This document shows, one piece after another, positions 1-64,000 of a stretch of 64,000 bases of DNA. The notes beneath the pieces are model-generated. The model was not told the origin of the DNA. It saw only the letters and a program-made list of their open reading frames with translations, and made no database searches. The stretch covers positions 62,707-126,706 of the forward strand of contig JAPDFW010000135.1 in NCBI GenBank assembly GCA_028826165.1. The letters are read 5' to 3'. A program made the translations under genes and the position numbers. Origin of the DNA: Anaeramoeba ignava BMAN (Eukaryota; Protista; Anaeramoebae). The first letter of the stretch is position 1. Every line of letters begins with the position of its first letter.

Positions 1-940
1 AATTCCTGGGAAAATGATCTTTCAATCCAAAATCTTTTTCGTTCTACATATAAAATATCACTTGAGCATGGATATATTCTTGATAAAAGAAACTCTCCTC
101 AAATACCGACAAAAGGATGGATGTTTTCAACTTTCAATGTATTTTTTGTGAAGAAAAAAATGAAAAAAAGAGAAATGCGAACTTTTTTCCCTAAAAAAAT
201 TAAATTTTTTTCTTCTTCTTCTTTTTAAGGAAATTGCAGGTTTTTCTAATTTTGGAAAAGCTCACTTTTTCAGAAATGATAGTCGTTTTCAATTTCATAT
301 TCCTTTAGGAAAATATTTTTCTTACAATTTCATGTCAAAATTCAATTTTGTTATTCCAACAAAAAAAAAGAAGGATTTAATAATTGATGATCAAATTTTT
401 GTTGAAGATTCTGTTCCTTTTCGGGGATTTAATTACACTACTTTGAGTGAAGATATATTTAGTGAGTCAATTAAATATTATTTTTAATTGATTTTTAATT
501 AATTTTTAATTTTGGATCATTTAAGGTGATTTTGATTTGAAGAAAAATACATCAGGAAATGTATTTGGTTTAATTACAGGAACCTTGGCAACCAATTTTA
601 ATTTATTTAGAAGGATTCCACTTTCTTTATTCACTTTTGGATCTGTTGGAAATCTTGGAAAATTTCGAAGAAGTAAATTCATTTTCCAATTTAAAATTTA
701 ATTTAAAAAAAATCAATTTAAAAATTTTTTCAATTAAAATTCAAATAAAAATCAAAAGAGGATTTCACTTTTCCAAATTTATTCTCATTTGCTAAACGTT
801 CAAGAATGTCTTTTGGTGTTGGAATTGCTACTCGATTTAGAGATTATAGATTAGAAGTTTCTTATTCAATTCCTTTTCGTCTTTCACCTCAAAATAAACC
901 TCAAAATTTTAATCCTTTAATCACTTTTGATTTAGCTTAA
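1..940 (+). CDS. SAM50: Sam50/Omp85-family outer-membrane beta-barrel assembly protein, 3' part (about 3 short introns; 5' end outside window)
   Basis: Manual translation: KISLEHGYILDKRNSPQIPTKGW...EIAGFS...SVPFRGF (L6 RGF motif)...RMSFGVGIATRFRDYRLEVSYSIP...TFDLA* (TAA 938-940). This matches the Sam50 barrel C-terminus. Absent from the ORF track. Confidence 0.8.
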
Positions 941-1026
941 AATGAAAATAAAAAAAACCAAAAAGAAATTTTGAAAATTTTTCCATTTTCATTTTCATTT
1001 TTTTCATTTATTTTTCTTTTTGGAAA

Positions 1027-3717
1027 ATGATTTTAAATCAAAAAAAAAATGAACAAGAAAATAAATTTCAAGAGAAAATAAGAACACAAAATTATAAAGC
1101 AGTTTCAACAATTGGAAATATAATGAAAGGAGTTTTTGGACCGAAAGGACTTGATAAAATGATAATTGATAATTTTGGAGAAATAATTATATCAAATAAT
1201 GGGAAAAAAATATTAAAACAACTTAAAGTTCAAAATCCAATTGCAAAAATATTAATTGAATCAGCAAAATTACAAGGAAAAGAAATTGGAGATGGAATAA
1301 TTTCAACAATTTTATTGGCTTCTGAATTATTAAAAGTTTTTATCATCTCAAAAAAATAAAAATCCAAAATACATAAATATTTAATTTGATTATTATTTTA
1401 ATTTAAAGCAAGCTTTTGAACTTGTTGATAACTCAGTTCATCCAAATACTATTATAAATGGATATAAAATAGCTCTTAAACAAGCAATTAATTATATCAA
1501 TAGAGATTTATCAAAAAATATTAAATTTTGTGGGAAAAAATCTTTATTTTATATTGCAAAAACAGCTATGACTTCAAAAATTCCTGAAAAGTTTGGAAAT
1601 TCAAAAAAAATTCCAATCAAATTTATTCAAATCAAATTTATTTATTTCAATTTATTTATTTCAATTTATTTATTCCAATTTATTTATTCCAATTTATTCA
1701 TTCAAATTTATTTATTCCAATTTATTCATTCCAATTTATTTATTCCAATTAATTTATTCCAATTTATTTATTCATATTTATTTATTCATATTTATTTATT
1801 CCAATTTATTCATTCCAATTTATTTATTCCAAATTTATTTATTCCAATTTATTTATTCCAAATTTATTTATTTATTCAATCCAAATTTATTTATTTCAAT
1901 TTATTTATTCCAAATTTATTTCAATTTATTTATTTCAATTTATTTATTCCAATTTATTTATTCCAATTTATTCATTCAAATTTATTTATTCCAATTTATT
2001 CATTCCAATTTATTTATTCCAATTAATTTATTTATATTTATTTATTCCAATTTATTTATTTCAATTTATTTATTCCAATTTTATTTATTCCAAATTTATT
2101 CAATCATATTTATTTATTCCAATTTATTTAATTCAAATTTATTTAAACAAATTTATTTATTCCAATTTATTTATTCATATTTATTTATTCATATTTATTT
2201 TATTCATATTTAGTTTTGCTGATTTTTTTGCAAATTTAATTTCTGATTTAATGTCTCCATTTATGAAAAAAGGAGGATCACTTTTAAAATCATCAATTCC
2301 AAAAATTTATATTTTAAAAATAAATGGAAAATGTTTAAAAGATTCAAAACTTATTGATGGTCTTGCATTAAATCTTCCTATTGCTTCAAATAGTTATTAT
2401 TTTTAAAAAACAAACAAAATATTTAATTTATTTCAATTTAAAAAAAAATATCAAAATCAATTCTTTGTTAATAAATTTAGAAATGCCTCAAACAATTAAA
2501 AATGCTAAAATAATTGCATTAAAATTTCCTTTAACTTCACAAAAATTGGGATTAGATTTAAATACTTGTATTAAAGTTCAAAATATTCAAGATTTATCAA
2601 AAATTGCAAATAGAGAAGTAATTAAAATTATTTGAAATTAAATTTGATCATATTTTGGTTTTTTTTAAAAAAAAGAAGAATTTGGAAATAAAATTAAAAT
2701 AGAAGCAAATATTGAAAGAAAGAGTAGATTTAATTATTAAATCAGGAATAAATGTAGTTTTATCAACAAAAACTATTGAAAATAATTGGTAAAAACAAAA
2801 TAATCCAAATTAAATCAAAAATAAAATATTCCAAATTAAATATTAAATTAAATATTAAATATTAAATATTAAATTAAAATGGAAACTCAAGTTTAAAAAC
2901 ATTTGAATCAGCAAAAATAATTGTAATTCGGAACATTCCAGAGAAACAAATGAAAAGAATTTGTAAAGCAACAGGAACAATTCCAATAATATCTTTAATA
3001 AACATAAACGGAGATGAAAATATAGACAAAAATTGTTTAGGACAAGCAAAACAAGTTTCAAAAGAAAAAATAAGTGAAAATGAAATTGTTTTATTTCAAG
3101 GATTAAAAACCAAACGAATTCAAACAATACTTTTAAGAGGACAAACAAAGAATTATTTAGAACAAAGTTATCAATCAATAAAAAACGCAATTTCGTGTGT
3201 GAAAAGAGTATTAGAAACAAATGCAATTGTTATTGGCGGCGGAACATTTGAAACTTCGATATCAGTTTATTTGGAAAAATTCACAAAAACACTCGCTTCA
3301 AGAGAACAAATAGCAATTGCAAAATTCGCAGAATCTTTATTAGTTCTTCCTAAAACTTTGATTTCTAATTCTGATGGTGATTGTTTGGATTTGATTTCCA
3401 AACTCCGGGCTTGCCACTATTCTTTTCAATCAAATAATGATAAATCCCTTAATTATTTGCAATTTGTTGGATTGGATTTGTTAAATAATAAATTGGCAAA
3501 TAATTTGTTTGCTGGTGTTTTGGAACCTTCTGTTTTGAAAATTAATCTTATTAAAAAAGCAACTGAAACTGCTATTACTTTTATTAGAATTGATGATTTT
3601 TTTCATTTTGATTCTTTTGTTTCTAATTTGGATTTGTTAGTTCAAGATCATCATTTTTTGGAGTTAGATTTAAATTTAAATTTTAAAAAAGATTTTGAAT
3701 GGAATTTGAAAATTTGA
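1027..3717 (+). CDS. Divergent CCT/TCP-1 alpha-like chaperonin subunit (multi-exon) with degenerate ATP motifs
   Basis: GPKGLDKM, KRICKATG, ILLRG, SREQIAIAKFAESLLVLPKTL and GVLEP resemble CCT1. GT-AG introns include 1591-2213. Confidence 0.85.
1591..2213 (+). repeat. Intron filled with (ATTTATTTATTCCA)n-type minisatellite
   Basis: GTTTGG donor at 1591, TAG acceptor at 2213; tandem degenerate repeats in between. Confidence 0.85.
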
Positions 3718-3814
3718 AAGATTTTTATTTTTATAAAAAAAAATATTTTTTCCGATTTTTCATTTTTCATTTTTCATTTTTCATTTTTCCATTTTTTCAT
3801 TTTTTTTATACAAA

Positions 3815-4976
3815 ATGCAAAAAAATCAATTAAATCAATTAAATCAAGAAACAAATCAATTAAATCAAGAAACAAATCAATTAAATCAAAATCAAAATCA
3901 AAATGAATTAAATCAAGAAACAAATCAATTAAATCAAAATGAATTAAATCAAAAAACAAATCAATTAAATCAAAATCAAAATCAAAATCAAAATCAAAAT
4001 CAAAATCAAAATGAAAATCAAAATCAAAAAACAAATCAATTAAATCAAAATCAAAATCAAGAAACAAATCAATTAAATCAAAATCAATTAAATCAAAATC
4101 AAAATGAATTAAATCAAGAAACAAATCAATTAAATCAAGAAACAAATCAATTAAATCAAGAAACAAATCAATTAAATCAAAATCAAAATCAAAATCAAAA
4201 TCAAAATCAAAATCAAAATCAAAATCAAAATCAATTAAATCAAGAAACAAATCAATTAAACCAAGAAACAAATCAATTAAATCAAAATCAAAATCAAAAT
4301 CAAAATCAAAATCAAAATCAAAATCAAAATCAAAAATCAAAATACAAATCAAAATCAAAATCAAAATACAAATCAAAATCAAAATCAAAATACAAATCAA
4401 AATCAAAATCAAAGTGAAGATCAAATTAATAAACCACCAGAAGCAGAAGAAGCATTACAAGAAGCACTTCTTCAAAGAGAAAAAGGAAATTTATTTTTTC
4501 GAAAAGGAGAATTTGACGAAGCAATAGAATGCTATACAAAAGCAATAGAAGCGAAACCACCAGATGATAATTTAATATCAATTTGTTATGGAAATCGGTC
4601 ATTATGTTATTCCAAATTAGGACAATGGGAAGATGTAATTGATGATTGCACTGAATCTCTTAAAATACAACCGAATTATATAAAAGTTTTATTTCGAAGA
4701 GCAGATGCTTTTCAACAACTTACTCGTTTCTCAGAAGCTTTGGAGGATTTAGAAAAAATTTCTCAAATTGATCCTCTTTTAAAAGAAGTTCATTCAAAAA
4801 TTCTTCAAGTTCGTAAACTTGCTCAAGAAAAACAAGAAAATCAAAAGGAAGAAATGATGGGTCAATTAAAAAATCTTGGAAATAAAATTCTGGGTAAATT
4901 TGGTTTAAGTACTGATAACTTTAAAACAGTAAAAGATCCTCAAACTGGTGCTTATTCTATTCAATTTCAAAAATGA
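3815..4976 (+). CDS. TTC1: TPR protein, TTC1-like, with N-terminal Q/N/L repeat tract (one frameshift inside the repeat)
   Basis: KGNLFFRKGEFDEAIECYTKA TPRs at ~4480-4780; C-terminus EEMMGQLKNLGNKILGKFGLSTDNF...GAYSIQF is typical of TTC1. Confidence 0.8.
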
Positions 4977-4979
4977 AAT

Positions 4980-5300
4980 TAAAAATTAAAATTCATTTAT
5001 GAATTTAAAATTTAAATTAAAATTAAAATTAAAATTAAATTTAAAATTAAAATTAAAATTAAAATTAAAATTAAAATTAAAATTAAAATTTAAAATTAAA
5101 ATTAAAAATTAAAATTAAAATTCATTTATGAATTTAAAATTAAAATTAAAATTAAAATTAAAATTAAAATTAAAATTAAAATTAAAATTAAAATTAAAAT
5201 TAAAATTTAAAATTAAAATTAAAATTATAATTAAAATTAAATTTAAAATTAAAATTAAAATTAAAATTAAAAATTAAAATTAAAATTAAAATTAAAATGA
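4980..5300. repeat. (ATTAAA)n microsatellite, intergenic
   Basis: Direct tandem hexamers. Confidence 0.9.
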
Positions 5301-5545
5301 ATTTTGAATTTTTTTATCCAATTTTTATTTTTATTTTTTTGGATTCTTTAATAATTAAGAAAAGAAAAGAAAAAGTTTTTAATTACAAAAAGATACCCTC
5401 TAAAAAAAATATAAAAAAAAAATAAATAAAAAATAAATTCTTTGTGGAAAAAAAAAACAAAACAAATTTTTTTTCATTTTTCATTTTTCATTTTTCATTT
5501 TTCATTTTTCAATTTTTCAATTTAATTTTATTCAATTTAAATTTA

Positions 5546-7673
5546 ATGAGAATTTTATCAGATTCAGATTCACATATAGAAACAGAAACAGAAACAGAAT
5601 CAGAATCAGAAATACAAGTTGAAACAGAAATAATGAATGGAAGAAAAAAGAAAAGCCCAACTTTATGTTCTTTAGGATGTTTAAAATGTTATAGACCATA
5701 TTATCTTGTTTGTGGTCATATAACTTGTGGTATTGATTTAATTTTAATGCCTTTATTTGCTCTTGCAATTTTTCTTTATGCAACTATTATTTTCAATTTA
5801 ATGGCCGCTAAAATGGATAAACTTTATTTAAAAATTATTTATTTCGCAATTTTTGATCCTTTAGATTTTTTATTTTTTGTTAGTTATGTTAGAACAATTA
5901 TGACAGATCCAGGTATAATATATAATATAATATTTAATATAATATTTAATATAATAATTAATATAATATTTAATATAAAATTTAATATAATATTTAATAT
6001 AATATTTAATATAATATTTAATATAATATTTAATATAATAATAAATATAAAATTTAATATAATATTTAATATAATATTTAATATAATATTTAATATAATA
6101 TTTAATATAATATTTAATATAACATTTAATATAATATTTAATATAATATTTAATAATATAATAAATATAATAATAATATTTATATATAATATTTAATATT
6201 AATATTTAATATAAAATTTAATATAATAATTATTTTAATAATTAATATAATATAATTATAATATTTAATATAATATTTAATATAATATTTTATTTAATAT
6301 TTAAATTTAAATATTTATAATATTTAATATAATATTTAATATAATATTTTAATATAATATTTAATATATTATTTAATTTAATAATTAATATAATAATTAA
6401 TATAAAAATTTAATATAATTATTTAATATAAAGTTTAATATAATATTTGATATAAAATTTAATATAATATTTAATATAATATTTAATATAATATTTAATA
6501 TAATATTTAATATAATAATTAATATAATATATAATATAATATTTAATATAATATTTAATATAAAATTTAATGTAAAATTTAATATAATATTTAATATAAA
6601 ATTTAATATAATATTTAATATAATATTTAATATAATATTTATTATAATAATTAATATAATAATTAATATAATATTTAATATAATATTTAATATAATATTT
6701 AATATAATATTTAATATAATATTTAATATAATAAATGTAATAATTAATATAATATTTAATATAATATTTAATATAATATCTAATATAATATTTAATGTAA
6801 TAATTAATATAATATATATTACTTATTCAGGAACTGTTCCTATTGGTTGGAATGATCCAAATCCAAATCCAAAAATTCCTTTTTATCCAATAACAAATGC
6901 CGAACACAAACTTCATAAAACAAGACCAAGACCACCAAGATCTCATTATATTAGAAGAATGCATAGACTTGTTCTTAAACCAGATCATATTTGTCCTTGG
7001 GTTGCTAATGTTGTTGGTAAATTTAATCACCAAAAAGAAAAAAGAAAAAAGAAAAAAGAAAAAAGAAAAAAGAAAAAAGAAAAAAGAAAACGATCCAAAT
7101 TTTAATAATATTTTTTTTCTTTTAGGTTTTCGAAATTATAAATATTTCTATCTTATATTATTTTGGGGATGGTTTTTATCACTTGCGACTTTTTCAATGA
7201 CAATTCCTGTTTTGATTTCTTCCGATCTATCACGACTAAATAGACTTTATTATATCCCAATAGTTTTCTTTACAGGATCTTTTATATTTTCAATGGGAAT
7301 TTTATTTTTTCAACACACACACCTTTTATTAAGTAATAGAACAACAATAGAATATCTTCAATATTTGGATGCTAAAAGAAGAAAAGAAGATACAAGAAAT
7401 ATTTATGATCTTGGAAGACTTTTAAATGTTAAACAAGTTTTGGGTGAAAAAAAAAGATACTGGTTTTTACCAATTAATACATCTATTGGTGATGGTCTTT
7501 CTTTCCCTACAAATACTACTTATACTAATAATACTAATAATGCTAATAATACTAATAATGATATTCTTATGAATAATATCGATAATGATATCAATATTGA
7601 TAATGATATCCATATTAATACTCATCTTAGTTTGGACCAAGAAAATATCAATGATCGTGAATCAAATAATTAA
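5546..7673 (+). CDS. DHHC-family protein S-acyltransferase with variant DHIC motif (3 exons)
   Basis: TM helices, then MTDPG|TVP; RPPRSHY...VLKPDHICPWVANVVG|FRNYKYF; TTIE and YDLG..N..QVLG..WFLP motifs. Introns 5913-6830 and ~7017-7125. Confidence 0.88.
5913..6830 (+). repeat. Intron filled with (TTTAATATAATA)n 12-mer repeat
   Basis: GT at 5913, AG at 6830; splicing restores DPGTVP. Confidence 0.88.
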
Positions 7674-7862
7674 ATTTCTTCTCGATTTTTTTTCTCAATT
7701 TATTTCCTTTTTTCCTTTTTTAATTCTCAAAAAATATTAATTTAGAAGGTAGTTTTAATCTTTTCTCTCTTTTTGTTTTGCCAAATTTTTCTTTGTTTAA
7801 AAAATAAAAATCAAAAATCATTTTTTTCATTTTTTTCATTTTTTTCATTTTTATTATTAAGA

Positions 7863-9981
7863 ATGACTGATGTATTGTTAACCTCAGATGAATTTACAGA
7901 AAATTTTACAGAAAACTTAAATCAAAATCAAAATGAAAATGAAAATCAAAATGAAAATCAAAATCAGAATGAAAATCAAAATCAAAATCAAAATCAAAAT
8001 CAAAATCAAAAATGAAAATCAAAATAAAAATAAAAATCAAAATAAAAATCAAAATGAAAATGAAAATCAAAATGAAAAAAAAGATCAAGATATAATTAAT
8101 GAAAAAGAAATGAAAAAAAATGAATCTATAACACAAGATTTATTAAATTCATTTTCAGATTTAGAATTAGATGCAGAAGAAAAAGCAGCACCAAAAACAA
8201 TAGAAAATGAAGATAAGAATTTAATAGAATTGAAAAATATACATAAAACTTATTTAATTGGAGTTGAAGGAGTAGCAGCTTTAAGAGGTGTATCTCTCAA
8301 AGTGAAACGTGGTGAATTTTTAATCATCTTTGGAAAATCTGGTTCTGGAAAAACAACTTTATTGAATATTATTGGAACAATTGATACACCAACAAAGTTA
8401 GAAATGAATATAAATATAAATATAAATATAAATATAAATATAAATATAAATATAAATATAAATATAAATATAAATATTATTATAAATATAAATATAAATA
8501 TAAATATAAATATAAATATAAATATAAATATAAATATAAATATAAATATAATTATAAATATAAATAAAATATAAAATCTAAATATAAATATAAATATAAA
8601 TATAAATATAAATATAAATATAAATATAAATATAAATATAAATATAAATATAAATATAAATATAAATATAAATATAAATATAAATATAAATATAAATATA
8701 AATATAAATATAAATATAAATATAAATATAAATATAAATATAAATATAAATATAAATATAAATATAAATATAAATATAAATATAAATATAAATATAAATA
8801 TAAATATAAATATAAATATAAATTTAAATATAAATATTATTATAAATTGGAAATAATTTTAGAGGAAGTTTATCAGTTTGTGGAACTAAAATATCTGCAA
8901 AAACAAAAGATAAAACTCTTGCCCATTTAAGATTGAAAAGAATTGGATTTGTATTTCAATCATTCAATTTACTTTCTTTAATGACTGCTTTAGAAAATGT
9001 TGAAATGCCAATGATTCTTGATGGTTCAATACCTTCAAAAGAAAGAAGATCAAAAGCTAAAAAAGCACTTAAAAGAGTAGGTTTAAGTGAAAGATTATAT
9101 CATACACCATCTAAACTTTCAGGAGGAGAACAACAACGTGTTACAATTTCTCGAGCAATAGCAAATTCACCTGATCTTTTATTACTTGATGAACCTGTAA
9201 GTTAAAATATTTTTTAATATTAATTTTAATTTTAATTTCAATTTTAATTTTTGTTCCACTTTTTTTATTAATTTTAATTTTAATTTTAATTTTAATTTTA
9301 ATTTTTAATTTTAATTTTTGTTCCACTTTTTTTATTAATTTTTTTTATTATTTTTTTAGACTGGAGATCTTGATACAAAAAATACTAAAATTGTTTTGCA
9401 TTTATTACTAAATTTAAATTTAAAAGAAAGTAAAAATTATTTTGTTTTTCTTTTTATTTGTTTGTTTGTTTGTTTGTTTGTTTATTTGTTTTTATTTTTC
9501 TTTAAAATAATTAGATGTTACTTTGGTTATGGTTACTCATGATATTACTTTAAAAGATTTTGCTGATAGAGTAATTTGGATGAGAGATGGATTAAAACTT
9601 TCAGAAGAAGTTATTAATCCTGAAAGAAAAAATAATGTTCGAAAAAGTCTTTTAGATGAAACTAATGTAAAAAAATTTAATAATTTTAAATTAAATTTTC
9701 AATTAAATTTTCAATTAAATTTTAAATTAAATTTTAAATTAAATTAGGATTGGCTTCAAGTTAATAATTTAGCTTTTGAAGAAGACTCGTTTAAAAGTTC
9801 TAATTTCCAAAACTTTCAAAATACAACATTTAGAAATCCTAATCAATATAAACACTTAAAAAATTCAAGTTCTGTTAAAAAAAGAACTCAAATTACTAAA
9901 GAACAAATTATGCAAGAATTAGGAAAAATTGCTCCAAATGTTTCTTTCAAAAAATTTTATTCAGATCAAGAAACAAATTAA
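7863..9981 (+). CDS. Stand-alone ABC ATPase, LolD/MacB/FtsE-like (multi-exon)
   Basis: Walker [20 protein letters not shown], signature LSGGEQQRV, Walker B LLLDEP|TGDLD, H-loop MVTHD. No transmembrane domain. Confidence 0.9.
8397..8862 (+). repeat. Intron filled with (ATATAA)n
   Basis: GT at 8397, AG at 8862; splicing restores PTKGSLSVCG. Confidence 0.88.
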
Positions 9982-10114
9982 AAAAAAATTTTTTAAATTT
10001 AGATTAAGAAAAAAAAAATTTTTTTTTTTTGGAATTCGGGACAAATTTTTTTTAAATAAAAAACACAAAAAAAAAACTTGATTTCAAAATTTTATGTTTT
10101 AAATTTTTTTTTTT

Positions 10115-10816
10115 TCAATTTATTCTAAATCTTTTAAGAGTTTTTACAGAAACATTTGATTGTTGAATTTTATGGGAAGCTCTATTTTTCCAAATTTGAT
10201 ATTGTTTTGAATTTTGCTTTCCAATTTGAAAAAGACTTTGTTCAAGCCAATCAAGATTATCAATAAATTCTTCTCTATCAGTTGTAACTTGAGAAGTAAT
10301 TAAATCTTTTTGTTCAATTTTTGGTTCATCAGCCAAATCGGAAATTTTAAGAAATCTTTTAATCAACATTTGAGACATTGAATCAATCAAATTTTCATCA
10401 TTAAAAATTTGAGCTAAAATTGCTCCTGTTGTGTAAAAATGCCGTTTAATTTTCTGTAATTTGATTGAAGTTGAATCACTTTTCCAAATTGAATGAAAAG
10501 TATTTGAAAAATTATAAGGCATTTGAATTTGAACTGCTTTTTGTTGATGTAAAGGAATTGCAATCCATAACGGAAGATATATTTTTGGTGATTTTTGTTT
10601 TGTTGAATCAAAATATATTTTCGACATTTCTGTTGTTTCTGTTTCTGTTTCTGTTTCTGTTTCTGTAAAATCAATTTCAAATAATGAATCTGATTGTGAA
10701 CTTAAAATTGAATTGAATTGTGAAAGTTGAGGAAGATCTATTAAAAGTTTAACAGGAACAAGTTCAGATTGAGCAAGAATTGATTGAGGATCAAGAAAAT
10801 TTCCAAAAAAATCCAT
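10115..10816 (-). CDS. PSF3: GINS complex subunit Psf3
   Basis: LDPQSILAQSELVPV, IYLPLWIAIPL, HFYTTG, LDWLEQSLF...WK match the Psf3 pattern. Confidence 0.8.
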   Translation of the reverse strand: MDFFGNFLDPQSILAQSELVPVKLLIDLPQLSQFNSILSSQSDSLFEIDFTETETETETETTEMSKIYFDSTKQKSPKIYLPLWIAIPLHQQKAVQIQMPYNFSNTFHSIWKSDSTSIKLQKIKRHFYTTGAILAQIFNDENLIDSMSQMLIKRFLKISDLADEPKIEQKDLITSQVTTDREEFIDNLDWLEQSLFQIGKQNSKQYQIWKNRASHKIQQSNVSVKTLKRFRIN

Positions 10817-10935
10817 TTATTTAAAAAAAAAAAATTTAAAAGAAAAAAAATGAAAAAAAAAAAAAATTTAACGGAAATTTTTTAATTTTTTAAATAAAAA
10901 GTGAAAAAAAAAGAAAGAAAAAAGAAAGAAAGAAA

Positions 10936-13519
10936 TTATTTTTTTTGAATTTCTTGTTTAACTGTTTCAAAAATAGATTGAATATGTTCCATATTAAGAT
11001 TAATTAATTTTGCAGTTTCTAAGATAATTTCATAATAATCTCCAGGAATAGAATCCATAGGTTTTGATTGATAAGTATGGTTCTAAAAAATCAAAAAAAA
11101 AAAAGTGGAATAAAAAAATCAAAAAGTGGAACAAAAAAAAAGAAAGAAAAATAAAAGGAAAGAAAGAATAAAAAATAAGCAAAAGAAAGAAAAATCAAAA
11201 TAAAAAGAAGAATGGAAATGATATTAAAATACCGATATGTTTGAAATGAACTCGAGAAAAGCAGGACGTTGTTCATCAATAAAATCATTAAATTGAACTA
11301 AATTTGACAAAGCACCAAATTTTGTGTTATTAGCAAGGACTTGCAGAACTTTGGCTACTTGAAGTAAGGTATCAGAAAGAGATTGCGAAGGTTCTGCATC
11401 ACTAAGAAGTCCATATGCTAATGGTGAAGTTAGCGATGGGGAAACGAACCTTGTGAAAAGAAATGAGCCTACTGAAGGAAGATGATCTTCTTCAGGATAT
11501 TTTTCTTCAAGTTTTGATCTAAGCTCATAGCAAAGCCAATGAAGAGTTCTGTTTGATTTTCCGCATTGCATTGTTTGTGTTCGTTAATTAGGATTCATTT
11601 TTTTGATGTTTTGATTGTTTGTGTTTTGTAAATGTTTTTTTTTATTTGGAACAAAAAATTCCGAACTTGGATTCATTCTAAATTTAGTTCATTTTTTTGA
11701 GTTTTTTTACCTTGGAAATAGATCATCGCTCCCTAATATTTGACTTAGAAATGTTGTAACATGTTTCTTAAGAAACTTCTCTTTCATTGTTCCTTCTTTC
11801 TGTATTTCAAGAATAATTGGCTCAACAACTCTTTTTAAAAAATGAATTCCATATAATTTTGCAATACTAGCTGCCATTGTTGATGAAAACAAATTCCCTC
11901 TAAAAATACTATCTTTTGAAACTAAAAATTTATTTCCAAATTAAAAATAAATAAAAATAAAAAAAACGGTTTTTTTGGATCGGAAAAAAATATTTTTTTT
12001 ATCCAGTTTAAAATCAGACTAAAATAACAGAATGATAAAAAAATAAAAAGATTATTTTACCTGCATATTGTGTTTCATTATCAACAATAAATGAAATGAG
12101 ATTTTTAGTGAGATGAAGTTGATCAAATAATTTAACGATCAAATCAGCAAGACAATTTGATTTATTCATTATTCTATCTATAAAAGAAAGTTCTTTAAGA
12201 ACTCTCATTTGAGGTTCAGTTAAAACCTTTAAGATGAAAAAGATGGATGAAAATTAGTGATCCAATTAAGAGTAAATATGATAAAATTTAAGATACTTTT
12301 GCGATAATTTCGGCTTCAACTTCATTTTCATTTGATAAATATGGACGAAGAAAACTCTATTAATTCAAAAGCGATTTGTTTTGTTTTTTTTTAGTAAATT
12401 ATGTATGTTTTGTTTTTTATTAGGATTTGTTAATTCAATTTTTTTTACTCTTCGAAAAACTTTTTTCCCAATTAAAAATCCTGATTCTAATTCAATTGTA
12501 TATGATGGAAATTTTCCTTTTTTTTTGTTTATTGTTCCAACTATCCATTTTTGATTTGGTGGTATTTCAGTATTTTCTAATTCGATTAGATCTCCTTCTT
12601 CAAATGAAAGTGTTCCTACTCTTTCACTAAAATATGGTTCAATTGCAACTCCTATTGTTGTCTTTTTTTTAATATAATTTTTTTTCCGATTTTAATTTTA
12701 ATATCAAAATGAATTTTAATATCAAAATGAATTTTAATATCAAAATGAATTTTAATTTTATCAAAATGAATTTTAATATCAAAATGAATTTTAATTTTAA
12801 TATTAATTTTAATTTTAATTTGAATTTTAATTTGAATTTTAATTTTAATTTTTAATTTTAATTTCAATTTTAATATCAAAATGAATTTTAATATCAATTT
12901 TATAAATGAATTTTAATTTTAATTTTAATATCAAATGAATTTTAATTTTAATTTTATAAATGAATTTGAATATTAATATTAATATCAAAATGAATTTTAA
13001 TTTTAATTTTAATTTTAATATTAATTATCAAAATGAATTTTAATTTTAATTTTAATTTTAATTTTAATTTTAATATCAAAATGAATTTTAATTTTAATTT
13101 TAATTTTAATTTTAATTTTAATATCAAAATGAATTTTAATTTTAATTTTAATTTTAATTTTAATATCAAAATGAATTTTAATTTTAATTTTAATTTTAAT
13201 TTTAATATTAATATCAAAATGAATTTTAATTTTAATTTTAATTTTAATTTCAATTATTTGATTTTGATTAAAAATGTGGAATTTTGTTTTTAAAAAAAAA
13301 AAAAAAGGAAAAATGAGAATAAATTAAAAATACTTTTTGAGGAGTAACAGGAAATCTAACACAATAACTTGGAAAAGTACCAGTTGTTCCATCTTCTAAA
13401 GAACCAGTAAATTTTCCAATTCCTAAAGCTTTAACATTAAATAAAACAGTTCCTGTTGGAAAACTTAATTCTCCTTCTTTTTTTCCATTAATTGGTTCAA
13501 GAGCAACTGCAAAACTCAT
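10936..13519 (-). CDS. SH3-domain RasGAP (multi-exon)
   Basis: N-terminal SH3 (AVALEP...ELSFPTG...GTFPSYCV); arginine finger IFRGN near 11900; FLFTRFVSPSLTSP, and LLQVAKVLQVLAN. Stop TAA at 10936. Confidence 0.82.
12652..13333 (-). repeat. Intron filled with (ATTAAA)n/(AATTCATTTTGATATTAA)n
   Basis: GT..AG boundaries on the minus strand; tandem repeats. Confidence 0.8.
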
Positions 13520-13719
13520 TTTATTTTATCTTTAAATTTATTTTTTAATTTATTTTTTAAATTTATTTTTTAATTTAACGTTTTTAATAAAAAAAAAGAA
13601 AAAAGAAGAAAAAAAATGAAAAAAAATTTTTTTTGAAATTAATTTTTTCATTTTTTTTCTTTTTTTTAAATTAAAAAATTTATTATAATTTATTTTGAAA
13701 AAAATTTTTTTTTGAATTA

Positions 13720-16615
13720 ATGGATTATTATGAACAACAAAAAGAAGAAATTGAAGTAACTCAATCAATATTTTTTAAAGAAGTTGAAGCAGAATTTTCT
13801 GAGAAAAGCAAAACTTGGATTGTTAAAATAACTTTTGAATCTGAATTAATAACTGAATTAACTCGTTTTTTAATTATTTTTGAACTTCCTCAAAATTATC
13901 CAAATCAAATTCCTAAAATTCAAGTTAGAAATCAATCTTCTGAAAATATTAATATTCCTCAAGAAGAAATTGCATATCTTCAAGAACTTCTTGAATTTGA
14001 AGCAAAAGATTCAATTGGAGAACAGATGGTATTTTATTTAAAAATTCATTTATAAAATTAAAATTCATTTATAAAATTAAAATTAAAATTAAAATTAAAA
14101 TTCATTTATAAAATTAAAATTAAAATTCATTTATAAAATTAAAATTAAAATTAAAATTAAAATTAAAATTAAAATTAAAATTAAAATTAAAATTAAAATT
14201 AAAATTAATATTAAAATTAAAATTAAAATTAAAATTCATTTATAAAATTAAAATTAAAATTCATTTTAAAATTAAAATCAAAATTAAAATTCATTTTGAT
14301 ATTAAAATTCATTTTGATATTAAAATTCATTTTTTAAAAATTTATAAAATTAAAAATTTTAAAAAGTTGTTAAAATTAAACTTAAAATGAAAATGAAAAT
14401 TAAAACTAAAATTAAAATTAAAATTCATTTTGAAATTAAAATTCATTTTGATATTAAAATTCATTTATAAAATTTATATTGAAAATTAAAAAAAAAGTTG
14501 TTCAAACTAATATCAATAATTCGAGAATGGCTTGATGAGTTAGATGACTTTTTAATCACAACACGCTCAACAGAATTTCTTCCAGATGATATAATATACT
14601 ACATTTTCAAGTTCATTGAGCATCCATTCTACCCAATGATTGGATTAACATGCCGAAGATGGTATCACATTGCAATGAAATCAAAAATGATATGGAGTAA
14701 CATTATAGTTTCACGAACAAAAAAGAATGTATCAGATACATTTCTTACAAGATTCCAAAGAAAACTGCTCAAAAATCCGGAAAGCATAATCTCTTTCCAA
14801 ATCGGAAGCCCGAGTTCAAATGCAGAAGTCTCACAAAATGAAATTTTGGAAATATCCAAAAATTATCCAAAACTTAAATCATTCAGATTTTATTCAACAA
14901 GCTCAATGAAGTTGTCATTACTCCACGAATTTGTGGAATCTGCACAAAATTTGACGGATTTATCAATTTATGGAGCAAAATGCTCAAGCAAATATTTTTT
15001 GAATACAAAAGATTTTTCACGTTTACAAAATATTTCAATTAGAAAATCAAATATTCATAAAATAAGTGTGGAGAATTTAAAAAATGTGATTTTTTTATCT
15101 TTGGAATCAAACTACATCTCGGCAATTCCGCACAATATCGTGAACCTTTCTTTCCTGCAGCATCTGAATCTGGACAGAAACCCGCTGCGGTTATTCCCTG
15201 CGATACTATTCTGTTTACCGCAGTTGACATTTTTGTCACTTGAAGGATGCGGGTTTTCTGACATCGATCCTGATATATCAAATTTCCATTTAGTTATCAA
15301 CAAGCTCGAGCATCTAAACTTGGCAAACAATCTATTCAGCGACTTTCCGTATTTGGTAACCAAGATCGGAAGTCTGAAATTTTTGAATCTGGCGAAGAAC
15401 AGATTGCGGACAGTTTTGCCTTCTCTTCGAGATCTTGATAATCTTGAGTATTTGAATTTAAACCATAATGAACTGGCCGCATTTCCAGAACAGCTTTTCC
15501 GAGGGAATCTGAAGAACATTATGTACTTGAAATTGAAGAGCAATGATTTCATTATATTTCCAAGATACATTTTGGAAAATTTGCAAAAATTGAGATTATT
15601 GGATTTAAGAAATAACAAGTTGGAAAGTTTGGAGCTCAGTTACTGGGTCTCGCCCAACTTAAATGTCCTGCGGTTCTCGAACAACTTGCTCCGTTATATT
15701 GATTTGAGAATCCTTTTCCGCAAGACTTCAAGCTTAAGATACTTCGAACTCGATCTGTCAAGAAACCGTTTTGAAACGTTTCCGGTTTGTGAATTTGAAG
15801 ACGAAAATAAAAATCACGAGGAAAAACAAGAAAATGATAATATTATTATTAAAGAGGATGAGAAAGAGAAAGATGAGCAGAATTCGCTTAGCAAAAACAG
15901 TTCTTTGGTTGATTCAAAAAATAATTTCCAAACAAATTTTTCAATTCAACAAAATCAAGAAGAAAAATTCGAATTCGGTTATAAATTTATTGAATACCAA
16001 GTGATGGTTCGCAAAATCAATTTGTCTCAGAACAGCATATCAATAATGCCAACTTTTTTCTATCTTTTCGATAATATACAAGAACTTGATTTAAGTAAAA
16101 ACACTTTATTTAATTTCCAGTCGGAATTTTTTGATTCACAAAATGATGATGAAAAAAATAAAAATGAGAATAAAAATAAAATCAGCAGGAAAATGCTTGA
16201 AGAGAAGGATTTATTTCATCCTAAGGTGATTGAGAAGCTATCCGAAACGCTAACTTCTCTTGATTTATCAGACACAATGATGGCGGTTTTTCCGGTTCAA
16301 TTAACAAAACTGTCAAAATTGAAAAAACTGAATCTTTCTTTAAATAAATTGAATTTTTTGCCTTCTTGTTTTTTCAGAAGTTTCAATGACCTTAAAAGAT
16401 TGGAATTGCAATATAATTTATTTGAAACTGTTCCTTTTTCAAAAGGAGAAATTCTTATTAGACAAGGAAATGAAATTAGTGTTCTTGCTAATGGTTTTTG
16501 TTTATTGAATAATTTGAAATATCTTGATTTAAGTGGAAATCCTGGAATTTCAAAACAAAATGAAATTACTGTTCAAAATGGAAGATCTTGTATTGTTAAA
16601 GTTAATAATTTTTAA
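13720..16615 (+). CDS. RWD + F-box + leucine-rich-repeat protein (intron 14029-14497)
   Basis: RWD (EQQKEEIE...LPQNYPNQIP...GEQM|LFKLISIIREWL), F-box (LPDDIIYYIFKF...LTCRRWY), many LxxLxLxxN repeats. Confidence 0.85.
14029..14497 (+). repeat. Intron filled with (ATTAAA)n
   Basis: GT at 14029, AG at 14497; the in-frame join completes the RWD helix. Confidence 0.85.
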
Positions 16616-16891
16616 TTCCAAAAAATATATTTCAAATTAAAATTAAAAAATGGAATTTTCTTTTTAGATTTTATTCAAATTAAATAAATTAAAAATTAAA
16701 ATTAAAATTAAAATTAAAATTAAAATTAAAATTAAAAATTAAAATTAAAATTAAAATTGAATTTTAAAAACGTTTTCTTTTAAATTAAAAAAAAAAAATT
16801 TTTCATTTTCATTTTTTTTCATTTTTCCTTTTTGCTTTTTCTTTTTTTTATTTCAATTTTTATTGTTTTCTTTTTAAAACAAAACTAAAAA

Positions 16892-19683
16892 ATGGAAATG
16901 TTTGATAGTTATGAACAAGATTTCAACGACTTGTCTGTTCGAATCAAAGATAGAATAGAAAAAATAAAAGAATTAACAGGAGAAGAAAAAAAGAAACTAA
17001 AAGTAGCAGCAGATCGGGAGCTTGACGAAGCACACGAACTAGTGAGGAAACGAAAAAAAAACGGGATAAAAAAACGAGATAAAAAAAACTAACGGAAAAA
17101 AAAAAACAAAAACAAATGAATTTAGATTCAGCAAATGGATTCAGAACTTCGAGGATTTTCAGTTGATGAAAGAAAAGACGCGTCAAAAAAGCTGCGAAAA
17201 TACAAAAACCAGTACCAGAATTTCCAGACTGAGTTGCGAAAAGCGTATGAGATGTCTTCGTATTCTCAAGATAGAAATGACCTTTTTGATGGTCGAAGTG
17301 ATTATCAAGTTCAAAATCTTGACCAAAGGCAAAAACTCCTTCAGGCTCAGAATACTTTGGATAATTCTTCTCAAAGACTCCAAAATGCCCATAAAACTGC
17401 TCTCCAAAGTGAACAGATTGGTACTGAAATTCTCGCTGATTTACATCAACAAGGTGATACTTTGAGAGGTGCTCATAAAAAAGTATATATTTATATCTAA
17501 ATTTATAATAAAATTTATAATAAAATTTATATTAAAATTTATATCTAAATTTATAATAAAATTTATAATAAAATTTATATTAAAAATTATATTAAAATTT
17601 ATATCTAAATTTATAATAAAATTTATATTAAAAATTATATTAAAATCTATATTAAAATTTATATTAAAATTTATATCAAAATTTATATCAAAATTTATAT
17701 TAAAATTTATATTAAAATCTATATTAAAATTTATATTAAAATTTATATTAAAATTTATTTTAAAATTTATAACAAAATCTATATTAAAATTTATAACAAA
17801 ATTTATAACAAAATTTATATCAAAAATTTATATCTAAATTTATAATAAAATTTATATCTAAATTTATAATAAAATTTATATTAAAATTTATATTAAAATT
17901 TATATTAAAATTTATAATTAAAATTTATAATTAAAATTTATATTAAAATTTATATTAAAATCTATATCAAAATTTATATTAAAATTTATATTAAAATTTA
18001 TATTAAAATTTATATTAAAATTTATATCTAAATTTATATTAAAATTAATAACAAAATTTATATCTAAAATTTATATTAAAATTTATAACAAAATTTATAT
18101 TAAAATTTATATCAAAAATTTATATTAAAATTTATATTAAAATTTATATCTAAATTTATATTAAAATTAATAACAAAATTTATATTAAAATTTATATTAA
18201 AATTTATATTAAAATTTATATCTAAATTTATATTAAAATTAATAACAAAATTTATATTAAAATTTATATCAAAATTTATATTAAAATTTATATTAAAATT
18301 TATATTAAAATTTATATTAAAATTTATATTAAAATTTATATTAAAATTTATAACAAAATTTATATTAAAATTTATATTAAAATTTATATTAAAAATTTAT
18401 ATTAAAAATTTATATTAAAAATTATATCAAAATTTATATTAAAATTAATATTAAAATTTATATTAAAATTAATATTAAAATTTATATTAAAATTTATATC
18501 AAAAATTTATATTAAAATTTATATCAAAATTTATATCAAAATTTATATCAAAAATTTATATTAAAATTTATATTAAAATTTATATCTAAATTTATAACAA
18601 AAATTTATATTAATATTTATATTAAAATTTATATTAAAATTAATATTAAAATTTATATTAATATTTATATTAAAATTAATATTAAAATTTATAACAAAAT
18701 TTATATTAAAATTTATATCAAAATTTATATCAAAATTTATAATTAAAATTTATATTAAAATTTATATTAAAATTTATATTAAAATTTATATTAAATTTAT
18801 ATTAAAATTTATATTAAAACTTATATTAAAATTTATAACAAAATTTATATTAAAACTTATATTAAAATTTATATTAAAAATCTATATTAAAATTAATATC
18901 TAAATTTATATTAAAATTTATAACAAAATTTATAACAAAATTTATAACAAAAATTTATAACAAAATTATATTAAAATTTATATTAAAACTTATATTAAAA
19001 TTTATAACAAAATTTATATTAAAATTTATATTAAAATTTATAATAAAAATTTATAACAAAATTTATATCAAAATTTATATTAAAAATTATATTAAAAATT
19101 ATATCTAAATTTATATCAAAATTTATATTAAAATTTATAATTAAAATTTATATTAAAATTTATATTAAAATTTATATTAAAATTTATATTAAAATTTATA
19201 TTAAAATTTATATTAAAATTTATATTAAAATTTAAATTAAAATTTATATTAAAATTAATATTAAAATTTATTTCAAAATTTATATTAAAATTTATATCAA
19301 AATTTATATCAAAATTTATATTAATATTTATATTAAAATTTATATTAATATTTATATTAAAATTTATATTAAAATTTATATTAAAATTTATATTAAAATT
19401 TATATTAAAATTTATATTAAAATTTATATTAAAAATTAGTTACAAAGAGCTGAAGAAAATGTGGATAAAGGTGGAAATATTATTTCAAGAATGTTTCGAA
19501 GAGCAGTTACTAACAAAGTAAATAAAAATAAATTAATCAAAAAAAATTTTTTTTTGTTCCACTTTTTAATTTATAAATTTTTTTTAATTTTAATAAAAGA
19601 TTATTCTCATTATTATTATCATCGTTCTTTTAGGAATTATAGCAATGATCGTTTATTTCACTCGATTTTATAAAAAAAAATAA
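16892..19683 (+). CDS. VTI1: Vti1-like Qb-SNARE (4 exons)
   Basis: MFDSYEQDF Habc start; DQRQKLL...SSQRL...[20 protein letters not shown] motif; [12 protein letters not shown] followed by C-terminal TM. Confidence 0.9.
17483..19439 (+). repeat. ~1.96 kb intron of (AAATTTATATTA)n 12-mer minisatellite
   Basis: GT at 17483, AG at 19439; the join gives HKK|[10 protein letters not shown]. Confidence 0.9.
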
Positions 19684-19958
19684 TTCTTTTTTCTTTTTTC
19701 CAAACAAAATTCTTTTCTTTAATTTGATTCAATTTGATTTGATTCAATTTTCTTTAATTTGATTTGATTTGATTTGATTTAATTTGATTTGATTTGATTT
19801 GATTTAATTTGATTTGATTTGATTCTTCAAAAAAAAAACAATTTTTTTCAATTAATTTTGGTTTCAAATTTACCAAAAAAAAACAAACAAAATAAAAATT
19901 TTTTTTTCATTTTTTTCATTTTCATTTTTTTCATTTTTTTTCTTTTTCAAAAATTATA

Positions 19959-20823
19959 ATGGAATCTTCTGATTATGAAGAAGATATAACAATACAATCT
20001 CTTTTTAATGGACTTACTAATATTCTTTCTTCATGGGAAATTATAAAATTAATAAAAGAAACTCTTATTTTTAGTGATAAAACTGAAGATAAAATTCAAG
20101 ATTTTGAAGATGATTTAATGTTTTTTTTTCAAGAAAATCTCGATAAAAATAAACAAATTGAAGAATTTGAAGTAAAAAATATTCTTCTTGATTCTCTTTC
20201 AAATATTTTACATATTGATTTACAAGATGGAAGTGAATTGAATGTATTTTAAAAAAAAAATTATTTTTATTTTTAAATCAAAAATTTATTTTCTTTTTTT
20301 CTTTTAAATTTAGGTTGTAAAAGAATTAGTTTTATTATATCAAAATATTAGTTCAAATAATTTAGATTATGTTGAAAATTTGATTTCTCGTCTTGAAAAA
20401 GAAAAAGAAAAAGAAAATTTAAATGAAAAAGAAAATCAAAATGAAAATGAAAAAGAAAAAGAAAAAGAAAAAGAAAAAGAAAAGAAAAAGAAAAAAAGAA
20501 AAAGGAAAATCAAAATCAAAATCAAAATCAAAATCAAAATCAAAATCAAAATCAAAATCAAAATCAAAAATCAAAATCAAAATCAAAATCAAAATCAAAA
20601 TCAAAATCAAAATCAAAATCAAAATAGAAATCAAAATCAAAATCAAAATCAAATTCAAAATCAAAATCAAAATATAAATCAAAATAGAAAAAAGAAGAAC
20701 AATAAAAAGAAGAACAAAAATAGAAATTTAAAAAATTTTAATAATAAAAAAACTTCAAATAATTCTCAAACAAAAGATAACGAAGATGATGATGGTTGGT
20801 TTATTGTTAAAAAAAGAAAATAG
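19959..20823 (+). CDS. TSR2: Pre-rRNA-processing protein Tsr2-like (2 exons)
   Basis: LFNGLTNILSSW..., IDLQDGS and the acidic C-terminus DDDGWFIVKKRK. Confidence 0.72.
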
Positions 20824-20949
20824 AATTAAAATTCAAAATCAAAATCAAAATCAATTAAAATCAAAATCAAAATCAAAATCAAAATCAAAATCAAAATCAA
20901 AATTAAAATCAAAATTAAAATTAAAATAAAAATCAAATTCAAAATCAAA

Positions 20950-21617
20950 ATCAAAATATAAATCAAAATAGAAAAAAGAAGAACAATAAAAAGAAGAACA
21001 AAAATAGAAATTTAAAAAATTTTAATAATAAAAAAACTTCAAATAATTCTCAAACAAAAGATAACGAAGATGATGATGGTTGGTTTATTGTTAGAAAAAG
21101 AAAATAGAATTAAATAAAATTAAAATCAAAATCAAAATCAAAATCAAAATCAAAATCAAAATTAAATTCAAAATCAAAATCAAAATCAAAATCAAAAATC
21201 AAAATCAAAATCAAAATTAAAATCAAAATTAAAATCAAAATCAAAATCAAAATCAAAATCAAAATCAAAATCAAAATCAAAATCAAAATCAAAATCAAAA
21301 TCAAAATCAAAATCAAAATCAAAAATCAAAATCAAAATCAAAAATCAAAATCAAAATCAAAATTAAAAAATCAAAAATCAAAAATAATGAAGATAAAATA
21401 AAAAGAAAAAAATTAAAATCAAAATATAAATCAAAATCAAAATCAAAATCAAAATCAAAATCAAAATCAAAAAAAAAAAGAACAATAGAAGAACAATAAA
21501 AAGAAGAACAAAAATAGAAATTTAAAAAATTTTAATAATAAAAAAACTTCAAATAATTCTCAAACAAAAGATAACGAAGATAATGATGGTTGGTTTATTG
21601 TTAAAAAAAGAAAATAG
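20950..21617 (+). repeat. Two extra tandem copies of the Tsr2 3' end (~150 bp) separated by (AAAATC)n
   Basis: ...gataacgaagatgatgatggttggtttattgtt...aaaatag recurs, ending at 21107 and 21617. Confidence 0.9.
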
Positions 21618-22024
21618 AAATAAATAAAATCAAAATTCTCCTTTTTTTTTTTCTTATTTTATTTTATTTAACGAATTTTATTTATTTTATTTAACGAGTT
21701 TTGTTTTATTTTATTTTTATTTTTTTTTTAATTAAATTTTTTATTAAAAGAAAAGAAGAGAATGAATTAAAAAAATTTAAATTAAATTAAGAAAAAAAAA
21801 ACGATAAATTTTTTTGCTTTTTTTTTTTAATTTTTGTTTGTTTTTTAATTAAAAAAATTTTTTTTCATTAATAAAAAGAAATCAATTTTTTTTTCACTTT
21901 TTTTTTCCCTTTTTTTTGTCAATTTCTCTTCATTTTCAAAACAAACAAAATCAAACACACAAAAACACACAAAAACACACACAAAAACAAACACAAAAAC
22001 AAACAAAATTTTAAAAATTTAAAA

Positions 22025-22816
22025 ATGAGCTCTAAAGATAAAACTGAAACAAAAAGTGATGTACCTCCAAAAAAACCAAAAACAGCTTATTTAATCTTTG
22101 CTGCTACTAAAAGACCTCAAATTATGGAAAACAATAAAGGAATTAAAGTTGGAGAAATAAGTAAAATAATTGGTTCAATGTGGAAAGAGTTAACTGAAGA
22201 TCAAAAAAAAGTTCGTTAAAATTTTTTGTTAAAACTTTACTTAGCCAAAAATATAAAAGACCCAAAATAGGGAAAAACAAAAAACTCAAATAATATTAAT
22301 ATTTTAATATTTTTATTTATTAATATATTTATTTAGGTTTTCGTTGATCAAGCAGAAAAAGAAAAGGCTGATTATGAAAAAAATTTAGAAGAATACCAAA
22401 AAAATCATCCTGAAACTAATGATTCAAGTGGAGATGAAAGACATTCAAGAAAAACAAGAAAACATAAGCATCGTAAATTACCACCTCCTCCAAAAAAACC
22501 TAAGAATGCTTATCTTTTGTATTCTGATGCAATTCGTCCTAAAATTATGGAAGAGAATAAAGGAATTAAAGTTGGAGAATTGAGCAAATTAATTTCCAAA
22601 ACATGGAAGGAATTAAAAGAAGAAGAAAAAGAGGTTAATATTTAATATTTAATATTTAATTATTTAATATTTAATATTTAATATTTTATTATTTTTGGAA
22701 AATAGGTTTATACAAAAAAAGCTGATGAACTTAAAGCTCAATTCGAAAAAGAAATTAAAGAATACAACAAGAAAAGAGACCAAATTGATTCTTCTTTATC
22801 TTCAGATTCAGACTAA
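22025..22816 (+). CDS. HMG-box protein with two HMG boxes (3 exons)
   Basis: PPKKPKTAYLIF...ISKIIGSMWKEL and PPKKPKNAYLLY...LSKLISKTWKEL. Confidence 0.9.
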
Positions 22817-23058
22817 GAAATTAAAGCAAAATTAAGCTTTTTTTTCTTATTATTCAATTTTTTTTACTTCATTCCATTTTTCTTTTTGATTTCATTTTTT
22901 TCTCTTTTTTTTTTGATTGGATTTTGATTTAAGGAATTATTTTAAACAAAAATTAAAAACAAAAAAGAAGAACAAATTAAATTATTTTTTTTTTGATTTT
23001 TGAATTATTTATTTTGATTTTGATTTTGATTTCTGATTGTTAAAAGAAAAAAAAAGTT

Positions 23059-24585
23059 TTATTTGTAAAATCGAGAAGATCTTTTTTTGGGTTTTTCTTC
23101 TTTTTCTTCTGGATAATCTTTATAAGCTTGTTCGAACCATTCCTGTTCAGTAAGAGTAGAAAGATTAATAGGACCAATCATTTGTCTACCAGGATCAACA
23201 ACCATCCAAGAAATTTCACCAATTTGGGAAGGATCAGTGAAAAACATTCCTTCATCCACTTTGTCCTTTTTTCGAGACCAATAGTAATTCTTGAATCTTC
23301 TGTGGATTCTTTGTTTGAGTTCATGAGATCCAATTCCAAGAGCAAAAGGAACGAAAAACTTTCATAATCGGAATCACCAAGTGGATCATTATTGACATAT
23401 CTAAAATACTCATCATTATCATAATAACTATATCTTTGATGAGAAAGAGAATCCATAACATGTTCATAACGATCGTCTGGAGAATAGAACTTCTCCAAAA
23501 GTAATAATCTCGCCAATCCATGAACTTCTCCAAAAAGTCTATCATAAATTTTGGGATTTATTTTTTTGCGATCCAAACCAGGAACAAGAACCATGAACCC
23601 TCTGCGGCTGTATTTAAACAAACGGTTCTCATATGAAGGAGATCTTCTAGTGGCATCAAAAAGGTTATATTGCTTTGTGATTGCGCGATAAAATCTGGCA
23701 CCAATCATGACAGTTTCTCCGTTATACAAAGCACAACACGAATCTATATCGAATCCCATAAGGACTTCTGCAGGGGATTTGTAGAGACGGAAGATGATCT
23801 GAATATGACGGAACGGATCCGCCGAGCAAAGGGTGACAACGCATTTTTTCTTAACGAAATGGATGTTCGAAGAATTTGGATGATTTTCCGTTATTTCTTC
23901 CAATAACGAAATGACTTTTTGGGTCGCTTGTTCCTCATTTAATCCATAAATAAACATGTCAACATCGGATTGCTCATATGGGGAATCTTTTCCGTAAAAT
24001 TTTCGAATGTCTTTTAATTTTCCAGTGTTGAATTCTGCCGGAAGGGGAACTAAACTCCCGGCAACGGCTCCTCCGGCAACAATAACGTTGTTCCAATTTA
24101 TATGTTTTAGTTGACCTGCAGTGAAAATCTCAAAGCGTTTAAGAAACTCCTCTTTTGGTACAACCGCAATTCCTTGAAGAGGTTTATAAATAAACTCAAA
24201 TACAGCCGGAATTTGTTTTCTCATTTTTGTCTTGTTCTTCGTACTTGATTTCTTCCCGAATTTCAAAGGGATCCACTAACGAAAGATACATATTATCAAG
24301 CACAGAGTTGTTTCGATCTCGCGCAAAAAACTCTCGATATCTGTTTTCTCTTTTATTGATGTTTTGAAGAAATAATTTTTTTGACAGCACGTTTGAAAAC
24401 TCTTTTTGCTTGGCAAACTTAAAAAATACGTCCATATTCATATGGGGCGCTATCTCTAATAGGAAATCTTCTGGCATTTCTTTGAATGACTCAATATAGC
24501 TGTCTATGTCTGTTGTTTCATTAAGAACATTTCCTACTTTTTCTGCTGATAATTCGAGTAAACTTGGAATTGGGATTTTTGTCAT
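23059..24585 (-). CDS. Pol-beta-superfamily nucleotidyltransferase-like protein (intronless; two 1-nt frameshifts)
   Basis: VIVAGGAV...SDVDMFIYGL...HIQIIFRLY...GFDIDSCC...RRSPSYENRLFKYSRRGF; C-terminus DPGRQMIG...EWFEQAY. The three overlapping ORFs join at A/T runs near 24215 and 23357. Confidence 0.7.
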
Positions 24586-24649
24586 TTTTTTTTTAATTTG
24601 GAAAAGAGAAAAATAAAAATGAAAAATGAAAAATAAAAAATGGATTTCT

Positions 24650-25150
24650 TTTATAATTTTTGATTTTGATTTTAATTTTTGATTTTAATTTTAATTTTAA
24701 TTTTAATTTTAATTTTAATTTTAATTTTGATTTTAATTTTGATTTTGATTTTTATTTTGATTTTAATTTGAATTTAATTTTAATTTTAATTTTAATTTTA
24801 ATTTTAATTTTTGATTTTAATTTTAATTTTAATATTAATTTTTGATTTTGATTTTAATTTTTGATTTTAATTTTAATTTTAATTTTGATTTTAATTTTAA
24901 TTTTAATTTTTAATTTTAATTTTGATTTTAATTTTAATTTTGATTTTAATTTTAATTTTGATTTTAATTTTGATTTTGATTTTTATTTTGATTTTAATTT
25001 TGATTTTGATTTTGATTTTAATTTTAATTTTAATTTTAATTTTAATTTTAATTTTGATTTTGATTTTGATTTTAATTTTGATTTTAATTTTAATTTTAAT
25101 TTTAATTTTAATTTTAATTTTAATTTTTAATTTTAATTTTGATTTTAATT
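24650..25150. repeat. (AAAATT/AAAATC)n tail downstream of RCC1-BTB copy A
   Basis: Tandem hexamers continuous with the gene's terminal NNQN codons. Confidence 0.9.
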
Positions 25151-26925
25151 TTAATTTTGATTATTAAATTTGTTAATTAATAAATCAAATAAATTTGGAT
25201 TTGTTTGATTTAATTGAAAATAATCAATTCCAGTTTTAATTTCATCAATGATTTCTTGTGTAATTTGAATTTCATCTTTAATTTGATTTGAATAAATCCA
25301 ATATTCAAATATTTGAAATGATTTATTACTTAATTCACTATAATCTGTAACTTTATTAGATTTATCTTCAGTTACAGATAAAAACATTCCTCGATATAAT
25401 TCACTTCTCATTATTAATATTAATTTAGGAAATTTATATTGTTTTTCTTTTCTTTCAATTATAAAATCTTTTTCATTTTCATTTTCATTTAAATAAATTC
25501 TTTTCATTGTTTCTTCAATTTTTTCATTTGAATTTATAATTTCTTTAATTTCAGAATATAATTTTGGATTTATTATTCTGTTTGAATAAATCATTTCAAA
25601 TATTTGATTTGATTCTTTAATTGATTTTTTTGAAATAATTTCTTGAAGTTTTTCAATTTTGATTTTGATTTTGATCTTTTAATCTATATTTCAATATTAA
25701 TTTATGAGCTTTGATTATTTCTCCATTTTCGGTTTTAAATGAAATATCACAAAATTCTTTTCTTTCAAATAATTTTATCAAATCTTCTTCAAGATTGGAA
25801 AAAGGAGGAGGAGAATAATAAATAAATGAATTGTTAAATCCACAAGAAATATGATAATTAGGAATATTTTCATTAAATCTTAATTTAGGAAGTTCAATTT
25901 GAATTGGAATTGATTGCTTTAAATGACTATATCCAGTTCCTAATTGACCTGAATAATTATATCCAAATCCTATTAATTTCCCTTTGGAAGTTAAAATCAA
26001 AGTATGAGCATTTCCAACAGAAAAATCAAGAATATTATCATCATTTTCAAATAAAGATGATTTGATTTCAGTAAATTCATAAGTATTTTCATCTTTGCTA
26101 AGTCCATTAAATCCATAATTTCCACATGAATAAAGTTTTCTTTTTGGATTTTGATCTTGATTTTCATTTTCAATAAATGTTATTGAATGACCACCTCCAC
26201 ATTGAATATCAATTATTTTGCCTTTTGGAATATTTTGGATTTTGGTTAATTTTGTGATTTTTGTTTCTTGTTTTCTTGATTCTCCTAATCCAACTTGACC
26301 AAATCTATTATCGCCGCATCCAAATAATTCTTGATTTGAATTTAAAAGAAAAACACAATTTGAAGAGTTTCCTGAAAATATTTTAGAAACATTTTTCATC
26401 ATTAAAATTGGTTTTTGTGTATTTTTAAGTGTTTCAGAATCAAAACCAAGTTGACCAAATTGATTTGAACCAATTCCATAAACATTTTGATTTGAAGTTA
26501 ATAAGTAAATTGAATTTCTTCCAGAAACAACATCTTCGAATTATTCTATCATTTTTATCTTCAATTAATGATGAAATATTGATAAATTCATTTGGATTAT
26601 TTGGATTAATATCTAAACCTTTGGCAAATACATTTCCTTCTATTGTTAAAATAGCTTCATTGTGAACACCAACAGTTACTTTTTGAATATTTTCTTCAAT
26701 TTGAATTTTTGAAGGATTTTGTTTTGAATATTTTTCATTTAAATATTCTATTGCTTTTCCATTTTGAAAAAGGAAAATTGTTGAAAAATAACATGATGAA
26801 ATTTGTTTAATTTGTTTTTCATTTTCATTTTCAAATTTAAATTGAATTGGTTTTGTTATTTTTTCTGATTCATTTTTTATAAGTTTTGGTTCGTCATTTT
26901 TACCACAAAATAAACAATCATTCAT
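25151..26925 (-). CDS. RCC1-repeat propeller + tandem BTB protein, copy A (frameshifts ~26537 and ~25655)
   Basis: GxNxxGQLG and FSVGxxHTLIL repeats; BTB motifs EFCDISF..AHKLIL and FPKLILIMRSELYRGMF. Collinear with the intact copy 44931-46721. Confidence 0.85.
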
Positions 26926-27059
26926 TTTTGAAAAGAAAAAAATGAAAAAAATAATTTTTGGAATTTTAATTTTAATTTTAATTTTAATTTTAATTTTGAT
27001 TTTAATTTTAATTTTAATTTTAATTTTAATTTTGATTTTAATTTTGATTTTGATTTTAA

Positions 27060-27410
27060 TTTTAATTTTGATTTTGATTATTAAATTTGTTAATTAATAA
27101 ATCAAATAAATATTTGAAATGATTGTTTGATTTTAATTTATCATTGAAAATAATCATTCCCCAATTTGAATTTCATCAATTATTTCTTGTGTAATTTCAA
27201 TTTCATCTTTAATTTGATTTGAATAAATCCAATATTCAAATATTTGAAATGATTTATTACTTAATTCACTATAATCTGTAACTTTATTAGATTTATCTTC
27301 TGTTACAGATAAAAACATTCCTCGATATAATTCAATTCTCATTATTAATATTAAATTTAAGGAAATTTTATATATTGTTTTTCTTTTCTTTCAATTATAA
27401 AATCTTTTAA
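27060..27410 (-). pseudogene. Degenerate 3' fragment (second BTB) of an RCC1-BTB gene
   Basis: ELYRGMFLSVTEDKSNKVTDYSE with multiple indels; upstream part replaced by AT-only sequence. Confidence 0.8.
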
Positions 27411-28199
27411 TTAATTTATTTCAAAAATGGAATAAAGAATATTAAATAATTAAATTTAAAATTAATTTTATTTTATATATTTTATTAATATTTTTATTTA
27501 AAATAATATAAAATTATTCTCAATAATTTAATAAAATTAATAAGAAAATTGAAATATTTTAATAAATATAAATATTTAATTTTAATAATATTTAATAATA
27601 ATTTAATTTAGATTTTAATTTTTATTTTAATTTTATATATATTTATTTTTAATATTTAATAATAATTTATTATATTAATATTTTTAATTATTTATTATTT
27701 CAATTTTAATTATAATAAAATATATTAAAAATAAAATTAAAAATTAAAAAATTTTAAATAAATTGAATTTAACATGATTGAATAAGATAAACTTTCTAAA
27801 AAAATAATTTACTAATTATTCTATTTTTGATTTTGATTATAATTTATTAATATTTAAATATTAATTAATAATAAATTTTATTTGATTTTTTTATTTTAAC
27901 ATTTTAATTAATGAATTTAAATTTAATTATTATTAATTTCTATTTTCAATTTTTATTTTTATTTATTATATTAAAAATATTCAATTTTTAAAATTTATTA
28001 TTTTTTTTTTTTGGATTATTTTTATTAATTAAATTTTTAATAAATATTTTAAATTAAAATTAAATTATTTAAAATTAAATTTGTTTTTTATTTATTATTT
28101 TAAAGAAATTAATTTGATTAAAATTAAATTAAAATTGAATTAAATTTTGAAAAAAAAAATTAAAAAAAAAAGTTTGATTTTCTTATTATTAATTAATTT

Positions 28200-29768
28200 T
28201 TAAATGAAATAAGATTCAAGTTCATCAACAACCCATTTATCATAAGAACCAGCTAAATAACTTCTAGCTTCATTTGATTGATAAGTAATTCCATTAGGTA
28301 GATTATAACATATACCAAAATTTGAATAACCAGGTTGTAAATTAGAACCTAAAATAAAATCATTAAAATGTGGACCATAACTTAAACCAGAATAAATTGC
28401 ACTATTTTGTTTATATGTAAACTTTGCAGGTATTCTATCCCCTTTATCATTTCTTAATGAAAAAATAAATGCATTTGAATCATTAATCCGTTCTCCATTT
28501 GCTGATTTAAATCCAACTTGAGTAAAACCTCCAAAAATAAAATTATCTTTTGTTTTGATAATAACTAATGTTTTTCCTTTCCCATCAACTGCTTTATGCC
28601 AATTTTGAGAATTAAATCCATCTCTTTTTGCTGAAAATCCTTTTTTCATTTTAGAAAAAAAATCATTATCATTTATCCATTCTTGTAATTTCTTAACATA
28701 TTCTTCTTCTGTAATAATTCTTGTTTCTGAAAATTGAGGAAAATTCTTTTTGATTGGTTCCAATTTCTTTTGTAATTCAAATTCTTTTTCATATTCATCA
28801 AAAACAGGTTTCATTTTCTCAACTTCTTTCTTCCATTTATCTTCAATTTCAATTTTCATTTGTTGATTTTCTTTCTCTTTATTTTCAATTTCTTTTTGAT
28901 TTTCTTGAATAACTTTGTTTTGAATATCAACTAAAAAAGATTTAGGAAAAAAATCAAATTGTTTTAATTTATCAAAATCTTGTTTTGAAATTGAATCTTT
29001 ATCAAATAATGAAAAAAAAGAATGAAATAATCTTTTCTTTTCAATTCCCTTTTCTTTTTCTTTCTCTTTTTCTTTCTTTCCTTTTAATCTCTTATTTCTT
29101 TTTTCAATCCAATTATTTAAAAATTGAAAAAAATCAAATTGAAAAATTTCTTTTTTTTCTTGTTTAAATTGAATAAATTTGATAATTTCTTCTTTAGTTA
29201 AATTGAATAAATTTTCATTATTTTGAATTTGGGAAAAATTTTGATTTATTAATTCAAAACATTTTATTTCAATTTCATTTGAATTTAAATTTCGATTTTG
29301 GAATAAAAATTGGAAAAAATTTGAATAATTAATTGAATTTAAAATTTTTTTTTGAATAATTTCTTTCAATAAATTTAATTTAAAATAAATTGAAATTTCT
29401 AATAATTGGATAAGATTTTCTTGATTTTCAAAAGAAATATTTCCATAATAAATATAACTCAAAATTGATTCCATTTCTTTTTTATTAAATTGTTTTAAAA
29501 AAATCTTATCAATATCGTTTTCTCCTCTTAAAAACTCATTAAAAAAAGGAGATCTTGAAGATAAAATTGATTTATGAACTTTAATTTCAAAATTATTTGA
29601 TTTATTCTCAACAAAAATTGAAAAATCATTAAATGAATTTCCATTTAAAAGGTTTGAATAATCTTTAATTAAATTTTTTGTTACTTTTTTTTCTAAATTT
29701 TTCATTTCATTTTCATTTTCATTTTCATTTGCATTTTCAATTTGGTTATTATTATTATTATTATCCAT
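28200..29768 (-). CDS. BTB + coiled-coil + TLDc protein
   Basis: FNDFSIFV..IKVHKSILSSRSPFF (BTB); FSAKRDGF..WHKAVDGKGKTLVIIKT..FIFGGFT..DSNAFIFSL (TLDc). Confidence 0.9.
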   Translation of the reverse strand: MDNNNNNNQIENANENENENEMKNLEKKVTKNLIKDYSNLLNGNSFNDFSIFVENKSNNFEIKVHKSILSSRSPFFNEFLRGENDIDKIFLKQFNKKEMESILSYIYYGNISFENQENLIQLLEISIYFKLNLLKEIIQKKILNSINYSNFFQFLFQNRNLNSNEIEIKCFELINQNFSQIQNNENLFNLTKEEIIKFIQFKQEKKEIFQFDFFQFLNNWIEKRNKRLKGKKEKEKEKEKGIEKKRLFHSFFSLFDKDSISKQDFDKLKQFDFFPKSFLVDIQNKVIQENQKEIENKEKENQQMKIEIEDKWKKEVEKMKPVFDEYEKEFELQKKLEPIKKNFPQFSETRIITEEEYVKKLQEWINDNDFFSKMKKGFSAKRDGFNSQNWHKAVDGKGKTLVIIKTKDNFIFGGFTQVGFKSANGERINDSNAFIFSLRNDKGDRIPAKFTYKQNSAIYSGLSYGPHFNDFILGSNLQPGYSNFGICYNLPNGITYQSNEARSYLAGSYDKWVVDELESYFI

Positions 29769-30294
29769 TTTGTGTTTTTGTTTTTTGTTTTTGTTTTTTG
29801 TTTTTTAAAAAAAAAGGAAAAATGAAAAAAATTTAAATAAAAATGAATAAAAAAAATTTGGATTTTTGAAAATAAATAAAAATATTTTTAAAAATAAGAA
29901 TAAATTTTAAATTAATAATTAATTTTTAATTTTCTTTTTAATTTATTATTTTAAATTAATTTATTAATAAATTATTATTATTTTTATTAATTTTAAATTA
30001 AAAAGGAAAATTATTTTAATTTAATTTAATTTTTTTTTAATTTTTAAATTAAAAATTATTTAATATTTAAATTTAAAAACAAATTTCTAAAAATTAAATT
30101 ATTATTTTAATAATAATTTAATTCAAAAAGATAAAATTTAATTTCAAAAATCAATTTTCAAAATATTTTTAAATAATAAAATATTTAAATCTAAAACATT
30201 AAATTATTATTTTAATAATAAAATTAAATATTAAATTATATTTTTAAATTAATTTCTAAATTAAATATTAAATTAAATCTGTTCTCATTTTTTA

Positions 30295-32086
30295 TTAATT
30301 TTGATTATTAAATTTGTTAATTAATAAATCAAATAAATTTGGATTTGTTTGATTTAATTGAAAATAATCAATTCCAGTTTCTAATTCTTCAATAATTTCT
30401 TGTGTAATTTGAATTCCATTTTTGATTTGATTTGAATAAATCCAATATTCAAATATTTGAAATGATTTATTACTTAATTCACTATAATCTGTAACTTTAT
30501 TTGAAGTATCTTCTGTTACAGATAAAAACATTCCTCGATATAATTCACTTCTCATTATTAATATTAATTTAGGAAATTTATATTGTTTTTCTTTTCTTTC
30601 AATTATAAAATCTTTTTCATTTTCATTTTCATTTAAATAAATTCTTTTCATTGTTTCTTCTATTTTTTCATTGGAATTTATAATTTCTTTAATTTCTAAA
30701 TATAATTTTGGATTTATTAATTGTTTGAATAAATCATTTCAAATATTTGATTTGATTCTTTAATTGATTTTTTTGAAATAATTTCTTGAAGTTTTTCATT
30801 TTGATTTTGATTTTGATTTTGATTTTGATTTAATCTATATTTTAATATTAATTTATGAGCTTTGATTATTTCTCCATTTTTGGTTTTAAATGAAATATCA
30901 CAAAATTCTTTTCTTTGGAATAGTTTTATCAAATCTTCTTCAAGATTGGAAAAAGAAGGAGGAGAATAATAAATAAATGAATTGAAAGTTCCACAAGAAA
31001 GATGATAATTGGAAATATCTTCATTAAATCTTAATTTAGGGAGTTCAATTTGAATTGGAATTGATTGACTATTTGTATTTCCAGTTCCTAATTGACCTGA
31101 ATAATTATATCCAAATCCAATTAATTTTGAATTGGAAGTTAAAATCAAAGTATGAGAATTCCCAACAGAAAAATCAAGAATATTATCATCATTTTCAAAT
31201 AAAGATGATTTGATTTCAGTAAATTCATTTGTATTTTCATTACGATTTTTGCCAAGTCCATTAAATAGATAATCTCCACATGAATAAAGTTTTCTTTTTG
31301 GATTTTCATTTTCATTTTCATTTTCAATCAACATTATTGAATAATAAAATGAAGGTTTAATATCAATTATTTTGCCTTTTGGAATATTTTGGATTTTGGT
31401 TAATTTTCTTATATATGTTTCTTTTCTTCTTGATTCTCCTAATCCAAGTTGACCATAGAAATTTTCACCGCATCCAAATAATTCTTGATTTGAATTTAAA
31501 AGAAAAACGCAATCTGAAGAATCTCCTGAAAATATTTTAGAAACATTTTTCATCATTAAAATTGGTTTTTCTGTTTTTGGAAGTGTTTTATATTCAAAAC
31601 CAAGTTGACCATATTCATTTGAACCAATTCCATAAGCATTTTGATTTGAAGTTAATAAGTAAATTGAATTATTTCCAGAAACAACATCTTCAATTATTCT
31701 ATCATTTGTATCTTCAATTAATGATGAAATATTGATAAATTCTTTTGGATTATTTGGATTAATATCTTTTCCTTTTGCAAATACATTTCCTTCTATTGTT
31801 AAAATAGCTTCGTTTGCATAACCAACAGATACTTTTTGAATATTTTCTTCAATTTGGATTTCTTCAGGATTTGAATCATTTCCTCTTAAATATTCCATTG
31901 CTTTTCTATTTTTAAAAAGGAAAATTGTTGAAAAACCTCCTGATGAAATTTGTTTAATTTGTTTTTCATTTTCATTTTGATTTTCATTTTCAAATTTAAA
32001 TTGAATTGGTTTTGTTATTTTTTCTGGTTCATTTTTGATAAAAGAATTGGATAATTATTTAAACCAAAAAATAAAATTTCATTCAT
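30295..32086 (-). CDS. RCC1-repeat + tandem BTB protein, copy B (frameshifts ~32040 and ~30718)
   Basis: ATG at 32086 (MNEILFFG); collinear with copy D. Confidence 0.85.
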
Positions 32087-32171
32087 TTTTGAAAAGAAAA
32101 AAAATGAAAAAAATGAAATCCATTTTTCTTTTTTCTTTTCAAAAAAAATTTCCTTTTCAAAAAAAAATTGA

Positions 32172-32945
32172 ATGGAATTTCCCAAATGGATTTTCGAAAA
32201 ACAAACAATAATTGAAAATACTCCAAGCAGAAAAGAAGGGATTGATTTTGAAACAGAGTTGAATGAACGAGAAGAAACAAGCATTTTCATATTGACATTA
32301 GGCAAACTACTTGATCTGAACGAAATCATCATTTGCACATCACAATATTATTTCCACAGAGTTTTCCTGAAGTATTCTTTCAACAAAGAAGACAGTAATC
32401 AAGCTCGTATGATGGCTGCAGGATGTGTTCTCTTAGCATCAAAGATTCATGAATGTGCGAAAAAAACAAGAGATATAATTAATTGTTACCATTTCATCAT
32501 CACTGGAGGTCAACAGATTCTCGAAATTGGGGACCACTTTCATAAACTTCGCGCAGATCTTGTCTTGGCAGAATCAAGAGTTCTGAGAGCTTTGTGTTTT
32601 GATCTTGATATTGTTGTTCCGAATGTTTATTTGCTTCATTTTTCAAAAAGCCTTTCTTTATCGCAATCTACATTCAAAATCGCTTCAAAATTGCTGAATG
32701 ATTCAATGACTTCCATACTTTGTTTACTTTGTACCCCTGTAGAAATCGCTTGTGGTTGCATACATCTTGCTTCAAAAATTTCAGACAAAGAAATACCCTT
32801 TCCATGTTGGTACGAGGTTTTTGGTGTTGATACAAACAAGGTTGTTTTTGTAGTTTCTGAAATAATGTCCCTCATCTCGAAATCAAATGAACAAAATTTC
32901 CACAATTTGAATGAAAATCAAAATGAAAATTTAAAGAAAAATTAA
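32172..32945 (+). CDS. Transcriptional cyclin (cyclin L/Q-like)
   Basis: TSQYYFHR, AAGCVLLASKIHE..KTRDIIN, AESRVLRALCFD, and a second cyclin fold IACGCIHLA..WYEVF. Confidence 0.8.
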   Translation: MEFPKWIFEKQTIIENTPSRKEGIDFETELNEREETSIFILTLGKLLDLNEIIICTSQYYFHRVFLKYSFNKEDSNQARMMAAGCVLLASKIHECAKKTRDIINCYHFIITGGQQILEIGDHFHKLRADLVLAESRVLRALCFDLDIVVPNVYLLHFSKSLSLSQSTFKIASKLLNDSMTSILCLLCTPVEIACGCIHLASKISDKEIPFPCWYEVFGVDTNKVVFVVSEIMSLISKSNEQNFHNLNENQNENLKKN

Positions 32946-33029
32946 TTGAGAAAAATTCTTTTTTGTTTTTTTTTTTTGATTTATAAATGAAATTAAAATT
33001 ATTTTTTTCATTTTTTTCTTTTTAAAAAA

Positions 33030-34898
33030 ATGTCAAATCAAAACAATAATCAAAATAATAATCAAAATGAAAATGAACCAAGATCATTCATAATTGGTTT
33101 GTTTGGACTTGATGGATCAGGCAAATCACATTTCACAATTCAACTTCTTCAACACACCTTTATAGAAGAATATGATCCAACAATAGAAGACAGTTACAGA
33201 AAGCAAATAGAATTCCAAAACGAAAAATTTAACGTTGAGATTTATGATACAACTAGTATGGAAGAAGAACATACTATTTTCACTCCAGAATACAAAATGG
33301 GGTTATGTGGTGGATTTATTATTATGTATTCAATCACAAATCGGGAAAGTTTTGAATTTATTAATTATCTTCTCGAAAAAATGATAAAAGCCAAAAATCC
33401 TGATCCTTTTCCTGTTATTATTGTTGGAAATAAAACTGATTTGGAAAGTGAAAGAAAAGTTCCAAAAAAAGAAGCTGAAGCTTTTTGTAAAGAAAAAAAA
33501 ATACCATTTGTGGAATTAACTTGTCGTGATTTTCAACAAGTTAAATCAGTTGTTGTTCAAATATGTAAATTGATGAAAAATTGGGATCATATTGTTGAAA
33601 TGGAAAAAAGAAAAAAGAAAAAGAAATGGTTAAGGAAATTATTAGTTCCCAAAAAGGAATGTGAATTACCTGATCAATTTACTCTTCCTTCAATTGATAT
33701 TCAACCAAGCTCTTTCCAATTTGATTGCGATAAGATTTTCCAAGATAAAATCAATACCGATGTTAAATTTAGTTTTGTTGATAATTCAAACAATCAAGGT
33801 TATTCATCATTTGATGCTCATCAAGCTATTCTTGCTTCAAGATGCTTTACATTTGGTAAAATTTTCAGAGGATTAAAAGAAAACAAACTTGAAGAAGTTC
33901 AACAAACTTGCAACAATGCGAAATTAAAATTGATCGAAAATAAAGGAGAAATACTTACTCTTTCAACTGAATATTTCTCAATTCAATCTTTTTATTCAAT
34001 GATTAGATTTTTATATTCAGCAATTATTGATGAAGAAGTGAAAAAAAGTGTTAAATTATCAAATGATTTACTTTCAGTTGCAGAAATTTTCAAAATTGAT
34101 ACTTTGAAAAATATTATGAATAAGAATATTTCTCTTTTAAAAAATCAAAATCAAAATCAAAATCAAAATGAAATATTAAAAGAAATTTCAGATTTACTTT
34201 CAAATGAAATGATAACAATCTCAAATAGATTTGCAATGCTTCTTAGAAAATCGCCATTCAGTGATTTCAGAATTATAATCAAAGAAGATGAAAATGCAAG
34301 AGAAAGAAGATTCTTTGTTCATTCGCCAATTCTTTCTCAAAGATGCAAATATTTTCAATTAGTTCTTCGAAATGAAATGATGGAAAAAAAGAAAGAAGAA
34401 ATATTACTTTCTGATATTAGTTTTGATTCCTTTTTACTTGCTATTGAATATATTTATTCAGATAGATTCTTGCCACCAAATGTCACTTCAGCAAAACAAA
34501 CCCAAAATACAAAACAAATTATTCAAACTAATAAAATTATGTTGGAACTTCTTATTATTTGTGATTATTTCCAACTTCCAAGACTCCATCAATTATGTCA
34601 AAAGGATCTAATGGAAAATCTTCATGAAGATATGCTTGTTTTTGCTTTGAATGTTGCAAACCAATGTAATGCTCCAATTCTAGAAGAATTTTGTATGATT
34701 CAAATTGGCAAAAATTTCCAAAAATTCAAAAACGATCCTCAATTTACAAATTATTTAGATCAAGAACAAAAAGATCAAATTAAAAAATATCAATATCCTC
34801 CTAAAAATTATATTAAATATCACAAGAAATTTAAAGTTAAATTAGCAAAGAAATTTGGACTTATTGAAAAAGAAGATGAAAGATTAAAGAAAAAATAA
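33030..34898 (+). CDS. Ras-like GTPase domain + two BTB domains (RhoBTB-like architecture)
   Basis: GLDGSGKS, YDPTIEDSYRKQ, NKTD; BTBs DAHQAILASRC and VHSPILSQRCKYF; C-terminus YPPKNY resembles the RhoBTB tail. Confidence 0.88.
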   Translation: MSNQNNNQNNNQNENEPRSFIIGLFGLDGSGKSHFTIQLLQHTFIEEYDPTIEDSYRKQIEFQNEKFNVEIYDTTSMEEEHTIFTPEYKMGLCGGFIIMYSITNRESFEFINYLLEKMIKAKNPDPFPVIIVGNKTDLESERKVPKKEAEAFCKEKKIPFVELTCRDFQQVKSVVVQICKLMKNWDHIVEMEKRKKKKKWLRKLLVPKKECELPDQFTLPSIDIQPSSFQFDCDKIFQDKINTDVKFSFVDNSNNQGYSSFDAHQAILASRCFTFGKIFRGLKENKLEEVQQTCNNAKLKLIENKGEILTLSTEYFSIQSFYSMIRFLYSAIIDEEVKKSVKLSNDLLSVAEIFKIDTLKNIMNKNISLLKNQNQNQNQNEILKEISDLLSNEMITISNRFAMLLRKSPFSDFRIIIKEDENARERRFFVHSPILSQRCKYFQLVLRNEMMEKKKEEILLSDISFDSFLLAIEYIYSDRFLPPNVTSAKQTQNTKQIIQTNKIMLELLIICDYFQLPRLHQLCQKDLMENLHEDMLVFALNVANQCNAPILEEFCMIQIGKNFQKFKNDPQFTNYLDQEQKDQIKKYQYPPKNYIKYHKKFKVKLAKKFGLIEKEDERLKKK

Positions 34899-34901
34899 TT
34901 T

Positions 34902-35018
34902 TTATTTTAATTTATTTTGATTTTCAAATTTAAATTGAATTGGTTTTGTTATTGAATTTGGTTCATTTTTGATAAATTTTGGTTCTTGATTTGAACCAAA
35001 AAATATAATTTCATTCAT
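34902..35018 (-). pseudogene. Truncated 5' end (38 codons) of another RCC1-BTB gene
   Basis: Translates as MNEIIFFGSNQEPKFIKNEPNSITKPIQFKFENQNKLK*, the family N-terminus, broken at the EN/QN repeat. Confidence 0.85.
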
Positions 35019-35071
35019 TTTTGAAATGAAAAAAATGAATAAGAAACAAATCATTTAATTTTTTTTGCTTT

Positions 35072-36214
35072 TCAAAAATATGTTCGATGAATAATTGTTG
35101 GTCCAATTTCATTATATTCATCTAATGAAATACATCGATCTTGAAAAGTAGAAAATGAAGCCAACATTGATCCACCAATCCAAGATGAATATTTTCTTTC
35201 TTCAGGAGCAATAATTTTAACTTTCATTCCATTTTTTTCTGATAATTTAGATATTTCTTTTTTAAATCTTTGTTTGATTCCAGGAAACATTGAAGTTCCT
35301 CCAGATAAAATAATATTAGAAAGTAAATCTTTTTGAATATCCTCATCACATTTCATAATTGAATCGTAAATCATTTCATGAATTCCTTTTTCCTCTATTT
35401 CAATCAAAGAAGGTTGAAATAATGCTTCTGAACATCTGAATCTTTCTTTTCCAATTTTGATAATTCGACCATCAAATATTTCATAATCTTTTTCAATTAA
35501 TTTTTCTTCTTGATTAATTTCTTTATCAAAATCCAAAGCAACATATCCAAATTTTTCTTTAATATCTTTAATAATTGCAATTTCAGCAGTTGTTGTCAAA
35601 GAATATCCTTTTTCTGTTAACATTTGCAATAAATAATCATTTAAATTTTTTCCTCCCAAATTTAATTTATTGATTGAATTCAATAAAACAGAGCTTTCAT
35701 AAACAGGAACAACTTGAATAAAACCACCTCCCATTTCAACAACAACTCCTATTGGTATTCTTGTTGATATTAATGATAAAACAGATTGATTTTCAAGATC
35801 GAAAAAAGGAGTACAAAATGTTTCAAACATGATTTGAGTAATTTTCTCTTTATTTCCTTTTGAATTGAAAACACTATCCATTAATAAAGCAGGATGTTCT
35901 TCAGGAGCAACTCTTAATTCATTATAAAAACTATGATGCCATATTTTTTCCATATCATCCCAATTTGTTACCATTCCATTTTCAATCGGATATTTCATTC
36001 TTAATATTCCCCTTTTTGCAATTGCTTCATCTCCAATATATGCATCTTTTTGTCCCATTCCTACCATTACTCCCATATATCCTGTTCTTCCAACTATTGA
36101 TGGAATAATTGATCTTGGTTTATCATCTCCTGCAAATCCTGATTTTGAATAAGTTGTTCCATTATCAAATATTACAATTCGATTTTCTTCCAATGTATAA
36201 TCACCAAAACTCAT
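35072..36214 (-). CDS. Divergent actin / actin-like protein, copy 1
   Basis: [68 protein letters not shown]. Confidence 0.93.
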
Positions 36215-36427
36215 TTTTGGAAAGATGAAAAAAATGAAAGAAAAAAATGAATTTTAATTTTAATTTTAATTTTAATTTTGATTTTAATTTTAATTTTAAT
36301 TTTAATTTTAATTTTAATTTTAATTTTAATTTTAATTTTAATTTTGATTTTAATTTTAATTTTAATTTTGATTTTAATTTTAATTTTGATTTTAATTTTA
36401 ATTTTAATTTTGATTTTAATTTTGATA

Positions 36428-38219
36428 TTAATTTTGATTATTAAATTTTTTAATTAATAAATCAAATAAATTTGGATTTGTTTGATTTAATTGAAAATAA
36501 TCAATTCCAATTTTAATTTCATCAATAATTTCTTGTGTAATTTGAATTTCATTTTTGATTTGATTTGAATAAATCCAATATTCAAATATTTGAAATGATT
36601 TATTACTTAATTCACTATAATCTGTAACTTTATTAGAAGTATCTTCAGTTACAGATAAAAACATTCCTCGATATAATTCACTTCTCATTATTAATATTAA
36701 TTTAGGAAATTTATATTGTTTTTCTTTTCTTTCAATTATAAAATCTTTTTCATTTTCATTTTCATTTAAATAAATTCTTTTCATTGTTTCTTCAATTTTT
36801 TCATTGGAATTTATATTTTCTTTAATTTCAGAATATAATTTTGGATTTATATTCTATTTGAATAAATCATTTCAAATATTTGATTTGATTCTTTAATTGA
36901 TTTATTTGAAATAATTTCTTGAAGTTTTTCAATTTGATTTTGATTTTGATTTTGATTTTGATTTAATCTATATTTCAATATTAATTTATGAGCTTCAATT
37001 ATTTCTCCATTTTCTGTTTTAAATGAAATATCACAAAATTCTTTTCTTCTAAATAGTTTTATCAAATCTTCTTCAAGATTGGAAAAAGAAAGAGCAGAAT
37101 AATAAAAAAATGATTTTTCATTTCTACAAGAAATATGATAATTAGAAATATTTTCATTAAATCTTAATTTAGGAAGTTCAATTTGAATAGGAATTGATTG
37201 ACTATTTGTATCTCCAGTTCCTAATTGACCAAATTCATTATTCCCAAATCCAATTAATTTTGAATTAGAAGTTAAAATCAAAGTATGCAGATTTCCAACA
37301 GAAAAATCAAGAATATCATCATCATTTTCAAATAAAGATGATTTGATTTCAGTAAATTCATAAGTATCTTCATTTTTGCCAAGTCCATTGTATAGAGAAT
37401 ATCCACATGAATAAAGTTTTCTTTTTGGATTTTCATTTTCATTTTCATTTTCAATCAACATTATTGAAAAATTAAATCCAGATTGAATATCAATTATTTT
37501 GCCTTTTGGAATATTTTGGATTTTGGTTAATTTTCTTATATATGTTTCTTTTTTTCTTGATTCTCCTAATCCAACTTGACCAGAATTATTATATCCACAT
37601 CCAAATAATTCTTGATTTTGAATTTAAAAGAAAAACATGATTTGAAGTATTTCCTGAAAATATTTTAGAAACATTTTTCATCATTAAAATTGGTTTTTCT
37701 GTTTCTTCAAGTGTTTCATAATCAAAACCAAGTTGATCATAGTGATTTGAACCAATTCCATAAGCATTTTGATTTGAACTTAATAAGTAAATTGAATTAT
37801 TTCCAGAAACAACATCTTCAATTATTCTATCATTTGTATCTTCAATTAATGATGAAATATTGATAAATTCATTTTGGATTTTTGGATTGATATTTCTTCC
37901 TTTGGCAAATACATTTCCTTCTATTGTTAAAATATTTTCATTTTCTTCACCAACAGTTACTTTTTGAATATTTTCTTCAATTTGGATTTTTATCAGGATT
38001 TTGTTTTGAATCTTCTTGATCTAAATATTCTATTGCTTTTCCATTTTTAAAAAGGAAAATTGTTGATAAATAACTTGATGAAATTTGTTTAATTTGTTTT
38101 TCATTTTCATTTTCATTTTCATTTTCAAATTTAAATTGAATTGGCTTTGTTATTTTTTCTGGTTCATTTTCATCCAAAACAACAAAATCATTTCTTCCAA
38201 AAAATAAACAATCATTCAT
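36428..38219 (-). CDS. RCC1-repeat + tandem BTB protein, copy C (frameshifts ~37985, ~37617, ~36848)
   Basis: Collinear with copy D across three 1-nt indels. Confidence 0.85.
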
Positions 38220-38292
38220 TTTTAAAAAATAAAAAAATGAAAAAATTAAAAGTCGAAAAAAAAATTTGAATTTCTTTTCTTGTTAATTTTTT

Positions 38293-41200
38293 TTAAAAAT
38301 ATTTTTGTGTTTCCAATTCTTTTAATCGATTATTAAATTGATTAAATTGACTTAATTGATAAAAATCTTCTGTGTCATTTAATTCTTGAATAATTTTTGT
38401 TAAATCTTTTTTTAAATTTAAATTTAAATTTAAATCAAATTCTCCAAAATAAAAGTAATGAATAAGTTGTTCAAGACTTCCTTTACTTTTCCCACTATAA
38501 TCTTTAACAGAATTTGAATCATCTTGAACATTCAAAAACATTTGTCTAAATAAATTTGATCTTAAAATTAAAATCAATTTATGAACTTTGATTTCTGAAG
38601 AATCATCACAAATAATTTTGAAATCTTTTTCAATCTTTTTCCAAATAAAGATTAACAAAATCTTTTTAATTCCTGATTCATCTTTTTGTTTCCGGATCCA
38701 ATTTTTATCAAATCCTAATTCTTGTGAAATGATTTGAATTTTCTTTTCATTTTGAATTTGGGAAAAATTATCTGAACTTGTTAAATATTCTTGAAATAAT
38801 TTTTGAGAATCAGAATCATCAAAATTAAATTGATTTGATTTCCAATAAAATGAAAAGAATGGATGTTTTGACTCAATTAAATTCCATTCATCTTTTTGAA
38901 ATTGATTCAAATCAAGATTAGAAATTGGATCAATCATTCCAGTATAAATGAAAATCAAGAAAGGAATAACTTGATTTTCAGGTTTTGATGAGAAAACTTC
39001 TTGAATTTTTGTTAAAATTGAATGATCATTATCAAATCTCATCAATAAAATTAGTTTATGAACTTTGATATTTCCATCTAAATGATTTATTGTGAAATCA
39101 CAAAATTCTTGTCTCAAAAATAGATTAAATAAATCAATTTGCAAATTTTTGGAAAGAATTGGGAATTCAAATCTGAAAAATTCACTTTCAATAAATGGAC
39201 AAGGTTTATTTTCTCTAATATATCCAATTGCAAAATCTTGCATAATATCTTTTTCCTTAATTTGATTTGGGCTCAGTTCAGAAATTCCTGAATGTGATAA
39301 TGATATATTATAAAGCAAATTAGAAGAGATAATACTGATAAATTTTGAATTCTTTGTGGATAAAATAACGAATCTATCAGTTTCCAAAGGAGTAATAACT
39401 GAAGGAAGACTCCAGACAAATTGAATTTTATCTCCAACAATTTTTCTATTCAAAATTTTGATTCCCACAAAACTAGTTGGTTCAATTATGATTGGTGATT
39501 GACAAAGAATAATTTTAGAATAAGAATAAGAATAATATCCAATAATAAATTCTTCCTCGATCATTCCACCTCCAATTTGTATTTTGATTTCTACTTCTCC
39601 TTTTTTTTCACATTTCTCATTTTTGTAATAAACTTGAAAATATTTTGGTGCTTCTTTTTCTTTAGATTGAAGTTGTGATTTAAATAAAATTATTTGATCA
39701 TTTTGATGAGGTTCATAATTATTTGATAATTCCCATGATACTTTTATTGTTTCTCCAATCTTTGTTTTTTCTGGAGATGATTTAATTATTCCTCCTTCTA
39801 ATGGAAGAACTTCAATTTCTTCACTTTTTGCAAAAGGTTTATATTTGTATTCACTTGTATAATATCTAAATTCAAATATTTGATTTTCTTCTGTAATATA
39901 ATTTCTAATATCAAATGTTAATTTTCCCTTTTTTTTATGCATTGGAATATATTGATAAGTTAAACCAGGAGTAGTTGTAGAATCTTTCAAAAATAAAGCA
40001 ATACGACCGAAATAATTTGCTTGATAATATTCAGGTATCTCCCATTCAACATCAATTAATTCTCCAAATTTAATTTCATTTTTGGAAACTGATAATTTGA
40101 AATCTTTTCTATTAATCTCTTTCACTTTAATTTCTTCACTTTTCATTAATGATATTCTTCCATAAAATTTAATATATCTAAATTCAAATATTTGATTCTC
40201 ATCTTTAATATATTCATTAATATCAAATGTAAATTTTCCTTTTCTTGCTAAATTTGAATTATCTTTAATAATTAAAGAGTTATCAATTCGAGGAAATTTC
40301 AAAAATAAAACAATCCGATCTCCATGAATTGGCTGATAATATTCAGGTAATTCCCATTCAACATCAATTGATTCTCCAAATTTAATTTCATTTTTGGAAA
40401 CTAATAATTTGAAATCTTTTTTATCAAATTCTTTCACTTTAATTTCTTCACTTTTTGTTATTGGGTTTTTTTGATCTTTTGGATAATATCTAAATTCAAA
40501 TATTTGATTTTCTTCTGTAATATAATTTCCAATATCAAGTGTAAATATTCCTTTTTTTGCTAAATTTGAAGTAAATTTCCTAAATAAATAATTATTGATT
40601 GGAGAATCTTTCAAAAATAAACCAATCCAATCTTGTTTATTTGAATGATAATATTCAGGAAATTCCCATTCAACATCAATTGATTCTCCAAATTTAATTT
40701 CATTTTTGGAAACTAATAATTTGAAATTTTTTTTATCAAATTCTTTCACTTTAATTTCTTCACTTTTTGCTATTGGGTTTTTTTGATCTTTTGGATAATA
40801 TCTAAATTCAAATATTTGATTTTCTTCTGTAATATAATTTCCAATATCAAATCTTAATATTCCTTTTTTTGTTAAATTTGAAGTATTTTTGTCAACTAAA
40901 GAATTATTGAATGGAGAATCTTTCAAAAATAAACCAATCCAATCTTGTTCATTTGATTGATAATATTCAGGAAATTCCCATTTAACATCAATTGATTCTC
41001 CATATTTAATTTCATTTTTGGAAACTAATAATTTAAAGATTTTAAATTCATCAACTCCAAAATGAGAAGAAGTAAACAATACTTTTTTTTCGTTTGAAGT
41101 TTTGAGATGAGAAATGTATTTAACAATAAATAATTGGGCTTCATTTTCATTTGTATTTTCCTTTTTCAAATCATCATCCAATTTGAATTCAATCATTCCA

Positions 41201-42363
41201 ATTCTTGAAACTCTATCATTATGTTTTTCTATCAAAGGTTTTTGTGATAAATCATTTAAATTTGAATGAGAATCATAATAAAAAAGTGAAATTGAATCTG
41301 AAATGTTTGGTTTGTATTCATCAGGTAATTTGAATTGAATTTGAATTGGTAAACCAAATGTAGGTCTTTTTGCTATAATTTCAATTCCATTATTTTCCAA
41401 GAATTGGATTTGGAATGGTTTGCTGACACATTGGCTTTTATCATCACATGAAAAAAATCTAAATTGTAAATTGTCAAGAAAATTAATTGTTTGATAATCT
41501 TTTGTTTGGAAAATAATTGAATCTTTTCTATTTGTTTGATGAATATATCTTATTTCAATATATTGTGAACTTATTGAGTTTTCATAAAATAATCCAATCC
41601 GACTTGTTTCAGATATCTCAAAATCTTCAGGAAACTCCCATGAAACTTCAATGGATTCTCCAAATAAAAACTTTTCTTTAGAGAGAATAAGATGATTTTC
41701 TGGAATTTTGGATTTAATAATAAAAGGTTCACTTTCTGCTATTGTGTCTTCATTAACTGCAATGTATCTAATTACAAATTCTTCATTAGTTTCATTTCTC
41801 ATGCAAGATCCAGTATTAAAAGTTGCTGTTCCATTCATTGTTGCATTGTGATTAGCCACATAATCTAAATAAGAATTATAAAATGGTTCATCTTTGGGAA
41901 ATAAGCAAATCAAATCCCAACGTCTTAAAGAATAACCATCACAACCATCATCTCCATTGGGTATAAAATTAACAGGTAATTTCCAAGTTGTTTTAATTTC
42001 TTTTTCATTAATTTCATCAATAGTAATTATTTTTTCAAAAGGAATAATTTCAAAAACTTCAGAAACAAGAATTGATTTGGATTTATTTTCAGGTAAATAT
42101 CTAATTTGTAATTTGTTCTTCCATATTTCCACATAATTGACATTAAGAAATGTTGTTCCTTCTAATTGAGAATTTGAATTGTTTTTATAAGTAAAGTAAA
42201 TTTCATTTTTTTCTTTTGTAGCGTCAAAAAGTGCAATTTTATCATTTGATTTTGGTTGAAATTGTTCAGGAAGTTTCCATTCAACAATAATTTCATTTTG
42301 ATTTGTTAATTTAACTTTTTTGTTTTCATAATTTTTAACTTGAATAAAATATTTTTGTTCCAT
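38293..42363 (-). CDS. Array of about 10 SKICH/Ig-like domains + tandem BTB (1356 aa)
   Basis: Repeated V.W.......D(W/R)I.LF......F.FRY units; C-terminal LFLRQEFCDF..VHKLIL and VHKLILILRSNLFRQMF. Confidence 0.78.
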   Translation of the reverse strand: MEQKYFIQVKNYENKKVKLTNQNEIIVEWKLPEQFQPKSNDKIALFDATKEKNEIYFTYKNNSNSQLEGTTFLNVNYVEIWKNKLQIRYLPENKSKSILVSEVFEIIPFEKIITIDEINEKEIKTTWKLPVNFIPNGDDGCDGYSLRRWDLICLFPKDEPFYNSYLDYVANHNATMNGTATFNTGSCMRNETNEEFVIRYIAVNEDTIAESEPFIIKSKIPENHLILSKEKFLFGESIEVSWEFPEDFEISETSRIGLFYENSISSQYIEIRYIHQTNRKDSIIFQTKDYQTINFLDNLQFRFFSCDDKSQCVSKPFQIQFLENNGIEIIAKRPTFGLPIQIQFKLPDEYKPNISDSISLFYYDSHSNLNDLSQKPLIEKHNDRVSRIGMIEFKLDDDLKKENTNENEAQLFIVKYISHLKTSNEKKVLFTSSHFGVDEFKIFKLLVSKNEIKYGESIDVKWEFPEYYQSNEQDWIGLFLKDSPFNNSLVDKNTSNLTKKGILRFDIGNYITEENQIFEFRYYPKDQKNPIAKSEEIKVKEFDKKNFKLLVSKNEIKFGESIDVEWEFPEYYHSNKQDWIGLFLKDSPINNYLFRKFTSNLAKKGIFTLDIGNYITEENQIFEFRYYPKDQKNPITKSEEIKVKEFDKKDFKLLVSKNEIKFGESIDVEWELPEYYQPIHGDRIVLFLKFPRIDNSLIIKDNSNLARKGKFTFDINEYIKDENQIFEFRYIKFYGRISLMKSEEIKVKEINRKDFKLSVSKNEIKFGELIDVEWEIPEYYQANYFGRIALFLKDSTTTPGLTYQYIPMHKKKGKLTFDIRNYITEENQIFEFRYYTSEYKYKPFAKSEEIEVLPLEGGIIKSSPEKTKIGETIKVSWELSNNYEPHQNDQIILFKSQLQSKEKEAPKYFQVYYKNEKCEKKGEVEIKIQIGGGMIEEEFIIGYYSYSYSKIILCQSPIIIEPTSFVGIKILNRKIVGDKIQFVWSLPSVITPLETDRFVILSTKNSKFISIISSNLLYNISLSHSGISELSPNQIKEKDIMQDFAIGYIRENKPCPFIESEFFRFEFPILSKNLQIDLFNLFLRQEFCDFTINHLDGNIKVHKLILLMRFDNDHSILTKIQEVFSSKPENQVIPFLIFIYTGMIDPISNLDLNQFQKDEWNLIESKHPFFSFYWKSNQFNFDDSDSQKLFQEYLTSSDNFSQIQNEKKIQIISQELGFDKNWIRKQKDESGIKKILLIFIWKKIEKDFKIICDDSSEIKVHKLILILRSNLFRQMFLNVQDDSNSVKDYSGKSKGSLEQLIHYFYFGEFDLNLNLNLKKDLTKIIQELNDTEDFYQLSQFNQFNNRLKELETQKYF
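39800..41037 (-). repeat. Four in-frame ~312-bp tandem repeats (104 aa Ig-like domains)
   Basis: FKL.VSKNEIK.GE.IDV.W starts at ~41037, ~40725, ~40413 and ~40101. Confidence 0.92.
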
Positions 42364-42404
42364 TTTGAAATGAAAAAAATGAAAATTAATTTTTGCTTTT
42401 CAAA

Positions 42405-42731
42405 AATGAAAAAGATTTTATAATTGAAAGAAAAGAAAAACAATATAAATTTCCTAAATTGATATTAATAATGAGAAGTGAATTATATCGAGGAATGTTT
42501 TTATCTGTAACAGAAGATAAATCTAATAAAGTTACAGATTATAGTGAATTAAGTAATAAATCATTTCAAATATTTGAATATTGGATTTATTCAAATCAAA
42601 TTAAAGATGAAATCCAAATTACACAAGAAATAATTAATGAAATTCAAATTGGAATTGATTATTTTCAATTAAATCAAACAAATCCAAATTTATTTGATTT
42701 ATTAATTAAAAAATTTAAAAATCAAAATTAA
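42405..42731 (+). pseudogene. Inverted 3' fragment (second BTB) of an RCC1-BTB gene
   Basis: NEKDFIIERKEKQYKFPKLILIMRSELY...KNQN*; no ATG start; opposite orientation to the other copies. Confidence 0.85.
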
Positions 42732-42773
42732 TTTTTTCATTTTTTTCAAAACAAAAAACAAAAACAAACCCAA

Positions 42774-43514
42774 ATGGATAATAATAATAATAACCAAACT
42801 GAAATTGTCGAGATTTACAAAAAGGAAAACCAAGATTTAAAAAAGGAAATCGAAGATTTAAAAAGGGAAATTGAGAAAATGAAACCAGTTTTTGATAAGT
42901 ATCGAGAACAATATCAAAAAGATTTGGAATATCAAAAACAAATAAAAGAATTGAGAAAACCATTTTCAAATTCGGAAATTATTCAAGATATTGAATATAT
43001 CCAGACATTAAAAGAATGGATAAATGATAATGATTTCTTTTCCAAAATGAATTTGGGATTTTCAGCAAAAAAAGATGGATTTTCTGCTCAAAATTGGCAT
43101 AAAGCAGTTGATAATAAAGGAAAAACATTAGTTATTATTAAAACAAAAGATAATTTTATTTTTGGAGGATTTACTCAAGTTGGATGGCAAGGAAAGAAAG
43201 GATACATTAGTGATTCAAATGCATTTATTTTTTCATTAAGAAATGATAAAGGGGATAGAAATCCTCAAAAATTTACAATTAAATATGGAAAAGAACAATA
43301 TGCAATTGTGGATGATTCGGAAAATGGACCTATTTTTGGATATTCTTGGAGGGATTGGAATTTAAAATCTAATTTACAACCTGGTTATTCAAATTTTGGA
43401 GAAAGTTACAATCTCCCTAAAGGAATTAAATATGGAACAGATCTCGCACAAACTTATTTATCTGGTTCTTATACTTCATCTGTCGTTGTTGAACTTGAGA
43501 CTTATTTCATTTAA
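42774..43514 (+). CDS. Coiled-coil + TLDc protein (BTB-less relative of 28200-29768)
   Basis: Shares MDNNNNNQ.E, EKMKPVFD and EWINDNDFFSKM with that gene; TLDc motifs. Confidence 0.88.
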   Translation: MDNNNNNQTEIVEIYKKENQDLKKEIEDLKREIEKMKPVFDKYREQYQKDLEYQKQIKELRKPFSNSEIIQDIEYIQTLKEWINDNDFFSKMNLGFSAKKDGFSAQNWHKAVDNKGKTLVIIKTKDNFIFGGFTQVGWQGKKGYISDSNAFIFSLRNDKGDRNPQKFTIKYGKEQYAIVDDSENGPIFGYSWRDWNLKSNLQPGYSNFGESYNLPKGIKYGTDLAQTYLSGSYTSSVVVELETYFI

Positions 43515-43625
43515 AAACTTTTCTTTCTTTTTTTTTTCAAAATTCCATTTTATTTTTCATTTACTTTCAATCAAATGAAATGAAAAAAATGAATAAGAAA
43601 CAAATCATTTAATTTTTTTTAATTT

Positions 43626-44768
43626 TCAAAAATATGTTCGATGAATAATTGTTGGTCCAATTTCATTATATTCATACAATGAAATACATCGGTCTTGAAA
43701 AGTAGAAAATGAAGCCAACATTGATCCACCAATCCAAGATGAATATTTTCTTTCTTCAGGTGCAATAATTTTAACTTTCATTCCATTTTTTTCTGATAAT
43801 TTAGATATTTCTTTTTTAAATCTTTGTTTGATTCCAGGAAACATTGAAGTTCCTCCAGATAAAATAATATTAGAAAATAAATCTTTTTTGATATCCTCAT
43901 CACATTTCATAATTGAATCATAAATCATTTCATGAATTCCTTTTTCCTCTATTTCAATCAAAGAAGGTTGAAATAACGCTTCTGAACATCTGAATCTTTC
44001 TTTTCCAATTTTGATAATTCGACCATCAAATATTTCATAATTTTTTTCAATTAATTTTTCTTCTTGATTAATTTCTTTATCAAAATCCAAAGCAACATAT
44101 CCAAATTTTTCTTTAATATCTTTAATAATTGCAATTTCAGCAGTTGTAGTCAAAGAATATCCTTTTTCTGTTAACATTTGTAATAAATAATCATTTAAAT
44201 GTTTTCCTCCCAAATTTAATTTATTGATTGAATTTAATAAAACAGAGCTTTCATAAACAGGAACAACTTGAATAAAACCACCTCCCATTTCAACAACAAC
44301 TCCTATTGATCTTCTTGTTGATATTAATGATAAAACAGATTGATTTTCAAGATCGAAAAAAGGAGTACAAAATGTTTCAAACATAATTTGAGTAATTTTC
44401 TCTTTATGTATTTTTGAATTGAAAACACTATCCATTAATAAAGCAGGATGTTCTTCAGGAGCAACTCTTAATTCATTATAAAAACAATGATGCCATATTT
44501 TTTCCATATCATCCCAATTTATTACTGTTCCATTTTCAATCGGATATTTCATTCTTAATATTCCCCTTTTTGCAATTGCTTCATCTCCAATATATGCATC
44601 TTTTTGTCCCATTCCTACCATTACTCCCATATATGCTGGTCTTCCAACTATTGATGGAATAATTGATCTTGGTTTTTCATCTCCTGCAAATCCTGATTTT
44701 GAATAAGTTGTTCCATTATCAAATATTACAATTAGATTTTCTTCCAATGTATAATCACCAAAACTCAT
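43626..44768 (-). CDS. Divergent actin / actin-like protein, copy 2
   Basis: 380 aa, nearly identical to copies 1 and 3. Confidence 0.93.
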
Positions 44769-44930
44769 TTTTTGGAAAGATGAAAAAAAATGAAAGAAAA
44801 AAATGAATTTTAAATTTTAATTTTAATTTTAATTTTAAATTTAATTTTAATTTTAATTTTAATTTTATTTTTAATTTTAATTTTAATTTTAATTTTAATT
44901 TTGATTTTAATTTTATTTTTAATTTTGATT

Positions 44931-46721
44931 TTAATTTTGATTATAATTTTGATTATTAAATTTTTTAATTAATAAATCAAATAAATTTGGATTTGTTTGA
45001 TTTAATTGAAAATAATCAATTCCAATTTTAATTTCATCAATAATTTCTTCTGTAATTTGGATTTCTTTTTTAATTTGATTTGAATAAATCCAATATTCAA
45101 ATATTTGAAATGATTTATTACTTAATTCACTATAATCTTTAACTTTATTAGAAGTATCTTCTGTTACAGATAAAAACATTCCTCGATATAATTCACTTCT
45201 CATTATTAATATTAATTTAGGAAATTTATATTGTTTTTCTTTTCTTTCAATTATAAAATCTTTTTCATTTTCATTTAAATAAATTCTTTTCATTGTTTCT
45301 TCAATTTTTTCATTTGAATTTATAATTTCTTTAATTTCAGAATATAATTTTTGATTTATTATTCTATTTGAATAAATCATTTCAAATATTTGATTTGATT
45401 CTTTAATTGATTTTTTTGAAATAATTTCTTGAAGTTTTTCAATTTGATTTTGATTTTGATTTTGATTTAATCTATATTTCAATATTAATTTATGAGCTTC
45501 AATTATTTCTCCATTTTTGGTTTTAAATGAAATATTACAAAATTCTTTTCTTCTAAATAATTTTATCAAATCTTCTTCAAGATTGGAAAAAGAAAGAGGA
45601 GAATAATAAAGAAATGAATTTAAATATCCACAAGAAAGATGATAATTGAAAATATTTTCATTAAATCTTAATTTAGGAAGTTCAATTTGAATTGGAATTA
45701 ATTGATTTATTGTATCTCCAGTTCCTAATTGGCCAAATTCATTATTTCCAAATCCAATTAATTTTGGATTGGAAGTTAAAATCAAACTATGCACATGTCC
45801 AACAGAAAAATCAAGAATATAATCATCATTTTCAAATAAAAATGATTTGATTTCAGTAAATTCATAAGTAAATTGATTTTTGCCAAGTCCATTAAATTGA
45901 TAATTTCCACATGAATAAAGTTTTCTTTTTGAATTTTCATTTTGATTTTCATTTTCAATCAACATTATTGAATGAGTATATCCACATTGAATATCAATTA
46001 TTTTGCCTTTTGGAATATTTTGGATTTTGGTTAATTTATCAATTTTTTCTTCTTCTTTTTTTGATTCTCCTAATCCAAGTTGACCAGAATTATTCCAACC
46101 GCATCCAAATAATTCTTGATTTGAATTTAAAAGAAAAACATGATTTGAAGAATTTCCTGAAAATATTTTAGAAACATTTTTCATCATTAAAATTGGTTTT
46201 TCTGTTTTTGGAAGTGTTTCAGAATCAAAACCAAGTTGATCATATTCATTTGAACCAATTCCATAAACTATATGATTTGAAGTTAATAAGTAAATTGAAT
46301 TAGCTCCAGAAACAATATCTTGAATTATTCTATCATTTGTATCTTCAATTAATGATGAAATATTGATAAATTCTTTTGTATTATTTGGATTAATATTTAT
46401 TCCTTTTGCAAATATATTTCCTTCTATTGTTAAAATAGCTTCATTTCCATAACCAACAGTTACTTTTTGAATATTTTCTTCAATTTGGATTTTTTGAGGA
46501 TTTTGTTTTGAATCTTCTTCATCTAAATATTCTATTGCTTTTCCATTTTTAAAAAGGAAAATTATTTCAAAATATCCTGTTGAAATTTGTTTAATTTGTT
46601 TTTCATTTTCATTTTCATTTTCATTTTCAAATTTAAATTGAATTGATTTTGTTATTTTATTTGGTTTATTTTTAAAAAATTTTGGATATTTATTTTTACC
46701 AAAAAATAAAATTTCATTCAT
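44931..46721 (-). CDS. RCC1-repeat + tandem BTB protein, copy D (intact, 596 aa)
   Basis: Uninterrupted ORF with RCC1 repeats and two BTB domains. Confidence 0.92.
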   Translation of the reverse strand: MNEILFFGKNKYPKFFKNKPNKITKSIQFKFENENENENEKQIKQISTGYFEIIFLFKNGKAIEYLDEEDSKQNPQKIQIEENIQKVTVGYGNEAILTIEGNIFAKGININPNNTKEFINISSLIEDTNDRIIQDIVSGANSIYLLTSNHIVYGIGSNEYDQLGFDSETLPKTEKPILMMKNVSKIFSGNSSNHVFLLNSNQELFGCGWNNSGQLGLGESKKEEEKIDKLTKIQNIPKGKIIDIQCGYTHSIMLIENENQNENSKRKLYSCGNYQFNGLGKNQFTYEFTEIKSFLFENDDYILDFSVGHVHSLILTSNPKLIGFGNNEFGQLGTGDTINQLIPIQIELPKLRFNENIFNYHLSCGYLNSFLYYSPLSFSNLEEDLIKLFRRKEFCNISFKTKNGEIIEAHKLILKYRLNQNQNQNQIEKLQEIISKKSIKESNQIFEMIYSNRIINQKLYSEIKEIINSNEKIEETMKRIYLNENEKDFIIERKEKQYKFPKLILIMRSELYRGMFLSVTEDTSNKVKDYSELSNKSFQIFEYWIYSNQIKKEIQITEEIIDEIKIGIDYFQLNQTNPNLFDLLIKKFNNQNYNQN

Positions 46722-46773
46722 TTTTGAAATGAAAAAAAATGAAAATTAATTTTTGCTTTTTTAATTTTAATTT

Positions 46774-47916
46774 TCAAAAATATGTTCGATGAATAATTGT
46801 TGGTCCAATTTCATTATATTCATACAATGAAATACATCGGTCTTGAAAAGTAGAAAATGAAGCCAACATTGATCCACCAATCCAAGATGAATATTTTCTT
46901 TCTTCAGGTGCAATAATTTTAACTTTCATTCCATTTTTTTCTGATAATTTAGATATTTCTTTTTTAAATCTTTGTTTGATTCCAGGAAACATTGAAGTTC
47001 CTCCAGATAAAATAATATTAGAAAATAAATCTTTTTTGATATCCTCATCACATTTCATAATTGAATCATAAATCATTTCATGAATTCCTTTTTCCTCTAT
47101 TTCAATCAAAGAAGGTTGAAATAACGCTTCTGAACATCTGAATCTTTCTTTTCCAATTTTGATAATTCGACCATCAAATATTTCATAATTTTTTTCAATT
47201 AATTTTTCTTCTTGATTAATTTCTTTATCAAAATCCAAAGCAACATATCCAAATTTTTCTTTAATATCTTTAATAATTGCAATTTCAGCAGTTGTAGTCA
47301 AAGAATATCCTTTTTCTGTTAACATTTGTAATAAATAATCATTTAAATTTTTTCCTCCCAAATTTAATTTATTGATTGAATTTGATAAAACAGAGCTTTC
47401 ATAAACAGGAACAACTTGAATAAAACCACCTCCCATTTCAACAACAATTCCTATTGGTATTCTTGTTGATATTAATGATAAAACAGATTGATTTTCAAGA
47501 TAGAAAAAAGGAGTACAAAATGTTTCAAACATGATTTGAGTAATTTTCTCTTTATGTATTTTTGAATTGAAAACACTATCCATTAATAAAGCAGGATGTT
47601 CTTCAGGAGCAACTCTTAATTCATTATAAAAACAATGATGCCATATTTTTTCCATATCATCCCAATTTATTACTGTTCCATTTTCAATTGGATATTTCAT
47701 TCTTAATATTCCCCTTTTTGCAATTGCTTCATCTCCAATATATGCATCTTTTTGTCCCATTCCTACCATTACTCCCATATATGCTGGTCTTCCAACTATT
47801 GATGGAATAATTGATCTTGGTTTTTCATCTCCTGCAAATCCTGATTTTGAATAAGTTGTTCCATTATCAAATATTACAATTAGATTTTCTTCCAATGTAT
47901 AATCACCAAAAATCAT
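46774..47916 (-). CDS. Divergent actin / actin-like protein, copy 3
   Basis: 380 aa, nearly identical to copy 2. Confidence 0.93.
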
Positions 47917-48024
47917 TTGTTTTTAAATTAAATTAAACAAAAATTTGTTTTGCTTTTCTTAATTTTGAAGAAATAAAAAAAATGAAAAAAAAAATTTGGA
48001 AAGAAATAAAAAAAGTTTTGTTGA

Positions 48025-49470
48025 TTAAATGAAAAAAGTTTCAAGTTCATAAACCTGCCATTTATCAAAAGAACCAGCTAAATAGTTTTTGGATTCATTT
48101 GTTCCGAATTTCATTCCAAAAGGAAGATTGTAGCTTCTTCCAAAAGATAATCTTCCAGGTTGTAAATCGGAATTTAAATCAATATCTCCATAACCTTCAC
48201 CTCCAAAAACGGGGCCATAATTTAAATTGTAATAAATGGCATGTTTTTCCTCGTTTCTTTTGATGGAAAACTTTTCTGGTTTGCGAGAGTTTTGGTAATC
48301 TCTTAAGGAAAAAATAAATGCATTTGAATCTTTAATATATCTATCGCTTCCTTTCTTAAATCCAACTTTTGTAAATCCTCCAAAGATAAAATTAGCTGTT
48401 GTTTGAATAATAACTAATGTTTTTCCTTTATTATCACACATATCATGCCATTTTTTACAATAGAATCCATCTCTTCTTGCTGAAAATCCCAAATTCATTT
48501 TGGAAAAGAATTCATTATCATTTATCCATTCTTTTAATCTGTTGAAATATTCTTTTGTTTGAATGATTGATGATTGCAATCCAATTCTTGATTTGAAAAT
48601 GAATGAATTTTGGTTTTGAATCAGCTCTCTTAATTTCATTTCATTTCCTTGATGGTTTCTGAGTGTTTCAAATTGGAGTAATGTTTGTGAAATTTGATTT
48701 GGAATTAAATTTTCGATCAAAGTTCCTTCAAGTTCTTTTGGTGAAAAATCAATAAATCTGATTTTATCAATCACATTTGAAATTTGATTCTGAATTTGTT
48801 CCTTTTCTTGCTTATCAAGTCTCTGGTTATCTTTTTGTTGGTTAATATTGAGTTTATGCTTTCCCCATTTTATTAGTGCTTGGAAAATTTCAAACTCATT
48901 TGTTATAATTTGATCATTTACTAAAATTGAATTTAAATGATTTTCTTCAAGTTGAAGGAAAAAAGGGGTTTTGATTAATATATCAAAATTTTCCAAAATA
49001 AATTGATAAGATGAGTCCATTAATTGATTAAAATTCATTGATTCAGATAGCTTTAGAATATCAACAATAGACTCAATTCGGAAATTGCTTTTAATAAAAT
49101 CTGAAGAAATTTCAATTAATTCATCAATTAAATATTTCGAAGAAAAAAACAAAATTTCAATTGCATTTTGTAATTCAAGTTCAATTTTTCCTGAATAAAA
49201 ATAATTCAAAATTGAAAATAGAGTTTGACTTGAAATATCTTTTAAGATCATTTGTTTTTCTTGTGAATCTTTCATTTCAGAATTAAAAAGTGATTTAAAA
49301 TATTGACTTCTTGTTGAAAGAATTGATTTATGAGTTTTAAATGAAATTGGATTTGTTTCTTGATTGAATTGGCAAATAATTTCAAAATCATAATAGTTTT
49401 CGTCTTTTTGATTTTGGAATAAATTTTGTAAATCATTTGAAAGTTTTTCTAAATTTGAATAATTTTGCAT
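48025..49470 (-). CDS. BTB-BACK-TLDc protein
   Basis: FKTHKSILSTRSQYFKSLF (BTB); FLQL..NEFEIFQALIKW..IRF (BACK); TLDc motifs. Confidence 0.9.
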   Translation of the reverse strand: MQNYSNLEKLSNDLQNLFQNQKDENYYDFEIICQFNQETNPISFKTHKSILSTRSQYFKSLFNSEMKDSQEKQMILKDISSQTLFSILNYFYSGKIELELQNAIEILFFSSKYLIDELIEISSDFIKSNFRIESIVDILKLSESMNFNQLMDSSYQFILENFDILIKTPFFLQLEENHLNSILVNDQIITNEFEIFQALIKWGKHKLNINQQKDNQRLDKQEKEQIQNQISNVIDKIRFIDFSPKELEGTLIENLIPNQISQTLLQFETLRNHQGNEMKLRELIQNQNSFIFKSRIGLQSSIIQTKEYFNRLKEWINDNEFFSKMNLGFSARRDGFYCKKWHDMCDNKGKTLVIIQTTANFIFGGFTKVGFKKGSDRYIKDSNAFIFSLRDYQNSRKPEKFSIKRNEEKHAIYYNLNYGPVFGGEGYGDIDLNSDLQPGRLSFGRSYNLPFGMKFGTNESKNYLAGSFDKWQVYELETFFI

Positions 49471-49739
49471 TTTTATTAAGATAAAAAATGAAAAAATGAA
49501 AAAATCAAAAAAATTTTAAAAAAACAAAAAAAATAATTTTAATCGTTTTTAATTCTTATATACTTATTTTTCAATCCTCTTTTAATTTTAAGGTTATTTT
49601 TTTTTGATTGAAGGAATATTTTTCATTTCTTATAATTTTAATTTTTTTTTAAAATTTTTTTTTGTTTTTATTTTTTCATTTTTTCATTTTAAATCATTCC
49701 AAATTTTCCGTTTTTATTTTTATTCTATTAATTTAAAAA

Positions 49740-51088
49740 ATGACAGAAAACTTATGTATAGATTATTATTATTCATAATTAAAACAAAAATCAAAAAAAA
49801 AAAAAATTTAATCCAATCATTTTTACAAATTAGTATCTCAACCTCTTATTGATAGCGAATATGAAAACAATTTTGATAATAATATTATTGGTGAAATTGA
49901 ATATATAAATGATAACGAGTCAAAAACATCAGACGATGACTTAAATATTTCTTCAGGAAATGATGATTTACTTTATCGAAATCCACGAAAATCGAGTTAT
50001 AAAAATTGAATTTAAACCAAGTTTTTATCGCAAATGGATTTTACCCCCGATTTAACAAGGGTTTTATGAGTAACTTTATTACTTTTTATGATCATGATTA
50101 TTGGCTTTTTCTTAAATATCTTTTGAGACATAATAAAAGTAATTCAAAATCAATTGAAAAAATTTTTTTAAATTAAATTAAATGAGAAAAATTTTTTTGC
50201 TTTTTTTAATCAAAAAAAAATTGGAAAAAAAAGATTCAGAAACACCACTTGATTATATTATTGCTTTTTGGATTGTTTGGGTTTGCTGGAGGAATTACAA
50301 ATTGGCTCGCAATCAAGATGTTATTTGATAAAGTTCCATTTCTTTATGGATCTGGTATTATTCCTCGAAAATTTAGAGAAATTCGTGAAACAATTAAAAA
50401 ATACAATTATGGCTTCTTTTTAATAAGGTTTTTAACAATCCCAAAAAAAAAATTTTTTTTCCTAAAATTTTTGATCCACTTTTTCTTTTTCTTTTTCTTT
50501 TTAGAATTTCCTTAAAAATTATTTAGAAAACAAATTGAGTACTTTTATAAAATTATTTAGTATTGAAGATAAAATTAAACAAGTAAAAAGCAATTTTATA
50601 TTTTATCAACTTTCATTTTAAAATGAAGGATCAATTGAATAATAATTAAATTGACAAACATTTTTAAAATTTTCTAATGAAATGATATTTAAATAAACAA
50701 CAAGTTAATTCAATCACCATCTGTTGATCATTTAATTGATCTTAAATTAGAAGAATTAAAACAAAGACCTGAAGGTAAAGTTTTATCGATGGTTGGTTTG
50801 GAGCCTGCAAAGCTCAAGCCTCTTATTCTGCCTTTTATTGGAGGTTTTGGAAATAGTTTATCACAAATTTCTGCAGATGCTTTTGGTGTTTCTGAAGTTT
50901 TTAATGCAGAAAATTTGAGAAAAGAAATTGATAATTTAATGACTGAAAAACTTAAAGAGTTAACCCCACAAGCTGTTAAAGCATTACTTGAAAGAGTCAT
51001 TAGACATCATTTGGGTTGGCTTATTGTATGGGGAAATGTTTTTGGTGGCATCATTGGTATTATTTCTAAAGCTGCTCATTATTCTTGA
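49740..51088 (+). CDS. DUF445-family membrane protein (multi-exon, some frame errors)
   Basis: GFAGGITNWLAIKMLF..P.LYGSGIIP and C-terminal HLGWLIVWGNVFGGIIG; the 5' exon structure is uncertain. Confidence 0.72.
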
Positions 51089-51215
51089 TTTCCAAAAAAT
51101 TTTTTGCTTGAAATTTTTCTTTTAATTTAAAAGAAGATTTTTTTGTGTTCAAAATAAACGTTTTTTTTCTTTTTTGCAAATTAAATGATTTTTTTTTTCT
51201 TTTTTTTTGATTGAT

Positions 51216-53568
51216 TTATTTATCATTTTCTAAATTTTCCCAAATTGCAGAAAAAGGATCTTTTTTAAGAATTTTTTCATTCTTTTCAATTTTTTCATTC
51301 TCTTCAATTTTTTCATTTTCAATTTTTGGGATTTTTTGAATAATAACTTCATGATCAAGATCTATCAACATTTTATTTTCTTTATTTTCTTTATTTTCTT
51401 TTTTTTGATTATTTTCTTTTTTTTCATTATTTTCATTATTTTGATTATTTTCTTTTTTTTGATTATTTTTTTTCTTTTTCTCAATTATAATTATTTTTGG
51501 AAGATCTGTTGTTTTCATAACATCTTCCACTTTTTGAATTGGTGGAAAATCATCTTCTTCAAAATTTTTATACCATCTAATAAATAATTCACAAATAATT
51601 TAAAAAACAATCAACAATCAACATCAATATAATTTAAAATTATTATAAAATTAAAAAAATTTTTTTTTTCACTAACAATTTTTCAATATATTTTAATTGA
51701 ATAAATTGTTCAATTTTTTTTCGATCTCCAGCTTTTGGAAATGGAAATTTTTCTTCTGTCCAATTTGCAAGATATTTTATTTTATCAACTCCATTTCCTC
51801 CTTGAATTAATTGATTTAATTCTTCAGAACTAAAAGTTGAAACACCAACACCTTTAATTCTATGTGAAAAATGTCGACTAATAAACGTTTTGAATTGTTT
51901 GTTTTTTTTTAATAGATATTTTTTTTCAAAAAAATATTATTTTTCTTTTTTTTAATTCATACTGAATTCCACTACAAATTGTACAAACAAATGTTGCATA
52001 AGGAAAACAAACATATTGTGGACCCTAATTAAAAATCAAAATCAAAAAACAAGAATTGAATTTTGAATTTTGAATTTGAATTTGAATTTGAATTTTGAAT
52101 TTAAATTTGAATTTAAATTTGATTTTGAATTTGAATTTGATTTTGATTTTGAATTTTATTTTGAATTTTAATTTTAATTTGATTTTGAATTTGAATTTGA
52201 ATTTGATTTTGAATTTGAATTTGAATTTGAATTTGAATTTTGAATTTAAATTTTAATTTGAATTTTAATTTGAATTTGAATTTGAATTTGAATTTGATTT
52301 GAATTTTAATTTGAATTTGAATTTAAATTTGAATTTGAATTTGAATTTGAATTTGAATTTGATTTTGAATTTGAATTTTAATTTTGAATTTAATTTTGAA
52401 TTTTAATTTTAATTTTAATTTGAATTTGAATTTAAATTTTAATTTTGAATTTAAATTTGATTTTGATTTTCATTTTGATTTTGATTTTGATTTTGATTTT
52501 GATTTTGATTTTGAATTTTAATTTTAATTTGATTTTGAATTTGAATTTGAATTTTAATTTGAATTTGAATTTGAATTTTAAATTTTAATTTGATTTTGAT
52601 TTTGAATTTGAATTTGAATTTGAATTTGAATTTGAATTTGAATTTGAATTTGATTTTGAATTTGAATTTGAATTTGAATTTTAATTTTAATTTGATTTTA
52701 ATTTTAATTTTAATTTTGAATTTGATTTTGAATTTTAATTTTAATTTGAATTTGAATTTGAATTTGAATTTGAATTTGAATTTGAAATTTGAATTTTAAA
52801 TTTTAATTTTAATTTTAATTTGAATTTGAATTTGAATTTGATTTTAAATTTGATTTCGATTTGAATTTTAATTTTGAATTTGAATTTTAAATTTTAATTT
52901 GAATTTGAATTTGAATTTGAATTTTAATTTGATTTTAAATTTGATTTCGATTTGAATTTTAATTTTGAATTTTAATTTTGAATTTGAATTTTAAATTTTA
53001 ATTTTAATTTTGAATTTGAATTTGAATTTGAATTTGAATTTTGAATTTAAATTTGAATTTAAATTTTAATTTTGAATTTTAATTTGAATTTTAATTTTGA
53101 ATTTGAATTTTAAATTTTAATTTTAATTTTAATTTGAATTTGAATTTGAATTTGATTTTAAATTTGAATTTGAATTTGAATTTGAATTTGAATTTGAATT
53201 TTGAATTTAAATTTTGAATTTAAATTTTAATTTGTTTTGTTTTGTTTTGTTTTGTTTTGTTTTGTTTTGTTTTGTTTTGTTTTGTTTTGTTTTGTTTTGT
53301 TTTGTTGTTTTGTTTTGTTTTGTTTTGTTTTGTTTTGTTTTGTTTTGTTTTGTTTTGTTGTTTTGTTTTGTTTTGTTTTGTTGTTTTGTTTTGTTTTGTT
53401 TTGTTTTGTTTTGTTTTGTTTTGTTTTGTTTTGTTTTGTTTTGTCTTGTTTTGTCTTGTTTTGACAAACCAATTCTTGACAATTTGCACAAACAGAATTT
53501 TCTGGTTTTTTCATAAGTTTTTTTAAAATTATAGTAGATTTTCTTATATTATCTCTTTTATCTTGCAT
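51216..53568 (-). CDS. ArfGAP, AGFG-type (multi-exon)
   Basis: Spliced PENSVCANCQEL|GPQYVCFPYATFVCTICSGIH|RHFSHRIK..STFS.EE....GGN. Confidence 0.88.
52025..53469 (-). repeat. 1.4 kb intron: (AAAAC)n followed by (ATTCAA/ATTAAA)n
   Basis: GT at 53469 and AG at 52025 on the minus strand, interrupting the zinc finger. Confidence 0.88.
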
Positions 53569-53663
53569 TATTATTTATTAATATTTAAAAAAAATGAAAA
53601 AAAAATGAAAAGAAAATTTTTAAATTCATTTTTTTCATTTTTCATTTTTTTTCATTTAAAAAA

Positions 53664-54334
53664 ATGCTTTCAAACAATTTACCATCAAATTATTTTTCAA
53701 AATTTTTCAATAATTTAATTTACAAACAAACAACACAACAAACAAAAAAAATTCTTTCAGAAAAACCGAAAAAAAAAATTTTGTTTTAGAAACAATTCAA
53801 AATCGAAGATCAACTAGAGCTTTTAAAAAAAATCAAGTTCCAAAAAAACAAATTGAAACAATAATAAATTCAGCACTTCTTTCCCCATCTTCGCGAAATC
53901 AGCAACCATGGAGAGCCCATATTGTTCGCAACGAAAAGTTATTGCGAGAAATAGGGACACATATCTATGATGAATTATCCCCACAAATTCCTCGTTTTTC
54001 TGAGCGAAAAAAGAAACTTAAGGTTTCAGAAACAGTTTTTTACGATGCTCCAACTGTCATCTTCATAACTATGGACAAATCTAGAGTTGTAACTGACAGA
54101 TCCCAAATGGATATCGGTATCTTTCTCGGAATGCTCATTAATTCTGCCCAGTCATTGAAGATTGATTCTATTCCCATTGGAGTTATTTTGCGCAAACAAG
54201 ATTATATTCATAAAAAATTATCTTTTAATGATAATGAAGTTTTGAAAGTCGCTTTAGCTTTGGGTTATAAAGATCCTGAGAGGAATATTGTTGAAAAGAA
54301 AGATTTTCTGAGTGAGATTGAATGGGTTAAGTAA
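53664..54334 (+). CDS. Nitroreductase-family flavoprotein with N-terminal extension (1-nt frameshift in A-run ~53765)
   Basis: VLETIQNRRSTRAF...ALLSPSSRNQQPW...FYDAPTVIF...DIGI...LALGY. Confidence 0.85.
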
Positions 54335-54620
54335 TTTACTTGATTTTTTTTTTGGAATGATTTTGTTCCACTTTTTTTTTTTTAAACAAAATTTTTTTTG
54401 CTTTTTTTTTTTAAAGAAAAATTTTTTTTTCCAATTATTTTATTCCAATTTTTTTTTTGTTAATTTAAAAAAAAGAAAAAAAAAAAGCCTTTAGATACAT
54501 GTTTGTTTTAAAGAAAAATAAGCAAACATCACAAAAAAGGCTAAGATTTATAATTTTTTTTTTCAAAAAAAAAACCAAATCTATTTTCATTTAATTTTAA
54601 TCTATAATTTAATTTTAATT

Positions 54621-57600
54621 CTATTTTCTTTTTTTTAAATTTGTTTCTTGTTTCATTTTTAATTTTTCTTGATGATTTAAAAAACAATCTTGACTACAAT
54701 AAATTTTTGTTAAATTATTTGCTGGACAAAGTGGTCTTGTTAATAAAGTTCCACAATTAAAACATCTATACAAATGTAATCCAATTCCTACTTCACAATT
54801 CTGTTTTCCAGATGAAAATTGTAATTCTGTATTTGAATTGAATTTATTTGAAATTGGAATTGGAATTGGATTTATTTTTTCAATTAATTTTAATTCTTCA
54901 AAAAGAGGAACAAAATTAATTTTTTCTTTTTCTTTTTCTTTTTCTTTTTCTTTTTGAATTTGATTTTGATTTTGATTTTGATTTTGATTTTGAATTTGAT
55001 TTTGAATTTGATTTTGATTTTGATTTTGATTTTGATTTAAATTTTGGTTTTGATTTTGATTTTGATTTTGATTTTGATTTTGATTTTGATTTTGATTTTG
55101 ATTTTGATTTTGATTTAAATTTTGATTTTGATTTTGAATTTGAATTTGAATTTGATTTTGATTTTGATTTTGATTTTGATTTTGATTTAAATTTTGATTT
55201 TGATTTTGATTTAAATTTTGATTTTGATTTTGATTTTGATTTTGATTTTGAATTTGATTTTGATTTAAATTTTGATTTTGATTTTGATTTAAATTTTGAT
55301 TTTGATTTTGATTTTGATTTTGATTTTGATTTTGATTTTGATTTTGATTTTGATTTTTATTTTGATTTTGATTATGATTTTGAATTTGGTTTTGATTTTG
55401 AATTTGAATTTGATTTTGATTTTGATTTTGATTTTGATTTTGATTTTGATTTTGATTTTGATTTTGATTTTGATTTTGATTTTGATTTTGATTTTGATTT
55501 TGATTTTGATTTTGAATTTGATTTTGATTTAAATTTTGATTTAAATTTTGATTTTGATTTTGAATTTGATTTTGAATTTGATTTTGAATTTGATTTTGAT
55601 TTTGATTTTGATTTAAATTTTGATTTTGATTTTGAATTTGAATTTGATTTTGATTTAAATTTTGAATTTTATTTTGAATTTGAATTTGATTTTGATTTTG
55701 ATTTTGATTTTGATTTTGATTTTGAATATCTTTTTCAGTGATATTTTCAATTTCAAAAATTCTCACTTTTCTGTATTCTGCGGTCCAAAAAAATTTTTCA
55801 TAATTAAAATCAGAAAAATTTGAGATTGATTTGAATTCAGGATTAATAGAAGTAAATTTAAAACAGTTTGAATTATCAATAATTTGAAAAAATTCACCAT
55901 TTTTTAAAAGAATTGAAGCAGTCATCATTTTTTGGTTAATTATAGAATTTCCCCATTTTGCTTCAACAAAATCTTCAGATGTTGCGAAATTACTAAGCTT
56001 CCAAAAATATTTTTGTTGTTCAATTGAATTTGTTTTATTTTTTTCATAAATATCAATAAGAACTGCTCCAATTCCATTTAGATTTAAATTTTCATTTAAA
56101 TTTTGATTTGTATTTTCATTTGAATTTTCATTTAGATTTTGATTTAAATTTTGATTTGAATTTTGATTTAAATTTAGATTTAAATTTTCATTTGAATTTT
56201 CATTTAAATTTTCATTTAAATTTAGATTTAAATTTTGATTTGAATTTTGATTTAGATTTTGATTTAGATTTTGATTTAAATTTTGATTTGAATTTTCATT
56301 TAAATTTTGATTTAAATTTAGATTTGAATTTTGATTTAAATTTTGATTTAAATTTAGATTTAAATTTTGATTTAAATTTAGATTTAAATTTTGATTTAAA
56401 TTTTCATTTGAATTTTCATTTAAATTTTGATTTAAATTTTGATTTGAATTTTGATTTAAATTTTGATTTAAATTTAGATTTAAATTTTCATTTGAATTTT
56501 CATTTGAATTTTCATTTAAATTTTCATTTAAATTTAGATTTGAATTTTGATTTAAATTTAGATTTAAATTTTGATTTGTATTTTGATTTGTATTTTGATT
56601 TGTATTTTGATTTAAATTTTCATTTAAATTTTGATTTATATTTTCATTTGAATTTTCATTTATATTTTCATTTATATTTTCATTTGAATTTTCATTTAAA
56701 TTTTCATTTAAATTTTGATTTGAATTTTGATTTAAATTTTGATTTAAATTTTGATTTAAATTTTGATTTAAATTTTGATTTGAATTTTGATTTTGATTTT
56801 CATTTAAATTTTGATTTAAATTTTGATTTAAATTTTCATTTAAATTTTCATTTAAATTTTGATTTGAATTTTGATTTAAATTTTGATTTAAATTTTGATT
56901 TGAATTTTGATTTGAATTTTGATTTGAATTTTCATTTAAATTTTGATTTGAATTTTCATTTGATTCAATTTGAAAAACAACTAGTGCTTTTCCATATGCT
57001 TTTTCTTCTGTATAAATTGTTGGATCTTCTGGATCCTTTGATGTTTTTTCTTTAATATTTGGAAATGAAATACAAAGTATTCTAACTTTTGTTGATAAAT
57101 TATTATTATTATTATTTTGATTTTCATTTTGAATCAAAGAAGGAAATAATAATTTATGATGATATTTATATTTTGTAATAAAAACAGTCGGAACTGCACT
57201 TTCTTCAGATTCTCCTGAAGTTAAAGAACAATGATTTGCTCTTTTATACATTTGCTTAAAGTCTCTTAAGTTTTGAAATATTGCTCCTTTTTTGAGTTTT
57301 TTAGCTTTTTCACGAAGAATATTTTCATTTTCATTTTCATTTTCATTTAAATTTTGATTTTGATTTTGATTTTGATTTTGATTTTGATTTTGAATTTGAA
57401 TTTCATTTTGATTTTGATTTTGATTTTGATTTTCAATTTGATTTTGATTTTGATTTTGATTTTGATTTTGATTTTGAATTTGATTTAAATTTTGATTTTG
57501 ATTTAAATTTTGATTTTGATTTAAATTTTGATTTTCATTTTCATTTTGATTTTGATTTTGATTTTCATTTTGATTTTGATTTTGATTTTGATTTTGATTT

Positions 57601-60600
57601 TGATTTTGATTTTGATTTTGATTTTGATTTTGATTTTGATTTTGATTTTGATTTTCATTTTCATTTTGAATTTGATTTTGATTTTGATTTTGATTTTGAT
57701 TTTGATTTTGATTTTGATTTTGATTTTGATTTTGATTTTGATTTTGATTTTGATTTAAATTTTGATTTTGATTTTGATTTTGATTTTGATTTTGATTTTG
57801 ATTTTGATTTTGATTTTGATTTTGATTTTGATTTTGATTTTGATTTTGATTTTGATTTTGATTTTCATTTTGATTTTGATTTTGATTTTTGATTTTTGAT
57901 TTTTGATTTTCATTTGGATTTTGATTTTGATTTAAATTTTGATTTTTGATTTAAATTTTGATTTTTTTGATTTTGATTTTGATTTTGATTTTGATTTTGA
58001 TTTTCATTGAATTGTGATTCATAAAATCTTTTTTAATTGTTCATCAAAAAACGATTTTTTAATGGAAATGGTTGTAAATAATTCTGATCATATTTTTATC
58101 AAGAGGAACAAATTCAGTACCCCTATAATAAAACTCTTGAGGAATAAGCTTCCACAAACAATAATCAGCAATTTCTTCATCATTCAAGTTACAAAGTGAT
58201 AATTTTTCTGAATTTTCTAATATTTGGGAAATAAGGATGAGACCAAGTAAAATGATCATCAAGTTGTGAGAATATTTTCCATAATTATTCTCAACATGGG
58301 TCATTTTTATAAATTCTCCAAATTTATTCCTTGCAGGTCCTAAAATTGATAATGGACCTATTTGTCTTGGTTTAAAAGCAAATTCACCTTTTTCTATATA
58401 AAAAATAGAATCTTGGTTTTGATCAAATGAATTTTTGAGCTTGATGTAATAAATCATCAAATGATTGATCTTCCATTTTGTGAGAATTGGATAATTCAAA
58501 TACGAAAACATATCCTTTAAATCTTGTTGGTAATGTAATTAAACAAAGGGAATCTGGTGAAAAACATGCATCTAAAATTGAAATGCTTTGATCATAAAAT
58601 ATAGGTTTCAATTTGAGTGGTGCTCCTGCCACAATTTCCCAAACTACAAAACTTGATTTTCCTTTATAAATCATTCTGTCGACAATTAAAAATCTGAAAT
58701 CTGATGAAATGGATATTTTTGGGTTGAATATATTGTAAATTTGCATCCTTGGCAAATTTTAATTTGTGGATATCAATAAATTTTTCTCATCTACACCAAG
58801 ATCTTTAATTTCAAATTCATTTCCCATGAAATTATCAACTAAATTATTAAAAGAAGAATTTGATTCAATATTTTGATTTTTCTTTTTGAACAATTTTTTT
58901 TTCATTTTATTTTTGTTTTCTAACTTTTTAGAATAATGTCTTTTTCTTCTATATCAAATGGATAAAATTATCAACAAGAGGATATATTCTCACTTCTCCT
59001 TTTAAGTTTATAATCATTATTATATATATCATCAAATCCTGGATTTTCTTCATCATATCTTAATAATACATGTGGAATATATATTGTGAAAATATTACTT
59101 TTTGATGAATGTCTTTCAAGAAATATAATTAAATTTTTGGGTTTTCCAAAAATATATTTTGATTTTTGAATGATTTTCAGATTGTGTACCACAAAAGAAT
59201 CTTTTTAAGCTAATTTTTAATTTATAATTTAATTTATATTTTTATTTATAATTTTAATTTATAATTTTATTTATAATTTTATTTTATAATTTTATTTATA
59301 ATTTAATTTATAATTTTAATTTTATAATTTTATTTATAATTTTATTTATAATTTTATTTATAATTTTATTTATATAATTTAATTTATATTTTTATTTATA
59401 ATAATTTAATTTATAATTTTATTTATAATTTAATTTATAATTTTATTTATAATTTTATTTATAATTTATTTATATTTTAATTTATAATTTTATTTATAAT
59501 TTTATTTATAATTTTTATTTAATTTTATTTATAATTTTATTTATAATTTTATTTATGTTTTTAATTTTTATTTTTTTATTTTAATTTATAATTTTATTTA
59601 TAATTTTATTTTATATTTATTTTAATTTTTATTTTATTTATAATTTTTATTTATAATTTAATTTATAATTTAATTTATAATTTTATTTATAATTTAAATT
59701 TATAATTTTAATTTATAATTTTTATTTATAATTTTTTTTATAATTTTATTTTATTATGTTTATAATTTTATTTATAATTTAATTTATATTTTATTTATAA
59801 TTTTCTTTATATTTTCATTTATAATTTTAATTTATAATTTTATTTATAATTTTTATTTATAATTTCAATTTTATGATTTAATTTTATAATTTTAATTTTT
59901 ATAATTTTTTATATTTGATTTTATTTTAAATTTAATTTATAATTTTATTTATAATTTTAATTTATAATTTAATTTATAGTTTTTAATTTATAATTTAAAT
60001 TTTAATTTTTATTTTATAATTTAATTTTATTTAATTTATATTTTTATTTTATAATTTAAATTTATAATTTAATTTTTATTTATAATTTAATTTATAATTT
60101 AATTTATAATTTTATTTATAATTTTTTATTTATAATTTTATTTTATTTAATTTTTTTTTTATAATTTTAATTTATGGTTTTAAATTTATAATTTTATTTA
60201 TAATTTAATTTATAATTTTATTTATGATTTTTATTTTATAATTTAATTTATGTTTTTATTTATAATTTCAATTTATATTTTTAATTTATAATTTTATTTA
60301 TAATTTTAATTTATAATTTTATTTATAATTTTATTTATAATTTAATTTATAATTTAATTTATATTTTATTTATAATTTTATTTATATTTTTTAATTTATA
60401 ATTTTATTTATAATTTAATTTATAATTTTTATTTATATTTTTAATTTATAATTTAATTTATAATTTTTAATTTTTATAATTTTAATTTATATTTTATTTA
60501 TAATTTTAATTTATAATTTAATTTATAATTTTATTTATTTATAATTTTATTTATAATTTTATTTATAATTTTTATTTATAATTTAATTTATGATTTTTTA

Positions 60601-62883
60601 TTTATAATTTTTATTTATAATTTAATTTATAATTTAATTTATATTTTAATTTATAATTTATTTATAATTTATTTTAAATTTATTTTTAATTTTGTTTATA
60701 GTTTTTTATTTTATATTTTAATTATAATTTATAATTTTGTTTTATAATTTAATTTATAATTTTTATTTATTTATTATATTTTTATTTATTTTTTATTTAT
60801 AATTTTATTTATAATTTTATTTTATAGTTGAATTTTATAATTTAATTTATAATTGCAATTTTATTTTTTTTTTTGTTTTTAATTTTATAAATTTTGTTTT
60901 TTAATTTTATAGTTTTTTTATTTTTAATTTTATTTATTATTTTTTTTAGTTTTTATATTTTTAATTTATAATTTTATTTTATAATTTTAATTTTTAATTT
61001 TATTTATATAATTTTAAGTTTTTTATTTATTTAGAATTTATTTTCATTTTTTGTTTATAATAATTTATTTATATTTTTTAATTTATTGTTTTTATTTATA
61101 ATTTAATTTATAATTTTTATTTTTATGTTTTTATTTATGATTTTAATTTTATTTTAGATTTTATAATTTTATTTTATAGTTTTTATTTTTTATAATTTTA
61201 TTTATAATTTTTTTATAGTTTTTTATTTTTATTTTGTTTTAATTTTTTTATTTATAATTTTATTTATAATTTATATTTTATAATTTTTTTTATAATTTTT
61301 AGTTTTATGATTTTTGATTTATAATTTTGTTTTATATTTTTTATTTATGATTTTATTTTATATTTTTTATTTATAAATTTTTATTTATATTTAATTTATA
61401 ATTTTATTTATAATTTTTAATTTATAATTTAATTTATAATTTTTATTTATAAATTTTGTTTACTCAGTTTAGTTTTTTTGTTTATAGTTTTTAATTTATA
61501 GTTTTTAATTTTACAATTTAATTTATATTTTAATTTATATTTTTATTTATAGTTTTTATTTATAATTTTAATTTATAATTTAATTTATAATTTAATTTAT
61601 AATTTTATTTATAGTTTAATTTTATAATTTTATTTTAATTTTTGTTTATTTTTATTTTAATTTTATAATTTAATTTATAATTTTATAATTTTATATTTAT
61701 ATAATTTTATTTATAATTTTATTTATAATTTTTGTTTATAATTTTATTTATATAATTTTATTTTTATTTTGATTTTATTTAATTTCAATTTTATTTTTAT
61801 TTATAATTTAATTTTTATAAGTTTTTATTTATAATTTTATTTATATTTTTATTTATAATTTTAATTTTAAGTTTTTATTTATAGTTTTTATTTTTATAGT
61901 TTTTTGATTTTATAATTTATTTTATAGTTTTTTATTTATAAGTTTTTATTTTATAATGATTTATTTATAATTTTTATTTATAATTTTAATTTATAATTTT
62001 ATTTATTTATTTATTTTTTTTTATTTATTTTTATGGTTTTTTAATTTATAATTTTATTTTGCCTAATTTTTATTTTATAATTTTGTTTATAATTTTATTT
62101 TATAGTTTTAATTTTATATTTATAATTTTATAATTTTATTTATAATTTTATTTATAATTTTTATTTTTTGTTTATGATTTTATATATTTATTTTTTTGTA
62201 TTTATAATTTATAATTTATAATTTAATTTATAATTTTATTTATAGTTGGTTTATAATTTTTTTTATTATTTAATTTATAATTTTTATTTATAATTTAATT
62301 TATTATTTTATAGTTTTTTAAGTTTAATTTTCATTTTTTATTTTTAATTTTAATTTCATTTTTTAATTGGTTTTTATTAGTTTAATTTAATTTATAATTT
62401 TTTTTTTTATTTTTTATTTATAATTTTATTTTATATTTTTAGTTTTTTGTTTTATATTTTTATTTATAAGTTTTATTTATAATTTAATTTTATAATTTAA
62501 TTTATTATAATTTAATTTATAATTTTATTTATAATTTTATTTATAATTTTTATTTATAATTTTTATATAATTTTATTTATAATTTTATTTATAATTTTAT
62601 TTATAATTTTATTTATAATTCAAACAAACCTTTAAAAAGGAAATGGTTTTAAAAAGAGTATTCATATAATTTTAACATATTGGAACTTACGAAGAGAAAT
62701 AAATTGATAAATATTTAAACAAATAAAAGGAAATTTATAAAAATTGACCATCAGATAATTTCAAAGTAAATCTATCAAAACAAGAAGAATTAACCAATTC
62801 CAATAATTTGAAGAATAGGTTCTTTAACAGTTTTTCCTTGTACAATATCTATAATTGAACCACTTGTTAAAAGGAGAATTCAT
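54621..62883 (-). CDS. Large N/Q-rich protein: N-terminal RPA70N-like OB fold, beta-rich middle, C-terminal Cys/His finger (3.4 kb intron, several frame errors)
   Basis: From ATG 62883: [20 protein letters not shown]...RFTLKLSDG; after the intron [16 protein letters not shown]; ends CFNC...CP...[10 protein letters not shown]. Continuity as one gene is inferred across indels. Confidence 0.5.
59210..62629 (-). repeat. ~3.4 kb intron of degenerate (ATAAATAAAATT)n repeat
   Basis: GTTTGT donor at 62629 and TAG acceptor at 59210 (minus strand); the interior is noisy. Confidence 0.8.
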
Positions 62884-62889
62884 TTTAAA

Positions 62890-62935
62890 TAAAAATGAAA
62901 AATGAAAAATGAAAAATGAAAAATGAAAAATGATT
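62890..62935 (-). promoter_or_regulatory. Initiator-like (TTTTCA)n / TCATTTT element upstream of ATG (representative example)
   Basis: The same motif lies shortly upstream of most start codons in the window. Confidence 0.55.
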
Positions 62936-62942
62936 TTTATTT

Positions 62943-64000
62943 TTAAATTATTTTCAAAATTCTTTTTAATAATTGTGTTGGATTGAAAGGAAAAGATTCT
63001 TTTTGATATGACAGAACTTGATGATTGATAAATACAACTTCATAAATATTTTCTGTATTCCTTCTTTTTCTTCCTTAAATCTTCTTCATCAATTTTTCTT
63101 TTTATTTTATTTAAATTTTTAATTTCAAATAATTTGAATAAAATTTTAAGAAATGAAACAAATAAACTAACACAAGTTCGCTCATTTCCGCGCTTAGAAT
63201 CAATCAAGTAATATTGCATGATCGAAACCTAATTTCTTGAGCAAATATTTCAAACATTTTAATTGGTGAAAAATTTAATCTAAAATTTGAAATTTTTCAT
63301 CTGATTTTAGCTTTAATTTTAAATAAATAAAAAAGAAAATCATCAAGAATTTGAATCAAAAGTTCATCATTTGAAAAACTAAATCAATTATAATTTTTGG
63401 ATTGTTTAAAAACTGTTGAAGATATTGATTGATTTCTATCATTTTAAAAATGTTGATAATTTTTCATTTATATTTTTCCTTGTTTATATTTTCTAAAGTT
63501 AATTTGGATAATCTAAAAATAAAGAAATGGAAAATTGTTTCAATTCTTCTTCATTTCCAAATAAAACTGATGAATTTTCTATGATTTTATTTGATAATTT
63601 TTGTATTTGTTGATGATCTAATATTTTCAATTTTTGAAATGGAATATAAAAGTTGCAATAATTTTTGGCAGCTTGGTTCATAATTAGAGGTAATAACTCG
63701 TAAAACTTGAGGAAAAGGCAATAAAATTTTTGTTCTCTTTGAAATGTATGTAGCGATCAATTAAGGTTTCAAGAAGGATTGTAAGAACAAATTGGTAATT
63801 TGACCAATTAAAATTAATAATGTAGATTTTGTTCATAAAATTGTCTTCTAATGCATATTTGCATTGTTATTCTTGGCTGAATACTGATAGTTTCCTGCGG
63901 TGCGTTCTTTTGTCTTCTATTTTAGATTTGTTATTTTGAGACTATCAATAATTATATCTTCGTTGCTTTTGATAATAATAATAAGCAATTTGCCAGTAGA
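62943..64000 (-). CDS. Protein Lines (LINS1) homologue, C-terminal part (frame errors; 5' end outside window)
   Basis: Manual translation gives LGFDHAILLD.ILSAE near 63200 and FPFNPTQLLKRILKII* (stop 62943), the two Lines C-terminal motifs. Confidence 0.65.

Follow-up and report, generated by a model that had tools for sequence, protein, structure and literature searches.

Diversified receptor repertoires coupled to ubiquitin ligases have already been described in nematodes and plants. The F-box and MATH-BTB adaptors of nematodes and grasses combine a constrained cullin-side domain with positive selection on the substrate-binding domain, and are proposed to destroy foreign proteins (PMC4334554, PMC8665587). 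Highly variable plant NLRs (hvNLRs) are recognized by having 10 positions above 1.5 bits (PMC8226289). Among BTB proteins, IBTK-alpha is a Cul3 substrate receptor (PMC4447969), and RhoBTB and Dictyostelium RacA, in which a small GTPase precedes a pair of BTB domains, can form Cul3 ligases (PMC4931677). In Rhizophagus irregularis, BTB genes are massively expanded and lie partly in tandem arrays, and high-copy genes adjoin Mutator-like elements (PMC8647823).

The window analysed here is a 64,000-nucleotide stretch of the Anaeramoeba ignava BMAN genome (contig JAPDFW010000135.1, positions 62,707 to 126,706). Within it, an island at 23059–49470 holds four RCC1-propeller-BTB-BTB genes, two BTB-TLDc genes, one Ras-BTB-BTB gene, one Ig(SKICH)-BTB-BTB gene and one TLDc gene, identified from open reading frames (ORFs) and Pfam, as well as three divergent actins and three gene fragments (ORFs, Pfam and tblastn). 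Its features are as follows:

23059..24585, minus strand: Gad2-domain (nucleotidyltransferase-like) gene, about 509 codons; two compensating 1-base indels split the ORF
25151..26925, minus strand: RCC1-propeller-BTB-BTB copy D, 2 frameshifts (Pfam)
27071..27390, minus strand: degraded RCC1-BTB 3' fragment, second BTB only (tblastn)
28200..29768, minus strand: BTB-helical-coil-TLDc gene, 522 aa, unbroken (Pfam; paralogue alignment)
30295..32086, minus strand: RCC1-propeller-BTB-BTB copy C, 2 frameshifts (Pfam)
32172..32945, plus strand: cyclin-fold gene, 257 aa, sole member of its own 90% cluster, GC3 0.28 (Pfam)
33030..34898, plus strand: Ras-type GTPase-BTB-BTB gene, 622 aa, DxxG motif reading DTTS (ORF, Pfam)
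34911..35018, minus strand: RCC1-BTB 5' fragment, 36 codons (tblastn)
35022..38243, no strand assigned: duplicated block of actin and RCC1-BTB, 93% identical to 43576–46745 over 3.2 kb
35072..36214, minus strand: divergent actin 1, 380 aa (Pfam, alignment to actins)
36428..38219, minus strand: RCC1-propeller-BTB-BTB copy B, 3 frameshifts
38293..42363, minus strand: Ig-like (SKICH/HECW_N) repeats-BTB-BTB gene, 1356 aa (Pfam)
42403..42731, plus strand: inverted RCC1-BTB 3' fragment, 95–97% identical to full copies
42774..43514, plus strand: coil-TLDc gene without BTB, 246 aa, within the inverted block (Pfam)
43626..44768, minus strand: divergent actin 2 (Pfam, alignment to actins)
44931..46721, minus strand: RCC1-propeller-BTB-BTB copy A, 596 aa, unbroken, reference in the family analysis
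46774..47916, minus strand: divergent actin 3 (Pfam, alignment to actins)
48025..49470, minus strand: BTB-BACK-TLDc gene, 481 aa, unbroken, canonical phi-x-D loop (M-K-D)

The tandem copies, fragments and inversion reported in the initial annotation are all present, as the 93% duplicated block, three RCC1-BTB fragments and an inverted block at 42403–43514. Actin 2 is a 98% match to actin 3, and the actin plus RCC1-BTB pair of the duplicated block also occurs on another contig (KAJ5066414/5). The gaps between island genes measure 12–809 bases, with hexamer microsatellites at gene ends. The SKICH-BTB-BTB gene has a tail of the same family as the RCC1-BTB genes and two close paralogues elsewhere. 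Two genes are bystanders unrelated to the expanded families: the cyclin gene and the Gad2-like gene (PF26128 score 0.96, Atlas; GC3 0.34), whose two ends share one frame while a middle ORF (23178–24224) lies in another.

Eight full-length BTB genes had been claimed; eight BTB-bearing genes are indeed found if broken ones are counted, but only five of them are unbroken. Three of the four RCC1-BTB genes carry two or three frameshifts each, and in the SKICH-BTB ORF residues 1235–1245 are out of frame between compensating indels. The breaks in the BTB genes look mostly like assembly indels. Aligning the broken RCC1-BTB copies with an intact paralogue needs only indels of 1–12 bases, and at two of the three frameshifts of copy B the read contigs, placed on 36430–42800 only, are mostly in-frame; copies C and D and the Gad2-like gene lie outside the span of this read check. 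The frameshifted copies may be assembly errors; the three fragments are true ones and may be traces of gene death. The island genes do appear intronless, as first annotated: no intron is needed, and nine of nine unspliced ORF translations looked up occur letter for letter in the protein collection, a look-up that also placed the third actin in the same protein cluster. GT..AG joints are not listed on the 36430–42800 read contigs, from runs not known to be RNA. The flanking genes are housekeeping genes, several of which fall into separate ORF pieces. The statement that most of them have introns holds for the HMG-box and TSR2 genes, in which GT..AG introns can be read, but not for the GINS gene, which is intronless.

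Residual 1-base indels are common in the island, and genes for BTB, RCC1 and actin-like proteins occur in giant viruses, as would suit either an artefact of assembly or the insertion of a segment from such a virus. We give this explanation almost no credence. The four RCC1-BTB copies are mutually only 86–90% identical, a difference of 10–14%, and the collapsed repeats named as a danger in the initial annotation are therefore not the explanation. All 30 bins of 36430–42800 are covered by short-read contigs from four runs (their summed depth is about a thousand times greater on RCC1-BTB than on SKICH-BTB, which is not a copy-number measure). Further, the families sit on 58 host contigs, and none of 613 pattern matches on viral contigs encodes a relative. 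A search of metagenome contigs gave one distant locus only (L001, 27%), too remote to help with synteny.

Across 113 RCC1-BTB paralogues, the closest matches to one query, the early reading of variable propellers on constant BTB adaptors is supported. In the propeller, 39 positions are hypervariable, periodic and rich in Tyr, Trp, Asp and Arg, and most of them fall in loops on the face with which this fold binds, while the tail is near-fixed. Of the 385 propeller columns, 55 are at 1.5 bits or more and 26 at 2.5 bits or more; for the 205 BTB columns the corresponding counts are 3 and 0. The strings of variable sites are distinct in 113 of 113 paralogues (mean identity 21%), and Tyr makes up 18.7% of residues at these sites versus 2.8% elsewhere. 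In the full-length structure model, which predicts a propeller of seven blades whose variable positions mostly share one face, every blade has variable pairs in its hairpin loop. These pairs align with the GWRH motif of UVR8, whose arginines make up its dimer surface (PMC5108777). hvNLRs likewise have periodic entropy spikes on one surface and exposed aromatics, and with 55 positions RCC1-BTB exceeds the hvNLR criterion. Unlike hvNLRs, however, these proteins have no NB-ARC, LRR or signalling domain, and the diversity measured is that among paralogues of one genome rather than alleles. The suggested likeness to NLR clusters fails at the domain level, as Pfam found no NB-ARC or NACHT domain among 24 island ORFs.

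Selection was assessed by counting methods on the four island DNA copies (GC3 5%). Between copies, the 39 variable codons differ by 0.39–0.50 at their first two positions, whereas four-fold sites differ by 0.04–0.11 and the BTB part by 0.02–0.04. The excess of variable codons over four-fold sites is significant for all six pairs (Fisher p from 2e-6 to 1e-13), three of them among copies unused in site picking, but BTB constraint relative to four-fold sites for only four of the six. Amino-acid change at the variable sites runs at 4–11 times the silent rate. These counts indicate positive selection on the binding domain and constraint on the adaptor-side domain.

Selfish or neutral amplification by repeat-mediated duplication and conversion, or internal conflict (toxin–antidote, drive), might account for the fragments, the inversion, the microsatellites and the short gaps, and for at least 135 stand-alone tail entries in the genome. 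Neutral spread does not, however, give change at 4–11 times the silent rate at chosen loops beside a constrained tail. The 25 longest inverted pairs include no terminal inverted repeat, and neither a transposase nor a reverse transcriptase is encoded by the 48 scanned ORFs, which are of at least 50–60 aa and take in part of the right flank. We hold amplification of this kind to be very improbable. Targeted mutagenesis of the diversity-generating-retroelement type finds no support, with no reverse transcriptase among the scanned ORFs and variable codons ending in all four bases. The BTB, Kelch, Sel1 and kinase genes of R. irregularis represent a similar BTB expansion in a symbiotic microbial eukaryote; unlike there, no transposon was seen in the scanned Anaeramoeba ORFs, and the domain partners differ.

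Linkage between variable sites of RCC1-BTB is r2 0.106 at 1–5 residues and 0.009–0.012 farther apart, and all four combinations occur in 1852 of 1890 site pairs. The rank test of r2 against distance is not significant (1426/2000) because linkage is already lost beyond five residues, a loss that points to gene conversion as the shuffling process. Shared variants could partly reflect recurrent mutation or mis-polishing among paralogues. In a segment-distance correlation test the odd/even control itself reached just 0.18, too low for the test to be informative. The BTB-TLDc paralogues share the design of a variable binder on a constant BTB: the TLDc part of the gene at 28200–29768 is hypervariable across 56 paralogues, with 13 of 177 TLDc columns reaching 2.5 bits but none of the 256 columns in the BTB and the helices behind it, and linkage drops from r2 0.51 to 0.03 (0/2000 permutations).

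The variable faces might instead follow the amoeba's own expanded partners, such as small GTPases, trafficking proteins and the V-ATPase, so that the proteins would be symbiosome or phagosome regulators. RCC1 folds bind small GTPases, Ran-RCC1 is among the top fold matches of the propeller, and a Ras-BTB-BTB fusion lies within the island. A. ignava has 119 Ras-family entries and is reported to have expanded Rab/TBC sets (PMC11550330), and TLDc domains bind the V-ATPase (PMC8608904). Nevertheless, paralogues near-identical at silent sites share only 21% of variable residues, which is faster than host partners would plausibly change, and the TLDc surface is also hypervariable, unlike a binder of one conserved pump. 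We consider this reading rather unlikely.

Pfam recognizes BTB in eight of eight BTB genes, each with a separate domain (RCC1, TLDc, SKICH or Ras) on the same chain. A model of the BTB-BTB tail from a deeper alignment reaches pLDDT 95, while the full-length RCC1-BTB model is poor across the tail (pLDDT <50). The tail model has 112 PDB matches at E<=0.001, those listed all being BTB; the best are fused BTB dimers, and a single-chain BTB pseudo-dimer is predicted. The top matches are BTBs of the BCL6/Miz1 type, which belong to transcription factors rather than to cullin adaptors; an SPOP–Cul3 entry matches at E 1e-4. Among 92 relatives with the same tail, the heads are ankyrin (43/92), RCC1 (21), Ras (7) and WD40 (up to 7), and a PDB sequence search with the tail alignment was dominated by ankyrin matches. 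IBTK and RCBTB share the RCC1 propeller and BTB with the Anaeramoeba proteins, many of which are labelled 'btk-binding protein-related' in the sources. The IBTK and RCBTB layouts include ankyrin repeats or a BACK domain. Anaeramoeba RCC1-BTB lacks both; Pfam found no BACK domain in it, the model shows one extra helix after BTB2, and within the island Pfam assigns BACK to 48025–49470 only. IBTK and RCBTB are also conserved low-copy genes with host substrates, unlike the Anaeramoeba families.

Cullin-3 BTB receptors carry a phi-x-D/E motif in the alpha3–beta4 loop, as defined in 10.1101/461806, and 3-box or BACK helices behind the BTB. The motif reads M-K-D in 48025–49470 and M-M-E in Ras-BTB and is not clearly readable in 28200–29768. 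In RCC1-BTB, BTB1 is without such a loop and BTB2 has only V-T-E-D, with about 80% conservation of V and likewise of D across the 92 relatives. The published supplementary table lists eight A. ignava cullins, with class unstated.

The families are genome-wide in this anaerobic amoeba. Copy A has 756 matches, of which the best 120 listed are all from A. ignava, at 73–96% identity and on the 58 contigs mentioned above; BTB-TLDc has 253 matches, and all named ones among the 120 listed are from A. ignava. The same table gives 597+364+213+32 RCC1-type entries in A. ignava, 407 of PTHR24410, 111 of PTHR14241 and 146 actins. For PTHR45982, the counts are 597 in A. ignava, 156–189 in A. flamelloides, 5 in T. 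vaginalis and 83 in N. gruberi. This is a large lineage-specific expansion. The expansions are counted in the supplementary table of the genome paper (PMC11550330) and not discussed in its main text, and our literature search found no paper casting these Anaeramoeba families as variable receptors.

Co-location was tested on locus-tag numbers from the published A. ignava table and match names, with tags taken as gene order and broad-family tests covering tags 9870–12979. The genome-wide test of co-localization proposed in the initial annotation shows local clustering, with 82 of 104 family genes having another within two tags; 5000 random draws averaged 43 and never exceeded 67, although split gene models inflate the observed count. 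Across families it shows little, as only 3 of 24 broad-family tests reached the 5% level. At least 13 of the 17 island genes belong to the families (binomial 3e-9 to 9e-7 at 12.5–20% density), which is not independent placement, yet is explained by tandem and block duplication. Fifteen comparable mixed patches occur in 835 genes, and therefore the island is not unique. With families genome-wide, patches recurring and co-location weak, the notion of a special, integrated island has little or no support.

The island actins do not appear to be conventional, judged on identity and phosphate loops. They are 59–61% identical to conventional actins, with altered nucleotide-binding loops (DNGSGMCK to DNGTTYSK; D(T/S)GDG to EMGGG) and a retained D-loop. 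By the numbering we assume, the His161 equivalent is Gln, the His73 equivalent is Asn and the Gln137 equivalent is kept. The subfamily has at least seven members, three in the window and four elsewhere (the search was dominated by conventional actins). The Ras-BTB-BTB gene has the layout of RhoBTB and RacA, but with an effector loop that we take to be Ras-type and a broken DxxG; a transcriptome-derived protein (P0124) is identical over about 144 residues of its GTPase. These altered loops and the lost DxxG, and the three of four outside divergent actins that lie within two accession numbers of a BTB-family gene, would suit the model of the initial annotation, a functionally integrated and co-regulated cluster with actin and Ras as decoys for adjoining sensor-adaptors. 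So would the close subfamilies, in which 4 of 34 TLDc-type tags have one of the 44 RCC1-BTB tags no more than two tags away (mean of 0.49 under the null; 4/2105 shifts). That excess exists at distances of 1–5 genes only and is gone beyond five, however, and in the broad families TLDc-type versus RCC1-type reached the 5% level in 0 of 6 tests. Actin partners vary by site (RCC1-BTB, SKICH-BTB or BTB-TLDc), and block duplication alone can produce such pairs. Cross-family co-location is weak and mostly due to immediate neighbours from block duplication, and the decoy cluster is quite improbable.

On balance, we lean slightly towards reading the island as a duplication-built patch of genome-wide Anaeramoeba families, whose members are likely Cullin-3 substrate receptors that ubiquitin-tag changing, probably foreign, proteins. 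In each member a BTB module that hardly varies is coupled to a hypervariable domain for binding, either an RCC1 propeller or TLDc. Copies arise by tandem and block duplication, and gene conversion would shuffle the variable sites. The variable face would recognize changing, probably foreign, targets from bacteria (prey or symbionts) or viruses, and the BTB-BTB tail would recruit Cullin-3, with the bound protein then tagged for destruction. The actins and the Ras fusion would belong to further expanded families that travelled with the duplicated blocks. A near-constant BTB end with a binding face changing 4–11 times faster than silent sites therefore suggests an immune-like repertoire. Taken further, this could amount to an antibody-like germline library, in a free-living protist that houses symbionts, of at most about 1000 RCC1-propeller and several hundred TLDc binders, shuffled by conversion and coupled by an interchangeable tandem-BTB tail to a Cullin-3 ligase for intracellular immunity or symbiont control, with the altered actins and Ras fusion as baits; we regard this fuller version as doubtful.

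The comparison with a birth-and-death F-box cluster is upheld by the duplications, the constrained BTB tail and the fast change of the binding domain. As in the nematode and grass F-box and MATH-BTB families, there is lineage-specific expansion, clustering, a constrained tail and a selected binding domain. Those families differ in that here recognition falls to RCC1 propellers, TLDc and SKICH-type Ig repeats set on a tandem-BTB tail, in a metamonad of one cell, and that linkage among paralogues is almost wholly lost. By analogy, the Anaeramoeba families may work as a protist counterpart of the nematode adaptors with new recognition domains. The island itself is of lesser weight, being one among many patches, and the stronger result concerns the families. 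If the reading is true, finding such immunity clearly in a metamonad amoeba would place it deep in the tree of eukaryotes and would show RCC1 propellers and TLDc domains to be capable of acting as variable binders. The families offer a testable handle on how Anaeramoeba discriminates its sulfate-reducing symbionts from prey and invaders.

The window is eukaryotic sequence of 80% A+T, and its island of BTB adaptor, TLDc and actin-like genes (23059-49470) comprises 17 units and is 88% coding by ORF listing, Pfam, self-BLAST and tblastn. These units include four RCC1-propeller-BTB-BTB (RCC1-BTB), two BTB-TLDc, one coil-TLDc, one Ras-BTB-BTB and one SKICH-Ig-BTB-BTB (SKICH-BTB) genes, together with three actin-like genes, three RCC1-BTB fragments, a cyclin and a Gad2-like gene. 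The flanks carry CCT, TPR, DHHC, ABC, GINS, RasGAP, RWD/F-box-LRR, v-SNARE, TSR2, HMG-box and DUF445 genes.

Features of the window discussed in the text
13699-16615, +: RWD ORF followed closely by an F-box + LRR ORF; the two may be a single RWD-F-box-LRR gene, which would be a further ubiquitin-ligase adaptor
23059-24585, -: Gad2-type gene; two ORFs and a tail form one gene of ~509 codons (Atlas PF26128, clusters mostly eukaryotic)
33030-34898: Ras-BTB-BTB gene
38293-42363, -: SKICH-BTB gene
42365-43595: inverted BTB-fragment + TLDc block with an actin on one side and the SKICH-BTB gene on the other; a similar A-rich leader motif at both ends
44931-46721, -: intact RCC1-BTB copy
54621-57251, -: 876-codon ORF, mostly Asn/Gln/Ser/Leu hexamer repeats
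59200-62600: ~3.4 kb of short-repeat DNA, 3-7% GC

Tracts resembling the last two features fill introns and gene ends across the window. GC3 is 5% in the intact RCC1-BTB gene, 9-18% in other expanded genes and 28-34% in the cyclin, Gad2-like and F-box-LRR genes; it is low too in the flanking GINS (9%) and CCT (15%) genes. The name Gad2 presumably denotes a phage anti-defence nucleotidyltransferase-like protein.

The initial annotation of the island was partly confirmed. Its genes had been called intronless, and because 9/9 unspliced translations looked up match the protein collection exactly, the public gene models are single-exon. Flanking genes had been described as mostly intron-bearing; introns are readable in some, but the GINS gene lacks any. 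The eight BTB genes reported as full-length are present, but three of the four RCC1-BTB copies carry 2-3 frameshifts apiece. The tandem copies and fragments are borne out by a 3.2-kb actin + RCC1-BTB block duplicated within the window and by the three RCC1-BTB fragments.

Nanopore assembly with short-read polishing can leave residual indels. This recipe was used for the published A. ignava assembly (PMC11550330). Short-read contigs were compared with the window over 36430-42800; because they mix paralogues, single RCC1-BTB copies are not separable from them. In this mixed depth, the extra base at 37992 is missing from 98%, 100%, 100% and 55% of contig depth (runs X1, X2, X5 and X4, respectively) and that at 37616 from 79-92%, while the in-frame base at 36849 appears in only 0-23%. 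For the SKICH-BTB gene (three copies), X1 and X4 contigs have compensating indels at 38636 and 38662, in agreement with the frame of both paralogues, and the Gad2-like gene has two compensating indels as well. BTB divergence stays low in the broken RCC1-BTB copies. We read most gene breaks in the island as assembly errors; the three RCC1-BTB fragments are genuine debris.

Variation in the RCC1-BTB family is concentrated on the propeller. The 113 full-length paralogues analysed (the window copy and the matches of 575-630 aa among 116 single-unit candidates) average 79% identity across the propeller and 92-94% across the two BTB domains. The propeller model has an RCC1-like fold (E 6e-24), and most of its 39 columns above 2 bits repeat once per blade. 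One set follows the Gly of a G-x-x-H hairpin (50; 91-92; 140-141; 191 and 193; 248-249; 309-310; 366-367) and falls, in the model, on the hairpin loops of all seven blades; the other occupies the x positions of G-x-N-x-x-GQLG (159-160; 209-212; 273-275; 326-329). From beta-meander geometry, both sets would face the same way. Positions 248-249 and 309-310 align with the W-R of UVR8 GWRH, whose arginines make the dimer contact (PMC5108777). Tyr, Trp, Asp and Arg are enriched at the variable sites, and no two of the 113 variable surfaces are identical.

Between the four RCC1-BTB copies of the window, variable codons show a nonsynonymous difference of 0.39-0.52, vs 0.06-0.08 for the other propeller codons and 0.02-0.03 for the BTB domains. 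Synonymous difference overall is 0.06-0.09, and 0.04-0.11 at four-fold sites, a measure free of the low-GC3 problem. Because synonymous change within variable codons is 0.02-0.16, on ~24 sites, a mutation hot spot is not indicated, and is weakly excluded. At near-biallelic RCC1-BTB sites no linkage was detected beyond 5 residues, and all four combinations occur in 1852/1890 site pairs; in BTB-TLDc, linkage decays cleanly with distance. Recurrent mutation is unlikely to have produced so many shared variants, because silent divergence is near 0.08. The simplest interpretation is gene conversion, subject to the caveat that mis-polishing could contribute.

The BTB-TLDc family repeats the RCC1-BTB design: in 56 proteins, 2.5 bits are reached at 13/177 TLDc columns vs 0/256 columns of the BTB and helical region. 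Across the three SKICH-BTB paralogues 84 columns vary, and their density peaks in the later Ig repeats (residues 600-900) and around residues 160-175 and 1007-1020.

The tandem BTB tail of RCC1-BTB was modelled from a deeper alignment of 92 sequences (pLDDT 95); its best structure matches are fused BTB dimers, and the model describes a single-chain pseudo-dimer. The tail is common to relatives with ankyrin, RCC1, Ras or WD40 heads, and SKICH-BTB carries it (E 4e-48); the window Ras-BTB gave no score against the tail profile. Two island genes have a canonical phi-x-D/E motif (10.1101/461806); in RCC1-BTB, the tail has an approximate form and its first BTB has none. We infer Cullin-3 binding by the tail from family knowledge.

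The three window actins are 96-98% alike and share ~60% identity with conventional actins; both phosphate loops are altered and the D-loop is retained. The most distant copies differ at 18/899 nonsynonymous vs 10/241 synonymous sites, a rate about half. The three appear to be an actin-related subfamily that is being maintained rather than hypervariable. The Ras domain of the Ras-BTB-BTB gene is without DxxG. P0124, a transcriptome-derived protein of 190 aa, is identical to it over ~144 residues, differs at start and end and has no BTB; paralogy, conversion or a chimeric assembly of transcripts would each account for it. A decoy role for the actins and Ras is possible.

The intact RCC1-BTB protein has 756 homologues, and among the matches listed 120/120 are from A. 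ignava, on 58 contigs; BTB-TLDc (253 matches) follows this pattern among the matches listed. A metagenome contig (L001:5663-7614) codes for a distant RCC1-like protein (27%). Supplementary Data 4 for A. ignava (PMC11550330) gives four RCC1-type PANTHER families (597, 364, 213 and 32 entries), PTHR24410 (407), PTHR14241 (111), SPOP-like (102), 146 actins, 135 stand-alone BTB tails and 8 cullins, all inflated by split models; its tags were cross-checked against our own matches for 2 RCC1-type and 8 TLDc-type only. Supplementary Data 4B also lists 20 A. ignava Ras-family locus tags in an unbroken run (11359-11378), and 44-45 cullin entries in A. flamelloides vs 8 in A. ignava (PMC11550330).

With locus tags as gene order, these families make up 104/835 genes in tags 9870-10704 and form 15 patches of at least three, of which 11 combine at least two classes. 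Patch size there reaches 8 genes; the window patch, with 15 family units, is bigger and of the same kind. Co-location of the families, as in the NLR- or F-box-like birth-and-death cluster initially proposed, held in part. Across families it is modest (3/24 circular-shift tests at 5%, every one involving actin), and TLDc-type vs RCC1-type gave 0/6 at 5%. In close subfamilies, 4/34 TLDc-type tags have an RCC1-BTB tag (44 in all) no more than 2 tags away (null 0.49; 4/2105 shifts); at distances of 10 or more tags the excess is gone. Other contigs also have pairs of actin with RCC1-BTB and of actin with SKICH-BTB, and one divergent actin is 2 accessions away from a BTB-TLDc gene; a fourth is at least 26 accessions from the three candidates checked. 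The actin and SKICH-BTB gene that flank the inverted block are direct neighbours on another contig. Block duplication explains the actin/BTB pairs without a functional link, and as a duplication patch the island is ordinary.

The expansion counts of these families are already tabulated in print (PMC11550330); the literature searched, including main-text terms of PMC11550330, yielded no account of a hypervariable surface, of selection or of shuffling in them. The Anaeramoeba system would work like nematode F-box/MATH-BTB adaptors (PMC8665587, PMC4334554), and its families share a surface signature with hvNLRs (PMC8226289), although the proteins are not NLRs. The island families probably make up a new form of diversifying adaptor repertoire, of a kind already known, whose members are candidate Cullin-3 receptors.

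Follow-up and report, generated by a model that had tools for sequence, protein, structure and literature searches.

Why would an amoeba carry many copies of one gene that share an almost constant scaffold and differ at a limited set of loop positions? The question is raised by four RCC1-BTB copies, A to D, on the minus strand of the window, i.e., the whole stretch of 64,000 nucleotides analysed here, which is genomic DNA of the anaerobic amoeba Anaeramoeba ignava BMAN. We propose that the more than 1,100 tandem, intron-less and A. ignava-specific genes to which these copies belong would encode substrate receptors of Cullin-3 RING ligases, and we assign a probability of about 60% to this reading as a whole, which comprises a species-specific family, a variable target-binding face and an old, retained diversity. 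If true, the genome would hold, in its germline, a large set of receptors with many different binding specificities.

A tandem family with an RCC1-like propeller and two BTB domains

The gene of copy D (44931-46721, minus strand) is intact and encodes 596 amino acids in a single intron-less ORF, which tblastn matches at 100% with zero stops. Residues 1-380 (45582-46721, minus) form a seven-bladed RCC1-like propeller that bears the hypervariable sites described below on one face, according to the entropy profile, the strand and loop classes, Foldseek and the alignment with UVR8, and residues 381-596 (44931-45581, minus) form two BTB domains of near-zero entropy. The second of these, BTB2 (about residues 485-596), is the docking module for Cullin-3 in our complex predictions. 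Pfam detects RCC1 (PF00415, 89.3 bits, cut-off 21.7), RCC1_2 (PF13540, 62.5 bits, cut-off 22) and, in two stretches, BTB (PF00651, 30.9 bits, cut-off 20.5); WD40_RLD (PF25390, 139.5 bits) stays under its cut-off of 150. The AF2 model of copy D (pLDDT 87.9) has seven four-stranded blades and a secondary structure that fits two BTB folds, so that the architecture read originally from the letters, a seven-bladed propeller followed by two BTB domains, is upheld by Pfam, by the model and by Foldseek. The latter matches the propeller to RPGR, RCC1, HERC2 and UVR8 (E 4e-25; TM by target 0.7-0.8) at a sequence identity to RCC1 of just 16-20%, and the sequence of the BTB region is strongly divergent from solved BTBs, with KBTBD4 as the best match (E 0.006). 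The full IBTK layout of N-terminal ankyrin repeats, RCC1 and two BTB domains is not reproduced: RCC1 repeats and two BTB domains are present, and ankyrin repeats yielded no Pfam match in copy D.

All four copies had been taken for genes, which holds for the complete ORF of copy D, whereas copies A, B and C carry two to three frameshifts each and are pseudogenes as assembled. Copy A (25151-26925, minus) is full-length, was recovered by tblastn as three pieces in three frames and, aligned with copy D, exhibits a +1 frameshift near 26537 due to an extra G outside any homopolymer and another near 25660 due to an extra A within an A run. By tblastn and pairwise alignment, copy B (30295-32090, minus) has gained 2 nt near 32040 and lost 1 nt near 30721, and copy C (36410-38219, minus) is shifted by +1 near 37992, by +1 near 37619 and by -1 near 36850. 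Three family fragments were also found by tblastn: a piece of BTB2 alone that contains stops (27160-27354, minus; residues 503-567 of copy D), an N-terminal piece (34914-35018, minus; residues 1-35) and a BTB2 piece on the plus strand (42396-42728; residues 482-592, 92% identity), directly downstream of which lies a TLDc gene. A RhoBTB-like Ras-BTB-BTB gene is located in the same cluster as the family copies.

Motif counts, tblastn and comparison with A. flamelloides together describe a huge, species-specific family undergoing birth-and-death turnover. Genome-wide, a family-specific 26-nt motif of the propeller was counted 1,151 times and one of BTB2 1,354 times, against 0 for the reversed controls. 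The copies form tandem arrays with a spacing of ~2 kb, clustered and interspersed with pseudogenes, and make up roughly 5% of the A. ignava genome. Paralogues are ~85% identical over more than 1,100 copies, and the DNA of BTB2 is 97-98% identical among 40 copies. Every close relative is an A. ignava protein, the nearest kin in A. flamelloides being 34% identical. As ~30% of neighbouring copies and three of the four window copies (A, B and C) are broken, part of the family is dead. Of the 120 public family members that match best, not one lists the transcriptome-derived EukProt source, although more distant subfamilies do, which tells against our reading.

Loop variation on one propeller face

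The loop strings on which the original prediction was built were all recovered once copies A to C were translated in the codon register of copy D. Among the four copies the BTB regions are 92-96% and the propellers 77-81% identical in amino acids. The contrast between a near-constant scaffold and variable loops is stronger still genome-wide, in a set of 68 intact paralogues from other loci, which were the best-scoring copies and hence are biased to intact genes. Per-site entropy in this set has a median of 0.11 bit and is ~0 across the BTB region. Defining hypervariable sites by an entropy of 2.0 bits or more yields 35 sites, all of them within residues 1-380 and 0 in the BTB region (Fisher p 1.6e-7); 33 of the 35 also vary among copies A to D, and typical pairs of paralogues differ at 28 of them. 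Read-consensus noise, named at the outset as a possible refutation, is ruled out because 68 separate loci of the genome show variation at these same positions.

From blade to blade, the hypervariable sites come back at three equivalent loop positions. Two such loops had been described and both are real, whereas the third, lying just ahead of each blade's first strand (residues 21-22, 171, 225-226, 282 and 338-339), had been missed. In the strand and loop classes, 29 of the 35 sites fall in S2-S3 turns or S4-to-S1 loops and the other 6 are end residues of the flanking strands. Rather than being scattered, the sites cluster on one surface, the predicted binding face: every one of the 35 belongs to a loop of face A or to its edge, compared with 0 of the 94 loop residues of the opposite face B (Fisher p 3e-9). 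Mapping onto UVR8 agrees, in that the hypervariable sites align with W198/R200/Y201, W233/R234, W250/K252/Y253, W285/R286, W302/K304 and D315. Of these, W285/R286 and R234 belong to the dimer interface of UVR8 (PMC5091643), as do D96 and D107, whose equivalents were matched through the blade repeat, so that the variable face is the one on which UVR8 has its dimer interface.

Residue identity at the variable sites is near-random, and their composition is biased. The anticipated richness in aromatic residues is correct for Tyr (5.6-fold; 17.9% of variable sites vs 3.2% in the rest of the propeller) and for Trp (32-fold) and not for Phe, which at 1.1-fold is not enriched; Asp (2.4-fold) and Arg (2.9-fold) are enriched as well, and Ile, Leu and Gly are depleted. 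We infer that the variable face binds ligand. One face of the propeller, with three loops per blade, would contact the target, and every paralogue would display a distinct surface rich in Tyr, Trp, Asp and Arg upon a constant scaffold.

The possibility that the same Cullin-3 receptor design serves endogenous targets, having co-diversified with an expanded host family such as the small-GTPase and membrane-trafficking repertoire of Anaeramoeba, is doubtful and yet deserves attention. The closest folds are the RCC1-like domains of RCC1, RPGR and HERC, small GTPases are the classical binding partners of RCC1-like domains, and the RhoBTB-like gene mentioned above is a neighbour of the family. The Anaeramoeba genome paper describes large expansions of trafficking regulators (PMC11550330), which we also count in favor of such targets. 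However, over 1,100 copies at ~85% identity that are private to a single species, with near-random residues and a paratope-like enrichment of Tyr and Trp, are unlike one-to-one co-evolution with conserved host partners. Within the repertoire that we prefer, the targets could, speculatively, be foreign proteins of a symbiont, prey, pathogen or virus; an immune role of the family, as first suggested, is purely conjectural.

Recombination and the age of the loop diversity

When a single synonymous rate is assumed throughout the codon alignment, M2a is preferred over M1a (LRT 1549) and assigns 7.7% of sites to omega 4.66, 39 of the 40 sites with P above 0.99 being in the propeller. The dN/dS above 1 that had been expected at the loops is thus seen under M2a; with a local synonymous rate, however, omega is ~1.0-1.3 for the a-priori loop codons analysed alone, and a dual-rate model, in which the fast class is allowed a separate synonymous rate, improves on M2a by 156-234 lnL units with a site class that is 5-12 times faster and has an omega of 0.34, so that it fits better while requiring no omega above 1. 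Accordingly, omega above 1 is not robust. Linkage disequilibrium among paralogues is ~0 past 10 nt, 87% of site pairs do not pass the four-gamete test, and since the paralogues recombine so pervasively, the single tree behind all codon models is invalid. We suggest that gene conversion and recombination would homogenise and reshuffle the scaffold of copies that would be born through tandem duplication, about a third of them decaying into pseudogenes.

Some of these results are what one would expect of genomic drift, in which unequal crossing-over in microsatellite-flanked tandem arrays has amplified the gene, concerted evolution makes the scaffold look invariant, the loops vary as the sole surface positions free of constraint, and most copies are individually functionless. 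Local omega is ~1 at the loop codons, a linkage disequilibrium of ~0 implies intense conversion, about a third of the copies are broken, and between the youngest duplicates the changes are scattered and mainly non-synonymous (16-27 amino-acid differences vs 4-9 codons differing only synonymously). Conversion tracts, however, should erase loop differences too, unless homogenised loops are selected against. In addition, 68 of the 68 best-scoring copies, a choice that favors intact genes, retain complete ORFs of ~590 codons in a genome of 80% A+T where stops easily arise, omega is 0.14 in the BTB region and 0.34 in the scaffold, and the composition of the loops is far from that of the remaining protein, with Tyr, Trp, Asp and Arg up and Ile and Leu down. 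The loops of the opposite face are equally exposed and yet contain zero hypervariable sites. We therefore consider drift an unlikely account of the family.

A further alternative is targeted hypermutation or templated diversification of the loop codons, whether DGR-like or AID-like. The dual-rate model with its faster class and the raised synonymous diversity at and beside the hypervariable codons could be read in this way, although a synonymous peak that falls off within ~4 codons is the pattern that variation linked to a maintained polymorphism should leave. Recent duplicates argue against it: just 12 of their 104 amino-acid differences are at the 35 sites, a mutational hot spot at the loops is absent from these duplicates, and rates elevated 11.6-fold (p 7e-12) and 4.8-fold (p 0.002) are both rejected. 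Moreover, all four bases vary at codon positions 1 and 2, which is not adenine-specific. As the variable codons are not mutational hot spots in recent duplicates, we disfavor hypermutation, which is barely credible, and it follows that the loop diversity would be old standing variation that has been retained. That selection maintains this diversity we infer.

Predicted Cullin-3 docking and comparison with known systems

The genome of A. ignava encodes a Cullin-3 orthologue (P0272, annotated 'cullin-3a-related') that is also present in the transcriptome-derived EukProt set, and the locus on C58 scores best against human CUL3 (394 bits, compared with 342 for CUL4B). The suggestion that the BTB domains recruit Cullin-3 was followed up in silico, and BTB2 was predicted to dock on the H2/H5 helices with a score of 0.69, vs 0.01 for the best control; among reference pairs, 51 of 78 solved complexes and 2 of 108 mismatched pairs attain the mark that it passes. 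Contact agreement between runs is at least 77% and the pLDDT of the partner at least 80. The predicted interface joins residues 510-531 and 566-572 of BTB2 with residues 42-59 and 109-121 of Cul3. Because BTB-Cul3 complexes have already been solved, this pass may reflect likeness to, or memory of, those complexes and not binding. In the reading that we prefer, the invariant BTB2 would dock on Cullin-3, and family members probably hand varied targets to the Cullin-3 ubiquitin ligase.

Alternatively, the BTB domains may only oligomerise, making the proteins multivalent binders or scaffolds, cytosolic agglutinin-like or sequestering, that recruit no ubiquitin ligase. Many BTB proteins do not bind Cul3, and the BTB sequence of the family is far from solved BTBs, as noted above. 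Given the predicted seating of Cul3 H2/H5 on BTB2 and the presence of Cul3 in both the genome and the transcriptome-derived set, we regard this alternative as improbable.

A Cullin-3 receptor repertoire has its nearest counterpart in the MATH-BTB (BATH) and F-box adaptors, which have reportedly expanded in Caenorhabditis and grasses and which have been suggested to act against proteins of pathogens. These too are large lineage-specific families of Cullin-RING adaptors in which a conserved cullin-binding module is joined to a fast-evolving substrate domain under birth-and-death turnover. The A. ignava family differs in its recognition module, an RCC1 propeller where the MATH-BTB proteins use MATH, in a copy number (over 1,100) about an order of magnitude higher, in variation limited to ~35 sites upon scaffold DNA kept ~92% identical through conversion, and in its host, a free-living anaerobic metamonad.

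Vertebrate HERC5 and HERC6 are antiviral proteins with an RCC1-like domain and a HECT E3, in which positively selected propeller residues determine antiviral specificity (PMC6002735). They likewise couple an RCC1-like propeller to ubiquitin-like conjugation, but each is encoded by a single-copy gene, has its E3 domain within one and the same polypeptide and is under selection centred on blade 1, whereas in A. ignava the ligase would be recruited via BTB, all seven blades vary and the diversity is across paralogues and not orthologues. IBTK, which has two BTB domains, and RCBTB1/2 are animal Cul3 adaptors with RCC1 and BTB domains, and public annotations label the A. ignava proteins 'btk-binding protein-related'. 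The order of propeller and BTB domain(s) is shared with these low-copy, conserved animal genes, while the A. ignava family is devoid of ankyrin repeats and its BTB is very divergent.

UVR8 and BLIP-II, which also have the RCC1 fold, make their protein contacts through this face of loops, each with one fixed specificity and with neither a BTB nor a link to a ligase. The hypervariable positions of A. ignava align with the GWRHT Trp and Arg and the dimer-interface Trp, Asp and Tyr of UVR8, both surfaces being rich in aromatic residues. Finally, the LRRs of plant hvNLRs and the lamprey VLRs are hypervariable immune receptors built on repeat scaffolds. Despite a different fold and signalling output, the A. 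ignava family shares with them and with conversion-shuffled families the restriction of high-entropy sites to the solvent-facing side of a scaffold of repeats, a surface rich in Tyr, an arrangement in tandem clusters, the presence of pseudogenes, and gene conversion.

The RCC1-BTB family in the window and the genome

The window has an A+T content of 80% and belongs to an assembly of 42.8 Mb in 147 contigs. Copy D (44931-46721, minus strand) is an uninterrupted single ORF of 596 codons, in which Pfam finds RCC1 repeats at residues 69-366 and two BTB stretches; an NCBIfam scan gave no match, and exact-sequence look-ups of D and P0121 returned no entry on record. The AlphaFold2 model of D (mean pLDDT 87.9, pTM 0.74) has seven blades of four strands each and, after them, two BTB-like alpha/beta units, and its top Foldseek matches are the RCC1-like domains of RPGR, RCC1, HERC2, WBSCR16 and UVR8.

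The original prediction counted four copies, and its loop strings were all recovered once A, B and C were translated in register with D. Only D is intact; the other three, all on the minus strand, are dead as assembled. Copy A is shifted by +1 near 26537, through an extra G outside a homopolymer that is visible directly in the sequence, and by +1 near 25660; B is shifted by +2 near 32040 and -1 near 30721, and C by +1 near 37992, +1 near 37619 and -1 near 36850. Some of these frameshifts sit in A runs, where the assembly could be in error; the rest lie outside A runs. As A, B and C are each interrupted, and tblastn with D finds three further fragments (27160-27354, 34914-35018 and 42396-42728), the window as assembled holds one gene, three pseudogenes and three fragments.

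A protein search of the same genome scored 73 full-length copies at 83-86% identity, from 2,748 first-look candidates. It also placed in-frame TAA codons in many copies, which might be read as recoding or as mass pseudogenisation. We rejected this reading, as ORFs in the window end most often in TAA, the apparent stops fall after residue 588, in the variable C-terminal end (tblastn), and complete ORFs of 585-625 codons are found in 68 of the 70 fetched loci, these 70 being the best-scoring. Among partly visible neighbour copies, 10 of 33 are broken by frame changes or stops by our own count, and the pseudogene fraction is based on these 33 partial neighbours and the window. A 26-nt propeller motif occurs 1,151 times in the genome and a 26-nt BTB2 motif 1,354 times (reversed control patterns of both: 0), the matches being arranged in arrays with a spacing of ~2 kb, and at ~1.8 kb per copy the family makes up roughly 5% of the genome.

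The close protein relatives of the family are all Anaeramoeba ignava entries. Since the more distant subfamilies (34-42% identity) are likewise from A. ignava, and the closest protein from A. flamelloides shares 34% identity, the expansion is species-specific. The words RCC1 and BTB are absent from the main text of the genome paper, and its supplements hold a few 'BTK-binding protein-related' and RCC1 entries among lateral-gene-transfer candidates (PMC11550330).

Long hexanucleotide microsatellites of AAAATT or AAAATC units lie beside each copy (25000-25180, 26960-27100 and similar stretches) and may promote unequal crossing-over; at other loci comparable repeat tracts lengthen many open frames upstream. 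The region from 25 to 47 kb is a cluster of varied BTB-domain architectures. A minus-strand ORF at 38293-42363 (1,356 aa) encodes many tandem SKICH-like/HECW_N-like repeats of ~110 aa, visibly variable among themselves, and then BTB domains that share 37% identity with their RCC1-BTB counterparts. Its product may be a further BTB-linked recognition protein; SKICH domains are present in the autophagy receptors NDP52/CALCOCO. A BTB-TLDc gene of 522 aa occupies 28200-29768 (minus), and on the plus strand a BTB2 fragment ORF (42393-42731) lies 43 nt upstream of a TLDc gene of 246 aa, so that 42393-43514 may represent a chimeric or decayed BTB2-TLDc gene. A RhoBTB-like gene at 33030-34898 (plus, 622 aa) carries a Ras/Roc GTPase domain and two BTB stretches, and is adjoined by a candidate cyclin-like gene, by our reading of the translation, at 32172-32945 (plus). 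Three near-identical actin-family genes of 380 aa (35072-36214, 43626-44768 and 46774-47916, all minus; Pfam Actin E 8e-111 for 43626-44768, the one scanned) are interleaved with the RCC1-BTB copies, and the two kinds of gene seem to have been duplicated jointly. Elsewhere in the window GC falls to 7% at 18001-20000 and 2.8% at 60001-62000 (2-kb bins), over 52001-58000 the GC skew is strongly positive (0.3-0.42) and the AT skew negative, and a 1,109-codon open frame starting with Asn/Gln repeats runs along the minus strand at ~54.6-58.0 kb.

Hypervariable sites on one face of the propeller

Among 68 aligned intact paralogues the median site entropy is 0.11 bit, and yet 35 sites reach at least 2.0 bits and 26 at least 2.4 bits, with up to 15 residues at one site. 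All 35 hypervariable sites lie within residues 1-380 and none in the BTB region (Fisher p 1.6e-7). They recur at three positions of the blade. The first comprises the pair of residues that follow Gly in the 'G-x-x-H' hairpin (50, 91-92, 140-141, 191/193, 248-249, 309-310 and 366-367 in D numbering) and the second the x residues of 'G-x-N-x-x-G' (9/11/12, 108, 159, 209/211/212, 273/275/276 and 326/328), both as originally predicted; the third, the loop preceding the first strand of the blade (21-22, 171, 225-226, 282 and 338-339), was missing from that prediction.

When residues were classed by the strands of the D model, 13 hypervariable sites fell in S2-S3 turns, 16 in the loops from S4 to the next S1, and 6 were the last S4 or first S1 residue, whereas there were none among the 94 residues of the S1-S2 and S3-S4 loops (Fisher p 3e-9). 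As S2-S3 and S4-S1 connections share a face in an up-down four-stranded blade, the topology places all variable sites on one face, and not scattered over the structure. The HMMER alignment to UVR8 agrees: D 209/211/212 align with UVR8 W198/R200/Y201, 248/249 with W233/R234, 273/275/276 with W250/K252/Y253, 309/310 with W285/R286, 326/328 with W302/K304, and 339 with D315, the blade equivalent of D107. In UVR8, R286, D96 and D107 make inter-monomer salt bridges, and the chromophore tryptophans at the dimer interface are flanked by R234 and R338 (PMC5091643). Tyr accounts for 17.9% of variable-site residues versus 3.2% in the remaining propeller, Trp is enriched 32-fold, Arg 2.9-fold and Asp 2.4-fold, and Ile, Leu and Gly are depleted; of the expected richness in Tyr, Phe and Trp, that in Phe was not found.

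Selection, recombination and the age of loop diversity

By counting methods, the hypervariable sites have dN 0.83 and dS 0.34 and the scaffold dN 0.07 and dS 0.09. The omega of 2.0-2.5 obtained at the hypervariable sites by NG86 and parsimony we judge to be inflated ~2.5-fold by A+T bias, the same inflation being seen elsewhere on comparing counting with maximum likelihood (0.81 vs 0.34 in the scaffold, 0.38 vs 0.14 in the BTB region), and maximum likelihood with F3x4 frequencies is therefore preferred. Site models were fitted to 68 sequences with our own GY94 code, with FastTree topology and relative branch lengths fixed. M2a (lnL -25915.0, against -26689.7 for M1a; LRT 1549) places 7.7% of sites at omega 4.66, and 40 sites have a posterior above 0.99, 39 of them in the propeller; both models assume one synonymous rate for all sites, an assumption that fails for this family. 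In conserved codons, synonymous change per site on the tree declines with distance from a hypervariable codon: it amounts to 6.1 in adjoining codons, 4.3 two codons away, 3.5 three to four away and ~2.1 at five or more. For two-fold amino acids, codon heterozygosity reaches 0.055 at hypervariable sites and 0.049 adjoining them, compared with 0.009 far off.

Thirty-two loop codons defined a priori from the motif, analysed in the 67 paralogues other than D, change ~11-fold faster than the scaffold, with omega 1.30 in IQ-TREE and 1.00 in our own code. Three-class models that grant the fast class its own rate fit far better than M2a, with omega fixed at 1 (lnL -25758.6) or free (lnL -25680.9); in the latter the fast class, which also takes in conserved codons with many synonymous changes, is estimated at omega 0.34. 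The predicted dN/dS above 1 at the loops is seen under M2a; the local-rate values of 1.0-1.3 and the 0.34 of the better-fitting model make it uncertain, and positive selection in the strict sense of omega >1 is unproven.

For 192 informative nucleotide sites, r2 averages 0.086 at distances up to 10 nt and drops to 0.016-0.019, or ~1/n, at larger ones, and all four gametes are present in 87% of site pairs, so that the paralogues resemble a freely recombining population. They are therefore shuffled by gene conversion or unequal crossing-over, and the loci L039 and L057 form a mosaic, near-identical at residues 113-246 and diverged on both sides. As the paralogues recombine, the 'rate' on a tree measures diversity, and tree-based codon models become unreliable.

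A mutational hot spot at the loops was ruled out by the five most recent duplicate pairs, in which the 35 sites account for 12 of 104 amino-acid differences, with ~6 expected under uniform mutation; this count rejects a hot spot of 11.6-fold (p 7e-12) and one of 4.8-fold (p 0.002). As recent duplicates lack a hot spot, and 28 of the 35 sites differ in typical paralogue pairs, the variants in the loops are old and were retained while the scaffold was homogenised. The peaks of linked synonymous diversity are narrow, with a width close to the range of linkage disequilibrium. As conversion would erase the loop differences too, selection for diversity is the best explanation of why they persist; we infer it from that persistence and not from a demonstrated omega >1.

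A probable Cullin-3 link and the meaning of the family

The genome holds about eight cullin loci, of which one, on contig C58, matches human CUL3 best (394 bits vs 342 for CUL4B); its annotated product, P0272 (736 aa), is present in the transcriptome-derived EukProt set, and this public annotated sequence was used as Cullin-3. The cullin set of at least eight loci (L071-L078) includes tandem Cul1-like copies on contig C57 and two Cul4-like loci, L071 and L075, whose ORFs have nearly the same sequence at start and end, and some loci are broken up by stops or introns; the ubiquitin-ligase scaffold set itself looks expanded.

Complex prediction, proposed originally as a check of Cul3 binding, docked BTB2: D 372-596 with P0272 1-240 scored 0.69, whereas the best of three controls scored 0.01; because BTB-Cul3 complexes have already been solved, this shows likeness and not binding. 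Among solved complexes 51 of 78 attained the mark for this score, as against 2 of 108 mismatched pairs; contact agreement between runs was at least 77% and partner pLDDT at least 80. The predicted contacts join BTB2 510-531 and 566-572 to Cul3 42-59 and 109-121, stretches that we equate with helices H2 and H5, where BTB domains usually bind. BTB2 is 97-98% identical in DNA among 40 copies, and omega in the BTB region is 0.14.

The original observation holds, and its interpretation is borne out in part: a design that couples a variable face to a probable Cul3 link, with Cul3 binding predicted, is well supported; an immune role is put forward as a hypothesis. The proteins would be cytosolic receptors in which a constant RCC1-propeller scaffold bears ~20 hypervariable loops. 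Selection would maintain the diversity of these loops, and gene conversion in short tracts, possibly drawing on pseudogene copies as donors, would reshuffle it continually. Non-self proteins of symbionts, prey bacteria, intracellular pathogens or viruses, once bound, would be brought to Cullin-3 and ubiquitinated. To this joint reading, over 1,000 receptors forming an 'anticipatory' germline repertoire for cell-autonomous immunity in a protist, we give a chance of about one in four.

If it is true, a protist has built a cell-autonomous immune system on a scaffold with no known use of that kind, ~5% of a free-living protist genome is a repertoire of variable-surface ubiquitin-ligase receptors, and the idea of fast-diversifying Cullin adaptors, until now argued for nematodes and plants, gains a deep-branching metamonad and a new recognition scaffold. 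The family would offer a tractable case of diversity persisting in a few loops while gene conversion homogenises the rest, and may bear on how Anaeramoeba handles bacterial symbionts and prey. A stable propeller tolerating ~35 freely variable surface positions would also amount to a binder library made by nature, which protein engineers might find useful.

In concept the family comes nearest to the MATH-BTB and F-box adaptors of nematodes and grasses, whose adaptive expansion was reportedly described by Thomas in 2006. The closest parallel within the RCC1 fold is HERC5/6, in which positively selected propeller residues set antiviral specificity (PMC6002735). IBTK and RCBTB are similar in architecture, although D has no ankyrin repeats. 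New here are the use of an RCC1 propeller for the variable scaffold, the size of the family, the host lineage, and the fact that diversity is strictly confined to ~35 sites, all on one face.

What the first reader, a model, noticed from the sequence alone, without database searches (positions are those of the whole stretch)
38293..42363. Ig-like (SKICH) repeat array with CDR-like variable loops on the same BTB-BTB module
Seen: four 312-bp repeats keep a fixed framework (VSKNEIK.GE.IDV.WE.PEYY; ENQIFEFRY; KSEEI.V) but vary in three patches. Patch 1: QSNEQDWIG/HSNKQDWIG/QPIHGDRIV/QANYFGRIA. Patch 2: SPFNNSLVDKNTS/SPINNYLFRKFTS/PRIDNSLIIKDNS/STTTPGLTYQYIP. Patch 3: YPKDQKNPIA/YPKDQKNPIT/IKFYGRISLM/YTSEYKYKPFA. 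The C-terminus (DL..LF.R.EFCD; HKLIL; RS.L.R.MFL.V..D.SN.V.DYS) is homologous to that of the RCC1-BTB genes. Inference: a second, independent class of variable binding domain swapped onto a common ligase-adaptor module. SKICH domains are known from the xenophagy receptors NDP52 and TAX1BP1.
Basis: partly seen in the sequence, partly recalled or inferred. Interest (0 to 1): 0.8.

Follow-up and report, generated by a model that had tools for sequence, protein, structure and literature searches.

The report
SKICH-domain array on double-BTB adaptor
A gene of the anaerobic amoeba Anaeramoeba ignava joins ten Ig-like SKICH domains to a double-BTB tail that looks like a Cullin-3 ubiquitin-ligase adaptor; the loops of its four youngest repeats have diverged fast, but antibody-like adaptive variation is not proven.

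Summary
ORF 38293-42363 (-) is an intact 1356-aa gene of Anaeramoeba ignava. It holds ten SKICH-type beta-sandwich domains, not four; the middle four are young 312-bp tandem copies. A double-BTB module follows, collinear with that of the neighbouring RCC1-BTB gene.

Variable columns cluster non-randomly (P<5e-5). They fall on the B-C, C-C'/C'/C'-E and F-G elements of a confident AlphaFold model whose best matches are the HECW2 N-domain and the NDP52/TAX1BP1 SKICH domains.

The 'CDR-like' reading is only partly supported:
- Structure-defined loops give omega 3.5 (P=2e-4), but only if framework and loops share one synonymous clock, i.e. no gene conversion.
- After the gene duplicated, loops run at about omega 1.2-1.3.
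- In paralogues C57, C74 and C80 the repeats are homogeneous, patches included.
- The family has 7 loci, 4 of them intact.

Tandem SKICH arrays are widespread elsewhere, mostly on proteins that look secreted. The fusion to the BTB pair was seen only in A. ignava. The BTB tree shows one fusion per sensor class. Other agents of this scan noted RCC1-BTB and ankyrin-BTB swarms elsewhere in this genome. Verdict: a new domain architecture within a known kind (expanded BTB adaptors), of moderate interest.

The parts
38293..42363 (-). Whole gene: 1356-aa intact ORF with ten SKICH domains and a double BTB module
42022..42327 (-). SKICH domain 1 (aa 13-114)
   Evidence: Best Pfam SKICH stretch, aa 20-104; iterated HMM E=6e-29
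41704..42018 (-). SKICH domain 2 (aa 116-220); its C'/C'-E segment differs between paralogues
41377..41694 (-). SKICH domain 3 (aa 224-329)
41038..41376 (-). SKICH domain 4 (aa 330-442), with a longer E-F insert
40723..41034 (-). Repeat R5 (aa 444-547), near-canonical; this is the unit that was folded
40411..40722 (-). Repeat R6 (aa 548-651), 94% nt identity to R5; 17 of 18 differences are nonsynonymous
40099..40410 (-). Repeat R7 (aa 652-755); framework about 92% nt identical to R5, loops rewritten, DWIG Trp lost
39784..40098 (-). Repeat R8 (aa 756-860); one extra codon in the F-G loop, loops rewritten, DWIG Trp lost
39478..39783 (-). SKICH domain 9 (aa 861-962)
39163..39459 (-). SKICH domain 10 (aa 969-1067)
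38833..39162 (-). BTB1 (aa 1068-1177), divergent
   Evidence: Alone it is below the Pfam cut-off (17.4 bits); the family profile hits the CP190 BTB at 3e-7; AF2 pLDDT 84-95 over most of it
38641..38832 (-). Inter-BTB linker: a disordered stretch followed by helices (aa 1178-1241)
   Evidence: pLDDT below 50 at module residues 111-131
38296..38640 (-). BTB2 (aa 1242-1356), closest to Cul3-adaptor BTB domains
   Evidence: Pfam BTB 1.7e-10; KBTBD4 4e-8, also KBTBD2, KLHL and SPOP
38521..38529 (-). V-Q-D (aa 1279-1281), aligned to the phi-x-E Cul3-contact motif of KBTBD4; D invariant and V nearly invariant (>=90%) in the BTB-pair family
38623..38697 (-). Stretch that reads as a compensated frameshift relative to paralogues C103 and C56, just before BTB2

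Best explanation
This is a lineage-specific member of the very large double-BTB family of Anaeramoeba ignava. Its target-recognition or scaffold part is a string of ten SKICH-type Ig-like beta-sandwich domains.

Shown: the architecture, the fold, the homology of the BTB pair, the youth of the four central repeats, and the concentration of change in the B-C, C-C'/C'/C'-E and F-G elements.

Inferred: BTB2 docks a Cullin-3-type ligase, possibly with BTB1 packed against it as a dimer-like pair within one chain. The SKICH array holds protein partners through the same edge and loop surfaces that NDP52 uses for RB1CC1 and NAP1, so that bound proteins are ubiquitinated.

The array grows by tandem duplication in its centre. 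New copies start near-canonical (R5, R6) and then diverge mainly in tolerant loops (R7, R8). The small family (7 loci, 4 intact) turns over by birth and death. The loop divergence is best read as episodic change in two repeats, possibly adaptive, and not as a standing hypervariable system.
For: - Architecture: Pfam SKICH, BTB and HECW_N all above their cut-offs; ten domains by iterated HMM.
- Fold: AF2 pLDDT 88, pTM 0.82, seven strands. Top Foldseek matches are HECW2 N-domain 2LFE, NDP52 SKICH 3VVV/7EAA and TAX1BP1. NDP52 and TAX1BP1 are the only PDB matches to the sequence profile.
- BTB pair: collinear with the RCC1-BTB neighbour. 3285 first-look candidates in the genome, and all 135 scored were hits. 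BTB2 is nearest to KBTBD4, KBTBD2, KLHL and SPOP. V-Q-D aligns to phi-x-E and is conserved family-wide (D invariant, V >=90%). Cullin genes are present. The module has pTM 0.77 and its best whole-module matches are tethered POZ heterodimers 4U2M/4U2N.
- Constraint: BTB half omega about 0.2 against about 1.1 for the array. No stop codons although about 4 would be expected under free decay (P about 0.02).
- Loops: nonsynonymous events after the gene duplication number 48 in 475 loop sites against 23 in 583 other sites (P=1e-4), while synonymous events are even. Entropy peaks at C', C'-E, B-C and F-G. Structure-defined loops give omega 3.5 against 0.67 (P=2e-4) under a shared clock.
- Binding surfaces: RB1CC1 contacts of NDP52 (beta3-beta5 and their loops; Y69, T71, F72, Y97; PMC8363153) and part of the NAP1 contacts (V61-K64, V116, A119, P122; bioRxiv 10.1101/264085) map onto patch 2 and the end of patch 3 through the alignment.
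- Birth and death: central repeat number is 4, 4, 4, 4, 3 and 2 in different paralogues; C144, C74 and C80 are interrupted.
Against: - No Cul3 orthologue was singled out among the cullins, and no BACK or 3-box is detected.
- The contact motif ends in D, not E.
- BTB1 alone is below the Pfam cut-off.
- The window copy carries a frameshift-like scramble just before BTB2.
- No RNA run was available, so expression is unknown.
- The mapping to NDP52 contacts rests on a roughly 15%-identity alignment, and patch 1 has no counterpart there.
- An overall omega of about 1.1 in the array also fits simple relaxation of constraint.
Confidence: 0.6

Rival explanations
1. One reading: the SKICH loops are CDR-like specificity determinants under diversifying selection. 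The family would then be a second germline recognition repertoire that feeds targets, for example symbiont or pathogen proteins, to a common ligase module.
For: - Structure-defined loops give omega 3.5, LRT P=2e-4.
- R5 versus R6: 17 nonsynonymous against 0-1 synonymous differences.
- The actin and BTB-fragment controls show omega 0.2-0.5 by the same method.
- B-C, C'-E and F-G lie at one end of the sandwich by topology.
- The hottest segment coincides with the RB1CC1-binding edge of NDP52.
- Four codons carry three different residues in three 95%-identical paralogues.
Against:
- Patch-only codon models give 0.6-2.4, and the best-fitting one gives 1.04.
- Conditional tests give P=0.10-0.18.
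- Patches after the gene duplication run at omega about 1.1.
- Repeats within C57, C74 and C80 are homogeneous, patches included.
- There are only 7 loci, 3 of them interrupted.
- R7 and R8 lost the hallmark SKICH Trp, which may mean drift away from the canonical domain.
- The C-C' loop lies at the opposite end from the other hot loops.
Confidence: 0.22
2. Concerted evolution without adaptive meaning. Gene conversion or unequal exchange among the 312-bp units keeps resetting the framework, synonymous sites included. Loops that have already diverged block or escape conversion. This would give a mosaic that mimics hypervariable patches.
For: - Framework dS is 0.04-0.17 against 0.2-0.4 in the patches for the same pairs.
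- In C57, C74 and C80 the repeats cluster within their own gene (tree) and are near-identical, as expected from homogenisation or very recent expansion.
- Central repeat number varies between paralogues.
- Change slowed to omega about 1 after the gene duplication.
Against: - R5 to R8 stay orthologous by position across WIN, C103 and C56, so no homogenisation has occurred since that split.
- The invariant framework segments are short (24 nt or less common to all four units), which is little homology for conversion.
- Patch dS from multi-hit codons is unreliable.
Confidence: 0.3
3. Not a ligase adaptor. The two BTB domains pack on each other as a closed pair within one chain that does not recruit a cullin, and the protein acts as a multivalent SKICH scaffold, for example for coiled-coil partners in membrane or autophagy-type trafficking.
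For: - The best whole-module structural matches are tethered POZ heterodimers, and pTM is 0.77.
- No BACK or 3-box is detected.
- The motif reads phi-x-D, not phi-x-E.
- SKICH domains of NDP52 and TAX1BP1 bind coiled coils of autophagy-initiation factors.
Against: - BTB2's nearest solved relatives by sequence and by fold are bona fide Cul3 adaptors.
- The motif position is conserved across the family (D invariant, V >=90%).
- The TM score to the tethered dimers is only 0.5-0.6, with rmsd about 10 A.
Confidence: 0.15
4. A decaying gene family: the copies are young segmental duplicates drifting towards pseudogenes, and loop change is simply where a beta-sandwich tolerates mutation first.
For: - Array omega is about 1.1.
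- Three of seven loci are interrupted.
- The window copy has a frameshift-like scramble before BTB2.
- Broken RCC1-BTB fragments flank the gene.
Against: - Three 4-kb frames remain open, although about 4 stop-creating changes are expected among 99 changes (P about 0.02).
- The BTB half is under clear constraint (omega about 0.2).
- Nonsynonymous change is non-uniform while synonymous change is uniform.
Confidence: 0.12

Closest known systems
SKICH domains of the autophagy receptors NDP52/CALCOCO2 and TAX1BP1 (Pfam PF17751; PDB 3VVV, 7EAA, 5Z7L, 4NLH)
   Same: Same seven-strand Ig-like beta-sandwich (TM 0.64-0.74). They are the only PDB matches to the sequence profile. The most variable segment here corresponds to the beta3-beta5 edge that binds RB1CC1 in NDP52.
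   Different: Those proteins have a single N-terminal SKICH followed by coiled coil, LIR and zinc fingers. Here ten SKICH domains stand in tandem and are followed by two BTB domains. Identity is only 11-16%. R7, R8 and the outer domains lack the DWIG Trp.
N-terminal domain of the HECT ubiquitin ligases HECW1/HECW2 (Pfam PF16562; PDB 2LFE)
   Same: Top structural match (TM 0.73, 25% identity), with Pfam HECW_N above its cut-off. It is also a SKICH-like module attached to a ubiquitin ligase.
   Different: A single copy on a HECT enzyme, not an array on a BTB adaptor.
Expanded BTB substrate-adaptor families with fast-evolving recognition domains (MATH-BTB of nematodes and grasses; SPOP type)
   Same: A conserved BTB ligase-docking part joined to a variable recognition domain, with lineage-specific expansion and birth-and-death turnover. 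The grass expansion is described in PMC4091423. Adaptive evolution in such families is my recollection of Thomas 2006 (Genome Res); I did not read that paper here, it only surfaced through reference lists.
   Different: The recognition part is a ten-domain SKICH array, not one MATH domain. The BTB is doubled. The family has only 7 loci, and positive selection is not established.
RCC1-BTB and ankyrin-BTB double-BTB families of the same genome
   Same: Homologous, collinear BTB1-linker-BTB2 module (34-41% identity). Neighbours in the same segmental duplications.
   Different: The BTB pairs form three separate clades by sensor class (SKICH 99/97, RCC1 100/100, ANK 98/95). The SKICH fusion therefore arose once and is a small side branch.
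Tandem SKICH/HECW_N-like arrays in metagenomic proteins (GDSL lipases, subtilases, Fn3/PAP-containing proteins)
   Same: Same domain in 3-7 tandem copies; 485 cluster representatives; 59 of 61 scanned match Pfam SKICH.
   Different: About half start with a signal-peptide-like segment and carry hydrolase domains. None carries BTB. They look extracellular, whereas this protein has no signal peptide and ends in a cytosolic-type BTB tail.

Membership tests
SKICH domain (Pfam PF17751) | Score over the family's curated cut-off | tested here: met
   59.1 bits against a cut-off of 23.4, 5 stretches; all ten domains E<=1e-20 with an iterated family HMM
SKICH domain (Pfam PF17751) | Seven-strand Ig-like beta-sandwich superposable on solved SKICH domains | tested here: met
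   AF2 pLDDT 88, pTM 0.82; TM 0.73-0.74 to 3VVV and 7EAA
SKICH domain (Pfam PF17751) | Conserved D-W-I-G-(L/I)-(F/Y) strand-C motif | tested here: inconclusive
   Present in R5, R6 and all repeats of C57, C74 and C80. The Trp is replaced in R7, R8 and in domains 1-4, 9 and 10
SKICH domain (Pfam PF17751) | Binds coiled-coil partners (NAP1, RB1CC1) through sheet-edge and face surfaces | not testable with these tools
   Only a homology mapping of the contact residues was possible
BTB/POZ domain (Pfam PF00651) | Two BTB folds in tandem | tested here: met
   BTB2: Pfam 1.7e-10. BTB1: 17.4 bits alone (below cut-off), but the family profile hits the CP190 BTB at 3e-7, and AF2 gives a BTB-like alpha/beta unit at pLDDT 84-95
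Cullin-3 substrate adaptor (BTB type) | phi-x-E Cul3-contact motif in the alpha3-beta4 loop | tested here: inconclusive
   V-Q-D aligns to L-K-E of KBTBD4. D invariant and V nearly invariant (>=90%) in 26 family members. This is a conservative variant whose function is untested
Cullin-3 substrate adaptor (BTB type) | 3-box or BACK helices after the BTB | tested here: not met
   No BACK match at E<=5; only one C-terminal helix follows BTB2
Cullin-3 substrate adaptor (BTB type) | A Cul3 partner in the same genome and physical binding to it | tested here: inconclusive
   Cullin-family loci are present (18 matches, about 8 loci). Binding is not testable here
Diversifying recognition repertoire (CDR-like) | omega>1 at defined surface sites, robust to model and to recombination | tested here: inconclusive
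Structure-defined loops: 3.5 (P=2e-4) under a shared clock. Patch-only models: 0.6-2.4. After the gene duplication: about 1.1-1.3.
Diversifying recognition repertoire (CDR-like) | Many copies, each with different loops | tested here: not met
   7 loci, 4 intact. Repeats within C57, C74 and C80 carry the same loops
Diversifying recognition repertoire (CDR-like) | Variable positions form one contiguous exposed face | not testable with these tools
   Model coordinates are not exposed. By strand order, B-C, C'-E and F-G share the N-terminal end and C-C' lies at the other end

The most novel reading that the evidence does not exclude
The SKICH-array double-BTB genes are a young arm of an intracellular, germline-encoded recognition system in Anaeramoeba. 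Loop positions at the B-C/C'-E/F-G end of newly duplicated SKICH units are driven by positive selection to bind changing targets, such as proteins of the sulfate-reducing symbionts or of invaders. These targets are then marked through a Cullin-3 ligase. This would be an E3-coupled analogue of xenophagy-receptor SKICH function.
Probability: 0.15. Interest if true: 0.8.

Novelty: new variant of a known kind. Interest (0 to 1): 0.45.

Why it matters
BTB adaptors with fast-evolving recognition domains are a known way for eukaryotes to widen the target range of Cullin-3 ligases. Here the recognition part is a domain type known in eukaryotes from xenophagy receptors and HECW ligases, multiplied ten-fold and joined to a doubled BTB. 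I did not find this architecture outside A. ignava: not among 5.8 billion proteins by word search, and not among the best 147 of the 485 matches in a 1.84-billion-protein profile search. The genome paper does not mention it in its main text.

The host is an amoeba that keeps bacterial symbionts in a dedicated symbiosome. If the array binds symbiont or invader proteins, it would connect SKICH-based recognition to ubiquitination in a deep-branching lineage. As it stands, it adds one more sensor class to the very large double-BTB family of this genome. It also gives a compact case (four young repeats, three near-identical paralogues) for studying how tandem Ig-like domains diverge.

Tried and rejected
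1. Compensated frameshifts as the source of the patches: rejected. The codon alignment shows in-frame multi-nucleotide substitutions and a single 3-nt insertion in R8.
2. Nei-Gojobori dN/dS as proof of selection: not accepted on its own. It gave patch omega 2-4 and 17:0 for R5-R6, but composition bias had to be controlled. Controls in the same window gave 0.2-0.5. Conditioning on the observed change types left P=0.10-0.18.
3. IQ-TREE codon models on separate partitions: omega depends on the frequency model (0.6-2.4). On the whole-family tree it is 0.39, with saturated branches.
4. Rejected as evidence after a null simulation gave the same.
5. Laying public reads: only short-read contigs that mix the 95%-identical paralogues, and no RNA run. 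Uninformative about expression and about the frameshift-like stretch.
7. Looking for the family in the genome paper: no mention of BTB, SKICH or ubiquitin in the main text, and only unrelated PANTHER rows in the stored supplements.
8. Cassette shuffling of patches between paralogues: no patch of R7 or R8 has a close match in C57, C74 or C80 (20-43% identity).

Full report
**What is there.** The window is about 21% G+C. A whole-protein word search places it in Anaeramoeba ignava: all nine hits among 5.8 billion proteins are from that species, and the closest paralogue is annotated 'speckle-type POZ protein'. The finding's coordinates are exactly one uninterrupted ORF, 38293-42363 on the minus strand, 1356 aa. 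Tandem Repeats Finder reports a 312-bp period, 3.9 copies, 84% matches. Pfam gives SKICH (59.1 bits, cut-off 23.4, five stretches), HECW_N (41.9 bits, cut-off 26.7) and BTB (47 bits, two stretches).

An HMM built from the four repeats and iterated over the family finds ten SKICH-like domains tiling aa 13-1067, each with E between 1e-20 and 1e-38. The outer domains are only 17-29% identical to R5.

**Is the patch pattern real?** Yes.
- In the codon alignment the framework is almost invariant even at synonymous sites, while the patches carry several changes per codon. There are no frameshifts and only one 3-nt insertion, in R8.
- Variable columns are clustered far beyond chance: window-variance and adjacency permutation tests both give P<5e-5, and the longest run invariant in all four units is 24 nt (P=0.006).

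**Fold.**
- An alignment of 57 domains from the seven paralogous loci (A1) gave a confident AlphaFold model of R5: pLDDT 88, pTM 0.82, strands at residues 2-4, 14-20, 32-37, 47-50, 57-63, 74-80 and 94-96.
- The best Foldseek matches are the HECW2 N-terminal domain (2LFE, TM 0.73, 25% identity), NDP52 SKICH (3VVV, 7EAA; TM 0.73-0.74) and TAX1BP1 SKICH.
- The only PDB sequences matched by the domain profile are the NDP52 and TAX1BP1 SKICH domains.
- Across 22 central-type repeats the entropy is highest in C' (1.99 bits), C'-E (1.93), B-C (1.40), F-G (1.26) and C-C' (1.18), against 0.4-0.7 in strands B, C, F and G.
- Model coordinates are not exposed, so I could not measure whether the patches form one face. 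By strand order, B-C, C'-E and F-G lie at the N-terminal end of the sandwich and C-C' at the other. With the short linkers of this array, those two ends of neighbouring domains abut. This is inference from topology, not a measurement.

**Comparison with known SKICH interfaces.** In the NDP52-RB1CC1 complex the interface uses strands beta3, beta4 and beta5 and their connecting loops, with Y69, T71, F72 and Y97 (PMC8363153). NAP1 binds the opposite, four-stranded face through beta6, beta7 and loops, with V61-K64, Y104, Q106, C108, V116, A119 and P122 (bioRxiv 10.1101/264085). Through the alignment:
- the RB1CC1 contacts fall in the C-C'/C' segment (patch 2) and at R5 positions 65-66;
- the NAP1 contacts touch the start of patch 2 and the end of patch 3;
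- patch 1 has no counterpart.

The alignment is at about 15% identity, so this is a lead, not a test.

**Is it selection?** I tried several tests and report them all.
1. Nei-Gojobori gave patch omega 2-4, and 16.8 nonsynonymous against 0.2 synonymous differences for R5-R6. The actin pair and BTB fragments in the same window gave 0.19-0.41, so composition alone does not create the excess.
2. Conditioning on the observed types of nucleotide change, and counting synonymous steps generously, R5-R6 has omega about 4 but P=0.10. R5-R7 and R6-R7 have omega about 1.4-1.5, P=0.18.
3. Three intact paralogues (this gene, C103, C56; 95% identical) provide independent events that arose after the gene duplicated. 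Nonsynonymous events number 48 in 475 loop sites against 23 in 583 other sites (P=1e-4), whereas synonymous events are even (9 against 10, P=0.82). The BTB half runs at about 0.2.
4. IQ-TREE codon models on the patch partition alone give 0.60 to 2.38 depending on the frequency model. The best-fitting one gives 1.04.
5. However, a null simulation with uniform omega, followed by picking the 33 most variable codons, gives a median of 4.8. That result is circular and I discard it.
6. With classes defined only by the model's secondary structure, loops give omega 3.5 against 0.67 for the rest, LRT against 1 P=2e-4. This is the best evidence for positive selection. It assumes that framework and loops have the same age and mutation rate, that is, no gene conversion.

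**What weakens the CDR analogy.**
- In paralogues C57, C74 and C80 the central repeats are nearly identical within each gene, patches included. All are close to one canonical loop sequence, as are R5 and R6.
- Only R7 and R8 of the WIN/C103/C56 clade have rewritten loops, and they have lost the hallmark Trp of the D-W-I-G motif.
- No patch of R7 or R8 has a close match elsewhere in the family, so there is no cassette exchange.
- The repeats of C57, C74 and C80 cluster within their own gene in the tree. This means independent expansion or concerted evolution.
- The framework synonymous divergence between R5 and R7 (0.04) is barely above that between the paralogous genes (0.02-0.03). So either the loops of R7 changed in a burst just before the gene duplicated and then slowed, or the framework was homogenised by conversion. 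I cannot separate these two.
- Free decay is mildly disfavoured: about 4 stop-creating changes would be expected among 99 changes and none is seen (P about 0.02).

**The BTB half.**
- It aligns collinearly with the RCC1-BTB neighbour (44931-46721): BTB1 38% identity, E=2e-7; BTB2 38%, E=2e-11.
- In the genome (42.8 Mb) the module has 3285 first-look candidates, and all 135 scored were hits, in ORFs of very different lengths.
- The nearest relatives outside the SKICH genes are long ankyrin arrays on the same pair. Others carry kinase plus RCC1, or TLDc.
- A tree of 32 BTB pairs separates SKICH (99/97), RCC1 (100/100) and ankyrin (98/95) modules. Each sensor class was therefore fused once and then expanded. 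With three groups on an unrooted tree, the sister relation is undetermined.
- The family profile matches Cul3 adaptors with BTB2 (KBTBD4 4e-8, KBTBD2, KLHL3/22/26, SPOP) and the CP190 BTB with BTB1.
- The AF2 model of the module has pLDDT 78 and pTM 0.77, with a disordered stretch at module residues 111-131. Its best whole-module matches are the tethered Miz1-BCL6 and Miz1-Nac1 POZ heterodimers (TM 0.5-0.6, rmsd about 10 A). This suggests that the two BTBs pack like a BTB dimer within one chain; this is weak and inferred.
- The phi-x-E Cul3-contact motif of KBTBD4 (L-K-E) aligns to V-Q-D (aa 1279-1281; 38521-38529). The D is invariant and the V nearly invariant (>=90%) in 26 family members.
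- No BACK or 3-box is detected.
- Cullin genes exist in the genome, but I could not single out a Cul3 orthologue.

**Distribution.**
- The domain profile finds 485 cluster representatives among 1.84 billion proteins (131 at E<=1e-10), most with 3-7 copies.
- Of 61 scanned, 59 match Pfam SKICH and 53 match HECW_N. Partners are GDSL lipases (14), PAP-type Fn3 (12), subtilases (5) and other Ig-like modules.
- About half start with a signal-peptide-like segment, and none outside A. ignava carries the BTB pair.
- The nearest outside relative is an A. flamelloides protein with 6-7 SKICH domains and no BTB.
- Tandem SKICH arrays are thus an old, reusable module. The fusion to the double BTB is what is specific to A. 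ignava, as far as the best 150 matches show.

**Literature and earlier notes.** The genome paper (PMC11550330) reports extreme A+T content and many expanded families, but does not mention BTB, SKICH or ubiquitin in its main text or in the stored parts of its supplements beyond unrelated PANTHER rows. Only one paper in the library holds both 'SKICH domain' and 'BTB', and it is an unrelated review. Other agents of this scan have described an RCC1-BTB swarm and ankyrin/TLDc-BTB families elsewhere in the same genome. I used these as leads only; my own count is consistent with them.

**Reads.** Four DNA runs from two studies hold the locus, but as short contigs that mix the paralogues. No RNA run was offered.

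**Verdict.** The SKICH and BTB assignments and the shared module are confirmed. The adaptor function is plausible but untested. 'CDR-like' diversifying selection is possible (structure-defined loops omega 3.5) but not established, and it is not a general property of the family. This is a new domain architecture within the known kind 'expanded BTB adaptors with variable recognition domains'.

Noticed in passing
window 38623-38697 (-), aa 1223-1247: Relative to paralogues C103 and C56, the window copy reads as a compensated frameshift: homopolymer length differences of -1, then +1 and -3. About 12 residues just before BTB2 are scrambled. It could be real or an assembly error in A-runs; the short-read contigs could not decide.
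   Followed up: partly
window 25154-26540, 30298-32054, 36431-37623 (all -): Three other BTB-pair genes have BTB1 and BTB2 in two slightly overlapping ORFs that split at the inter-BTB linker. In 44934-46745 the pair is in one frame. These could be frameshifts in linker microsatellites, or short introns.
   Followed up: no
window 42390-42728 (+) and 36431-38219 (-): A lone BTB2 fragment lies in inverted orientation directly upstream of the gene's start. Broken RCC1-BTB pieces lie downstream. The gene sits in a field of decayed RCC1-BTB copies.
   Followed up: partly
L063 (C103), L064 (C56), L065 (C144): The paralogous loci also carry the divergent actin and RCC1-BTB neighbours. The SKICH-BTB gene therefore spread as part of a larger segmental duplication.
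   Followed up: partly
L063, C103 paralogue, aa 1007-1020 of the window numbering (domain 10): Seven amino-acid changes within 14 residues, unique to C103, in the C-C'/C' segment of domain 10. This is a local burst in an otherwise 95%-identical copy.
   Followed up: no
module aa 1067-1356 (38296-39165): AlphaFold packs BTB1 against BTB2 (pTM 0.77), and the best whole-module PDB matches are engineered single-chain POZ heterodimers (4U2M, 4U2N). The double BTB of this very large family may be a dimer-like pair within one chain.
   Followed up: partly
P0010 (Anaeramoeba flamelloides, 769 aa): Annotated as phosphatidylethanolamine N-methyltransferase, but Pfam finds only SKICH/HECW_N domains. The public name looks wrong.
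   Followed up: partly
P0011-P0156 (metagenomic proteins): A large, mostly unnamed class of apparently secreted proteins with 3-7 tandem SKICH-like domains attached to GDSL lipases, subtilases and PAP-type Fn3 domains. The SKICH fold seems to be far more common outside eukaryotic autophagy receptors than its name suggests.
   Followed up: partly
window 36250-36448 and 44806-44963: Long (AATTTT)n microsatellites, one of which is open as an 'NFNFNF' ORF, sit between the cassette genes.
   Followed up: no
window 42774-43514 (+): A coiled-coil plus TLDc-domain protein (Pfam TLD 7.9e-22) lies between the SKICH-BTB gene and the next actin copy.
   Followed up: no
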